From positions 1,364,001-1,428,000 of the forward strand of contig OX337235.1 of NCBI GenBank assembly GCA_946965045.2: a stretch of 64,000 nt of DNA. Direction: 5' to 3'. Within the stretch, counting starts at the first letter, position 1. Each line of letters opens with the position of its first letter. The stretch comes from Epithemia pelagica (lineage: Eukaryota; Protista; Bacillariophyta). The notes below the pieces were generated by a model, which made no database searches, was not told the DNA's origin, and saw nothing but the letters and a program-made list of their open reading frames with translations. A program made the position numbers and the translations under genes. This document shows positions 1-64,000 of the stretch, piece after piece.

Positions 1-802
1 TACATGTGTTTGGACGAGGACTGAAAGGGTGTCTGCAGCGAGATTGATTTTCTTGGATTAATACTCTACTTTGATTATGATAATATTATTCTCGGGTAGT
101 AGTTGAGAGTCATGCATCATAGTATAAACTGGTAATTTATCTTACTTGCTCGGGTGATATCTTTCGCAAGACGACAAACATTATATATGTTGAGGAATGA
201 ATTTCTCCAGCACGATCTAGTTTGCAATTTGTGTTTGCGCTGAGGTTAGGATCCCTTACCATTGCGACACGACATGGAGGTGGAGAATTGAGACTCTACT
301 GGGGAATTTGGGCCGACTCGTATGTTTCATATCCATTCGCAGCATAATCAGCCCAAAATTATCTGTGAATACATGACGGAAAATCCATCATCAGGGCTTT
401 CGATTGTTTTTGGTTCCCACTTCTCACTTACACGACTGTCTATGATATAGGGCATCTGGTATCGATGTTGGATGATCGATGATGACAAGTACTACTCCTA
501 CGAAGGTGGGATGATCAAAATCCGCCTACAGTAGAATTGCATTGAAAAATCCAGGATCAAGACCAAAAGCTATATGTCTCTGTGTTTATTACTCCAGATT
601 ATTGCCCTGTGAACTGTCGAAAAAAGAGACCCTCACTCTTGTCTATATTTGCCAAAAACGAAGATACTCTCACAAAATTTGGTTGGTTGCCGTCGAGTCA
701 GTGAAGCTGATCACTCATGGAACAAACCCAAATTTTCTTGTCTTTCGACAAGTCGGAGTCCTTCGATACAAAGACGAGTCGAAGTGAAGCCAAATCGGGA
801 GC

Positions 803-2877
803 ATGGTACCCATCGAAGAGCTGGCTAGCGTTGTTGCTGGGAAGAAGACAAGACAAGTTTCCAGTTCATCATGGTTGCGAACGAGTGCTGTTATCATAGT
901 TGCGGTGCTATTGAGCATGGCAAGGACAGCGCAGGCTCAAATTGGAACCGACATATGCGCATGTAGCCCAGCTACGTACACGTTTCAGGTTCGATTTGAC
1001 CTTACCTGTCCAGGAAACATCCAGGCAGACAATGGGATTCTGCAAACTGATTGTCAATTGCAAAATCAGGAGCAACCAGGTGACAACGAAGACTTCGTCC
1101 CAGTTTTTGTTTCTCAAATAACGCTTTTTGAACTTGGTGCGGAGCAACAAGTAATCGCAAGCCAACTATATACCGGAGATTTTATAAACGGGAGCACAAT
1201 CGTCTATACATCAGTCGTTGGGACGGATCCAAACTTGAACGAGCAAAATATTACTCAGGGCTTCCAATCAACCCTTTTGGGGCGTAACGCCGCTGAAATC
1301 GGCATTGAAAATACGTGGATTATTCTGTTCACTAATGAGTGTGGCGTTTTCCCACTTTTCACCGTTGGCGACCGAATTGGATGGCTGGAGTTAATTGATT
1401 TCACAAATCCGATCAATCGGTATTGTCCAGGTGAGGTAATCTGTGAGAAAGAGCGAAAGGCATATGATTCGAATCTAACCACTTTCTACGAACAGGTGTT
1501 CCGTCACCATCGCCGTCCAGTCGTCCGACAATATCAGAACAGCCATCCAACTTTCCATCGTTTTCCCCCACAGATCATCCGTCGGAAGTGCCTTCATTTT
1601 TACCCACAGAACATCCAAGTGAATCTCCATCTTTCACTCCGACTAGTCTCCCCTCGTTCTCGCCTTCAGCGCTTCCTTCGGTGTTCCCAAGTGCCAACCC
1701 GACACCCACTGCACCGACTACTAGCAGGCCAACCGAACAACCGTCGGACTTTCCAAGCGCTGCACCTTCAGGTTCAGATAATAAACCAACCAACAAGCCG
1801 ATACAAACAGACGAGCCAACCGGAAAGCCGACGGAAAAGCCCACGCCTGAATCTTGTCCTCCAGTATCTAAAGGCAAGGGCAAGGGCAAGGGCAAGGGCA
1901 AAGGCGGAAAGAAATCGGACAGTGGAAAGGGAGGAAAAGGAAAGAAATCAAAGAGTGGAAAGGGAGAAAAGGGAGGACAGGGAGACAAAGGAGAGAGTTC
2001 AAAGAGTGGTAAAGGAGGAAAAGGAAAGAATTCCAAGTCGGACAAATATGATGATGAGCCAACAAAAAGTCCTGGCCACAGCAAGAAAAGTGACTCGGCA
2101 CCAAAAATATACAAGAAGAAGAAAGAGAACCAGGACGATCGCGGGAAAAGACTCAAGCTATCGTCTGATGACTACAATCAAGATTCAAAGTCAGGTTCGT
2201 CATCGAGTGACAAAGGTCATTCTCCTGCTCCCGACTCTTTTTCAGATGTACTCTGCCCGTCCCCTGTGATCACAAAAAAGAAGCGAAAATCTATGACTAA
2301 AACGTTTGCGAAGAGCGAAGGCAAAGGGAAAGGCAAGGGAGGCAAAGGGAAAGGTAAAGGAAGTATGAAAATGGTCTCCGATGGGTCAGGGAAGGAATCA
2401 AAGGGGATATCCAAGGGAAAGGGTGATTATGAATCTACGGGCAAACCAAACGCGATGCCACCCCCAGTCTCGAAAGGCAAAGGTGCTTCAAGAGCTCCAG
2501 GGAAAAGTGGTAAAAAGGATTCATCCGGAAAGGGTTTTTCAATGTCACCCAAAAGTCCACATGTCAAGAACACCAAGGCATCTATCAAGGACGGTTCTAT
2601 GGAGAAGATTGTCAAATCATCAAGTGACAAAAGCAAGGGGAAAGGAAAAGGACAAGATTCAGGAAAAGGCATGGGAAAGGGAAAGGGAAAAGGGAAAGGT
2701 GGAGATTCTGATGATGAACCCTCGGAAGGGAAGAAAAGTCCAGCCCCTCACCCCCCAACGACCACGGAAGCGCCTGCGATATTTGCCACGGCAAAGCCAA
2801 GTCAGCCAAAAACAAAGTATATATTTGAAAAACCAGCGGAATCGTACGTTTATAGACAAGAACCCACGAGTGTTTAA
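803..2877 (+). CDS. Secreted 6-Cys-domain / PTS-linker / Lys-rich-tail protein, family copy A (exons 803-1430, 1496-2877)
   Basis: Hydrophobic leader ending AQA|QIG, then domain QIGTDICACSP...TCPG...TDC...FTNECGVFP...YCP. A phase-1 GT-AG intron (1431-1495) joins ORF 803 to the frame of ORF 1588. PSxxPT repeats are followed by a GKGKG/KSGK-rich tail. Confidence 0.85.
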
Positions 2878-3521
2878 CTCAAGTCTCGCCCTCACGAACA
2901 CTGCCTGATTGCTTTTTCTCTTTCGCCCAGACCGAACCAGAGACCCTGATTATTTATATGATTGACAAGGGGGAAAGGACACTCCAGCGATGGAAGGTGT
3001 ATCCTCGGCAAATGGATTGAAATACTGTTTCACTCACTCGCAAGACAAATGAAGATAAGTGCCGAGATCTCGTCAAGGTATATCAGTTCATGGAAACGTG
3101 AAAGGGGGATACATTTTAGTTTGTTTGAAGTTGTCCGTATTTGTACACTACATAAAATTAATTCTTATTTTTCGAGTAGACACTATTCAATATCGTCATG
3201 CATCCTCTGTTCGTATTGAACTTCTGAAAGTCATCAAGCTCGACCTGTGCTATGTTGTTCTTGGCGAATGAAAGGAACGTACAAGCCGAACGATGTCCAC
3301 ATCGCATTTGGCTTTCATGGAGGAGGACGTGCCAAACGTCGGCCAACAAGGTCGATTACTACACCCAGCGGCCTTTCAGTTTCTTACCAGCTTCGGTACA
3401 AGATACTCGAACAAGCAAGTATCTTCGCGACGGAGATTATCAATGTACACAAGGTGCATGCTTTCCGGACCAAGACCAGCTAATGGTTGTCCGTCACAGT
3501 TGTTGTTGGCACTCCTCGAAA

Positions 3522-5515
3522 TCACCATACGGTTAGAGAGGTGACTCGAACATACTCGTTGGAATCCAGTGTTTGGGCCCGAAACTCATACAACCCCTCG
3601 CTATTTGCTGCCCACTTATGACCGTTTGCGTGCTTCAAAAAGGCGCAATCTCGAAACCTTGTATAATTGTGCACGTTGACACCATTCACCGTCATGGAGA
3701 ATTTGGTCTCATTCCGTAATTCGTCCATACTCAAAACACCCCGCGGACAGCTCCAACCACATGTTGCCAAACAAAGAGCAATGTAGCCGTGTAAGGCAGT
3801 CGGGGACGACGAGTCGTCAAAGAATGATTTTTCGGCTGGATTGGGAAGGGTTAGCTTGGACTGTCCATACGAGTTGATGACGAAAAAATCAAGGTGGTCG
3901 ATTTGGACCGTATGGTTCGTGCAAAAGGTTTCGTACGAGCTGGCATCAAACCCCAATTCCATGCGTTCATTGGCGCGGTTACGAATCTCATTGAGGCCAT
4001 GACCATGGTCGTAACTGGTGTATCCTCCTTTGAGATCAGACTCGGTCGCGAGCCCATTGTAGCGCGTCTGCGAAGGAACACGGGCCGTTTGACAAAAATT
4101 GGGATCCCAATAAATGACTTGGGTAGGGATATCATCAATTTTTTCCAAATACCCAGGAAACTTGATATTACTCGTGTTCTTGCTCAACAAGTTGTGATAG
4201 TCCCTGTCCTCTTCCGCTTTCAGCGTATCCATGAGCACTTTCGGGTCGGAGCCTTTTTCAGCTATTAGAAGCAATGCATCATCAAAAACCTTAATGAGAA
4301 ACAAAGTGAGGAGGTTGCCATAAAAGGCATGCCATTTCCTGCCCAATACGAAAAAAGCAGAAGAAAGGTAAGAAACAATCCGAAAAAAAGACAAGACGAG
4401 ACAACTGGAGGACCGCGCACCATCCGGGGTGCCAGGAAGCCTTGTGCTTGCGCTTGTTGCAGGGTTCATCATCGGTAACGTAGGTGTATTTTTCGTGGTC
4501 ACAGGTTAGTTCTCCCTTTTCAATGTCCTTCCCGCAACGAAAAGAGCGAACGAATTTTGGCATTTGATCAATCTCTTGTTGCGTTTTGTCTGCTGTATCC
4601 GGAAACGTGTGGATCAACTTTTTGGTGTTTAACAGGAATATTGGAGGACCAAGAGGCTCCATGCTATAGAAAGCAGGTTTGGTATGGCCCATTTCAATGC
4701 CGATCAGTGCAAGCCGATTGGGAAGAATAGCACCACGGTGAAAGTACAACTCTGCCCTGTCATTGTCAGTCTGTCATACCAAGTTGTTCCACAACAGAAA
4801 TGGGGCGCACAGCACAAAAGCAATTTGTCAGAAATGTCAAGTAAGTTGATGGGACCTTCATCATCGATAAACAGTACGTACCCCCGTAGTCATTCCGTAA
4901 TCCCAGGACAACCTATCGACGTCCACTCCAAAAACTTTTTTATACAGCTTGCAATTCCCATTCCACAGGATGTGGCACCCATGACATAATTCCGGGCGGT
5001 CAAGTCCAATTCTACCGCCTCCAAGATGGGCGTACTTGCACGATCCTCCATGGTCGCCGTGTAGGATTCATGAAACAAATTTCCGTGACCGGCCAATGCC
5101 GAATGTCCACCCGTCGTCCACACAAATGGCCGCGGCTGGGCGCCAATTCCAAAATTTTCAGGGCAACTTGGCGCTGGACATTGTTCCAGGACCGGGTCGT
5201 TCCTTCCAAGGCGGACCGAGCAATCGATCGTTTGGTACCATCGACGACTTGTTCGAACTGGACCGCAACGTTCTCGCCTCCATAGTCCTCCGTCATTTTC
5301 GTCATGAACTTGGCTCGTTCCAATTGAAACTTTTCCCTTATCCGAGTCGTTGTGTAAGGACCATCACTTTGCAGCATTCAAGAGTGTCGTGATTCGCTGC
5401 GAAGGACTTGGTCATTGAGAGAAGCAAAGTTTGTGCGCAGCAGGTGAAGGAATGCACCGGTAACCAGTAAAATTGCAACACCAACAAGTCCCTCTTCGTC
5501 CATTTGAGGCGCCAT
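3522..5515 (-). pseudogene. Type II membrane SGNH-hydrolase-like protein of a diatom-type family, disrupted (exons approx 5515-4882, 4770-4421, 4338-3522)
   Basis: N-terminal TM segment (GLVGVAILLVTGAFL), then an in-frame TGA at 5378-5380. Motifs FVWTTGGHSALAGHGN, ARNYVMGATS, FGVDVDRLSWDYGMT and SWHPGWKWH lie in three different frames, needing 1-nt deletions near 5130 and in the T-run at 4936-4941. Two introns have canonical ends. Confidence 0.65.
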
Positions 5516-6067
5516 GATCAGAAGATACTCTCATATTGATTCGTTCTTTCATCGCAGACTGTGTGCCTGATGATTCTCATTGACCAAAAGATCAAAGATA
5601 AAAGAAGATGAGGTGTGTGTGTGTCTGTGTCGCAGTGCCATGTGATGGGGGGACGTCAAAAGAGTGACAGATTTTGGCGCTGGGATTTAAATATCAGAAT
5701 AACACCAACTGTACATTTTGATACTACCAAGGGGTTTGTATCAGTCGAATCTCTTTTGCCACAAAGAATCCTTTGACTGTCCAAAAAATCGGCTGGAGCG
5801 CGCTTGGCGAGTCTCAGTTTTATTTTCATTCCTACTGTTATCGCCACAGTAACGTTTACAAATAGGTTCTTTCACATTTTTCACATGCGGAAGCACCAAA
5901 ATCAAATAATCGAACCGCTCACAAATTTGTCGGTGGGTGTACCAAATCGGAGAGAGACGTGATGACAAAGGAACGGCATTCATGAAGTCGTCCGCATTCG
6001 ACTCCCACTCCTTTTCCTGAAAGCTCCTGAAAAATCACCATCACCATCAGAGCTCAAATTCAAGACA

Positions 6068-7964
6068 ATGACTTTACCAATGACGAGTCCTCGGAACGTT
6101 TGGAGGACCAAGGTGCTCCTGGCAATTGTCGTTTGGACCAATTTCTTTGCGGTCGTCTCGGGGCAAATTGGAGTCGATTTATGCGCATGTACTCCGTCGT
6201 CCTATACATTTGAAGTTCGGCTCGATTTGACATGTCCCGGAAACATTGACAGCAATCCTGGGATTGACCAGACAACCTGCCTCAGCCAAACGGAACGAGG
6301 AAATCCAAACAATGAGGACTTTGTACCGGTATCCGTCAGCACTGTGCAAATAACAGAAGCCAACGCTGGATTTCAAGTTGTCAAGATTGTTGAGTTCCAA
6401 GGAACAGGAGACTTTACGCAAGGCGACCTCATTGAATACACTTCTGTCACTGCCGAACGATCGGATCTCACCGAAGACGAAATTATCACCTTCCTCCAGC
6501 TCAACGTACAGGGACGAAACGTTGCCGGTGATGATATCAGCAACAATTTCATAATCCAAGTTACCAACGATTGTGGGGTGTTCCCAGTCCTTTCGATTGG
6601 AGATCGAGTGGGATGGCTCCGGATCGATGACGCCACATTCCCCCGAAATTTGTATTGTCCAGGTATGTGAAACAAGTGATTCTGCTGCACATTGAGTTTA
6701 CTGCGAAAATACTGACCGAAATGCCTTGACAGGAAATCCTACTCCGCTTCCATCGAGTAGTCCATCCCTATCAGGACTTCCTTCTGTCTCTCCCACGACG
6801 ATGCCGACGTCTTCTCCTTCATTCCATCCAACGTCAACCCCATCGACAACGCCCTCCTCCTTGCCATCATCTCTGCCATCCTTTGTTCCAACTACTCTTC
6901 CGACTGTAACACCGACATCCATGCCATCATCTGTTCCAAGTCTGGTTCCAACTGCTGTTCCTTCAATGCTCCCTTCGGTATTTCCTACGGTTCGTCCGAC
7001 TACAAGTGTCTTTCCCACACCGACGGAACCAACCACTGGGCAACCAACAGACGAGCCTACACCATTGGCCACCAGTTTACCTACCCCTCTTTCTCCAACC
7101 AAAATTCCCATTGAACCTGTTCCAACGACCGAGGCCCCGACGACTTTTTCCAAGCCCACACAAAAACCAACGGAAAAACCAGTTTATCTATGTCCTCCCG
7201 TTACACCAACCAAGCGTGGCAAAGAGTCCAAAAGTGATTCTATCGGTAAGAAATCAAAGAACTCCGACAATGGTAAGGGCACGAAGAGCGCCTATGGCGG
7301 AAAGAAATCGGATACCGGTGGTAAGGGATCAACGTCTTCTGGTAAAAAAGAAACTTCCGTTCCTGACATGCCCAAGAAAAAAGTGAAATCGAAGAAGAAC
7401 AGAAGAGGTCACAAACTAGAGGCTTGGGTATCGAATGAATCCAGAGATCTGAACGGCGCATACGAAGCTTACAGCCGTTTGTCAGGCCAGCGGAGCCTAG
7501 GATATGAGAAATCGTCTCCAACGAAGACAGACGAAAAGTCATCTAAGAGACAGGGCAAATCACCAGTTTCTCCTCCTAGTCTATGCTTACAGACACCTCC
7601 CCCAAAGAAATTGGCTCGGCGCCCCAAGGCTACTAAATCTCATCGGATGGAAAAAATTCCAAAGTATGGAAAGGGAAAGGGAAAGAAGTCTTCGTCGTAT
7701 GGAGAGGGAAAAAGAAAAGGAGCAACACAAAATGACCATGGGAAAAAAGGAATGTATACTGCGACACCGACAGTGTCGAAGGGGGAGAAAGCAAAATCGC
7801 AACCTCCAACAGAACAGAAGGACATGTCTAAACCTTCCCATTTGCCCACTTCGCGTCCTTCTTCCAAACCAACTGAAAAGCCGAAACAACAAGCGGATGA
7901 TTTGTACACCGATCCGCCAGTCTCCCCTTCAAAATCGATGAAACCCAAATCGATGAAATCCTAA
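6068..7964 (+). CDS. Secreted 6-Cys-domain / PTS-linker / Lys-rich-tail protein, family copy B (exons 6068-6662, 6733-7964)
   Basis: Signal peptide ending VSG|QIGVDLCACTP, with the same six Cys. A phase-1 intron 6663-6732 (gtatgt...gacag) links to the frame of ORF 6726. PS/PT-rich linker and Lys-rich tail. Confidence 0.88.
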
Positions 7965-9263
7965 GTGTATCCCATCCCACAGTTCACCTTGATTCCACTT
8001 TCCGACTTAAAACCTTTGTTGACTGTTCTTTGTCTTTAATTGGATTGTCAACGATGAAAAATAACCAATGAACGATCGTTAATGCTCATATGAATATTCA
8101 GATTATGTAAACCACTAACCCCAAAATATGTTGCATAGCTTGGTTAGGTCCTCGGCTCCCCGACCAAGAGATCTTCGAAGACGAGATTGTATCAACGACC
8201 TAGGTTGGCGTTGTATTTAATTTTCAGTTGCCAACTTGAACGTATCGTGCAACAGAAATGCTTTGGCCTTGGGTCTAAGTCAAATAAGACTGTTTATGTG
8301 AAGGTTCACATGAAACAACGATCAAGTCCAAGTGTAAGCAAGATGGGAAAGGTCTTCTATTACTTCCCTATTTGTTGCGTATGATGTTTTGACACGATCG
8401 TCCACTCTACGTTGAGTCGAAAAGGTGAGACTGCATGTTGCCGTTGCGATTTTTGCGATGAGAAAACAGAACGAGTAATAAATAAACGGAACTGTAGGTC
8501 ATCTACCCTACAATAGACATGATTCGGTTGGGTGTGTCGTGCAAAGAGCTTGACCAGACTCCTTCTTCCAAAGGGCACATGACGGCTCAATTCAATCCAT
8601 TGATCCCAAAGCAATTCTGGTCACAATGATGTCTCTTCATGCGAATTCGAGCTGGTTGGGCACTCCTTGCATGATGCTCTGCATTCTGGAAATTTGAAAT
8701 TTTGAGAGTTGCGGTGTCGGAATTCTGGATTTGTTGTCGGGAGCGGAGCTCGGATTTGATTTTGACAAAAATGGCGAAACAGATACAATTTGGCAAATAA
8801 ATTGGCTCATATTTCTATGTATTTTTTGCTTCAAACAATCCAAAATACTCGGGATTCCAATTTTACACATCGTTTTTCTGGTATTTCCTACGGACAAACA
8901 AAAACAACTTCGCCCTGAGATTTTGGGGGATTTCAGTTGTGATGTCTGACTTCAAACTTAATTAAGCCCTCTCGGTCTTGGTGTATAAATTTTTGGATGA
9001 CCGGGCTGAATTATTTGTCGGTCCTTTGTTGTGATTGTCCAATTTTTCTTAAAAAGGAGACTCATGATGTTGCCGAAAATCTATCAACGCTCACAAAATT
9101 GATCTGTATGGAGTATCCCGAAAGTCGAAAACTCCAACCATTGACATCCAGCATTATTGCAACCATTGAGCTCATAACACTAACCACAGTTCAAAAGATT
9201 GGAACTGGATCAAACAACAGGTCATTCGCATATCGATCTTCCTGGAGAAAGCACCAAGTCATC

Positions 9264-10900
9264 ATGAATGCCGACAGTGGGCCCAGGGCTTGGTCTTTTT
9301 CTACCATGCTTAAACTCTTTCTCACGATGACCTTACTCGGTCTAACAAGCGCTCAACATGGATCAGGATTGTGTTCTTGCCTCCCGAGTTTCATGACATT
9401 CCAAATTTTCTTTAATACAAGATGCCCAGGAAACATCATAGTGGAAGACCGACCGGGCATCAGCGAGACTGCATGCGAAGCTCTTAACCAAGACGGCACC
9501 CAGCCCGACGATGGCGACGATGTCCCCGTCACTATTACCAGCGTTCAGATTCTTGAGCTCAACCGCGAAGACCAGCCCCTTTCCCAGGAAACTAGGGATG
9601 GAGTTTTTGTCGACGGGCAAGAATTCAACTACACGTCAGTGACTGTGAGAAACCCTGATTTGGATGAAGCAGTCGGTGCTCTCCAAATCGCTTTGGATGG
9701 GAGAAATGCGCAAGGAGCTCAAATTATTAACAGCTGGATTATCAAGTTCACCAATGAATGCGGAATTTTTCCTCTTCTTGAGGCTGACGATCAAATTGGA
9801 TGGACCGTCTTCGTATCTTCCACTCTCCCCGAAGCCAAGTTTTGCCCAGGTATGTGACCATTGCATTCCATCTCGCACACCAGCAAATGATGGAATCCGC
9901 TAACCCTTTTATATTGTCAACAGGAGTTCCCACGAGTTCGCCTTCGGCCGCCCCTTCCCTTTCGGCCATGCCTTCAATGTTTCCCTCTGAAGAGCCATCA
10001 TTCTTTCCTACCGCATTTCCATCATGGTCGCCTTCATCCCATCCTTCCCTTGGGCCAACGGCAATCGATACTCCCCAAACTTCCAAGCCAACAAACCCAC
10101 TGACTGATAGCCCAACAATGAAGCCTACATCTAAGCCCACTTCTAAGCCGACTGAAGCCGAATGCCCTCCTGTCACACCCCATCCAACAAAAAAGCCGAC
10201 ATATGGTGGCAAGAAAGAGAAGAGTGCAGACAGCGGTAAGGGTAAAGGTGGAAAGGGTAAAGGCGGAAAGGGTAAGGGTAGCAAGAAGTCGCCTGCAAGT
10301 GGAAAGGGCAAGGGTGGAAAGAAGTCATCTACGGGTGGAAAAGGTAAGGGAGATACAAGTGGGAAGAAATCCGGTCTCCCTGAATACAAAGACAAGAAGG
10401 AAAAGAAAGACGACAAAAAGGGTGACAAGCTTATACTTAAAGCATATCGACATCTCGGGGCCGATTATGACGATGAGTACGACGATGATGATTATTACTA
10501 CGACTCTTCATCGGGAAAAGGCAAGGGCAAGAAGGACGAGGACTACGGAAAAGGCAAAGGGAAAAAAGAAAGTGTCAAGTCAGGAGGGAAAAAGGGTGAT
10601 TCCGATTACTCTGTTCGCTGTCCCGGTGTTATCCACGATAAGAAGGAAGTTCCACCCAAACCTGTGATGCAAATGTTACCCAAAAGTCCTAAGGCATCAT
10701 CTGGGAAGGGCAAAGGCTCAGGGAAAGGCGAAGGCAAAGGAATGGCTTCGTCTGGAAAAGGCAAAGGAGGAGAGTATTCAGGAAAAGGCAAAGGAGGAGA
10801 GTATTCAGGAAAAGGCAAAGGAGGAGAGTATTCAGGAAAAGGCAAAGGAGGAGAGTATTCAGGAGAAGGCAAGGGTAAAGGAAGACGTGCAGCCCGCTAA
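9264..10900 (+). CDS. Secreted 6-Cys-domain / PTS-linker / Lys-rich-tail protein, family copy C (exons 9264-9849, 9924-10900)
   Basis: ATG 9264 gives a leader ending TSA|QHGSGLCSCLP with six Cys. Phase-1 intron 9850-9923. The tail has GKGKGGKGKGG, RHL, a DYDDEYDDDDYYYD block and (GKGKGGEYS)4. Confidence 0.85.
10754..10861 (+). repeat. Coding tandem repeat, 4 perfect copies of a 27-nt unit (GKGKGGEYS)
   Basis: ggaaaaggcaaaggaggagagtattca at 10754, 10781, 10808 and 10835. Confidence 0.97.
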
Positions 10901-11096
10901 ACTCTGAACCCACGCAACACCAAAGCACTATTTTGACGACACAAATTGTCCCCGTCCTCCCGTGATTTTGGCAAATGTAAATTCGTACTGTCTTGCATGA
11001 TCCAGAAGAAATCTACAACTAGAGAAAACGAGATATTTGACATAAAATTACTCTTAATTGCAAATTTGAAGTTCACATGCTAGGCCACATGATTTT

Positions 11097-11197
11097 CACA
11101 GACCCAAATCAAACGTGTTGTTGTAACTGCTCTATCTCGCCTTTCGTTATTTCCACAGACCCAAATCAAACGTATTGTTGTAACTACTCTATCACGC
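11097..11197. repeat. Non-coding direct duplication, 44-nt core with 57-nt period
   Basis: cacagacccaaatcaaacgtgttgttgtaactgctctatctcgc (11097) vs cacagacccaaatcaaacgtattgttgtaactactctatcacgc (11154); 3 mismatches. Confidence 0.92.
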
Positions 11198-11212
11198 ACT
11201 TCATTTCCTTCA

Positions 11213-13735
11213 TCACGCGTTCGTGATCATTGAACTTATCATATTCAGGAGAGCATCGTCGTCTACGTTGAATTCTTCTCCCATGATATCCAGTTCGCGG
11301 TCGATTTCTCCTAGTTCCAATGCTTCGGCTTCTTGCGCTGACTCTTCCACCATGCGAGCACGAGCGTCACGGGCCCTTTCGGCAGCGACACAAGGACTGC
11401 ACGCCATCAGAACAAATCCCTGACAGCCACGGCATGAACAAAGGAGCGTTTCCCCAAGGTTAATAAAAGGTTCGCCGGGTCTTGGTCCACCCAATCGAGG
11501 TCGGGGGATTCCATGACAGCGCAACTTCACTGGTAACTTCCGGCGATGAATGGTCAAGAGCTTTCGTACAGATGTCAACGTGTCCAACACTTCTTCAAAC
11601 ATGGTTTCTTCCATGGCGCCAAAATTTTCCGTCCCTTTCATTGCATGCATGCCATTCAGCAAATGGCAGAGAAGAATGGTAGCGTTGGTAACAATGTGAT
11701 ACGTGGGCCCAGCATGGAACAACACCAGAGGGTTTTCGACCGTTGTGTTGCAGACCGAAAGAAGACTTTGGATCTGACTATCAGAGAATCCCCCGTTCCC
11801 GTCTTCGTCGCTATTCTCAAGAAAAGCGTCCATTGCCGATATAACGAGCTGCTGTCCTTCATGAACTCGTTTGTTCTTTGAAGAGTTTTCGTGCTGCTGC
11901 ATCAACGTGTAGGCAGAAAGAACCAGATTACGACTGCAGAGTTCATTCTCATGAGCCAGAACTGCCGTCGTCGTCGGAGTTTGGATGGTTTCCAATGGAA
12001 TTTCATTAAAATCCGTCGTTCCTGATTCCTTTGCAATTGTCGCGAACCTCTGGTTTGCTTGATCACAGCATGTCCGGATCGCACAGGCCAATGCGTCCAG
12101 CGACCTTGTATTCAAAGGAGCCTCGTTGTTGAGGTAAACGGGAGGGGGTCCTTGGATCCAATGCTTGTTCTTAGGATCGCAGGCAATGGACGCCGAATCA
12201 GTTTTTACATCAAACTTGAGCTCGGTTTGATTGGCGAACGATTGCCGAACTGAACCTGTCATTTGTGGAATTGCATCATCGATAGGTGGGAGCTGCCTAT
12301 CATTCCCATTATAGATCATATACGCCCAAGCGTCTTGATAAGAAATCGCCGATATCAGTGCAGTTGTTTCAGCAGTGTCCTGGAGCGACAGCGAATACAA
12401 GAGGAAATATAAGGAATGAACCAAACCTTTGACTTTTCACTCCATATGATCTCATTCATAAACGTACCTCGACCTTCGAGAGGTAGTTCATACAAACTTG
12501 ACGATATTTAAGATACCTCTGCATATCACCTCGAAAAGCCCGAAATACTCCGAGCAAGAAGTAGGCCTTTGCTACAATGGTCATTATTGATGGCTGCACC
12601 GGCTCCTGGACCGATTCACGTATACAGTGAACGACAGCATTACATAGTTCCATAGACAAACTCACTTCACCGTGTACTAGAGCCCCCAGAGCAATTTCCG
12701 CGAACCGAGATGCACTAAGGGCTGCCAAGTGAGTACCTGGAATCATTTGGGGAGTCATACCTTGAACATTCATGCGAGAACAATACTCTTCATCTGAAGG
12801 AGTAGGCGGAAGACGAAAGAGCTCGTCAATCGAAAGTTTGTAATAGGACAGAAGACGGGCTCCTTCACCATCCGATTGTTCCAATAAGTGCGTATGGTTG
12901 GTGATGGTTCGGGGGATTCCTACTTGCTGCTGTTGCCCACCTTGCTCATCACGTTTCATTCGTTGTGAGGGTTGCATTTGACCGACGAATTCATTTTCTC
13001 GTTTGTCGACCTGCGTTCCAGTACCCATTCCATTCAATTGTTGTTGTTGTTGTTGCTGCTGTTGTTGTTGCTGCAACTGTTGGAGCATGTTGATCTGTTG
13101 CTGAAGTTCTTCTGACGTGGCCCCGTTCGTCTGAACTTGAAAGTTAGAATTTGCAGGTTGTTGATTGTTCATAACAGAAGCAAAAAGGTTCCCATTCATA
13201 GGTTGATGATCCGATACAATCGTACAGGTCGCTGGGCCGTGGGCCGACGGCCATTCCGCGTTGGCCGAAGGTTGTTCCTGCTTCTGCTGACCCAAATTCG
13301 CCTCACTGAACTTTCTAGATGATGCCCTCCTTGGAATTGGACCACGCCTTTTGGCGGGCGAATATACACAATCAAATTCCTTGATATCAATCCCCTCGAT
13401 GCTTTCAACGTACGGAAAGAACAAACACACCATTCGTAAGATCCAAACATCTCACTTTTCCCCTCCAAAAACTGTTTTCATTCTCTGATTTCCTGTTTAT
13501 TCGAAAGTTTATTGTATCACACAATGCAACGAACCACTCGTGCTTCTTACCTCGTGAGTTTGTGCTTCTTCATGTACTTGGCAGCACAGTTGCTGCAGGG
13601 ACGCTTTCCATCACATTTGGTCTTTCGAGCACGGCAACGATCACAACTTGCGCACAACGCTACACTGCTCCCACTCTTTCGAAGGCCTCCGGTCGAAGCC
13701 ATGTTCGAATCGTTGACACCGTTCCCCACTTCCAT
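11213..13735 (-). CDS. Zn(II)2Cys6 binuclear-cluster transcription factor (exons 13735-13551, 13401-12468, 12379-11213)
   Basis: CDRCRARKTKCDGKRPCSNC is the canonical Zn2Cys6 motif. Poly-Q linker. Introns 13550-13402 and 12467-12380 restore one reading frame across three track ORFs. Confidence 0.88.
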
Positions 13736-14211
13736 CGTCCTATCTTTCTTCGTCTCAATTGCTTCAGCGAATTAGATGGGAAGTTGATCTGATTGATACA
13801 ATAGCAAAATTGCACAGTGACTATCCATGTCGATGTTGTTGTTGTTGGAGCTCTTCTTTGGTTGGGGGGCTTGGGTTTGGGTAATAGGGCCTTAGCGAAA
13901 ATTTGTCGCAGTGACAGGCTTCTCCATTCCATGTACATTCTTTGCTATAGTAAATCATTCGTTCTCTATTGTACCTTCTGTTTCTGTTCCGCTCTTTGGC
14001 TTCAGGTTGAAGTCTGACATATGTCATCAGACTGTCTTGGGACTGAGAGCGCGCGCGATATTGTACAATTACAATGGCTGACCGACTGACTGACTGTGCC
14101 CGCCAGCATCAGCCGCGACTGACTCTTTTGACAGGATCAACAGTACACGTCACTGTCACCATGATCCTCTTACCATTACGCTTTTACGACCCGCTATCCG
14201 AGAAATCGACC

Positions 14212-15390
14212 ATGATGGTTGCATGCCGTGTACTCCAAGTCGTTCTTTTCCTCTCGGTAACAGGCCTTGATGCCTTTACTCCAACTTTGTCCGTAAGTAG
14301 AGCTACGGGAAGACGATCAACATTTCTTCGCTCGTCGTCAGCCGATGAAGTTGCCAAGTTACGCGCGGCTGCTGCAAAAGCACGAGAAGAGGCCGAAAAA
14401 CTCAGCCAGGTGAGCCCCCCGTCCCGTGTTGATCATTATTGATCGCGACATTGTTCTGTTCCCAGACTGACTGTTATGTGTCACCAGGAACTTGGGAAAG
14501 CACCAGTCGCAGCGACTCCAACAGCTGTCCCAAAGAAGTCATTTGACGAATTCCAGACAATGTTGCCTGCACTCATTGCCGAGACTGACGTGGAGAAACA
14601 AGCAGAGCAGTGGGCCGAGCTTAAATCATCGAGCTCTGTATCCGGATTTGGTCAAGCTGTACTTCGCTCATTTCCTGTGAGTCTGCAAATGCTCGAACAA
14701 AGGACTGGACTCACTGCCGAATCGCTTGGATTGGACGACAAGTCTGTCGATTTGGATGACTTTAAGTATGCAACCCTTTTTGTGTTGGGTGGATCTAGTA
14801 TTGCTGGAGTTGCCTCGCTGGCGTTGTTGCCGCCAAATGTTGGAGCCACATTGTGTTATTTGTTCGCCTTGATTCCTATTCTGTTCCTGGGAATTGGTTC
14901 CAGTGCCCCTCAATTCATCGCCAATTTCATTGCTTCCGTCAAAGGAGGGAACGGTGACGACGTGCCTCCCCAGGAACGAATTTGCCGACACGAAGCGGCT
15001 CATTTTTGTTGTGGATATTGGTGCGGATTACCCGTCTCGGGATACTCTGTGTCGGATGGTGTCGCGCGTGTGGAATTTGGAGTCGGCCGCTCGCAATATT
15101 CCGAAACCGAGGTGGCGGCTTTGGCCGTGACAGCATTGTCAGGTCTAGCAGGAGAAGCGCTCAAGTGGAACAAGGCTGAGGGGGCAGCCGCAGATCTCAT
15201 GCAATTGGAGGGAGTGTTTCGGCAATCCAAGGAATTTATTGGAGCTGCTCAGCAGCAAGATTTGACACGATGGGGAGCCCTTACAGCCGCCAACCTCTTG
15301 CGATCAAATGAAGAGAAATACGAAAAGGTTGTCGAAGCTTTCAACCGGCAAGCCTCTGTAGACGAATGCATATTGATACTTGAGAGTTAA
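14212..15390 (+). CDS. Plastid-targeted membrane protein with HExxH motif, M41/FtsH-protease-like (plant VIR3-type family) (exons 14212-14409, 14488-15390)
   Basis: Signal peptide ending LDA|FTP followed by a Ser/Thr/Arg-rich transit peptide (diatom ASAF-type bipartite signal). Two TM helices and RICRHEAAHF. Phase-0 intron 14410-14487. Confidence 0.72.
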
Positions 15391-15801
15391 AGGACGTATA
15401 TAATTGTTACATAATAGATTCCGATCATCGCTACTTCCTAATGATGGTAGAAACAATCGGGATCAACCCCCCAAGGACTCAAATCTGAACTAAAGATCAA
15501 GCAGTTTAGCATACCGTCTAGGATCAGGCTATGTACAATTTCAGACGTTTAATCTACAGGCAGAGGTACAGCGATTGTCAAATATGGAGACACGCTCAAG
15601 CAAAATGCCGCGTAAGCGCTGTGAATTGCAGGGAGTTACATCACGTAAATCACATATCCCTTGTTCAGGTCATGCAGCTGCGAGTCAGGCACTCTCTCAC
15701 TTCCCCGTTCTCCAATAAAATGTTCCTGTAGCGACCATTCCCGATCAGTTCGCTGGCAGGATTCCAGTTATAAACAAAGGAAGCACGGGAATTCATGCGC
15801 T

Positions 15802-16243
15802 CTACGTCAATTGTCCAGTAACAAATGATCCCTCTGACGTTGGAACTTGGCCATATTCGCTCACGGGTGGAGTGGGCAATGCAGATGAAGCACGTTGAGT
15901 TCCATCGCCACGAACCAAGAAGATGATTGCAACAACAAAAATAAAAAAGAACATTCCCGCTGCTCCAAATGCGCTTCCTTTCGCTTCCTCTACATCTTCA
16001 ATCCCTCCAATAAAAAACGGTTGCTTCACCAACATTATTCCAACCCATCCCTGGACGACAAGAAAGGAAGAAATACATGAGTCACACGATACACGAATGA
16101 ACCAGAGCACCTCTAATGCCTTCCTGTCACCTGTTGCAAGCCGCCTTTCTTCGTAATCTTTTTCGTGTGAATAAACCTACCGTGAAAATGAGACCTGTGG
16201 CAGAGTAGAAAGCACAGCAGTGTGCACAAGAGTTGCAATCCAT
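15802..16243 (-). CDS. Small two-TM protein of about 104 aa, possibly RNASEK / V-ATPase subunit f-like (exons 16243-16181, 16050-15802)
   Basis: MDCNSCAHCCAFYSATGLIFT|GWVGIMLVKQPFFIGGIEDVEEAKGSAFGAAGMFFFIFVVAIIF with a canonical intron 16180-16051. Cys-rich N-terminus, two TMs and a short loop. The family call is by topology only. Confidence 0.55.
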
Positions 16244-17167
16244 GGTGAGTGAGATGAACGAGCTCTTCTGTAAATTGTACTTCTCCCCAGAGTGACCCTC
16301 AAAGCAACGTCGCAAGGTTCGTTGTTGGAAGTTTGGAATGCCTCCGCCGTCATCCTTTTCCGCGCCGGCACATGTCTCCGAGAAGGCGGCGCGTGCACTT
16401 GGGCTTCTTGGGCTGGTTTACGCTTACGCGCATGATGTCTTTCTGTCACGGTCGTCATGGATCAATGAACCGCAGAAGAAGGTGAAACAAACCGAAAAGA
16501 TAAAAGATGTGGTCTGGTATCTTGCATTCGAACTGCTGACAAAAGCTTTTCTCTCAGATCTTGAGAGATGGTGAGAAGTGAGGACTGAGGACAGCGTCTT
16601 CCTTCTCTTGACTCTCTATGAATGCCCCCTTGCGCATCGGAAGGTGGTCCTGCGCCACCTACAGTCGCACATGTTGATTGTCCGGCGTTAGTCGGCATAC
16701 TTGCGCTCTCAGTTCCGAATTCCGAAGCTCCCTCCGTGTGGAAGAGTCAGTAGACAATGGTACCTGTAACCTGTACCACGATCGATGGACAATAGTCCCG
16801 TCAAGCCCATGCGTTGACTGGGCAGGCTCATCATGAATAAAGTGGAATTTGTCACGCGAAAGGCTATGGCCTGGCATAGATAACCGGAAGGAAGCGTTTG
16901 CTCACGAATGATGTCGGTTCGTGTTTGATTCCACTCTATCGCTTTGTCACAAAGCCAGGCACAAAGCAATCCTCTCCAAAAAGTAGAATAAGCGTTTCTG
17001 GAAGACCAACATGAATGGCTGACTTAATGCGGAGGGAATTTTGGTTTGTACCAAATCTTGGGAAATCATTGACCAAACAGCCATGAGATCTACTCAGGTT
17101 TCTCTGTGCTTCTGAATGATAACCTGCGCACTGGAGACACGTGAAAGCAAGAGGACTGCTGGCAACG

Positions 17168-18481
17168 ATGGATTCGAGAAGTGTATTTTTGGAAGGATCT
17201 GATAGTGAGGTCTTCGAGGACAAGCGAATTGACCAAGAGGAAGAGAGGGTTGCTGCTGCTATGGACCATGGTGTTGTCGTGCCTCTGAAACGTCGCTCTC
17301 AACCGAGACCTCCACAGCACTCGAGCGGCAAACGTTTAGAAAAGGACGCCCTCCTCTTGAACCAAGATATTGTCTCAAACATCGCGTCGTTTCTCGACAT
17401 CAAGTCTCTGTACAACTTTTCAACGTGCTCAAAGAGGTGTCTCGAAATACTTAGACCTGATCATGTTGTAAAAGCAGCTCTCTACCACGGTGGCCATGCG
17501 AAAACCAACGTAGAGCGAATGATCGAAATGATTCGGACGCATCGCATCTTAGTCCCTTCGCCATTACGTTTCCTTCGGCTTTGTATTGGACGGCGATGCG
17601 AGTGTTGCCACGTCAAACGTGTGAACTTTGTTTCATTTTTTGGAGTATTCTTTTGTAAAGGATGTCTTGAAAACGAGGGCTATGTGGCAACCATCAGGCG
17701 TTTCGATCCTATGTTTTCTTGTGTTTCCAATCACTTTGTAGTTCCCGACGGATGTAATACAATTAAGGTTTGGGCCAAAACGCATGTGGATAATCATGGC
17801 GAACCATGTGGTCCTCTTCTTTCCGTCAAGACCCAAGGAGTTGACGATCCATCGGATTTGCCATCAACTAAAGTTTTGAAAGAGAAGGACGCAGAGAAGC
17901 GGAAAATCTATCTTCCATTGATCGAGAAGGCCTACAGCGAAGATTTGGAACCTGCGTCGAAGCGCATATTGATGGAACAAGCGGCAAAGTTCATGGCTTC
18001 CCAAACCGCTCAACAAAAGAAGATCCGGCGCATCAAATTTGCGCTTCAAAACCTTTCCAGGGAACTGGGGAACGTACCTTGGAAAAGGGAAATTTTGGCC
18101 CACCGGTGGGTAGACTTTCGAAACACTCAGCGCCTTGAGTTGTTGTCACCTCTTGCCAGAAACATTCTTGCCCGTGAATTGTCGGTTCCCTCACGACTTA
18201 CAAAAAAGCGCATCAAATGCTTGGCGTCTTTGCTTTCTCAAGCCGTCGAACTTTTTGAAGGGCAGCAACTCCATGACTTTTCGTTTTTCTCGAGCTCATG
18301 TCCTGAAGAAATAGCTCTTCGGCACATGTGCCTCCGCATTTTCCCCAACTACAGACTCTTGTCGGTGCCCTGGGTTACTTCTGGACTTCTCCAGGGCTTC
18401 CGCTCATATCCTCCCGATCGCCGCTTGCGAACGTTGGTCAGCCTTGTCTCCACCGAACTGGCTAACGAAATTGAGGGATGA
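17168..18481 (+). CDS. F-box-like protein of unknown function
   Basis: LNQDIVSNIASFLDIKSLYNFSTCSKR resembles an F-box. It is followed by PSPLRFLRLCIGRRCECC...FFCKGC. Long single-exon ORF; ATG 17168 preferred over GTG 17141. Confidence 0.6.
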   Translation: MDSRSVFLEGSDSEVFEDKRIDQEEERVAAAMDHGVVVPLKRRSQPRPPQHSSGKRLEKDALLLNQDIVSNIASFLDIKSLYNFSTCSKRCLEILRPDHVVKAALYHGGHAKTNVERMIEMIRTHRILVPSPLRFLRLCIGRRCECCHVKRVNFVSFFGVFFCKGCLENEGYVATIRRFDPMFSCVSNHFVVPDGCNTIKVWAKTHVDNHGEPCGPLLSVKTQGVDDPSDLPSTKVLKEKDAEKRKIYLPLIEKAYSEDLEPASKRILMEQAAKFMASQTAQQKKIRRIKFALQNLSRELGNVPWKREILAHRWVDFRNTQRLELLSPLARNILARELSVPSRLTKKRIKCLASLLSQAVELFEGQQLHDFSFFSSSCPEEIALRHMCLRIFPNYRLLSVPWVTSGLLQGFRSYPPDRRLRTLVSLVSTELANEIEG

Positions 18482-18604
18482 TGACGACTTATGCGGGTAT
18501 GCAGTATGCACACCTGTTCATCCTTCAGTAGTGATCACGCCTTTAGACAGATCAAAACTTACTTATCATATCATAGGGAAGTCATTTGCAGTTATCATTA
18601 TATT

Positions 18605-20437
18605 TTATCGTGCAGCCGCCATAACTATGTCTTCCTCATTGTCTACTTCAGCGTCAGGCACAATGCAATGGGCTCCAATGGAAGAACGGTTTCCGTTGGC
18701 CGCTAATGCAACCGCAAAACCTGCATGTGCGGCATCCCGCACGGCTGCGGTTTCCAATGTGGGGCACGCCGTATGTAAGTTTTCTGACTCTGCACGAATT
18801 GTTTCCAAGTCTTCCAGGGCAGATTGTAGGCCACTGGGAGTTCGCACCACGCCCACATTATCCCACATTGTTCGTCTAAGTGTTCGCAACAAATGCATGG
18901 CGCGATGTGCAGCATTCTCAATATGAAGTGGTTCCACTGACGAAGAGGCTGACGTTTGGCGCCGACTGGCAAAATTCGAACGAACCTGGTCCCCATTGAG
19001 TTCCCCGGATCGTGATGCTTCCAGTCTTGTTGAAGCGTCAACACCAAGGTGTTGTCCATCGGGGGATCCCACAAAGTCGGCCACTGATGCACCAAATACC
19101 AAACCTTCCAACAATGAAGTGGATGCTAATCTGTTTCCTCCATGCAAACCCGTGCATGCTGCCTCGCCAGCGGCATAAAGGCCATCAAGACTAGTTCGAC
19201 CATGCAGGTCTGTCGCAATTCCTCCACATGTGTAATGAGCGGCAGGTATAACAGGGAGCTGATCTTTAGCAAGATCTAGTCCTCGTTTCGCAAGGTGGGA
19301 TTGAATGGAAGGAAACCTTGAATGTAACCAGTCATCCTCTCGGTGCGTAATGTCTAGGTATGCGTTGTGTTTGCCAATGATTGTTTCTTTTTGTGATTCC
19401 TCAAAAACGGCTCGAGCAACAACGTCCCTTGGAGCCAACTCTCCATCTTCATGGTAATCTCGTGCGAAAGCACGTCCATTGCCATCACGTAGAACAGCCC
19501 CCTCACCTCTCAAAGCTTCTGTGAGTAAAAATCGACTTTCATTGGGTATGAACAACGCAGTTGGGTGAAACTGGACATATTCCAAGTCCTGACAGACAAC
19601 GCCGTGGCGAGAGGCCAGGGCGACACTACTTCCAAGTGCGTTGAATCCAGCAGGGTTGGTTGTGTGCTCATATATCCCGGCAAGCCCACCCGATGCCAGT
19701 ACAGTACCTCTTAAACCATATTCACGACCGCTTTGCCCAGTTGCACGATTCAGGATCTCAACACCAAGGCAATGATCTTCCGAGACAATAAGATCAGTTA
19801 CAACAGTGTGTGGAATTTGTTGTATGAGAGGGTGCCGAGAGGCAGCTTGAGTGATGTGTTGCGTGATGACTTGACCAGTATGGTCAGCTTTGTGCAATAT
19901 TCTTGGTGCTGCATGTGAGGCTTCGAGACACAATGCTAACTCTCCATCTATGGCTCGATCGAAGGGGACTCGCGCAAAGAGTTCGGAAGCGTCCAATAGC
20001 AACTGTCGAACTCTCTCCGGACCTTCTTCCGACACCTTGCGGACCGCCTTTGAGTTACAAAGGCCAGCGCCAGCCCTATGGATATCTTGTGCCAACAAAT
20101 CAGCCGAATCCCCTGAACTGGGATCGTAATTTCGATAAATGATGCCACCTTGAGCCCAGTACGAGTTGCAATCCGTGGGCACATTTCCAGCATAGATCAT
20201 TGTGACTGGAATCTGGTGAATTTCAGCTGCGATGAGAGCGGCTGCAGAACCTGCAACCCCCGATCCAACAATGAGAAGTCTGTCTTCATGTTTCTCACTG
20301 CGATTGTGACGGTAAGGTGAAGGCGATGAGCTAAAAGAGCGGCCGAAATCGCTGGATATCCCTATTGAAGCGAATTTCCGCACCGATCTTCTGAAGAACA
20401 GTCTTTGCCCCGCCACCAAGTTTCTTTGAGACAACAT
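18605..20437 (-). CDS. nadB: L-aspartate oxidase (de novo NAD biosynthesis)
   Basis: IVGSGVAG FAD motif, NSYWAQGGI, LEASH...ILH.ADHTG, QFHPT, LLTEALRGEGA, ELAPRDVVAR, PAAHYTCGGI, LHGGNRLASTSLLEGLVFG. 610 aa, no intron. Confidence 0.95.
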   Translation of the reverse strand: MLSQRNLVAGQRLFFRRSVRKFASIGISSDFGRSFSSSPSPYRHNRSEKHEDRLLIVGSGVAGSAAALIAAEIHQIPVTMIYAGNVPTDCNSYWAQGGIIYRNYDPSSGDSADLLAQDIHRAGAGLCNSKAVRKVSEEGPERVRQLLLDASELFARVPFDRAIDGELALCLEASHAAPRILHKADHTGQVITQHITQAASRHPLIQQIPHTVVTDLIVSEDHCLGVEILNRATGQSGREYGLRGTVLASGGLAGIYEHTTNPAGFNALGSSVALASRHGVVCQDLEYVQFHPTALFIPNESRFLLTEALRGEGAVLRDGNGRAFARDYHEDGELAPRDVVARAVFEESQKETIIGKHNAYLDITHREDDWLHSRFPSIQSHLAKRGLDLAKDQLPVIPAAHYTCGGIATDLHGRTSLDGLYAAGEAACTGLHGGNRLASTSLLEGLVFGASVADFVGSPDGQHLGVDASTRLEASRSGELNGDQVRSNFASRRQTSASSSVEPLHIENAAHRAMHLLRTLRRTMWDNVGVVRTPSGLQSALEDLETIRAESENLHTACPTLETAAVRDAAHAGFAVALAANGNRSSIGAHCIVPDAEVDNEEDIVMAAAR

Positions 20438-20774
20438 TGAGGGATATCGATTGATTATTCAACACACAATCTTTCTATTCGTTGCCTTTTGCAGTTTGTT
20501 GTTCTTTTCGCGTCAGCAAACATTTGTGGCCGGAAGCTGGAAGTAGTTTTTTGTGATCTCACAGAACGACAAAGATCGGCGTGTTCACTGTGACTCAATG
20601 TGTAAAATACAGGGAGTGCACGTGGGGAGCGCTGACGTTTGAACGCAACAGTCGCGCAAAAAATTCAACATTTAAAATTTAAATAACAAAAAGTCATCCT
20701 CATCTCTTGTGGAGAGAGTTCGTTGATGGCAGCGGCCTCCGTCAAACACCAAGCGAGAGACACTAAAACGCACG
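20438..20774. promoter_or_regulatory. Short divergent intergenic region (probable bidirectional promoter) between nadB and NDUFB8
   Basis: Head-to-head start codons 337 nt apart; no specific motif identified. Confidence 0.4.
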
Positions 20775-21343
20775 ATGACATCCCGTCTTGTTGTATCAGC
20801 GGCAAGAAAATCGCTTGCTTTGTCGAAGCGAACGTATCATGTGAGCGGTTTGCAGCGAATGGGAGGGGGAGGTGGCAGTACCCCACCAATGGCTCCATTT
20901 GCCCGAAGTCCACCCAAGAACACACCGGTAGGTCTCGCAGAACGCTGGGTGTTGACACACTTCTATTCAACAACTCTCTCAACAAACCCATGCTTTTGTT
21001 GCTTGCATTATTCTCATGTGTGATTCGAATCATGCTTTTATTAACTTGTGGCCTGTAGCTTCCGGAAAACTACGATGCAGTTTGGGATGATGGCGTTGCT
21101 CCGGAGTTGGCACTTGATTTCGATGCCGCCCATATTAGCACACGGGAAGCCTTCCTCACGATGCTTGCTGGATTTGGAATGTACTTTTTAATCTATCAAG
21201 GAATGAGAGTTTACCATGAAAAGGTTGTTGGTGAGAACCCAGCACTTAGTCACTACTATGATCTTGTGGACAAGGACTGGTCGGACTTTGAAAATAATGT
21301 TCCCGAGTATTTTGAAGAGTACCTGAAGAAGCAAAACAAATAG
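20775..21343 (+). CDS. NDUFB8: Mitochondrial complex I accessory subunit NDUFB8 (ASHI), plant/algal type (exons 20775-20927, 21059-21343)
   Basis: Arg/Ser-rich presequence. AVWDDGVAPELALDFDAAHISTREAF + one TM resembles the plant B8 LVWDNG..PEPCID motif. Phase-0 intron 20928-21058. Confidence 0.7.
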
Positions 21344-21671
21344 AGAGAAGAACTTTCGTGTTAGACATGGACGCTTCCATGTTTGATTCCAACTTGTTCC
21401 TCTCCTTAATTCTTGAATATAGGTTCCCTTAGAATGGATAATTTTGTTTGCTAGGTAAACGATTACACACAGTGTTCTGCTCAATTAAAAAGACTATTTT
21501 TTGCCGTTCGAATATCGTCAGACCACGCTTAATGAAAAATAACTTTATAGGATGTTTATGGTTCATGGTAACAGAGAAAGAGGCGGGTATGATGTGAGGC
21601 GGAGTATAACAACGTGGATATGATGTATGAGCTATTTGCACTATAAATGGAGCCGGCGAAACTCAACTGTT

Positions 21672-23448
21672 CTAACCCTGTTTGTGTGCCCGAAGTCGAT
21701 CTCTAAGTGCCTCAGGATTGGCGGCTTGGTCCCTTGGTCTGCAAGCCAAATAAATACCTGTGAGCACAAAGATTGACAAGAAAATGTAAATGAATACATT
21801 CTTGACAAAGAACTTTGAGAAAAACGTCAGGTTCTGTACTTGAACTCCAAAAATTATTCGAATTTGTGAATTGGCGGCGTAGTCCGAGAAAGCTTCTTGA
21901 GCAAACTGTACCACGGGCAACGCGCAAAGTAGGACCAAGGCAATATTGAACATGAATGACGACATGTATGTTTTACCAACTTTCATTGGATGAATGTGGA
22001 AGAACATGAACCGTATGCCGAACTTGAAGCACCCCTTGACGGCACAGAATAACAGATAAACGACAAAGAGTGCAACAGACAGCACTCCAAAGAGGGGGAA
22101 CCATTCGTCAAACCATTTGAAGTAGTTGTTGAGGAACGGTGCAAGAGGAGGATCTGGAACAATAAACACGAAAATGTGTAGGACCCAGAAAATGCTCATA
22201 ATTGCAGCACAGATTCCAGCAAGTAGTGAAAAGAAAGGGATAAGAGGGTTGTAGTTCTCGTAGTTGACAGACATAGCCTGGAAGTCCTCAACATCTTTCT
22301 CCAACAAAAAGACGGCTTGTTTGAATCCCAACAATGCCTGTCGTTCGTCGCGTGCAGCTTTGCGGCTTTCTGAATCAAAAGACCAGCCAGAAGTGACTAT
22401 ACCGGCTGTTGCTTTCTGATCTCGTTCAATTTTTATGAGTTCACCAATGTCCACCAATTCGTTGACGCGTTCTCGAAGCCCCATTTGAGCTTCTGCGAAC
22501 TCCACAGCATCCATGTGCTTCGGCCTATTCACAAAAGCCAAGATCAAGTCCAACGGCAACGCCGCCATTCCGATGCCACCAAAGAGAGCAAACAGCCACC
22601 ACCCGAGCCATGCCATGAGACCTGCGAAAAAGGTACTCGCCGATACTTGCAAGACTTTCGTTTCCTCCCCCGAGTCTGTGACGGCGCTGTAGTAGGCGAC
22701 ATCGTTGGTGTTCATATCGGTCAGTTGATTGATTGAGAAGTTTCCTGTATCAGGTATGGAGTATGTTTCACCAGGAATCATGGAAGAAATAGGAATGGAT
22801 GTCATGACATAGGTTTGCACAGGTATTTCACTGTCGCTCAACAACAAATACGTCACCATGAAAATCAACCCAACAATGATCAAGACAAATACTTGGTAAC
22901 ACATAGCTTGGCCGATTCTACTGCGCTTTACAGGGTTGGGAGCATATGCTGTCCCCGCCATAAGCATCCCATCGTCGGATTCGTAGTAAAAGGTAGCATA
23001 CGGAATCAAAACAAACACCCAGATCGGAATCATCCAAAAAATGGCGTGCCACATTGCGGTCATATTAAGTCCTCCACAGAACCTGGTGTCATACCCATCG
23101 CACCCTGAAAGAATTCAGAAGGAGAGCGTGTTTCAAGCATGAACATGTTCAGGTGTCGTCGAAATTGAAATCCGGGACATAGCACAAGTCTATTAGGGTT
23201 ATCGAGGGACTCTCGTACCGCTGGTACAAACTGTACGTACCGGCATAACCCTCGTTGTTGGCAACATCCAAAGGGAACATCAACACCGTCCAACCCGCCA
23301 AACAAAACCCAAGCATTACTACTAATTTCGGTGCATATGCATCATTGTGGTCATCTGGGTGCTGATAATATACAATCAAGTAAAGCGATGAAACGAGAAG
23401 AATCGACAGCGCCACAATGATTGCAATGACCAAGAAAACGTCCACCAT
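21672..23448 (-). CDS. LMBR1/LIMR-family multi-pass membrane protein (exons 23448-23241, 23104-21672)
   Basis: YYQHPDDHN, MFPLDVAN, IPYATFYYESD, GMAALPLDLI, GCFKFGIRF..IHPMKVGKTYMSSFMFN; about 9 TM segments; phase-1 intron. Confidence 0.88.
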
Positions 23449-24026
23449 GGTTTCTTTTTTGGTTTTCGTCGGTCGATCTGTGTTGGGGTCTTGTTTTCCG
23501 TTTTGAAAATGACTGCAACTCGTGTTAAGCTCGTTTAAACTTTCAGACTCAAACTTTCAAGTTTCAAAATTCAAAATATGATGGATGGCTACCTTACTCT
23601 CGTACTTCTACCCTTTTAGGAGTATGTTTACTCCTCCATAACGACACCATGACGGAAAGACTCAATAGTATATGGTGACTAGACCCGTCCAAACCTAACG
23701 ACGCGGGAGCAATTTTCCCTTAGATTGAATGGCTCCAGAACCCTAGGAGTTATGTCTCTTTGGACGACAGTGAGATGGAATAACTGATGAAATAATATGC
23801 AACATTTACGTGCTAGAATATGAGTTTTTCAGATTAATATGAGTTTCCTTTTGTTGTTGTGTATGAGTTTGTTTTGAACATAGAAGTCGAGACGGAACTT
23901 CCATCACCAGAAGATGTCTGGGCACTTGACACCCCAGAGGTCGATTCTTTACAAATCACGCAAAGTCGGACTGAACACTCTCTGGAATTTTGATACATAG
24001 AATATGAAAAGCCATGACATGACTCA

Positions 24027-26106
24027 TTAGTTCCATCGACGGATATAATAATCATCTCCTGAATGGCCCTTCCCCTTGCTCGAAGAAGGTTGCTTCTTTC
24101 CCTTTCCCTCGCTGGATCCAGGACAACGGGTCGGACTTGAATCCTTCTTTGATAGTTTTTTCGAGTCTGCCTTTTCTTCCTTCCCAGATCCTTTCTCGTA
24201 GCTTGAATCCGAAGTCTCGTAAACGCGTCGAAGGTGATAGCCGTCGCCGGTGCCTTGTTGACGCTTATCTGGTGCAGGTACTTCTAGAGATGCATTCAGA
24301 AATGTTAGAGGTCTGGAATTATGGTAGATGCCTGCTGGTCTCGGAAGAAACTTACCATATCTCAACTTGCGATCTTTGGCATGATTTTAAAATCAAAGCG
24401 TGAGACGCAATCTCTGAGACTCTCATAACAGTCACCAATGGCACTTACCGTCTTCCGGTGTATCTCTGTAATTGCCATGTTTCTTCTTCGACGTGTATTT
24501 GATATTGTCTTTCTTTCCGCTTTCCGTAGAATCCTTCTTCCCCTCTTTCTTACCCCTGTCGTCGCCGTCGTACTTCTTAGAGTCCTTCGACTTGTTTGGT
24601 TCCTTCTTTCCACCTTTACCACCTTTACCCCAGGGCGGACTCGGAGGGCAATGTTTGGGAGAGGGTGGAACTTGTACTGGTTTCATCGTTGGTTTCATCG
24701 TTGGTTTCGGAGTCGGCGCTTGTGTTGCTGCGCCTTGAGTCGGTTTCTGTGTGGGGGCTGGCGTAACATCCGTCGGCGCTTGTGTGGGAGAAAATGTTGG
24801 AGCCAAAGTAACGAGTGGACAAAACTGCTGTTGTGGGTCTGAAACTCCAGTCTATATCATGATTCAGCATGTGAGAGATCTTTGTTGTCTGGTTATGTGC
24901 CGGAAATGGTTTCAGTGGTGTACTTACAATGTTTGTGGGGCCAATGCTGTCCGCGTCGGTTACAAGGGGGAAGATCGTACAACTTTGGTCAAATCGTAGA
25001 CTCCACGTAACCCGAACTGTTTCGTTAAGTTCATTTCGTCCCTCCAGAGTAGTCTGGATTCCAACTGGAATCGTGTCTGCATTCAAACTTGGGGCCGTAG
25101 CTAGGATAGACACGAAGGAAATTGTATCGTCGTCTTCGAATGGTCCTGTTTGGACGTCCTGATTCACAATCTCATTATTTCGGTTTAATTCCAGGATCAC
25201 AACAAGGTCAACCACCACAAACTGGAGATCGGTGATAGATGACGCAGGAATGTCAGAGTCAAGCGGAGGAACTCCAACAGAGATACATTCACTTTCGACA
25301 ACCTCTGGAGGACCAAACGTGTTGTCGTCGCACGTCAACTCGAATGCAAAGGTGAAGTCCCAATGACCAGGCTGGCATCCACAGAGATCAACTCCCACTT
25401 GAGGTCCGACAGTTGGGCTCAGTGTTGGTTCCTCGGTAGGTAGGAACGTAGGAGCAGGAGATGGGGCATCTGTGACGAGTGGGCAAAGTTCCCGGGGCGG
25501 GTCGGCAACATCCGTCTGTCGAGAAAAATCGTGAGCCTCGACAAGTCAACCAGAAAAGGGAACACGTTTCTGAATAGTTTCACTTACCACAACCGTCGCG
25601 ACAGCTGTTTCAAAAGGTTCCACAACAGGAAACGCATTGCAGTTGTTGGAAAAGAAAAGGGACCACGTTGCTCGTATTCGTCGGCTCTCTGTGTTGTTTC
25701 CGAAAAAGTTGAGTTGAATTGCTTTTGGCAGCGTCGTCTCGTCAAAGTTCGTAGATGTAGCTAGTACGGAAGTGTAATTAAAGGGATATCCATCCAGGAA
25801 GAGTCCGTCCAAATTCTTTTGTTGCAATGGCGTATTGTTCTGATCCAATTCGAGCACTTGTATGAGTTCGACAAAGGCAAATTCGAGATTTGTCTCGTCG
25901 TCGTTCAATTCACGTCCAAATTCGAAGCAAACAATCGGTGTCTCTATGCCAGTTCCAGGACCTGATTCGAAAGATACATCATCGCAGGAGAGGCTGAAAT
26001 CAAGCTCGAAATCATAAAAGGAAGGCTGACATGCACATAAATCTCCAATCTGTGCTTTGGCGGCTGCAACTAAGCACAGGAACAGAAGCGTTCGCAGTCG
26101 GGTCAT
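24027..26106 (-). CDS. Secreted protein with two 6-Cys domains and Lys-rich tail, family copy D (exons 26106-25588, 25515-24928, 24851-24449, 24373-24356, 24283-24027)
   Basis: Signal peptide AKA|QIGDLCACQP; second domain QVGVDLCGCQP. Introns have gtaagt donors and frame-preserving acceptors (phases 0, 0, 1, 1). Tail with GKGGKGGKK, KKEGKK and SSSKGKG. Confidence 0.8.
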
Positions 26107-26715
26107 GGTTCTTCAGAATGATATCTCTGCTCTCCTTTAAGTCTTCTACTCCTCTGATTGCAGCGCTTGTTTCGTGGTACCAAGGCTTGACAATTTGGAT
26201 ATTCTTCCTGTCCACCATCGATTGACGAGGGAAACCCGATCAATTGATGACAGTGGAAATTTTGTGACGGAGTCCCCCAAACAAAAATGTGGCGCGCCTG
26301 TAGTGTTTTCCCGCCATGAGGATTTGATCTTGCTGGCTATTGGCCGACGGTCGTTCTACCCCCAAGAAACGCCTGTATAACGTCCATATGAGCGAGAATT
26401 ATACACTAAAATTTGGACTTATGTGTACCTCGCATGGGCAATTACAGGGAACGGAAGTTTGAAACCTCGAAAAATCGCACAGGTAGGAAAATTTCATCCG
26501 GGGCAATGCAATCAACCAAAAGGTCGCGCGATCAAATAGCTACCATAAACTCAACAGGGACCAGACAATGTGACAACCGACAAACACCCTCTGAATGGTG
26601 GATCAAAGGGCAACAAGAACAAATCTAAACTTTAATTAAGCTTTTAGGAGTAGGTTTTGCTCGTACGGATGACACAAAGCAACACCGATCATCCTCAGAG
26701 ACTGGAAAAACATGG

Positions 26716-28251
26716 ATGACGATGGCAACGATGCCGGGAGAAGGAGATGGTTCCGGGGAACCTTCAGCAAAATTTAGCCGAATGGATCCAAAGTATTCAC
26801 GCAGTCATCGCCTCGTGGAAGCAATCCTGGACGACAACAATTTTCAGCAGGCCCCAAGTGTAGGGATCCATGCTGCAGCAAAAGACTTGCCCGACCCATA
26901 CTCGGATCATACTTCTGATGTCGTCATTAGGGATGACGACCTCAACTTTTGGAGTGATACCATTGCAACTTTGGAAAACCCAAAGAAACGAAATCGAGTG
27001 GCGGTTGTTGGTACACCCGGTATCGGAAAGACTACAACTTTTTTTTTTTGCTATTCGGTTGTTACTTAAAATGGGCAAGACCGTGGTTTATTTGTATCGA
27101 ACACCGGACAAGTCTAACCATTACATACAAATGACTCCGCAACGCGGAACCGACAATGTCGCTGTCGAACACTTCCTAGAAACGACAGCAGCAACCGATA
27201 TTCCAGCCCTTCGAAATAGGGAAACGTACTATGTCGTCGATCCGGGACAAACAAAGAGAATTGCAACCCCGAAGGTGGAGTGATGGGAAGAGTTATTATT
27301 GTTGCGTCGCCGGACGAGAGACATTGGGGATCTGGCTTTCTGAAGAAGGAACCTGGGCGAGATCCGGGCGTGTTTCGCTATTTTCCTCCTTGGACCCTGC
27401 CCCAGCTCGAAGCAAGTGTGGGACATATTGCTTCCTTGGACATAGCTGCTGACGATATTGAACGGCTCTTTTCGCTGTTCGGAGGCATCCCTAGGATGGT
27501 CTACGACCCGGACGAGGAAGACGAAAACATCCGCGCACTCACTAGGAAAGTACACGCTTTGGAGTTGTCGCAGATGCAAACGCTGCTTTCTGGACGAGTG
27601 AACATCCACGTTGGATTTGGCCAAAATCAACCCAAAGGCGGCATCATTCTCTTCAGGCCGGATGACACCTATACGGAAGTTTCGTTGGAGGCGGCCTCTG
27701 ACAAAGTTGTCGATCTGATGCGTGAAGCCTTCATGGTTGCCGTGTGGGACGATCTTGCAACGTATGGATCGCCTATCGCGTGGCAACTGTTAGAGAGTTA
27801 TGTGGCAGAATCTCTACAACTACCTGGCGACTACGTGATTCGACCCTGCGTGGGAAAATCTGACGCTCCTTATTCCCAAAAAAGCACAGTCAACATTGGT
27901 GGTTGTACTTCAAAAGTGATGAAGTCCGACTGCACTGCTGCTGTTCGGGATGGACAAGATCTGGTTCTTTACTACTCGTCCAACCGCTTCCACCCATTGT
28001 ACGACATGGTTATCAAGATTGGCAGCGTATACTATGCCTTTCAGGTAACCATCGGCGCGAAACACAAGGCGACTAAAGCTGAAATTCAGAAAGTTGTCGA
28101 CACTCTTGGTATCGCGGATGGCGGACCGGAACTGCGCCTAATGTATGCTGCTCACGAAGGAGTCTTCGATAACTTTGTCACCGATCCCACTGTTCCGTTT
28201 GCGCCTCCAGGCGTGTCCTCATATCATATGAAGATCGGGCCGAGGCCTTAA
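26716..28251 (+). pseudogene. Crinkler/RHS-type (CR) P-loop NTPase + restriction-endonuclease-fold protein, frameshifted twice
   Basis: Walker A VVGTPGIGKT, then LLLKMGKTVVY, YYVVDPG, VIIVASPD, YFPPWTL, LFGGIPR and C-terminal HPLYD.VIK...YAFQVTIGAKH. These are split over ORFs 26716, 26870 and 27280 by +1 at the T11 run 27039-27049 and -1 near 27255. Confidence 0.65.
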
Positions 28252-29016
28252 TGGTACCGTTTTGTGCTTCGTGTCGGCCAGTAAACTCGTCAGCAGACTG
28301 AGCAGCGAGTGCCAGGCAGTGTCCGGAGTTCACTCCCAAGTAGCTAAGCCCCATGCTGGGATTTCGTGAACTGCCATCCACAAAGAAATAAGCCAGCGGA
28401 GCTGTAAGGGTAGTTCAGGCTAAGGCTATTCATGAGCGGGTCAGATCATTAGGGATCTTCAGCGGCGCAAATTTCACTCATCAAGATACAGGTTGGTGAA
28501 GGAGGTCAGCCTGATTGGCAAAAGCTCGATCGTGAAAACGTCCCGGCTCCACTTTTTGCTGCAACATGCTTTCTTCATGCCTACGATCTCGCAAGTCTTG
28601 ATCAATGCACCTCGAGAGTTACTTTTCGACCTGTCCCATGAGAAGCTCACACGCTGGTCCATTTTTAATACCCTGAGCATCAGTTGTTATTGGCTATGCT
28701 GTCGAAGACTCTCGCCATCAACAATGGATACCCATTTCTAACCTTCACATGGACGGCGTTCGATGGTTTCGCGTATGTCACATAGTCGATTTATATCTAG
28801 ATGTGTCTCATTGACATGCAATTCACATATTTATACACGAAGAATCTTGAAATACATTCATCTAACGCCCATTGCTCGTCTCCGTCGCTGATAAGCGCAT
28901 GCGATATCCCTTCCTTCAGCACGACGACATGGGTGTTTCTCACATAAAGATCGTCAACATTGCTTCGATCCATGTATGCGTTGTCGTGGCACAACAATCT
29001 TTTCTTTCATGCGGCC

Positions 29017-32000
29017 CTACGATTCTGAGCACAGTGAAGGAGACGATTCTTTTTTGCCATTCTTTTTGCCTGAATCACTTTTATCCTTCTTGCCGGAATC
29101 CGAGATGGTTTCTTTGTCTTTCTTCCCGCTGTTCTTCCATGAATCATAATATGGCGCGTTGTCTCGTCGATGGGCTTTGAGCGGAATGGTTTGTTGTCAA
29201 CATGACAAAAGGACACAAAAAGGCAACGTTTTCGTTCAAAATATATTACCGTCAGAAACATCCGGATGATATGGCACCATAATGTCATTTCTTACCTTGC
29301 TCAACTTGATCGACTGAAGTTTCTTGGACTTGCCTTCGCCAGTTGTCATCCGTCCTTTTCTTTGCAGATTTGTCGCTCTTCGGACTCCTAGTTTTGTCCT
29401 CCTTAGACGATTTGTCGTCCTTGGTATCCTTGGGGCTCTTGTATGGATGGTCATCTGCTCCTTTGCCTCCCTTTCCACTAGAGCTTTCCTTTGTTGATTT
29501 CTTTCCTTTCGATTTCTTGTCTCCCTTCTCTTTCTTTCCTTTGGGGACTGGAGTGCATGCTGTAGGAGAGGACGTGGGCTTCGCAGTCGGGACTGAGACC
29601 AATGGACAAGTCATCTCTGGTGGATCTGATACTCGCGTCTATAAAAAATAAAGTCAGAAAAATTGCTTTGTCTTCCGGGCAACGAACAGCATTTTGGGGG
29701 TTACTTACAACAGTAGTGGCAACTGTTTGTTCGCCTCCTTCAATAACTGGAAAGACCTCACAGGAGTTTGAAAACTTAATGGACCAAGTTGCTCGTAGAG
29801 TCTGGTTAGAGGATCCTCGCCCCTCGAACGTCACAATGATCACTGCCGGAAGTGTCACAAGCGTAAAGTTTTTGTATTCGGCGAGGACAGAACGGAAAGT
29901 GAACCTATCTCTATCCATAATGCCTTCAATGGATTCCTGCTTCAACGACCAGTTGAACCGGTTGAGCTCTACAATCTGAATGGAGTCAACATGGGCAAAG
30001 GTGTCATTTCGCCCATCTTCAGAAGCGACAAAGCATGTTTCTTCGGAGACACCATCAGGTCCAAACGCATCTCCGATTGGGCAGGGAAGGGAAAAATCAA
30101 GCATGAATTCCCAGAATGATGGTTGACACGCGCAGAGCCCAGACGTTGGCTGTATTGTCGGTGCGTTGGTTGTCGGCGTAGAGGAAGGTTCAGCACTAGG
30201 TTCGCCTGAGGCCACGACTGTGGGTGGAACAGTTGGTAAAATGGTTGGCACAAATGAAGGAATATCACTCAGAACATCACTTGGAACATCACTCGGAACA
30301 TCACTCGGAACATCACTCGGAACATCACTTGGAACATCACTCGGAACATCACTCGGAACATCACTTGGAACATCACTTGGGAAAGAGGATGGATAACCAC
30401 TGGGTACAGAAGAGGGAAAAGATGAAGCTGTTCGACTAGGCGCATTGGAGGGAGTCGTCGATGGCACCGCCGATGGTGAAACGGAAGGAGCAACTGACGG
30501 TGATAAGGAGGGAGTAGCCGATGGTTTGAAAGATGGAGACGTTGATGGAGCAAGAGTAGAAAGTGGACATAACTCTTGAGCTGGGGGCACAACTTGTTGC
30601 TAAAGTGAAGAGAACGAAACCCGTGAGAGAGACCATTTCGTGCTCGAATATGCCTGAAACAGAAACACTTACCACTAGTGCCACAGCTTGAACTTCACCC
30701 CCACTAATAACAGGGAACACGTCGCACTCGTTGGTAAACCGATACAGCCACGCGGCTCGAAGACGATCCCCAGCTGCGTTGAATCCATTGATAGATGCTA
30801 GAAATGCCTGGGGAAGGTTTTGATCGGTAACATTTTCAGGTTCATTCAATATAGATTGGTATGTGATCGTTTCGCCGTCGGCGATGTTCGGAAAACTTCT
30901 TGGGTTCAACCTTATGTTGCCTTGGGCCTCGAAAAGCACGACGTTCACTGTTCCAGAGAACGTGAAATCGTTTGGATCCGCAGCGGGAATTGCAAGATTG
31001 CTCACTTCGCAGTCTTGATCTTCAATGCCTGGGGACGGTAGGACGTTTTGTGGACAACCGAGACTATAATCAATCTTGATTTCCCACTGAGCAGGCTGGC
31101 ATCCACAAACGATGCGGGAGGGTTGCCCACTTGGTGTTTCAGAAGGATGAGCACTTACTGTAGGGAATGTACTTGGAATAGAGGTGGGAAAGTCACTTGG
31201 TACCGTCGACGGGTAGTCAGTGGGCAAGCCTGAGGGATTCGCACTCGGGGCCGAAGAAGGGTCTTGACTAGGAAGAAATGATGGGAGTTCACTGGGTACG
31301 ACCGAGGGTAGAGATGAAGGGATTTCACTGGGTTCATAAGAAGGAAGAAAAGATGGGTTTTGACTGGGTGAAAATGATGGCAAGTCACTAGGTTCGACCG
31401 AGGGTAGAGACGATGGTGTTGTACTTGGCTCATGCGATGGAGTCCAAGAGGGAGTCGTTGATGGCAACATCGATGGGGACGTGGAAGGAGAGCTCGACGG
31501 AGATAACGAGGGAGTCATCGATGGTTCCGACGTTGGTGACGTGGAAGGAGAGCTTGACGGAGAGAAAGAGGGAGTCATCGATGGTTCCGACGTTGGTGAC
31601 GTGGAAGGAGAGCTCGATGGAGATGAAGAGGGAGTCATCGATGGTTCCGCCGATGGTGAACTTGATGGAACCGGGGTTGACAGCGGGCATAACTCCTGAG
31701 CTGGTTGCACAACTCGTTGCTACAGAGAGGAACGAGTGAGACAAATCGTTCTGTGCGTTCTCGCATGCCCTTGCCACACACCCACTTACCACCAGTGTTG
31801 CAGCTTGTACCTCACCCCCACTTATAACCGGAAATACATCGCACTCGTTTGTAAAGACATAAAACCACGTGACTCGAAGAATATCTCCAACAGCGTTGAA
31901 CCCATTGATTTGAACCAATATTGAACCAGGAAGGGTTTGCTCGGTAACACTGTCAGGTTCATTCAATACAGATTCATAAGTAATTATTTGCCCATTCACA

Positions 32001-32305
32001 AGATTGGGAAAGGTTTTTTCGTTGTTCTCTGGTGGTCCAACTTCCAAAATCCGCACGTTCACAGTCCCCGAGAAAGTGAGGTCACTTGGATTATTACTTC
32101 CAAGATGAAAAACGGTACAGTCTTCTTGTGAAATTCCTGGGGACGATGGCGCAACAGGTGGACAATCGAGACTGTAATCAATCTTGATTTTCCATTGAGC
32201 TGGTTGGCATCCACAGAGCCCACCAAAGTTGGCATGTGTCTCAATTGACAAGAGACTAACGAGAAAGAGACTTCGGAAAAGTCCCTTGACATTGTCCATG
32301 CTCAT
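29017..32305 (-). CDS. Secreted protein with three 6-Cys domains, long PS-rich linkers and Lys-rich tail, family copy E (exons 32305-31790, 31719-30673, 30599-29709, 29638-29296, 29174-29017)
   Basis: Signal peptide THA|NFGGLCGCQP; further domains IVCGCQPAQW and GLCACQPSFW. Three phase-0 introns with gtaagt donors at the same domain position, plus a phase-1 intron. The last exon (AHRRDNAPYYDSW...SGKKDKSDSGKK...LCSES*) is not in the ORF track. Confidence 0.8.
30264..30380 (-). repeat. Coding minisatellite, about 10 copies of a 12-nt unit (PSDV)
   Basis: atcactYggaac repeated on the + strand; translates as (PSDV)n on the - strand in copy E. Confidence 0.95.
31478..31657 (-). repeat. Coding tandem repeat, 3 copies of a 60-nt unit (20-aa PS/T repeat)
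   Basis: gacgtggaaggagagct... recurs at 31478, 31538 and 31598; encodes SPTSEPSMTPSxSPSSSPST. Confidence 0.92.
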
Positions 32306-33392
32306 TTCGGAAGGCTGTTACGTTCGGATGGAACTCCTTTTGATCTTTTGCTTCCTTGGTCATTGAGAGAGCTAATTTTCACAATGTGGACGGTTTCCTT
32401 CGTCATGGGATCGGTCTTGTTTCTCATGGTCTCTTTGCACGAGAACAATTTGTGAGACCGTAATGCTCGACGATATGTCCTCAAGCTGGCTGCCCGGCGT
32501 ATCCGCCTGCCGAAAATACAGAGAGTACGAAGAATTCATAGTACAGTAGTTGGTCATGAGTAATTAGGAACTTTACTTCCGAATACTTAAGGACACATAC
32601 ACCACTTATTTTCGCAATAATTGCCGCGCGCGCGGACGAGGCATTCCAAATTCCATGAGGCGTGGTCTCAAAATTGGAAACAAGAACCGTAACGGTCAGC
32701 CGACGATTATGTTGAGCAAGAAACAGCTAACAAATAGGAGTACCAACGATTCATCCAGCAAGTCGACTGTTCAAATGGATACAGAATCTAGCGATGTTGG
32801 GGTGTCCGTTGGCTGACGATGGGCCTTGCATGAAAAATAGTGGGATTTCAGGTCACCTACACCGACTTTGCAGGACCCAAAAGCATCTGGAGAGACATTT
32901 CTCACCGAGTTCGCAAAATGTAAGCCTCCTCTACGGTTACTTGGAAACTATCGCGATGACTTGTTTTCTGGCTTGAGAAGTTTCGGGAATCAGGAAGGGA
33001 TAAGCGTCGCGGATGCGGGCATGTTGAAAACTGGGAACATCGGGTCCATGTAGAAACAAGGTTCTGTTGGATCAACTAAGGTGCCAAATCTCGGTGAGCA
33101 AAGCAATTCACTCAAACCAACCAACCCCATAGGAGAGCAGATCAAATTTCGAAAAGCCTATCGCTGGAATCATCCGCACAACTTGAATCGATGGATATTG
33201 GCATCAAGTCTCGACGACCTCTACAAGTCCCATCGCCATGTCGCGAGAGCGACCGGAAGAAGGTAACGTAGGAGGGAGATCGAACACGTACCGACTCCAA
33301 TGGCGTGGCTTGGACAAACTCCGATACATAACGTACCGAGTACAAAGTCGCATGTAGCACCGGCAACCTCCGGGTGTAATAACACCATCACA

Positions 33393-36235
33393 TCACACCG
33401 AGGACCGTTTCGGTTGAGGTGTGCTACCCATTCGGGCGGCATCGTCCCAGGCTCTCCGAAACGCGGTCGCAAACCATGACTGAGAAAAGCCCAGGCCAAG
33501 TCCATCACTCTCGTCGTCGTCTCCAGATTCTTGTAATGAACCCATTGCACCGCCATCTGGGTCATTTTGCTCCTCGACCATGTCTGTCGTTCCAACAGTT
33601 TCGTGCCGCTGGGCAAGTTGTTGCTGATATCGGACTTGCTCACTCACGGGACCACCCCCCAGTACTTTGCGAACCAGGTCACCAAACGTCCCTCGGCCCA
33701 AAACTTCATTGTGAAACCAGGCTATCCGTTCAGATTCCAGTTTGGAGCTTGTTCGCAGGGCTTCTGCCGCCTCTCGGTGTGTCATGGAGGCCGATTGAAA
33801 TAAGCGTTCCGTGGCTGCTTGCCACGAAAATTGTCTCGCTTGGTCCTCCGTCAAAGGCTCGGGATTGTGAGTCAAGGCCCACCGCAAATTGGCGACAAAC
33901 TCGAGCTTGTTGCGGTATTTCAAGCAATTGGGGAATTGGAAGAACCAAAAGTTGGATGGATGGTACGGAACAATGACAAAGTGGCCCATGGCCAATGCTT
34001 CCGCAGTTGCGGTACACAACACTTCGGATACCGATGGGTTCACAAACACTGTGTAGTTGTGGGGGAGACGCGCGTGGTCCACTCGTCCCAAAAAGGCGGC
34101 AGGAATGGGTTCCTGTCGCTGCTGTCGCTTGAGCATTTGTGGGAGAGCCAGTCGAACCGGCATCATCTCTACATGCGTGAGGAATGAAGTCTTTAGATTG
34201 GCCCAATGCTGTTTCGCCAGAACTTGAAGGCTGTTTCCCAAGGAACTGAGAAAAAGGGTCGACGATTGAGCAAACGCCATGGCCGACGAAGGAATACTAT
34301 TCATGACAATGGATGAGGCTGATGGAGTTGCCGTGGTCGTTCCTTGTGGTTGTGTCAAAACAGAGGACGATTCTCCGCCTGTCCCTCGACTCTTGGCATA
34401 GGCTTTTTCAATGTCTTGTGCATCCGGGCCACTACCATAGACATCAATCTCAAAGTATGACCCAGTACACTGTTTGTAATACTCCTCCAACTCTAATAAA
34501 AGATCCAACCCCTTGGCCCATAACAGTTTTCCCAAGAAATACACGCGTGGTTCGATCCGCAACTCGTCTCCGTGTTCCGGCTGCAATTGCTCGGCCCGGT
34601 CGAGTCCTTGTCGCCAGAATTCCTCCCGGACACCATGCACATTGCAAGTGACTTCTTTGCCCGGACAAAACGTCTGTAGAGCATCCGAGAGTTTAATCAC
34701 TTTATGACAATACGCTCGCACCATGGCGGAGCAAATCATGGCCAACGCTGGTGCGGTCCACAACCCACTATAGTGGGAGGTTGCAGCATACTCTTTGTAG
34801 TCTAGAAGACAGAAAATACACACTAGAATCAGTCCACTCCACGTCTTCTTGGTTGCCACAGTGTCCGTTTCCATAAGGTTCACTTACTGGTATGAATAAT
34901 GCCGACCACGTACTGGAACTGCCGTGTCCACGAATCTCCCGGAGCCCGAAACCAATTGCAATGTTCCGGCTCTTCGAGTATACAGACATCTAGATCCGTG
35001 GGTGACTCAACATGTTTTAAAATGACATCTTGAATCAAATCTCCCATGGCAAAGATACTCCGCAACCCCTCGTGATAGCGTGCCGGATAAAACAAGATTT
35101 GGAGTCCCTCGGCGGCATCCCCTAAACCAGCCTCCTGGCCCAGCCAGGATCGAATAAACTCTTCTTGATCCTTGGGAGATGCAAATTGACAATGGTACAA
35201 ATGATCCTGATCCTCGGATCGCTCCAACCAAGGTACTACCAACGTGACATGGACCGCATGGGCCACGTCATGTTGCACCGCATTTTGGGGTTGCACTTGG
35301 TGCTGCTGCTCTCCATGATGTTCCACCAGAGACCGATAGAGATAGGCCGCCCTCAAGAGTGGGTTAATGGCCGTGCCTGTATACCATGGTAGGGCGGCGG
35401 TGGTTACAATGTGAATATTGCGAGGGAGGGATCCCTTGAGATTGGACTGCTTCGTCACTGCATCTGGATCAACTCCTTCCTCATCCTCTCCTACAGTGTT
35501 CTGCGAACATGACTCGACTTCATTGTGTTTCCACAACAACCACGAACTGACCAGAGCCGCTCGATCCATTAGTTGGTCACGCTTTTCTTGCAATCGTTTC
35601 TTCCACTGCTCGTCCAAGGATGGAAAGGAGGACCAGCATGTCGAAACCGAAGAAGACGATTGCTTGTCTGCTTTGGTGAGCCATTTTCGGGAACGTGTCG
35701 ATCGCCGCGCCGCCTTGTGGGCCAAGGAGAAGAAGGCGCGAATCATCCACTTGCGGCCCTCGGTTTCTGGAACACCCAATTCTGCCGCCTCGCGTGTCAC
35801 CGTGCCCTCGACAACCGCTTGGACTGGAACGGTCGTGTTTTGTCCCACACTCGCAGGTTCCTGTCCCACCAAGCAGGTTGTCGTAGCATCCTGCTGGTCG
35901 CTGTCTGCCAAATCCGTCATATTCTTGTTGTTGTTGTTGTTTGGGAAGAAATTGTTCCGCCGCGTCATTGTCAAGGTACTGTTTTGTGCTTGGACTCCGG
36001 CCTGTACCCAAAGAAACCAGCAAACCATTGCGACTCGGCCGATCAAAGGCAGAGTCCAACGTGATGCCATTCGTGTCATTGCCGATTGGAATCCTTGTTT
36101 GGTTTCACGGTAGGTATCTTTTCCACGACGAACAGCCATGGTAAATGTGCTTCCGATTACCACGATCGTGGACACCACCCCCAAATCGAGACACACGACA
36201 ATGACGATGCACAAAGAGAAGCACTTGGGTTTCAC
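33393..36235 (-). CDS. DGD: Digalactosyldiacylglycerol synthase (GT4) (exons 36235 or a downstream ATG to 34888; 34801-33393)
   Basis: IHIVTTAALPWYTGTAINPLLRAAYL, TLVVPWL, ILFYPARY, LEEPEHCNW, VGIIHT|NYKEY across a phase-1 intron, CHKVIKLS, VHGVR, YFLGKLLWAKG, FVNPSVSEVLCTATAEALAMG. Start codon uncertain. Confidence 0.9.
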
Positions 36236-36784
36236 TCAAGTGCAAGTACGTGGTGGAGAAACTTGAACTGTGTTGATGGGGAGATATCGGGCGAGGGACG
36301 AGCAATGCCGCCGACACCAACGACAAGCGAACCTGACATTGCCATTTGCGAACAACTGTTGTGTGTCTGTCGCCGCTTCTCGTTTCGGATTTCTGACGCG
36401 GGTCAACCCCCTCAAACAGCTGTTGATACCCCCCGGATCAGTTGCAGGAGAAGCATTCCTTCCAGTTCTTCGAATCACATGGTTCGGTTTCAGCGACTGT
36501 AGCAGCCGGTGCAGTCGCGTCTAATCAGGGTCGGAAGGCGGAGACCGTCCACAGTCCACAGCGAAGACACACACAAAATCTATCCAGCCAAAAAGTTACC
36601 ACCCCACACGAGAATTGACACAGTTATGGAGACTGTCACGGAAGAAGCACTAAGGTTGCGCATCTATTCGATTCCACCATCCCCATCGCCATCGCCATCA
36701 TCACTACCACCACCACCACAAGCTTTCTCACAGTCCCAAGCAGTTTGGAGGAGAAGTGTAGTTCCTCCAAGGCCGCCCACCAGG

Positions 36785-37171
36785 ATGAACAAGTATTTCA
36801 ACAACTTGTTTTCCGGCGGACTGGGTCGAGCCGGACGCATCGGAGCATGGGTCACAGCCTTGACAGTCTTTGTACGTACAACAAACAACGCAGGATCCTG
36901 TTTTGTGGTCCCCAGCCAAACAGCTGCGTATGCCACTTGTCGCAGCACTGCATGAACTTGCAATCCAAACTGCACTGGGCAAACAGCTTCTCATCCGTCA
37001 CCATCATCGATTCTTGTACTGACACTTGTCGTTGTTGTTGTTGTTTTCGATTATCAGGGAGCCTACTACTACTACGAGAACAAGGACAACATGCAAGTCT
37101 TTGGAGCAGACGAGGTGCAAGCGTGGAACTCTCAAAAGAAGAAGGAATTCAAAGAAAAGGGTCTGCAGTAA
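36785..37171 (+). CDS. 66-aa single-TM microprotein, not called in the ORF track (exons 36785-36871, 37058-37171)
   Basis: MNKYFNNLFSGGLGRAGRIGAWVTALTVF|GAYYYYENKDNMQVFGADEVQAWNSQKKKEFKEKGLQ*. The donor is gtacgt and the acceptor is pyrimidine-rich ttatcag; phase 0. Confidence 0.6.
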
Positions 37172-38014
37172 CACCACCACTGGCCATTGACTGGCCGATC
37201 CAGAGACTGACGATTTGCGTGTGAAAGTAAGAGTTTTGTGAAACAAGTTGTATCCATCCATCCTTGCAACAGCAGTGCCTTGCAATCCTGAACGATTCCC
37301 ATGACTTGAATCGCTAGCCTACTCAACTGTAGAACCAGGTTTTAACCACCATTACCTTCATTTACACTCGTTGTCCACTAGAACGATACTCTTGTGGACC
37401 ACATTCTCCATGTGACGACAATCAATCAGATTGTTAAACTTGGTCCATCAACGAAAGGCCTGCAGTAACCAAGCTGGAAGCTGGATCCACCGACCAAAGA
37501 CCCACCAGATCCATAGAATGATGGTTGTGTGAAAGTACAGGTTTGTGAAAGACAAGTGTTACATCCACCCTCTCTGAACAGTGGCTTGTAATCCTTAACG
37601 ATACTCTGACGACATGACTTGAATCAATGGACGACTCCAACCAATGTACAACCAGGTGAACGACCATTGCCGACATGTACACTCGGCTTGAACTACCAAC
37701 CTAATGGACACACTGGTTGTCCGCCAGCTGCTCTACGTGACAAGACTCAATCAGATAGTTATACGTTGTCCATCTTAGTCCTAGAGAGAGCTATGGATTC
37801 CAATGTGACAACAAGTTACCAACGAGCCCTGTCCTTCACGACTTGTGTGTGTGTTTCTTACGGTGTGTTAAGGCCAATGTGTATGTGGTAGAAGTAGTAG
37901 AAGTAATCGATACGTCGCTTTGTTGTGGGGAAAAGGAAGCATACTATGGGATCTTCCTCTTGTGTTTCCTCTGTGCAATTCTATTGTGTCTCTTGATTCA
38001 AGCAGCAGTTTGAT

Positions 38015-38725
38015 CTAATAAAAGAATCCCAATATTTTGCCTCCCGTTTTTTTACGACGTGCTTCTTCATGGGTCATGATCCCATACGTGGTGGAAATTA
38101 GAATGTGACCAAATTGACGAGAGGGAAGTAGATTGACCACCCATTTTTCAATTTCGTCATGTGCCACATCAAATCGAGGACTAATCACACCACATTTATT
38201 TAAGCGACCAGTCAGATCAATTACAATCTTGCTGCTTCTGTGATCGTCCACAATCTCAAATTCTCCAATATAACCTGATGATATGTGTGCAGTGAGAACG
38301 AGTTTGTTGGATAGTCGCCAAATCGTTCCAGACAGGTCGTCCAGCAGAGGAAACCAGCAACATTATAGACATGCATGTGGAGCATCCCATGGCAAAGAAG
38401 AACAGTGGTGTCAGATATATGTCTCTTTGTGAGTGTAACAGATGCACCAATCTACTCTAGGGCCACATTCAGAGATCGGGTCCTGGATCCAGCAGCCAAA
38501 CCGTTCGTCTAGCGCGCTCACGATCGTTTCCAAACATGTCCCACCACCACAACATCGCCTCCACACACACACACACACACAAGACTACGTACCGTGCTCT
38601 TGCATCTTTTGTAAGAATTTTACAATGACCTTGGACGAAGGCCGGATCAGAACTTGTCGGCGTCCACGCTTTTCGGCGTTGGAAATGGTTTTCAGGCAAT
38701 CAGCCAACACAGACATACGAACCAT
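38015..38725 (-). CDS. RPS15A: 40S ribosomal protein S15a (uS8) (exons 38725-38593, 38274-38015)
   Basis: [44 protein letters not shown]|[18 protein letters not shown]...[15 protein letters not shown]...[10 protein letters not shown]. Confidence 0.97.
38562..38581. repeat. (CA)10 microsatellite in the RPS15A intron
   Basis: cacacacacacacacacaca seen directly. Confidence 0.95.
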
Positions 38726-39482
38726 GGTTTCTCACTACAAATTGGGGCACCACAAACAAGAGCAACGTAAGAAGAATGAAGCAGCCAACGAGTCTGGTAA
38801 GCACAGTACTCTTTTGCAAACAAAAAGGCAATCGATATACATCCAGGGTCCGACCAGATGGAGACTGATTTCACTCAGCTCTCCACCATCCAGAGAACAG
38901 GATTCGTAACACGTCATAGTCTCCTCCCATGTCCCATGCTGCAATAGACTCGTTCCAATAGCGCCTCAGCTTTCCCGCAGTACTTTCTTCAGCATCACGT
39001 ATGGTACCAAAATAGATTCACATGAACAACATAGAACACAACAAAAAGCCGACCTACAGTTGCTTTTTAGTTGCGTTCACACAACCACGTCCAGGACAAT
39101 GTGTAAGGATGAAGGCGTGCCACACAAAACGAGAGGACGACGGTGGAGGCACCTCGCAATTGCCGCACGCACTCTGTTTGTACGGTGTATGTGTACGGAG
39201 TGTGTGTGGTGCCGCGTGTACCCTACCGCCTTACTAAACATATTAGGTTCTGAGCTGCTCCCGGTGCGGTCAGCCTCCTCTCCCTTTTTCTCAACAACAA
39301 CACCAGGTGACGACAAGCACCACCAGCGGAAGGTACGAGCATGAATAGGAAAGGATAATCTTATTGGAGAGAGCATATTACATTGGAAATTCATTCTCAC
39401 GTTGCACCTTGAATGTCTATTTCAGGAACAAGACTCTCTTGCGCCGTTAGAATCGCACAGTGCACAACCATAGAAAATAGAC
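38726..39482. promoter_or_regulatory. Divergent intergenic region shared by RPS15A and RPL35A (probable bidirectional promoter)
   Basis: Two cytosolic ribosomal protein genes head-to-head, about 757 nt apart, with no credible ORF between them. Confidence 0.5.
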
Positions 39483-39809
39483 ATGGCACCACAAACGAGC
39501 AAGCGAGGGCCCAAGTTGCATGTGGACGGCGCAATCTTGGGTTACAAGCGAGCCTTGCGTACCCAAAATGTGAATGTTTCTTTGATCAAGATCAAGGGTT
39601 GCGATAGTTCTACGGATGCTGATTTTTATTTGGGCAAAAGGGTTGCCTACATTACCAAGGCACAAGACGGCTCCTTCCGTGTCAATTGGGGCAAGGTCTG
39701 CCGCCGACATGGATCCAACGGTGTCGTTCGATGCCGATTCCGTCGAAATCTTCCTCCTCAATCGATTGGCGGACGTGTCAGAGTGATGCTTTATCCCAGC
39801 AGTATTTAA
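39483..39809 (+). CDS. RPL35A: 60S ribosomal protein L35a (eL33)
   Basis: LGYKRALRTQ...SLIKIKG...FYLGKRVAYI...WGKVCRRHGSNGVVR.RFRRNLPP..IGGRVRVMLYPSSI; intronless. Confidence 0.96.
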   Translation: MAPQTSKRGPKLHVDGAILGYKRALRTQNVNVSLIKIKGCDSSTDADFYLGKRVAYITKAQDGSFRVNWGKVCRRHGSNGVVRCRFRRNLPPQSIGGRVRVMLYPSSI

Positions 39810-40224
39810 TCGATTTTTTTACGAATGCCCAAAAACCCTTGTCTCGTAGGTTTTGGATGCAGCGGATTCAGATTTTGAATGAGTCTATCTGGTATCTCAA
39901 TGCTTGTTTGAAAGCCAACATCTTTCGTTGGATCGATCTCGGTTCTCCTCTGTCATTGTGTCTACTTTGGGATGGACTTGACCGGTTGGTTTTCTCTAGC
40001 TAGGTAGGCCTTGAACGACCGGTAGCTACTAGCTACCCGTCTTTTTCGGACCAACTATCGTTGTCGGTATTCCGTCAGTTCACATGGCGACCGACATTCC
40101 ATGAATGACAGTAGTAGGAGTCGCCCAGGATTTGGATCGTGCATCGCCGCGATGGTATGGGATTTTGCCATCACAATTCATCCACATCACTTGTGGTGCG
40201 CAGTGCGCACGTACATTGTAGACG

Positions 40225-41157
40225 ATGGCGATGCTATTGCTTGTGTTGGTGACCATCTTAACGAGCCTCTGGTATGCCCTTCCCTCGGAGGCATACTCGC
40301 TACAAGGCAAGCGGGCGATTGTGACTGGATCTTCTGGTGGAATCGGTCGCGGAATGGCTATTGAACTGGCTCGTCAAGGCTGTCAAGTGCTCGTGCACTA
40401 CAATGAGCGGCTGGAAATGGCCAACGAAACCGCCAACTTCCTAAACCAACTATGGGATAACGAAGTTGATGAAGAATCCGGTAGAGCATCTATACCTGCG
40501 TGTGCTGGTATTCTGCAGTGCGATTTTCGTTCCTTGTCAAATCTGCAGCGTTTTCAAAGGGAAATCGACGATATATGGCCAGAGGGGTATGATATCCTAA
40601 TAAACAATGCTGGGATAATCGGAAAGTTGGCGATGGAGGACGACAATGATATGTTGTCGCATTGGAACGAAATCATGGCGGTCAATCTGCATGCTCCTCG
40701 TTGCTTAAGCCAGTCGGCTGTTTCACGTATGAAAAGGCGCTCATCGTTTGGATCGCAAGGTGGTGGAACCATTCTGCATGTTTCAAGTATCCATGGCGAA
40801 AAGTCAAATGAATATATGTCCGCATATGCTGCCAGCAAGGCAGCTTTGGATAGTCTTACTCGATCCATGGCAATTGAGTTCTCTTCCAATGGTATTCGTG
40901 TGAATGCCATTGCTCCTGGTATTGTGGCAGTCGAACGGACTATAGATGCGCTATCAGATCCAAAGAACCGAGAACCATGGGAAGAGCGCATTCCCCTCGG
41001 TCGGATAGGGTCAGTAGAAGATGTGGCTGAAGCGATGCTTCCACTTTTGACTAACGATTGGCTTACGGGCACAATTTGGAAGATTGATGGGGGCATCTCT
41101 GCACGCGGCAATGGGCCAACCCGAGCGCGCCCCCTTCGAAGAGGTGGTTTCTTGTGA
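40225..41157 (+). CDS. Classical short-chain dehydrogenase/reductase with N-terminal signal peptide
   Basis: TGSSGGIG, NNAG, catalytic S...YAASK, RVNAIAPG, GTIWKIDGG; hydrophobic leader LLLVLVTILTSLWYA. Confidence 0.9.
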   Translation: MAMLLLVLVTILTSLWYALPSEAYSLQGKRAIVTGSSGGIGRGMAIELARQGCQVLVHYNERLEMANETANFLNQLWDNEVDEESGRASIPACAGILQCDFRSLSNLQRFQREIDDIWPEGYDILINNAGIIGKLAMEDDNDMLSHWNEIMAVNLHAPRCLSQSAVSRMKRRSSFGSQGGGTILHVSSIHGEKSNEYMSAYAASKAALDSLTRSMAIEFSSNGIRVNAIAPGIVAVERTIDALSDPKNREPWEERIPLGRIGSVEDVAEAMLPLLTNDWLTGTIWKIDGGISARGNGPTRARPLRRGGFL

Positions 41158-41481
41158 TAGTCATGTGAGGAGCTTACAAATGATGATGACAACGTCGTTC
41201 GAACGGTTTCCGTCGCTAGTTAAAATATGTGTAGAACCTTGTCTGTTCGCCGAAGAGCATGATATACAAACGCTCCTAACCTGTCCTTTGAAAGAAGGGT
41301 GCTGATAGACAGCTTGATATACAATAACCTTCGGTCTTATACTAACCAGTACCAGGAGTAAACAAGAGGTTAGATCAATATGCTCTATTATATGAATAGC
41401 TTTTATGTACCAAAACGTCTGGATTAACTTTGAACTAACCAGCACTGTGTTTGTTGGTTGGTCATCGTTATCTAGGAATGT

Positions 41482-42396
41482 TCACTTGGTAGTTTGATTT
41501 GCACTGGAGGCGCATATCCAGTCGAGCCAAAGCAAGTCAAGCGAACTGCTCAGTGATGACTCCGGTCGCGGCGCTCCTTCGTTCATGTTGCCACAAAGGA
41601 CGGTTCCATTTCGACGAGATCGATTTTTTACAAAGGAGGATCGTCTTGTTGGTCTTGTTCTTTCCTTCACGTCATCTTTTACGTTGTCTTCTTGTTCCCG
41701 TTTCGACCTCTCTACCATTGCAACGCACAGCCGGATTTCATCCACTTTCACGCCAGCTCTCAAGAGCACCTTTTCACGGCGTAGAGATCGAAGCCGCATC
41801 TTCTTCTTCCCCCGGAGTTCTGGTCGCTGGGCCTCGTACTTTTCCAGGCTGCAGAAGACCTCAGTAGCGAGCTTGTTCCACGTCATGGCAAGTGGAGGGC
41901 CTTTCGATACTGATGGACTGTCACCCAATCCCACGGCATGGTAATGGACTGTAATGGAATCATAGCAAACCTTCTTCGTTCTTGTAGGCGTCGGGTATGC
42001 ACAAGTCTTCTTTAGACATGACTTGGAAGGGAAAGTCCGAAAGGGAATAGGCCTCAATGAATGAGCCACTTCCTCATCCTCATCATCTGAAGAGTCTTCG
42101 GATTCACTGGAGTCTGTTCGGACAACTTGAGGGATATCATAGAGATATTGCTTTTGTTGGAAATGTTTCGTCAAGTCGATCTCTGAAGAGCAGTGACTGC
42201 TCGTGTCATCCTTGATTTCCTCCACGCTATCCCGTCTCAATATAATCGTGCTTTCAATGGCGGAATCTTCATCCGAAGAATGGTTGCCTGACATGCCCGA
42301 GTCATCTGAGCGGCTGTGTGTAATGACAATATCAAATCCTCCTTCCGTCTCCACGGCGATTCTTGATGTTTCAGTTACTGCTCCCATGATTGACAA
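41482..42396 (-). CDS. Ser/acidic low-complexity protein with a diatom-type 'GD(N/S)PS..GPP' C-terminal motif (CSRNP-N-like), function unknown
   Basis: KSCLKK...KKVCYDSITVHYHAVGLGDSPSVSKGPPLAMTW...LEKYEAQRP...REKVLLRAGV..DEI; 304-aa open frame. Confidence 0.55.
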   Translation of the reverse strand: MSIMGAVTETSRIAVETEGGFDIVITHSRSDDSGMSGNHSSDEDSAIESTIILRRDSVEEIKDDTSSHCSSEIDLTKHFQQKQYLYDIPQVVRTDSSESEDSSDDEDEEVAHSLRPIPFRTFPSKSCLKKTCAYPTPTRTKKVCYDSITVHYHAVGLGDSPSVSKGPPLAMTWNKLATEVFCSLEKYEAQRPELRGKKKMRLRSLRREKVLLRAGVKVDEIRLCVAMVERSKREQEDNVKDDVKERTRPTRRSSFVKNRSRRNGTVLCGNMNEGAPRPESSLSSSLDLLWLDWICASSANQTTK

Positions 42397-43268
42397 CTAT
42401 TGTATTGTTGTGATGCGCGAATGGAATGAATATGAACGTGATCTGAGATAATGAGCTTGATGCAGGTCAAACGATGATTGGTTTGAAATGCAAAATGTGA
42501 TGGATCTTGAATACCAAACGACTGCTTTCTTGTAACGTCCAATAGCAAAGCAACAGAAACAGAAGCGGTTCTGATCGATGCTTGTCTTTGATTGCTCTTG
42601 AACAGTGATGACCATATTATATGTCTGTTGTTGCGGAAGTATGAGTAATGGGGGGAGCTTTGTGGTGTCTCGAGTCTTCTTTCTCCGCTACAACACAATA
42701 GAGAATATGAATCTGTCCGTCCGTCCGTTGCAGTCACTCCCCGTCCGTTATGTGTCGTGTGTCTCGTGTTGACGCGCACGCAGTCTCGCCCTATTTGGAC
42801 CGTGTCGGTGCGCCAAGTCCGGCGGATGGGTGCTTTTTTGTGAGCACCTGGTGTGTTATTCCGTGAGAATTATTAGTACCAACTGTATTGGCGGGAGGCG
42901 AGGACGAGCCAGCAGAAAACTTTGGTCGCTCGGTTTTCCATAAAATCACCATTGCCAGCCAAGGCACACAAGACCCAGCACCTCTCGTTCGCCGTCTCTG
43001 CTCTCTCTCTCTCTCTCCACCACGTGGGGGTTTGGGGTGGTTGGAACACATGATGTGTGGTGACTTGAATGGACTGCTCCGGTTGCAGGATTTATTTTGG
43101 GTCGAATGCAACCATCATAGCCACAACACTTCTGCAGAACTGGAAGCCTCGCAATCTCTCTTGTCCGCCGCTGTCAGTGGGGAAGACACCAACAACCGTC
43201 GTGCTGCACCGGCCGCTCCTTTGCAACTCGAGTGGAGATTTACCTCCTTAACCAGTTTGTTGTCGGAC

Positions 43269-44543
43269 ATGATGAGTAAGGATGAAGAAGAGGACTGTCC
43301 GGATTGTCCCTTGTGTTTGAATCCCATGCGTCCGGCCGATATGGCCTTTCCTCTCCATTGTCCATCGCCCCAATGTGATTTCAACATGTGCGCCAACTGT
43401 ATCAAAGCCATGCTTCGCGCCGAAGCAGATGGATACGAAGAAGCCAGTGATGGATCCAAACAAGTCAAATACCATTTGGCGTGTCCCATGAGTCGCGCCA
43501 AGTACTTGGCACCCGATACGGAACTCACTCAAATCTTTGTCGAAGAAAAGAAGGAACCATCTTGTCACGATGGTCCGCAACCCAACCAGAAACTCGCCTA
43601 TCATCCCATTGTTACCTATGTGTTGCTCTTACGACAAGCCTATTCGGTGGCCAATATTCTCCAAGAGAGTGATTCCAATTTGTCCGCCTCCAACCTCAAG
43701 AAGAAACATGAATTCCTTCAAAATACGACACTGGATGACATTCAAGAGGCTTCGGTGAATTATCGAACGTATTTAAAAGACATTGGCAAAAAGGTGGAAG
43801 CGCCCGAGTTGGATTGGTCCAAATATGCAGACGTACCCCGACTTGGTTCAGCCGGTTCCGTCTTGGAGAAAAGTCGCGACAAGTTGGTGACAACCCGAGC
43901 CTGGCGAGATCCAACGCTCTTTATTGGGTGGGAGGAACTCATGACGTTGCCCGAACAAGAATATGTGACACAACTCATGTACAGCAACGACGTGCCCAAT
44001 TTGGCTCATGCGTCCCACATTATGCATGGCGTTCTCTTGGGTGGCCGACAACCCTCGGATCGAGCCATTGATGTGATTAGTAATTTCCGAAAGACGGCGC
44101 CTCCTCCACTCAAGTCAGCCTCCCTTTCGCTCAAACCACCTGCTCCCATGCACCCCAAGGCTGCCGCCAAAATGGTGGGTCGCTTCCCCTTGCCGAATCA
44201 CATGCCACGGTGTGTTGTCTTTCCAGTGTACGATCCCGAGGAACGCAATTGTCCGGTCCGGTTTGAAACGCCGTCGGCGCGGTATCAGCCCTTGACGGTC
44301 TCCCAAGTACGAGGTGTCGCGGGACGGTCCGGAATGCGACGAGGGGATGTCGTCACCCATGTCGAAGGGCAACCCGTCTACTCGAATGAACAATATGCCA
44401 AACTCTTGGCAAGTTTCTTTCATCGACCAGCACATGCGGACGATGACCGACAAGTCATGATTGTCGTCAATGCCCATGCCGAAAATGCCCGGTTGTTGCG
44501 AGAACGAGCTCAAGCCATGCAAAAAGCACGCGTTCAATTCTAA
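43269..44543 (+). CDS. RING-like zinc finger + C-terminal PDZ-like domain protein
   Basis: CPLC...CPSPQCDFNMCANC...CPMSR at the N-terminus. LTVSQVRGVAGRSGMRRGDVVTHVEGQPV is PDZ-like. ATG 43269 is preferred over the TTG start of the track ORF. Confidence 0.7.
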   Translation: MMSKDEEEDCPDCPLCLNPMRPADMAFPLHCPSPQCDFNMCANCIKAMLRAEADGYEEASDGSKQVKYHLACPMSRAKYLAPDTELTQIFVEEKKEPSCHDGPQPNQKLAYHPIVTYVLLLRQAYSVANILQESDSNLSASNLKKKHEFLQNTTLDDIQEASVNYRTYLKDIGKKVEAPELDWSKYADVPRLGSAGSVLEKSRDKLVTTRAWRDPTLFIGWEELMTLPEQEYVTQLMYSNDVPNLAHASHIMHGVLLGGRQPSDRAIDVISNFRKTAPPPLKSASLSLKPPAPMHPKAAAKMVGRFPLPNHMPRCVVFPVYDPEERNCPVRFETPSARYQPLTVSQVRGVAGRSGMRRGDVVTHVEGQPVYSNEQYAKLLASFFHRPAHADDDRQVMIVVNAHAENARLLRERAQAMQKARVQF

Positions 44544-44988
44544 TCGGCGCGTGTCGCACAAATGTGTAGGGGAGAATCATTTTTTTTGTGCTAGTGTGTG
44601 GAGCAATGAACCTGGGCGAGTCGTTTCCTCTCGCAACTCTCTTGTACACATAGAACTACTGTGGTTGACACTTGTCGTCGTCCGGTAAGACTAGTCTTTG
44701 AAAATCATAACAAACAGTACGTTCTTTTTTCTAGAGCAATAGGTGGCCTGATGGCCTTGTTTTCTTCCCGGCCCCAAAGGACTTTTGCTGGATTAACGTT
44801 TTTCGATTCCCTGTCGAAGCGGTGAGACGCACCTGTTCAGCTTTCCAGCACTTTCTGGTACCACAAGACCACCCAAAGAAAATTGTTCCATACTGTGGTT
44901 CTGCGGATCTCGCATAATGTTATAACCTTGACTTACTCCAAAATAGCTTGAAATAGATCTTGATGGATAACACCTCGCAGCAGTACAC

Positions 44989-46797
44989 TTAGGTAGAGGC
45001 TGACGATGCTTTCTGGAGGTTCTTTTCGGTCGCCGCCCGGAGCAGACCATAAAAGGGAGGAGAGGGACGCAAGGGCCTGGATTGAAATTCCGGATGGAAT
45101 TGACACCCCACGTAATAGGCATGACCGGGCAATTCCGAAATTTCCATTCGATCTCCATCTCGTCCCACAAATTTCAAACCTCCATCATGAATCGCCGCCA
45201 CCTTTTCGGGATTGACCTCGTATCGATGACGATGGCGTTCGGATATACGAGGGGCTCCTCCGTACAATTGCTGGCATTGCGACATGCCAGTCGTGTCCGA
45301 CTCGCTATTCTTTGGACTATCATTCCTATCCATAAGTGTGTGCGTAAAGGTAGTGGTACGTCCTCCCAATCGCATGGTGCCACCCATGGTGGTTGGATCA
45401 ATTTCCGGCATGAACACAATTGTTGGTTCCTTGGTTTCTTCGTCAAACTCGGCCGAATCGGCTCCTTTCCAGTGCAACACATTTCGGCAGTATTCGACTA
45501 CCATGGCCTGAAATCCCAGGCAAATTCCCAAACAGGGCTTGTCCTCGAGGCGACAATGGTTGGCTGCCCGCAGTTTCCCTTCCCAACCTCGTTTTCCAAA
45601 ACCACCGGGGATCACAACACCATCTGCCTCCTGCAGCTTTTTCCAAGCCTCGGCAGAAGTTTCTTGTGTCTTTTCCGAAGAAGGAACCGATGATATCATT
45701 TCATAGTCTGATCCTTTACCCTTCTCTGCTTTTTCAGTATTGTTGATATCGTCGTCGTCGCCATCCTCTAAAAGACCAGCTTCAATCCATTCCAGTTCCA
45801 ACTTGACTTTACAGGCCATGCTGGCATGACGCAAGGCCTTGATGACGGACAGGTACGAATCCTGGAGGCCTGTATATTTCCCAATCAAAGCAATTATGAC
45901 AGTTCGCGCTGTCGCACTCACGGATCGGGCCATGGTCACCCAGGTTGTCAAGTCAGGCTTGGTGGGAGGCAAGTTGAGTTGCTTTTGTAATATTTCATGC
46001 AATCCCTGTTGTTCCAATAAGGACGGCACAAAGTACACATTGGAAACGTCATGGACACTCAATACATGTTCGGCAGGGACGTGACAAAAGTTGGAAATCT
46101 TTTGTTTGGTGGCCGTCTCCAAGACCTGCGTAGAGCGACAAAAGATTATACTGGGGGAGAGTCCCAACGACCTCAAATCACGAACCCCATGTTGCGTTGG
46201 TTTGGTCTTTTGTTCATTGGAAAGAATCGGTATGAGTGATACAAAGCACACGCAAAAGTTTTCATGGCCCACTCGAAACTGGAATTGTCTCAAGGCTTCC
46301 AAAAAGACTGAACTCTCAATGTCTCCCACTGTTCCTCCCACCTCGACCAAACAAATGTCGGCCGGTTCGCCATTGTCGTCTCCTCCTTCTTCTTCTTGGA
46401 CTGGAACTTGAGCCGCCGTTTCAATCCAATCTTGAATGCAATCGGTAATGTGAGGCACCACTTGTACCGTTTTGCCCAAATAATCGCCTTTGCGTTCCGC
46501 CAAAATGACCTTGCGATAGATTTTGCCCGTCGTCAGGTTGTGATTGGACGTCAATTGCAAGGACAAGAATCGTTCGTAATTTCCCAAATCCAAATCGGAC
46601 TCTCCCCCATCGTTCAAGACAAAGACTTCTCCATGCTCAAAAGGGGACATGGTCCCCGCATCCACGTTCAAATAGGGATCAATCTTGATGGCCGTCACTC
46701 GCAGTCCACACGCTTGCAACAAGCGGCCCATGGAACTAATGGTCACTCCCTTACCCAGCCCGGAAACCACGCCTCCTGTTACCACAATGTACTTCAT
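44989..46797 (-). CDS. CTPS: CTP synthase
   Basis: [69 protein letters not shown] (catalytic Cys), [16 protein letters not shown]; intronless. Confidence 0.98.
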
Positions 46798-47827
46798 GAT
46801 GATGGCTTGAATGAATGGACGTTTTCGGACCAAATGATACAACCACAGACAAAAGATTCCGTCCAATCTGAATGCAATGCTATCAAGAGCGGCAGAATTT
46901 GGATGGACCTGACATGATTTTCTCATTCCAATTTCCAATCGCCCTTCATTCATTCACGCGGGACGAGGACGGATGATGGAACGTGCGCGCGCGACACCGG
47001 ACAGACCGACAGCAGGGGTTCGTTCTCCGCCCACTGAATTCCTTGCACTTGGAATGACACAAAGATATGTGTACACAGCATTGTACAGATTGATCCACAG
47101 TGCATCCTCCAACCACCTTGCGCACAGACACGGTGAAGACAACACCGTGGCGGTAAACAAAATCGAACAGCAAAGAGACATCCCGCAATAGACCCAAGAG
47201 GGAAACCAAGAGAAATATACAATCGGCATCCTACGTTACGCAACAAAACGTCTCAAGCCTTCCTCCTTGTGGACAAAAAGTCACTCTTGTCGGCAAAGGT
47301 GGAGGGGCCTGGGGTGTGCGGCAAGCATAGAAATCGTACGAGGCTTGCGGTTCAGTTTCCCGGACAATACACATACAAAGCGACACCATGGCGGATCTCT
47401 ATGGTGAATTTCACGAGGACGATGATGACCTTGAGGTACGAAATCGTTTACCGGATTTTTCCTTTGTTCGTGTGTTTTAATAGGGTGTATTAGAGTGCTA
47501 TCGAAAAGAGGATTACCATGAAATGCTCCATGATGCCGCGGTCCAAAAGAGGGAGGATACTTGGAACTCCGCATGAGCCGATTTCCCGGCGCTTCCGCGA
47601 CCTCTTTCAATTCTTTATGTCGCTTTGATGTCGCTGTTCTACTATTCCTGGAGGAGTACACATGTCTTGTGACAAATAATTGTACACTATCAAGAACGGT
47701 CAGCTTACTGTTCGCAAAGGCTTCCATCATCGGTGTCAAGAGCAGATGGTACCGGTTTCTCCAATGGGAACAGCAACAAGCACGACAGATTCCATTCAAA
47801 AAGAAACACCTAAAGAGTCTTTCCACC

Positions 47828-50684
47828 ATGTTTCAATATCAACAACGGCAAAAACAAAACGCAACCATGTTGAGGAACCAAACGCTGGATGATTTTGACA
47901 TGTCAAGTGTGAGCATTGTCCTGTGTTTTTCGGCGTTCGTTTGAGTGAATCGTTCGTTTGTGGTATTCGTTCTTTGGTTTGGATGATTAAGCACCGTGAT
48001 CTCATTATTTCCTTCTTCCGTGATTCCATAAACAGGAGAACGAAGATGACATTGGGGCTTTGGGGAGTATCCTGTCCTGGGATGAAGATGAGGACGATGA
48101 AGGCCAGGCTGTAAACCATTCGGCTGCAGCCATGAATGTAGCACTCCGAGAGCGAGATTCTGCTTCCGGAACTTCTGCTCCTCCCGATATGGTTCAGTTT
48201 TCAATGAAAGATGGGGTACCGCAATTCAATTTCCTGACCAATTCTGCCTCGCTAATGGCGAATGGACAACAGGCTGTTAATGCGGTTGGTTCCACACAAC
48301 AATCCCAACAGAACGGCGGAGGAACGGATTCCAGTTTAACCCTACAATTACCAATGCCCACCCCCATTTCCAAATTCAATAATTCGTCGTCTTTTCCGTC
48401 CTCAACACAGCAACATCCACCACCTCGTCAAGACAATGAGTCTTCTTCACAGCAGCAAAAACTTGACATCTCGATGCAACCGATAAACAACAATAGCACG
48501 AACACAGCAGTGAATGCAAATTCGGTTCAGCAAATGGTGTCTCAGCAACAATCGCAACCAGGTTTGGCGGCAACGTTCACACAGCTTTTAGCGCAGCAAG
48601 CGGGGACGCTTCTGCAGCAACACCAGCAGCAACAACAAAATCAATCGGCGCAGCAACAGCAAGAATTGCAACAAGCGGCGAACCAAATAAACGCCTCACA
48701 GTCTCCGCAAGGCACTGTTGCAGACCCTGCTTCGGCTCAGCAACAAGCTCAACAGGCCGTTCTCCAACAGGCGCAGCAACAGTTGCAGCAAGCGGCACAA
48801 CAGGCTGCGCAGCAACAAGCCCAACAACTGCAGCAACAGTCCCAGCAAAACAACCAGGTGCAACAGGCACAAAACCAAATGCAACAACAGCCTCTTCAAA
48901 TGCCATTTGGGAACGACCCCAGTGCCTTTATTCAACAGTTGCAGTTTGCTCAATTTCAACACCAGCTGCAACTGCAAGCCCAACAACAGCAGCAACAACA
49001 ACAACAATCCCAAAGACCGACTTTTGCCGTGGCCCCAACACCTGGAAGCAACCCTGCTGGTGTGCAGTTTGCTCAACCACCAGCGGCCCCAGCATTGAAT
49101 CCAAGACCCCAACGGGAAGGGCCCCCTCCAGCAAAGCGAGCAAAGAAAACCAAAGCACTGCCCGCACTGAAACCTGCGTCAAGCAGTAGGGAATCGAAGA
49201 AACCCGCTCCGACTCCTACACCAACTCCATCTCTACCAAAGGCTGGAGTCGTTTCGGCGAGTGACACGGATTGCGAAGGCCCTAAGAAGACAGCCTCATG
49301 TTCCAGCAGCGCAGGAAGCGAGGCAACGCTCTCGCAACCACCAGCTGGTTCCAAGAAACTAGCCAAGCATGAAGTGATACAGGACCATAATCTCAATGCC
49401 GATGAAAAGGCACAGGCCAACCGTGATCGAAATCGAGAACACGCCCGGAATACTCGCTTACGGAAAAAGGCCTACCTCGAGAAACTGAAAGCAACTGTAG
49501 AGGATCTCTGTAGAGAACGAGATACTCTGGTATCTGAGCGTGCTGGAGCGGCTGGGCTTCTGGTGGAGATGCACAACACCAGAACCGAAGTTCTTATGTC
49601 CTTCTTTGCTCTACGATCCTCCAACGAAAAAAGAAGAAAGCTTTGGTCCAGTATCCTGGATGAAAGCTGCTTTACATGCATCATGCCAGTTACGCCATAT
49701 CGTTCATTTCCTGCTAGCGAAGTCCAAGTCTCCAAGTGTCAAAGGACTGTTATGGGTATCGACGCAATGATGGCTGATACAGCGTCGTTGCACGTGCTTT
49801 TCCAGTCACTGGTGGATAGAATACGATTTCCGAACGGCAAGATCGACTTCCGCTACACGTTAGTGACTGAGGAATCTGTTGTGGCAGGAAACCAAATGAT
49901 GGCACGATGGGTAATGTCCACTGTGAATGCGACGAAATGTGGAGCATTGACCGAAGTTTCAAAACAAGGAATGCTCTGTTGCAAATTCAACTCGGCGCAC
50001 AGAATAACGGGATTGGAACTCATGTTTGATGTCATGGCTTTTATGTTGCAGCTGAAACAAGCTGCAGGGTCAGACAGTTTCTCTGTGATACCAAATACCG
50101 TACAAACATGTCAAAGAACGTTTGACAAGCCCATGGTGATGACACTGGCAACTCCTCCCTATACAATTGTTCAAGTGAATAAGTTGTGGGAAGAGATGAC
50201 AGGATATTCGTCTGAAGAGGTTGTTGGCAAGACATCATGTGCGATCCTGCAAGGCCCCAAGACTGAGAAGAAAGCAATACATGAACTGATGGAAGAAATC
50301 CGTTTCAAACGACCTGGGACTGCACATGTGCGGAACATCAAGAAGTCTGGCCAGGAGTTTACACATGCAATTCTTGCCTTCCCGCTAAGCACTGACTCCA
50401 GGGTTACGCATTATGTGTCGCTCTCGAATCATGTTGAAAACCTTCCATCGTCTGATGAGAGTTCCGCAACCATCCCGAAAGTACCAGAGAAGCCGTTACA
50501 GCAACAGCAAGTCACCCCGTCTCTGAACCAGAACAGTTCCGCTCCGCAGAATGCGATACCTCAATTATTTCCAACACCATCGCCATCAACGAGTGTGTTC
50601 CATCCACAACCTCAGTCCGTTGAATCCAGTAACACGCTGATGGCACCCCCTCCGGCCCAAGCTTCAATGCTTCCACCCTCCTAG
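47828..50684 (+). CDS. bZIP-PAS transcription factor with Gln-rich N-terminus (exons 47828-47908, 48036-50684)
   Basis: bZIP basic region ANRDRNREHARNTRLRKKAYLEKL; PAS/LOV-like PPYTIVQVNKLWEEMTGYSSEEVVGKTSCAILQGPKT. The phase-0 intron 47909-48035 supplies an ATG (47828 or 47867). Confidence 0.85.
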
Positions 50685-51078
50685 TCGCGGGGACTCATCA
50701 CCACGCCTCAATTGCGATGTCTCCCCGCTTTCATCTTCCAAGTTGAAACACGCCTCAGCTCAAGCGACTCCGACGATCACTCCAAGCGCCCACTAGAGAA
50801 CAAGTTTTCCACCCGACCAACGAATTTGACACTCGAAATTCATGATATCTAGTAGAGAGGGAAAGAAGTGTTTGATTTTGCTTCTTATTCAAGTTTGATG
50901 TTCATTCTATATTCCGCTCGAGATCTGTTGAGGCCTGCCGCCCGCTCATTGTACATATTGCGTCCATCGGCCCACCACTGCATGTAGGTTCAGTTCTTTT
51001 GCCTCCTGAACACTTGCACCATTCATGTAGATAGCAAGTCTCATCATCATAAAGATACCAAGTTTCATGCTTCTCCCT

Positions 51079-51924
51079 TCACGTCAATCTTGTTCGCTGT
51101 TGGATGTTGTGGTCGTTGCTTGTCCCGGTTCGTGGTGGCGGCAATATGGGAGAAGAAGTCGGTGATGGACCTGTTGGATTCTGACTGCATGCAACAATCT
51201 GTAAATAAAAGAAATGAGATACGAATGTGTTTCAAATAATGAACGAACCGGGGAAGCCAAGGCCAGACACTGACGACATGTAGTGGAGACTCACAGTGTC
51301 CGCCCAACCGGCCGAGACAGTCACTTGAGCAGAGTTTTGGACACAGATGCTTTCGCCTCCAGTCAGAGAAAACGCCCAGGATTGAACAATGCTTTCCTGA
51401 TTGTTTCCATTGATCGCTGTGGCAATCACCTGCAAGCCTCGAGATTCCTTTGGCTCAATGCTCTCATACAGTACGGAATCTCCCGTTTGGAAGTTTCCAT
51501 CAATCATCTGACGAGCCAGAACATTATACTCTAGATTGAGCTCCAACAGAACCAAACTGTTGATTGTCACTGGTGCCTCCATGTCGAGCGGGAGATTGGT
51601 GCCATTCCACGAGTATTGATTGGGGTCGGGAATGACAATACACGTTGTCTCGATCCATGGGTTTTGCAGTGGTTGCGGTGGTCGCAACTCACAGGGCAGG
51701 GCCAGATTAAAGACCAGTTGATAGAACAGGCGATCGCAGGGCCGACAGGAGCCGCCTTCATTCCAGAGTTGTCTTGCCTTGCTGTTATTGACTGTATCTC
51801 CGAAACAATGCGATACCAATGTGCTACACCAGAAAAGGCCAACGAAAACAAGGATCAAGGGCCGGCTGGTGAAGCCAGAGACGACGCCTTTGTCCGAACC
51901 AGGGAGTAAAAGAAACGGATTCAT
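51079..51924 (-). CDS. Divergent single-domain, tail-less member of the secreted 6-Cys family, copy F (exons 51924-51295, 51198-51079)
   Basis: Signal peptide, ARQL, then CRPC...FYQLVFNLALPC...TTC...VLLELN...FQTGDSVLYESI...LQV.ATAING...QSW.F..C. A phase-0 intron lies at the same site as in D/E, followed by a last Cys and a short PT stretch. Confidence 0.7.
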
Positions 51925-52901
51925 GGATCAAAAAGTGATTCGATATCTCTCTCTCTCTTGCGAAAAATGATACTATACTTTGGATCCTGCCGCGTTGCTT
52001 GACGACGACAACAAGAACACACCGACATTGTATGCGTCCTTCGTGCAAGCAGTCTATCCCGCATATGGTACCCAATCCCATCACGATAAACAACTCTCGG
52101 CTGGAATAAACAAACCTAACAATATTTTGTTGTCTACGCGAATAAGCAGTTTCGAAAGAGACGAAGAGACTCCACCTTTGAATGGGTAGTAGGAGTCGCC
52201 TTGTGGCAAAAAAGACTGCAAATGGGAAATTGTGAGCAACCCAAGCGGGAATGAGCGATCATCTGCGACTGCATTGACTTTACACAAAAGTCGAAGTCAT
52301 CTCTAAGATTGACGAAATGCAACCAAACTCGCCCGAATTCAATCCAGTGGAATATGATGGACCCAATATGGATCTGTGACAAAAGAAATGGATGTGAGGA
52401 TCATCATGAGATCGAGTGTCGAGTGAGAACGATAGAGAGCATGCTTCGTACTCCTAGAGGAACAAATTTCCCATCCATTCGGTAGGAGGAGAGGGTAGTT
52501 GAGATAGCTTTTTCTGTTCTGGGGGCAAGCCGAAACCACCCTTGTACGAAGCGGGGGCAGAAAAGATAAGGTACAAACGGAAGCGTTCCCCGTGCCCCTT
52601 TCTTGCGGGAACAAAGCGCCGCATCTTCTCCAGACCCCATTTTGATCAACAAACACAAGTTACATCTCTACCAAAGAAGAGGAGGAGAGTGTGATTCATT
52701 CCTTGACGAGCGCCAGGTCGAACCAATTCTGTCCTTTCCTACCTCTGTTTCAAAAGCTTTGCTGGATTTGCATTTGGGAGAGTGTTGAAATTTCTCCAAC
52801 GCTGCTTCATCTTCCCTTGTGTCCCTTGTCGATCCAATTATTCGGGTGACCGTAGTTCGTTCCTATACCATAATATCCCCAACCAAACACAAAGATAGAC
52901 C

Positions 52902-55136
52902 ATGGAAGACCCTGCTTCGCCTCGTCCAGAACAGTGTGGTGATTTGATCCCTGCCTCAAGTCAGCCCATACCAGTCACACCGGAAGCCTTGTCCGTTCAG
53001 GATCCCTTGGCGGCGCCTCCTTCGACGTCCTCCTTTGTCTCGGTCACGACCAATCATCGCATTTCCACGACATCCACGGTTCAGTCTACTGCAACCAACG
53101 ACGATGACAAGTCTCCGGAGGGACATGCTTCCTCGCCAACGGCCGACCATACTGAGAATGACGCTGACCCAACGTCGTCGTCATCACCGTCCTTTTTCTC
53201 TTGCTTGTTCTCCTGCTGTGGTTGCTGTTCTGCCAGTGATGCAACTAGCGACCAACCGGGTGGTTCTCTCATGGCCTTTTGGGGTGCGGCAGCCAATTTG
53301 TGTAGTGCCACCTTGGGTGCCGGTGTGTTGAGTTTGCCTCATGCGTGTGCCCAGGCCGGATTGGTGGGAAGTGCCAGTTTGCTCGTGGCGGCCGCCTTGG
53401 CGACTGTGGCCTCGGTACAATTGTTGATTCGGGCCTGTACGCGCTATCAATTGTACACGTACGAATCCTTGACCGAAGTCCTGTATGGACCGTGGTTGCG
53501 ACGAGCGACCGAACTGTGTATCGTGTTGTTTTGTCAAGGATGTGCCGTGGCGTACCTGATTGCCGTGGCAGATATTTTGCAACAAGCCAATTTGCTCGTG
53601 CATCATTCCCGAGCAGTGAGCATGATTTTAATATGGACCTGTGTCTTGTTGCCCCTCTCCTTGTTTCGGACCATGACGGCCTTGCAAATGTCCAGTGCCG
53701 TGGGAATTGCCTCCATTGGAACCTTGGTCTTTGCCGCCATTGTACATCTCATTGACGATACCAAACATGAAGAAGAGAACCAAGACCATGATTCTTGGCG
53801 CTCCTGGAAGGATGTGACAACAGACGTTTCACAAACGCTCTCTCTGGATGAAACAGGGGCCGAATGGTTCCCCGTGTTGGCGAGCAACAACACAACACAC
53901 AACTCCACCACAACCACACACGACGTTGATTGGTCTTCCATGTTGTGGCCCAAACAGGGGTCCATTTCCATTTTGACGGCGTGTCCCATTATCTTGTTTG
54001 CCTTTTCCTGTCAAGTCAATGTCTGTGCCATTTACGAAGAACTAATTCCGCCACCACCACCACCACCATCATCCACAACCAACACGACGAATGGCAGTCG
54101 ACCGGTCCATCCCATGGATGGCAAACAACGTCGCATGGGCCAAGTCACGTGGGTAGCCGTGGCCATTTGTGCGACCCTCTATGCCTCCATTGCGTTGGCG
54201 ACCCTGGCGGACTTTGGTCGAGACGGTGTCACTCCCAATATCCTCTCGGCCTATCAACCTCCCTTGGCGGGGATTATGCAAGTGGCAGCCGCGGGTATGG
54301 TTCTGGCAGTGACCATGGCCTTTCCCCTCAACATTTTTCCGGCGCGAGTGACACTGGAGGGCATTGTTCCTCCGTCTAGCTTGTCGTTATCGTCGTCGTG
54401 TTGTGGTGGGAAACGCACTGCAGCAGTAATGGATGAAGAAACGGGGGAATCCGACCAAGACAACCATGGTTGTTGTTCTTGCTTCCGAAAACGACCGGAT
54501 AGTCGAGAAAGTCAACCCAATTCCATGCTCACTCAAGCATTGCTTTCCGACGAACATCAGCAATCGCCTCCATCAGACGATCAAGACACTGTCACCATGC
54601 CGATCATTGATGATCCCACGACGGGGCAACCAAACAACACGATCACACCCGAGAGGAGCAATGGAGAGTCCCCGGAGCAAACAAGAAGTAGGACCATCAA
54701 CCCATACCAGGATGACAATGTCGAACCACAAGAAGACGAAACTGGATTTCCATGGTGTCGGCACATTGTCTTGACGCTGGCCTTGGCAGGGAGTGCCTTG
54801 GGCATTGCTCTGATTGCCCCCGATATCTCTGTGGTCTTTCAAATTGTGGGTGGCACTGCCAGTAGCATGCTGGGATTTGTCGTGCCAGGATTGATGGGGT
54901 TGCGATTGGGACGCGACTATGTTCAAGTGGATTCCAATCTGCAGGGATCCGCCATTGTGTGTGGATCGTGGCTATTGATTTACGCTGGAAGCTTGATTGG
55001 CCTACTGACCACTGCTGTGACCATTTATCAACTCGCGGGAGGAGGGGGACCCAGTGGTGACGACGACACAACAAGTCACAACAGTACTATGAATTCATTC
55101 GCCGCTTTTCTCCTTCCCAGTTTTGACGTCTTGTAG
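52902..55136 (+). CDS. Amino acid/auxin permease (SLC38/Aa_trans) family transporter
   Basis: AAANLCSATLGAGVLSLPHA, YESLTEVLYG, PIILFAFSCQVNV..IYEEL, AFPLNIFPAR, PDISVVFQIVGGT; about 11 TMs with long low-complexity loops. Confidence 0.92.
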   Translation: MEDPASPRPEQCGDLIPASSQPIPVTPEALSVQDPLAAPPSTSSFVSVTTNHRISTTSTVQSTATNDDDKSPEGHASSPTADHTENDADPTSSSSPSFFSCLFSCCGCCSASDATSDQPGGSLMAFWGAAANLCSATLGAGVLSLPHACAQAGLVGSASLLVAAALATVASVQLLIRACTRYQLYTYESLTEVLYGPWLRRATELCIVLFCQGCAVAYLIAVADILQQANLLVHHSRAVSMILIWTCVLLPLSLFRTMTALQMSSAVGIASIGTLVFAAIVHLIDDTKHEEENQDHDSWRSWKDVTTDVSQTLSLDETGAEWFPVLASNNTTHNSTTTTHDVDWSSMLWPKQGSISILTACPIILFAFSCQVNVCAIYEELIPPPPPPPSSTTNTTNGSRPVHPMDGKQRRMGQVTWVAVAICATLYASIALATLADFGRDGVTPNILSAYQPPLAGIMQVAAAGMVLAVTMAFPLNIFPARVTLEGIVPPSSLSLSSSCCGGKRTAAVMDEETGESDQDNHGCCSCFRKRPDSRESQPNSMLTQALLSDEHQQSPPSDDQDTVTMPIIDDPTTGQPNNTITPERSNGESPEQTRSRTINPYQDDNVEPQEDETGFPWCRHIVLTLALAGSALGIALIAPDISVVFQIVGGTASSMLGFVVPGLMGLRLGRDYVQVDSNLQGSAIVCGSWLLIYAGSLIGLLTTAVTIYQLAGGGGPSGDDDTTSHNSTMNSFAAFLLPSFDVL

Positions 55137-56019
55137 CTTTGCGGGGGAGACATTTGCCTATTGCACTGGAAGAGCTCGGCTAGTACTGTACAAGAGCAGA
55201 GAGATTTTTGATCTCGTCGACTCTTTTCAGAACGACCTCTTGCCGGAATCGGCAGAGAGATGATAAACTTTATGTTGGGGGCACCATTGTGCCAATAGTA
55301 AAGAAAATAGAAATCTGGTTCCAATAGAGATGTGAACAAAGTCTACTAGGGCGTGGAACTGAGCTACACGAGTGTAGTTGGAACCTTTCTACTTCAGCAA
55401 GAGTAAGCTGTCATCTTTCCTAGAAACTTATTATCGACACAGCTCCTTCCTCCATTGGATCATCAACCTTTTGCCAACGGTGGAGAGGACACTTTTCGCC
55501 ATTGCTAACATGTGTTCTATGTTCTATTACTCGCCTACAACATCCTGAGCTATGTGCTCGATACTGTACAGAATAGCTACCTACTATGTGCTCTATCGTA
55601 TTACTCCGATTATAAAAATATCAAAACGGACAAAATTCTCTCTGTGCAGTCTTTTTGAATGAATGAGACACTCTAATCATAAGGTTAGAAGTACGTCTAT
55701 AGCGATTTTTGTACAGCCGGAACAGCACCATTGTGTTTTTTACTTTTGTTTTTTCCATTTCTCCTCGCTTTCTTACCAGATACCGGAACCGGATCATGTC
55801 AGCCAATCTGTGATCTATTTCCTTCTTGGCTGTCTTCTCGTTCCAGTCTACCCTTGACTCTTTTACTTGCATTGCCTTGTGTTGGTGTTGAGATTGGAGG
55901 GATCATCAGGTGCTTTCGCGGCGAAAAAGCAGAATAGATTCTGACGTGTCTCGTGCCATTGAATGTGTACAAGATTCTTGCCAATGGGGAGACTATAGAG
56001 GCCGAGGAAAAGTGAAAGG

Positions 56020-59000
56020 ATGATGGCATCGTCAGAACACAAAGAAAGCAGCGAAAGCTGTGAGCAGCAGTCGAGAGATGGTGGAGAAAGCGTAGTCAGA
56101 GTGTCGTCCTCGAAACCACTTCATCTTGTCAACCTGGAGTCTACCGCCAAGATATTTCCAGTTGGTACTCAGATGTATGGTAGACAAAAGGAAAAACAGA
56201 GTCTCTTAGATTGTTGGGAAAGGTGTCGTCGAACAAATTGTCAAGAGATTGTGGTGATTTCTGGGAGTCCAGGAGCAGGCAAATCGACTTTGGCAGACTC
56301 GCTCCGCCCAGTCGTGAACAAAGAGAGGCCAAGGGTATTCTTTTTGTCAGGAAAGTTTTCGGAAGTTCATCATCACCGAAAGGGACCCTTTGAAGTATTC
56401 GTGTCTGCCTTCTCGGGTTATGTGAACCAATTACTTGATTCAGGGGACCGAGAATTGATTGCAAAGTGTGGAGCTGATGTTCTAAGAGCTGTCAAGAACG
56501 ACAAGCACAGCTTAGTTCATATGATTCCGGCATTTGACCAGCTTTTCCGTGCCACGCATGACTACAAGCAGTCGAAACGTTTTACCCAAGCTTCAGGCCT
56601 TGGAGAAAAGTATCTCGGGACTGAGATGGCGAATCGACTTGGCAATACATTTTCAAATGCTGTAGCTGCGATATGTTCCCACACCCCACTTGTTCTCTTC
56701 TTGGATGACATTCAATGGGCGGATATCCCAAGTTTGGAAGTCATGAGAAGCCTATTGCAGTTCGACCAAAGTATGGCACTCCTTATTGTTACTACGGTTC
56801 GTTCTGACCCATCGAATACAGTATTGAAGGACGATGCATTTCCGCTACAACACGACAAGTCGAACAGTTCGCTGCTCGTTTCTCCCAGGTTTCATTCAGT
56901 CTTGGAGGAGATCGAACAGGATGAATCCATTCGTGCAACTTTCATTGACCTCTCGAATCTCACTTTGGCAAACATTGAAATGTTTCTTGCTGACGTTCTC
57001 GAGCGAGAGCCGGCGGATGTTCGACAGTTGGCCGAAATCGCTCTTCTTCACACACAAGGCAACATCTTCTTCTTGCTCCAGTTTCTACGTCTTCTCATCG
57101 AACAGCTGATAATTGAACGCATTGATAGCAAATGGGTATGGGAAGATTCATCTTTGCGTTCTGAGGTTGGTGAGAAAGATTCGATTTTGGATCTTGTGGG
57201 TCGCTCAATTCTGTCTCTACCTGCTCCAGTCCAAGAGACCCTTAAAATCGCAAGCTGTCTTGGTCACGAGATTGATGCCTCGGCGCTTGATCGAGTTTTG
57301 CAAACACCTGTAGAGCCTCTATTGAAGCAGGCCTACAACGAGGGCTTACTGGTATTTTCGATACAATCGGGTGGATACCGATTCTCCCATGATTTAATTC
57401 GGCATGTTGTGTTTGATTTGATTCCAGAGAAGGATATCGCTGCACTGAATCTAAAAATTGGGCGTCGTCTTCTGCGAAGCTCATCACCACAGGCAGTAGA
57501 AGAAAATATCATGATGATTGTATCATTATTGAATGCTGGCGCGGATCAAGTTGTCGATCAGCGTGAACGGTACAAAGTGGCGGAGCTCAACCTTCGCGCG
57601 GCCAAGAAGGCCTCATTGGTTCCTTCGTTCCCTGACGCAGCTCGGTATTTACGCAAAGGGATTCAGTTTCTGGGTGATGACTGCTGGAATCTCCACTATG
57701 AGCTCGCATTGGACCTCTACAGCTACTGTGCAGAGGTTGAGACGGCCAACGCAAATTTTGAAGTTGTTACACATTCCATAAATGAAGTGGTCCTTCACGG
57801 GGCTTCTTTGAATGACAAAATCAAGGCTTACTTCGCTTTGTTAAAGTCCATGGAAGTGCAAGATGACTTGAATGAGGCGACAGCTGTGTGTATTGTTGTT
57901 CTTGCCCAGCTAGGTGAACGCTTCCCCTCACGCGTTTCCAAATGGGCGGTCGTACGAGAATTTGTTCGAACCCGGTCGTTGCTTCGAGGAAAATCTGACG
58001 AAACAATATTGGCTCTCCCTTCCATGACAGATCTTCGGAAGAAACAAGCATCGGAATTCCTTTCCATGGGTTTTATGCTCGGTTGGCGCTCTAGATCTCC
58101 AATATCTGTTTTATTTGCATTTCGATCGGTGCGACTTTCCGTTCGCTATGGAATCAATGCATACTCAGCCCTTGCCTTTGCATTGTATGCCTCAACCCTT
58201 TGTGGACTGCACATCAACCATCGAGAGGGATACCGCTTCGGGAAGGTTGCGTCAAAGATATCAGAGAAATACCACTGTCCCAGAGTTGCGTCCATGACAA
58301 ACCTCATACTTGGAAACTCAGTTGTCCCTTGGACGCGTCCAGTCGAACATGGGTTTCAGAACCTCATGTATGCCTCTCAAGTTGCACTGGACACTGGTTA
58401 CGTTGCCTCGTCAGCGCAGGCTCGTACGTCAATAAACGTGCTAATGCATGTCACTGGAAAGAAACTGGTTCTCATAAGAAAAAACGTGAAAGAAGCTTTG
58501 AAATTTGCACGCTTACACAGACAGCGAGTAAGCGAGTTGTCAAATTCCGTTATACTGCAAATGGTTCACTGCTATGATGGCACGGCCGATAGTCCCTGTC
58601 ATCTGACGGGAACTGCAATAAATTTTGAGCAAAGTCTATTGAAAGGTGTCGAATCAAGCAATAAAATGGTTGTGATGCTTCTATACTACTTTTCCATGGA
58701 ACTGTCGTATGTTCATGATGATTTGTCGGAGGCAGATAGAATGGCGCAGTGCTGCATGAAGCTTTTTCACAAAGCACCATCACACAGTCTAGCGTCGACG
58801 TTGGTCGAGTTCATGAATTCCATGATTGCAGTTGCCTTGTGTCGAGCTGGTACGCGTCGTGCTCAGAATTTGCGAATGGCAAAAAGCCATTTCAAGTCTC
58901 TTTCAGCGTACTCGAAAGATTGTCCCGATAATTTTCTGCATATGAAACTGGCTCTGGAAGCAGAACTGGAGAGTTTGCGGAGTAACCCAAAGAAACGAGA

Positions 59001-59289
59001 AACCATCTGCGGGCTCTATGCTGAAGCCTTTCAGTATACCAAGAAGCAAGAGAATTTCTTCTTGAGCGCACTAATACGCGAAAAATGGGGAGACTATCTT
59101 GAAACACAGGGAGAACGGAAAAATGCCTTTTATCAATGGAACAAGTCGGCCGACTTATACGGAGAATGGGGTGCTGTGGTCAAGTGCCAAAAACTTCGGG
59201 AAAAGGTTGATGGTGAGGTTCTTTCAGGAGTTTTGTCATCCAATACCGACAAGGTCTCGGGTTTGTCACCGGAACCATGCTTCGGGTAA
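56020..59289 (+). CDS. Stand-alone STAND-class ATPase (AAA_16 type) with C-terminal helical/TPR-like region
   Basis: MYGR..E, Walker A ISGSPGAGKST, FLSGKF, Walker B LFLDDIQWAD, HTQGNIFF..QFL, ASCLG, YRFSHDLIR, HLN-like SLLN, AELNLRAAKKA; 1089 aa, intronless; no kinase or histidine-kinase domain seen. Confidence 0.82.
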   Translation: MMASSEHKESSESCEQQSRDGGESVVRVSSSKPLHLVNLESTAKIFPVGTQMYGRQKEKQSLLDCWERCRRTNCQEIVVISGSPGAGKSTLADSLRPVVNKERPRVFFLSGKFSEVHHHRKGPFEVFVSAFSGYVNQLLDSGDRELIAKCGADVLRAVKNDKHSLVHMIPAFDQLFRATHDYKQSKRFTQASGLGEKYLGTEMANRLGNTFSNAVAAICSHTPLVLFLDDIQWADIPSLEVMRSLLQFDQSMALLIVTTVRSDPSNTVLKDDAFPLQHDKSNSSLLVSPRFHSVLEEIEQDESIRATFIDLSNLTLANIEMFLADVLEREPADVRQLAEIALLHTQGNIFFLLQFLRLLIEQLIIERIDSKWVWEDSSLRSEVGEKDSILDLVGRSILSLPAPVQETLKIASCLGHEIDASALDRVLQTPVEPLLKQAYNEGLLVFSIQSGGYRFSHDLIRHVVFDLIPEKDIAALNLKIGRRLLRSSSPQAVEENIMMIVSLLNAGADQVVDQRERYKVAELNLRAAKKASLVPSFPDAARYLRKGIQFLGDDCWNLHYELALDLYSYCAEVETANANFEVVTHSINEVVLHGASLNDKIKAYFALLKSMEVQDDLNEATAVCIVVLAQLGERFPSRVSKWAVVREFVRTRSLLRGKSDETILALPSMTDLRKKQASEFLSMGFMLGWRSRSPISVLFAFRSVRLSVRYGINAYSALAFALYASTLCGLHINHREGYRFGKVASKISEKYHCPRVASMTNLILGNSVVPWTRPVEHGFQNLMYASQVALDTGYVASSAQARTSINVLMHVTGKKLVLIRKNVKEALKFARLHRQRVSELSNSVILQMVHCYDGTADSPCHLTGTAINFEQSLLKGVESSNKMVVMLLYYFSMELSYVHDDLSEADRMAQCCMKLFHKAPSHSLASTLVEFMNSMIAVALCRAGTRRAQNLRMAKSHFKSLSAYSKDCPDNFLHMKLALEAELESLRSNPKKRETICGLYAEAFQYTKKQENFFLSALIREKWGDYLETQGERKNAFYQWNKSADLYGEWGAVVKCQKLREKVDGEVLSGVLSSNTDKVSGLSPEPCFG

Positions 59290-59764
59290 CAATGCGGGCT
59301 CAGCTTTCTCCATACAAAATATCAACCGAGAGTACCGCAAATTTGTAATTCTATGTAACTTGAATATGTTTGATAGAGTAATCTATTACGTACGACATGA
59401 CCGTCCATTTATCTTATCGTACCCGGAATTGTTGGTGGATCCCCTGTTACCACACAACTTTTTCCCCTTCTGCAAAACAATACAAAGAGTTCTTGTCCAT
59501 TGACCGTCTCGTAGGTGAGTACCTTCACCCGTTTTTTACCTTACTGCCTGACAAGTTTGAAGCCGCAACACGGACAGAATCGACATTCAATTAGCGTTCA
59601 ATTGTGGTCATGGTTTCTACAAACAGTTCCGACTCCGAAGTATGGTGACCACTTGTCGGCCACCCGATGAGCGATTCTTTACAAGAATGCCACCTCTGTC
59701 TTCTTGCAATCCGCTCAAATTGTCTGTAAAACGGACACCAACGTTGGAAAGAAAGTAGGATTTC

Positions 59765-61720
59765 TCAGAGCAGTCCATGTGGACCAGAACTGCTACTTGT
59801 CGTCGTGTTGGTGCCTCCTCCAATTTCAATATGTGTCGCGTGCGCCTTGGCGTTGCTATTGCTTTTGGAATGTCTTCCGCCACCGCCACCACGAGAGTGT
59901 CGACCACCACCTCCTCTTCCTCGTCCCCGATGAGAGTCTCGTCCTCGTCCACCTCTTCCTCCTCCTCCTCCACGTCGTCGTCCACGTCCACGTCCTCCTC
60001 CCTGAGACGCTGTACTTTTACTGCCAGCACTGGTCCGCGACATTTGTTCTTCTTCTTCGTCGTCATCAACCTCCTCCACATGATTATTATTGCTGTCAGT
60101 TTTCTGGTCCTTTGCTGGTTCATTGGAATTGGACCGTTCCTCCTTTGACTGGTGGTCAGCCTCGCTGGGTTTCTCCTGCGATTGCGATTCCGACTCGGCA
60201 GGTTTTCTCCAACTTTTATTATTATTAGCTTGGTTGTCCTTATTGCGACCCGCATCCCCCCGGCCTCTTCCTCCGTCACCTCTTCCTCCTCGACCGCCTC
60301 GGCCTCGACCATGGTCGTGATGGTTGTGTGGGTCTCCTTTCCGACCCTGTTTCATGGGTCGTCCTGCTGCTCCTCCTCCCGACGATGTGCCCGGAGACGA
60401 GATGCGAACACTTCCATCCGGCAATCGTTCAATTTTGGGAGGACCACCACTACTACTACTACTCATCTTGCTACTGCTGCTGTGGTGATTGGTGTGGTCG
60501 GTGGAGGTACTGGCCAATGCCGAAACGGCCGATTCCAAGGAGGATGGTGTATGCTCGACACGATATTCCACGGTCGTTCCCTCTTCGGTCGTAATCACAT
60601 GTGTAGTGGTGGTAGCCGCATTGGTGGTGGGTGTACTTTGGGCCACGGTTTTGGTGGGTTTGGTGGTGACCGGGGTCGTCGGTTCGGTGGTGCTGGTATC
60701 GTGGGTGGTCCCCGTCGACGACGGCAAGTGTGGGACAAAATTGGCATCTCGTTTCATGATTTGGGGTCGATCCATTCGTGGTTTGTGGGAACTCGTAGTA
60801 GTAGGAGAATGAGGAGACGATCGAGAGGGTGGTGGTGCCATGCCACGACGCCAATTGTCACTGTTGGCTCCGACCGTCGTTCGATGCTGCTGCTGCTGTG
60901 GTGGTCCACCACCCGCACTACTACTCTTACTACCACTCCGTTGCGATGCTTCTTCGTCGTTGTTGTCATCGTCCTGGCTTGTCATGGCTGGCGGCACACT
61001 GGACTGGGACGATTCGTTGTGGGAGACCACCAAATCTTTGAGTGCCTTCATTTGTGAGGCTCGTCGTTGCTTGGCTTGCTGTGCTTGTTCCTCTTGGGCC
61101 TGTTCTCGTCGTTGTCGTTCCGTCGCTTCCTGTTGTTCTTGCTTGGCTCTGCGATTGGCCATCCATTGCGATCCATCGACCGCCGTGTTGTTGTTATGAT
61201 TATTGTTATTGTTGGAAGGGTGGTGGCTTGTGGGACGGGGACCCACCAAGGTTGACGCTTGTTTGGCCGCCTGTTTCCAATCGTGGGGTGGTGGTCCACG
61301 CATCGAGGAGGAGCCGCCAGGATGAGTTCCTCCACCACCACCACCCACGACAATGCGATAATTGCCACCTCCCGATCCATGCATTTTTCGTGACGACGAC
61401 ATGGTGGGTCCTCCTCGTCCTCCACGACCCTGTGATTCATAGTTGTTGTAGCGTCCACCGCCTCGATGGCCACCACCACCCCGACCCGAAGGATGATGAT
61501 GTGGTGGTTGTTGCTGTCCTCGGTTTGAAAATGTGTACCGTTCTTCGGTTCCACCACTGCCTCGACCGGACAGGACGACCTGTTGTACTTGTTGTGCCGT
61601 AATCACCACAGCATCATCATCATCCTGGTTTTGATTGTGTTGCTGTTGTTGTTGTTGTGCTTGAGAGGTATCCCCTTCTTCGTCCGACGACGAATCGTCA
61701 CCCCATCCACGATCGGCCAT
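59765..61720 (-). CDS. Intrinsically disordered RGG/RG-repeat protein with short coiled coil, probable RNA-binding
   Basis: ATG 61720 (MADRGWGDDSSSDEE). Several GRGGRGG blocks and QWMANRRAKQEQQEATERQRREQ; about 650 codons open. Confidence 0.6.
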   Translation of the reverse strand: MADRGWGDDSSSDEEGDTSQAQQQQQQHNQNQDDDDAVVITAQQVQQVVLSGRGSGGTEERYTFSNRGQQQPPHHHPSGRGGGGHRGGGRYNNYESQGRGGRGGPTMSSSRKMHGSGGGNYRIVVGGGGGGTHPGGSSSMRGPPPHDWKQAAKQASTLVGPRPTSHHPSNNNNNHNNNTAVDGSQWMANRRAKQEQQEATERQRREQAQEEQAQQAKQRRASQMKALKDLVVSHNESSQSSVPPAMTSQDDDNNDEEASQRSGSKSSSAGGGPPQQQQHRTTVGANSDNWRRGMAPPPSRSSPHSPTTTSSHKPRMDRPQIMKRDANFVPHLPSSTGTTHDTSTTEPTTPVTTKPTKTVAQSTPTTNAATTTTHVITTEEGTTVEYRVEHTPSSLESAVSALASTSTDHTNHHSSSSKMSSSSSGGPPKIERLPDGSVRISSPGTSSGGGAAGRPMKQGRKGDPHNHHDHGRGRGGRGGRGDGGRGRGDAGRNKDNQANNNKSWRKPAESESQSQEKPSEADHQSKEERSNSNEPAKDQKTDSNNNHVEEVDDDEEEEQMSRTSAGSKSTASQGGGRGRGRRRGGGGGRGGRGRDSHRGRGRGGGGRHSRGGGGGRHSKSNSNAKAHATHIEIGGGTNTTTSSSSGPHGLL

Positions 61721-62597
61721 GATACGCCAAACCTCGGTGGTTGTGTGTGTTGGTTTTGTTGTTGTTCTATGTGTTTGTGTCGATTGGTTTGTTATACCAC
61801 CACAAACCAGATGGTGCAGATTTGAGGGAAAGATACACACCCCCTGGTTTCCGTTGGATAGTGGAACCCGCTGTCTCAATCAAATCTAGAGAATGTGTCC
61901 TTTCTCGCAGAGAGCGTCGTGACCCTGGGTTCTGCGAACTCTTGTCAACACTCTGGCTGGTCTCTCTCTCTCTCTATCTCTTGTATTCGTCGTCTTCGGA
62001 TAGAACGTGTGTGCAGAGGGTTTGCTTGGTTCCCTGACCTCTTTTTCCCTTCTGATAGTGGTGTCAAGTCTCTTCAACAAAAGAACAAAAAACGCCGCCC
62101 GCACCATGTTGGAAGGGAAGTTTGGAGAGAGGGTATAAACAAAGATTTAGGGCTGGACAGGGTTTCCTAACAACTGTCGTCTATAACACTACGTTTCTCC
62201 AACTCTCCGTCCCTCCATCCGTTGTGGCTCGTCGGTCGTCCGACAAAGATCCAGTCAGTACTGCGTACGACAAACCGGGCTGGCGGACGGACCATCGCGT
62301 CACGCACCTTCAAACTTCAAACCTGCCACACCAAGATTCTTCGCGGCCATGGACGAGGACACCCTGAAATAAGGTACAGAAAGAAGAAGCAACAATAATT
62401 GTTTTGCCTTTGGTGTGTTTGGAAGACGCCCAAGGAGCAAACGTGTCATCACCATCTCAAGGACGTCTGGTTCTCTTGCCTCCGAGAAAGACTACTCCAA
62501 TCTCAACCTTTTTCGGAAGACGTGCACACAACCCAAACCACACGACAACCCTCTGTCATTCCAAGCAGTCTCTAGTCTATTGCACGACACTATTACC

Positions 62598-64000
62598 ATG
62601 GCCGAAGCCGAGACCAAACCGGATCCTCCCAAAAAGAAGGAACGTCCAGCCCAACCACCACCGCCTCCCGCCATTTCGACTGCCTATGTCTTGGTCCGCC
62701 ATGCCATTTCGTCCCTCCTGACTCCCGTCACCAGCAACAAGGACGTCCAAGCAACAGCATGGTTGGACTGTGCTCCATTTCAAGCCACCTTTCTCAAGGA
62801 AACTCCGCGATTGACGGGGAAAGTGGGAATGACGGCTTCCAAAGCCGTGGCAGCCGTGACACCCCTCCTCGACGACAAGGCACAACACCTGTCTCCTCCA
62901 CTGACGCCTACAATGTTGGTGGAAACCTTGCAAACGATACTGAATCGACTGGTCCACACCAACGACTATTCCTTGTCGTATTGTTCCGTCACGAAACAAT
63001 CCCTGCTCGAGCACTTTGGAGACGTGGAGGGAGCCAGTTTGTTGGAAGAATCGCACGTGGGCAAGAAGAGCAAAACCAAACCCACCGATTCCTTGACGCT
63101 CGTCTTGCTTCATCAAACAGACAATAACGACAATGACAGCAACCACAAAAAGCTCGTCTTTGCCTGTTTTGCTCCGGGCATTCCCTATGCATCACCCTCC
63201 ACCGCCTTGCAATCCATTGTGTTGGATGCCGCCCAATGCGATGTCAAGGCATCCAAAAAAGGATTGCTCGTGTCGGTCAAATGGGAAGCCATGCTGGCCC
63301 AAGAGGAATCGCCTGCTCTGGCCCTCCTCCAAGAGTCGGCCTTGCCCGCTACCGTACCAGTTCCCTCCGTGTCCATGGAAGGACAAGCACTCCTTCAACA
63401 AGTGCTGGAATTGCAGCAACAAGAACAACAAGCCAAAGAAGAAGCAACAGAAAAACAAGCAGCGGCAGCAACGCAACCACAAGAAATGAAGGTGGATCCC
63501 TTCAATGTCGAAGGAACGATTGATTACAACAAGTTGGTGGAACAGTTTGGATCCACCTTGATTGATCCAGACTTGCTGCAACGATTTCAAGCCTTGATTT
63601 CGTCCAAAGCGCCACAACCACAACCCTTGCATCGATTTTTGCGACGACAATTGTTTTTCTCGCATCGGGATTTGCATTCCGTGGTATCCTCCTTGGAACA
63701 AGGGACCGCACCCGTTTATTTGTATACCGGTCGTGGTCCGTCCTCGTCGGCCATGCATTTGGGACATTTGGTTCCCTTTTTGTTTACCCAGTGGTTGCAA
63801 CAAGCCTTGAATTGTCCCTTGGTCATTCAAATGACGGACGATGAAAAGTTTCTCTTCAAGGGAGAGTACGATGAAACGACGGGAGATAATTTGGACCATT
63901 TTGCGCAATTGACCATGGAAAATGCCCGAGACATTATTGCCTGTGGCTTTGATTACGACAAGACCTTTTTGTTTTCCGATTTGGAGTATGTGGGACGCAT
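62598..64000 (+). CDS. WARS: Cytosolic tryptophanyl-tRNA synthetase with a ~296-aa N-terminal extension (runs off the window)
   Basis: The frame is open from ATG 62598 to the window end, so it is absent from the ORF track. Core from 63486: VDPF...IDYNKLVEQFG, HRFLRR.LFFSHRD, YLYTGRGPSS, MHLGH (HIGH), QMTDDEKFLF, ENARDIIACGFD. Confidence 0.93.
   Translation, partial: MAEAETKPDPPKKKERPAQPPPPPAISTAYVLVRHAISSLLTPVTSNKDVQATAWLDCAPFQATFLKETPRLTGKVGMTASKAVAAVTPLLDDKAQHLSPPLTPTMLVETLQTILNRLVHTNDYSLSYCSVTKQSLLEHFGDVEGASLLEESHVGKKSKTKPTDSLTLVLLHQTDNNDNDSNHKKLVFACFAPGIPYASPSTALQSIVLDAAQCDVKASKKGLLVSVKWEAMLAQEESPALALLQESALPATVPVPSVSMEGQALLQQVLELQQQEQQAKEEATEKQAAAATQPQEMKVDPFNVEGTIDYNKLVEQFGSTLIDPDLLQRFQALISSKAPQPQPLHRFLRRQLFFSHRDLHSVVSSLEQGTAPVYLYTGRGPSSSAMHLGHLVPFLFTQWLQQALNCPLVIQMTDDEKFLFKGEYDETTGDNLDHFAQLTMENARDIIACGFDYDKTFLFSDLEYVGR

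Follow-up and report, generated by a model that had tools for sequence, protein, structure and literature searches.

Six-cysteine proteins of Epithemia pelagica belong to a large, apparently undescribed pennate-diatom family with a predicted C2-like head, a Pro/Thr/Ser stalk and a polycationic tail

Here, we propose that six genes (A to F) of the diatom Epithemia pelagica encode paralogs of a large pennate-diatom family of glycoproteins that belong to the cell surface or matrix and are anchored by a polycationic tail, a reading to which we assign a probability of roughly 0.55. The composition and architecture of the proteins point to a probable role in the cell wall or in an adhesive matrix.

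The genes lie in a single window, the whole stretch of 64,000 nucleotides that was analysed. An HMM made from six hand-cut copies of the domain (length about 165 aa) and run on the six-frame translation, cut from stop to stop, detects nine six-cysteine copies in the window and no more (Table 1), which is the tally of a previous sequence-only reading (one each in A, B, C and F, two in D and three in E). Eight of the nine score between E = 1e-35 and 1e-72, and the copy in F, in which C-x2-C replaces C-x-C, scores 4.5e-6 with the window HMM and 1.4e-12 with a family-wide profile (profile positions 11-136). When 108 family domains are aligned, C7, C9, P11, C24, C39 and C137 are invariant columns and E65, S94, G117, N119, N135 and P141 are nearly invariant; the motif string given by that reading agrees with this family consensus and with the window alignment. 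In D, E and F, its claim of exactly six cysteines is true of the spliced product only, the sixth cysteine (..ELCPL.. or ..VAC..) being placed in the next exon behind a phase-0 intron (donor GTAAGT in D and E, GTGAGT in F). Sequons are present on the domain.

Table 1. Gene models, exons, introns and domain copies in the window
Feature	Position	Strand	Content
Gene A	803..2877	+	669 aa model
A exon 1	803-1430	+	signal peptide (predicted) and domain (938-1430)
A intron	1431-1495	+	phase-1, inside Gly codon after last Cys-Pro
A exon 2	1496-2877	+	PTS stalk of 109 aa, then CPP junction and Lys/Gly/Ser tail (+47 net)
Gene B	6068..7964	+	608 aa
B exon 1	6068-6662	+	signal peptide (predicted) and domain (6164-6662)
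B intron	6663-6732	+	70 nt, GT..AG, skipped by X4 contig
B exon 2	6733-7964	+	PTS stalk of 143 aa, then CPP junction and basic tail (+40 net)
Gene C	9306..10900	+	506 aa from Met 9306
C exon 1	to 9849	+	domain 9351-9849
C intron	9850-9923	+	74 nt, GT..AG, skipped by X4 contig
C exon 2	9924-10900	+	PTS stalk, CPP junction, (GK)n tail with Asp/Tyr patch
Gene D	24027..26106	-	two domains; conserved GTAAGT donors
D exon 1	26106-25588	-	signal peptide (predicted) and D1
D first intron	25587-25516	-	GTAAGT donor
D exon 2	25515-24928	-	sixth Cys of D1, short PTS linker, D2
D second intron	24927-24852	-	GTAAGT donor
D exon 3	from 24851	-	D2 sixth Cys, then PTS, CPP junction and Lys-rich tail; remaining tail exons, down to about 24027, tentative
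Gene E	29017..32305	-	three domains
E exon 1	32305-31790	-	signal peptide (predicted) and E1
E first intron	31789-31720	-	
E exon 2	31719-30673	-	long PTS linker and E2
E second intron	30672-30600	-	
E exon 3	30599-29709	-	PTS linker with DVPS repeats, and E3
E third intron	29708-29639	-	
E exon 4	from 29638	-	sixth Cys, PTS, Lys-rich tail; tail exons tentative, down to about 29017
Gene F	51079..51924	-	about 249 aa, divergent, single domain
F exon 1	51924-51295	-	
F intron	51294-51199	-	phase-0
F exon 2	51198-51079	-	sixth Cys and short PTS stub
Domain A	938-1447	+	HMM
Domain B	6164-6667	+	HMM
Domain C	9351-9854	+	HMM
Domain D1	25549-26052	-	HMM
Domain D2	24901-25401	-	HMM
Domain E1	31766-32233	-	HMM
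Domain E2	30661-31122	-	HMM
Domain E3	29673-30146	-	HMM
Domain F	51280-51762	-	HMM

The genes form two tandem groups (A-B-C and D-E) plus F, with unrelated housekeeping genes between them, and a seventh paralog sits just upstream of window position 1; to speak of a cluster or system, as had been done, overstates what are dispersed paralogs among housekeeping genes. An identical, unspliced 486-aa call for gene A (P0001) exists on ENA contig ctg1336l, and the 3' end of gene C (exon 2) carries a terminal repeat of a nine-residue Lys/Gly/Tyr unit. Transcript data cover genes B and C. A contig of run X4 spans 6008-8363 and leaves out the 70-nt intron of B, and over gene C two X4 contigs cover 9272-10292 (leaving out the 74-nt intron) and 10315-10794, whereas the DNA-like runs X1-X3 keep the predicted introns of both genes; thus, B and C are expressed and spliced exactly as modelled. 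Run X4 is not recorded as RNA, its RNA nature being deduced from its spliced contigs. The start of gene C is placed near 9306, or at the furthest at 9264, and not at the ATG of its ORF at 8997; the transcript contig has its first base at 9272.

An exhaustive profile search found 1078 clusters (50% identity) that match the domain at E<=1e-3, and 746 at E<=1e-10. Word-indexed homolog searches had returned few relatives, and it was the exhaustive search that gave the true family size. All named sources are pennate diatoms, six raphid (Epithemia, two Entomoneis, Mayamaea, Fistulifera and Pseudo-nitzschia) and one araphid (Grammatophora), a limit that rests on about 40 hits looked up, a handful of them with an organism name. 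No Pfam or NCBIfam model matches the domain, with noise only from the window domains, ten full-length homologs and the 108 aligned members, and literature searches on frustule, pennate, lysine-rich and motif subjects found no published description of the family. The suggestion that the domain is an undescribed family is therefore sound as regards Pfam and NCBIfam assignment, but the family is already known to databases, with more than 1000 clusters and two Fistulifera members auto-labelled in UniProt as 'Spondin domain-containing protein'. Overall, the family is large, so far pennate-only and apparently undescribed.

The head is predicted to be an eight-stranded, C2-like β-sandwich with six conserved cysteines. 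Its AF2 model (pLDDT 93.9, pTM 0.89) has eight strands and, by DSSP, a single 4-residue helix after β5. The cysteines would pair in three disulfides, in which the N-terminal CxC would be joined both to the cysteine after strand 7 and to the C-terminal cysteine. The similarity of the model to its C2-like structural neighbours is within the range for unrelated β-sandwiches. Foldseek gave no match in the PDB at E<=1e-3 (TM about 0.26), an ESM Atlas structure search gave matches that were all bacterial and unrelated (TM<=0.44), two ESM Atlas feature searches gave no usable match, and the sequences of the PDB, searched with the profile, yielded a single match without meaning (E 0.87). The C2 domain itself (PI3K, PLC-δ, NEDD4, Munc13, cPLA2) was considered and rejected, there being no Pfam C2 match and no clear structural match; C2 domains are cytosolic and lack disulfides, whereas the diatom head is of secreted type with six cysteines.

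The UniProt name and a paper on a Mayamaea 'spondin-like' protein led us to the F-spondin (FS) domain, a lead that neither sequence nor structure confirmed. It is very improbable, in our estimation, that the head is a highly divergent FS domain and that the proteins act like spondin-type matrix ligands, or, in a possible variant, as extracellular partners of the raphe actomyosin motility system, as proposed for the Mayamaea protein. The likeness is one of form: both domains, the diatom head as predicted and modelled, are extracellular, of about 170-200 aa, eight-stranded C2-type β-sandwiches with six cysteines at analogous positions (an N-terminal cluster before β1 and the last cysteine after β8), sequons on the domain and a similarly weak Z to ordinary C2 domains. 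A spondin-like gene is reported from all pennates and from no centrics (PMC9724779), a distribution that would fit, as would the name of the two Fistulifera members, which probably stems from a PROSITE profile. However, the FS domain, an eight-stranded C2 variant whose termini are stapled by disulfides, has two conserved motifs, PSPDW and DAGTD, and, between β2 and β3, an insert of two helices (PMC3117680); neither motif is in the family consensus, the insert is missing from the DSSP of the model, and the N-terminal cluster of FS domains is CCxC, not CxC. No sequence or profile match links the two: Spondin_N (PF06468) matches none of the 108 members at E<=10, none of the window domains at E<=1, and none of the full-length homologs at E<=0.1, the UniProt-labelled Fistulifera protein included, and neither the 50 best structural matches nor the PDB profile search include a chain of spondin or mindin. 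FS domains are fused to reelin-N or TSR domains and the diatom head to a stalk and a (GK)n tail; moreover, the Mayamaea protein has a transmembrane segment, unlike the window proteins, and the family is present in Grammatophora, a non-gliding araphid.

Outside the head, the architecture is conserved. Signal peptides were called by eye from hydrophobic N-termini and conserved junctions (..A/G before the cut and Q-I-G after it), and the head starts directly at the predicted cleavage site, with Gln at predicted +1 in A, B, C and D, as had been foreseen for four genes. No hydrophobic segment after the signal peptide and no transmembrane segment occurs in the window proteins. Full-length members of other diatom genera repeat the order of head at the mature N-terminus, Pro/Thr/Ser (PTS) stalk and polycationic tail. 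The earlier description of modular, secreted-type proteins with a globular six-cysteine domain is supported; glycosylation, judged by eye, appears likely. Two conserved cysteines frame the tail, one in CPP where the stalk ends and the other in a later CP(E)P. Among the full-length members examined, most of those with post-domain cysteines (Epithemia, Entomoneis, Mayamaea and Fistulifera included) have exactly these two, beside basic blocks. The tails contain 20-24% Lys, 9-24% Gly and a moderate 11-16% Ser, with a pI of about 10, and the net charge is +33 to +47 for A-C, the genes with fully modelled tails. Their over-represented unit is GKG (26 in A and 28 in C against 2-4 expected), 7-11 times above shuffled tails. 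Counted without overlap, stretches of 14 aa that contain 5 Lys or more number 8 (A), 3 (B) and 7 (C), which places the tails within the pentalysine or lysine-enriched definition; since shuffled tails have as many, composition accounts for the number and no spaced motif is implied. Such a tail is dispensable within the family, because F lacks a Lys-rich tail and in some homologs the tail is Arg-rich or only weakly basic.

What might such a tail do? In Thalassiosira pseudonana, proteins are directed to biosilica by lysine-enriched regions and by pentalysine clusters, in which 5 Lys fall within 12-14 aa (PMC9650480); silica targeting by lysine clusters has been demonstrated in this centric diatom, not in pennates. 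With 3-8 pentalysine clusters per tail, the proteins could be silaffin- or cingulin-like morphogenesis factors, in which a processed, heavily modified and occluded tail directs silica deposition and the head serves as a pro-domain or matrix organiser inside the silica deposition vesicle. The products of A-C do resemble silaffins and cingulins in their predicted signal peptide and in low-complexity regions, rich in Lys, Gly and Ser, that come within the same definition, and that of C also in its Tyr/Asp patches, but we regard the idea as unlikely. Silaffins and cingulins have an RXL propeptide site and no globular head or PTS stalk, and share no sequence homology with the six-cysteine family. 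RXL processing is not supported, and the KxxK richness noted in the sequence-only reading does not go beyond composition: no RXL follows the signal peptides, the tail of A has no R-x-L, that of B two and that of C one (about chance), and KxxK counts are no higher than in shuffled tails, the repeat unit being GKG. The moderate serine content and the tailless gene F also argue against a silica-forming role. Finally, no centric diatom is among the named hits although centrics make silica, and a pennate-specific structure is therefore favoured over core silica chemistry.

Tyr-bearing Lys/Gly composition is known from other underwater adhesives, and such repeats are found in the tails of gene C and of the upstream paralog. 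The proteins might be secreted mucilage or adhesive components (pads, stalks, trails), with the Lys/Gly(/Tyr) tail as an adhesive or coacervating module against anionic polysaccharides or the substratum and with the PTS stalk and six-cysteine heads supplying extensibility, as proposed for the six-cysteine DUFs of Craspedostauros trail proteins. Diatom adhesive trails do consist of PTS-rich modular proteins with six-cysteine repeat units (10.1101/2023.03.06.531300), and the present family occurs in pennates that include the pad-forming araphid Grammatophora. CaFAP1, CaTrailin4 and Ca5609 likewise have a signal peptide and presumed O-glycosylated PTS stretches alternating with six-cysteine globular units of about 200 aa. 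These units are, however, as judged from DUF2 and from the published sequences, unrelated in sequence to the present domain, and the trail proteins are far larger (megadaltons, against 250-700 aa), lack a polycationic tail and contain choice-of-anchor A (CAA, PF20597) domains, which Pfam scans of window domains, full-length homologs and the 108 members did not match. The trail DUFs were rejected as relatives: DUF2 is unrelated, and the family motifs are absent from the sequences of the whole trail-paper supplement. We consider an adhesive role of this kind doubtful.

In the surface-glycoprotein reading that we prefer, a cleavable signal peptide would release a protein that begins with one to three heads of about 165 aa, usually with Gln first, followed by a PTS stalk of about 80-140 aa that is presumably O-glycosylated and extended and, in A-E, by a tail in which the two conserved cysteines (CPP and CP(E)P) enclose (Gly-Lys)n blocks. 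The polycationic tail would fix the protein to a polyanionic matrix, either frustule silica, a candidate because the tails fall within the pentalysine or lysine-enriched definition many times over, or an acidic polysaccharide coat, and its two cysteines may contribute disulfide cross-links. The stalk would keep the β-sandwich head off the wall, where it could bind or cross-link another matrix component.

A bolder version, which we advance tentatively, is that the head is a fold family of its own, ancient, pennate-specific and C2-like in topology only, and that head, stalk and Cys-framed polycation form a general means of displaying binding modules on the silica wall; silica would occlude or bind the tail and leave the head exposed. 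Fungal Als, Flo and Epa adhesins have a comparable plan: the N-terminus is a β-sandwich head that binds, the stalk is glycosylated and rich in Ser/Thr, and the C-terminus anchors the protein in the wall. The likeness is one of architecture only, not of homology; in the fungi a GPI remnant, cross-linked to glucan, serves as anchor, whereas that of the diatom proteins would be the polycationic, Cys-framed tail. If this version is true, pennates would have dedicated wall-anchored receptors for adhesion or recognition (substratum, mucilage, cell-cell, mating) and a natural tag for silica display.

Little is known of the proteins by which the frustule of pennates is joined to organic coat, mucilage and substratum and, to our knowledge, the few frustule-linking families described are species-restricted. 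The six-cysteine family is large and transcribed, and it occurs across pennate genera. Its head is modelled with confidence, its three-part design is conserved, and the family has no curated domain entry. Its domain is thus a candidate for a new Pfam entry, and its members are a well-defined target for tagging, knock-out and wall proteomics. Should the tail indeed anchor these proteins to silica or matrix, it could offer a means of immobilising other proteins on the silica of diatoms.

Genes A to F belong to a large, transcribed protein family, found so far only in pennate diatoms, with a conserved design of a six-Cys head domain (about 165 aa), a stalk rich in Pro, Thr and Ser (PTS), and a Lys/Gly-rich C-terminal tail. 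When six domain copies were cut by eye out of long ORFs and the resulting HMM was searched against all stop-to-stop frames on both strands, nine segments matched and no others (Table), confirming the coordinates and copy numbers of the sequence-only reading. Its motif string was likewise reproduced in the alignment of the copies and the family, in which all six Cys positions are fully or almost fully conserved. F matches a profile of 108 family members at E 1.4e-12 (profile positions 11-136) and is thus a true but divergent member. In addition, a seventh paralog lies outside the window; an intron of the D/E type precedes its SLCPL-containing exon, followed by a PTS stalk and a Lys/Gly/Tyr tail of repeated KGYG-type units.

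Table. Family genes and surrounding features (window positions unless stated)
Feature	Position	Strand	Remark
Seventh paralog	L001:1-1507, beyond the window, starting ~690 nt upstream of its position 1 and running outward	-	head-to-head with A; domain E 3e-50
Gene A	803-2877	+	1 head
Gene B	6068-7964	+	1 head
Gene C	9306-10900	+	1 head
Two adjacent long ORFs, poly-Gln tract	11213-13433	-	no Pfam match
Gene D	24027-26106	-	2 heads (D1, D2)
Gene E	29017-32305	-	3 heads (E1-E3)
GT1-type (group-1) glycosyltransferase-like ORF	33393-34883	-	directly upstream of E, same strand
bZIP-PAS ORF	48060-50684	+	bZIP region, then PAS (LOV-like) domain
Gene F	51079-51924	-	1 head (weak)
FAD-dependent oxidase, fumarate reductase/aspartate oxidase type	between paralogs
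LMBR1-like membrane protein	between paralogs
Short-chain dehydrogenase/reductase (SDR)	between paralogs
PDZ protein	between paralogs
CTP synthase	between paralogs
Amino-acid transporter	between paralogs
AAA ATPase	between paralogs

Genes A, B and C each have one phase-1 intron, inside the Gly codon after the last Cys-Pro, and D, E, F and the seventh paralog have a phase-0 intron about 15 residues before the last Cys (donor GTAAGT in D and E, GTGAGT in F). In D and E, every internal exon therefore encodes the last Cys of one domain, a PTS linker and the bulk of the next domain, a symmetric unit that exon duplication can multiply. In exon 3 of gene E (29900-30300, minus strand) the PTS linker repeats the unit DVPS perfectly in tandem at least seven times, which marks a recent expansion within the stalk. 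A protein annotated on a contig of an ENA assembly has exactly the sequence of the unspliced A product.

For B and C, window 5600-11400 was compared with contigs of four public sequencing runs (X1 to X4) containing this region. Those of X1 to X3 are collinear with the genome, and those of X4 are confined to the two genes (6008-8363, 9272-10292 and 10315-10794) and skip 70 and 74 nt with GT..AG ends, exactly the introns predicted at 6663-6732 (B) and 9850-9923 (C). This is what RNA gives, the nature of X4 being deduced from this behaviour, and we therefore treat both genes as transcribed and spliced as modelled; the same contigs moved the start of C to about 9306. At 10750-10865, the 3' end of C, where a nine-residue Lys/Gly/Tyr unit occurs four times, all four runs yield short, very deep contigs and assemblies break, probably at a collapsed or length-variable tandem repeat. 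Across 5985-10153 the runs differ from the window at many single bases (e.g. 6113, 6127, 6140, 6205, 6430), a pattern that fits variation between alleles or strains in the genes.

Pfam and NCBIfam gave no assignment for the head, whether for the window domains, full-length homologs or the 108 members, and a profile search of PDB sequences found no relative, in keeping with the first reading, which recognised no described family in the domain. The AlphaFold2 model of the B domain, built on the 108-sequence alignment (pLDDT 93.9, pTM 0.89), has eight β-strands and one short helix. Foldseek returned nothing significant from the PDB, and a structure search of the ESM Atlas gave matches no better than TM<=0.44, values that can come from no more than a shared arrangement; hence we call the predicted fold a C2-like β-sandwich and name nothing closer.

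An exhaustive profile search retrieved 1078 representatives (clusters at 50% identity) with E<=1e-3, of which 746 reach E<=1e-10 and 214 reach E<=1e-30; the majority are short first-exon calls on genomic or metagenomic contigs. Among about 40 matches checked for source, a handful carrying an organism name, none was traced to a centric diatom or to an organism other than a diatom; named sources are raphid (Epithemia clementina, two Entomoneis, Mayamaea pseudoterrestris, Fistulifera solaris, Pseudo-nitzschia multiseries) and araphid (Grammatophora oceanica). In a quick, midpoint-rooted FastTree phylogeny, not tested further, A, B and C group together with orthologs from other assemblies, E1/E2 with Epithemia multi-domain proteins, and D1/D2/E3 with a two-domain Entomoneis protein, which argues that the paralogs are old and not a recent local burst. 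Unrelated genes sit between them, so the six-gene cluster, first read as a candidate biosilica/adhesion system, is not a co-functional locus: it consists of two old tandem groups plus a single outlier, set among ordinary genes. The glycosyltransferase beside the three-domain, mucin-like gene E may be a coincidence, and the two poly-Gln ORFs are probably one gene. The bZIP-PAS order is one we take to be aureochrome-like, aureochromes being blue-light receptors typical of stramenopiles.

In the models of A, B and C, the stalk measures 79-143 aa (Pro+Thr+Ser 59-67%) and the tail 245-350 aa (Lys 20-24%, Gly 9-24%, Ser 11-16%), with a pI of about 10 and a net charge of +33 to +47. When each tail was shuffled 2000 times for comparison, the observed counts of KxxK and of pentalysine windows proved unremarkable, contrary to the proposed silaffin-type richness in KxxK. 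Processing at RXL, as in silaffins, cingulins and silicanin, also fails to find support: RXL is not enriched in these tails and processing sites are absent. GKG is over-represented (26, 4 and 28 observed vs 2.3, 0.4 and 3.6 expected in A, B and C), and the tails are thus built of (Gly-Lys)n runs. In the window genes exactly two Cys follow the head, and the same number occurs in most of the examined full-length homologs whose post-head region has Cys at all (including those of Epithemia, Entomoneis, Mayamaea and Fistulifera and several metagenomic ones); this conserved pair was overlooked in the first reading. The first lies in a CPP-type context exactly at the stalk/tail boundary and the second further along in a CP(E)P context, with basic blocks after or flanking each. 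Such a conserved framework speaks for a tail that works as a module, not for drift; the two Cys would form a disulfide loop or else cross-link separate chains.

What, then, might these proteins do? Secretion, O-glycosylation and disulfide locking would follow from established rules for such sequences, and modular secreted diatom wall or matrix glycoproteins with a Lys-rich region are already known. By its composition, the tail fits the definition of the biosilica-targeting peptides of silaffins and cingulins in T. pseudonana (PMC9650480) many times over, so that anchoring of the protein to silica or an acidic organic coat by the tail, with the head displayed on the stalk, would be the most economical mechanism. 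Membership of the adhesive matrix is a close alternative, since PTS regions and six-Cys units likewise alternate in published diatom trail proteins (10.1101/2023.03.06.531300), but those units are unrelated to the head domain. That the proteins shape silica directly is less probable, there being no named match from a centric diatom and no processing sites. Of the original cell-wall or adhesive matrix reading, the head-stalk-tail architecture is supported and the silaffin signatures (KxxK, RXL) are not.

Could the head instead be a divergent F-spondin (FS) domain? UniProt automatically names two Fistulifera members 'Spondin domain-containing protein', and work on Mayamaea described a spondin-like gene in all pennates, absent from centrics, with a proposed link to motility (PMC9724779). 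However, Spondin_N (PF06468) matches none of the 108 members even at E<=10, the FS motifs PSPDW and DAGTD are absent from the family consensus, the AlphaFold2 head model lacks the FS-type helical insert, and no FS structure is among the 50 best structural matches. The Mayamaea protein moreover has a transmembrane segment (PMC9724779), whereas the window proteins have none. These features all speak against FS membership, and we keep a divergent FS domain as an alternative of low probability.

Within the reach of the libraries and literature searches, we found no description of the head family or its fold class, of how widely it occurs in pennates, or of the Cys-framed (GK)n tail. The family holds no surprise of principle and is of solid interest for research on diatom cell walls and adhesion.
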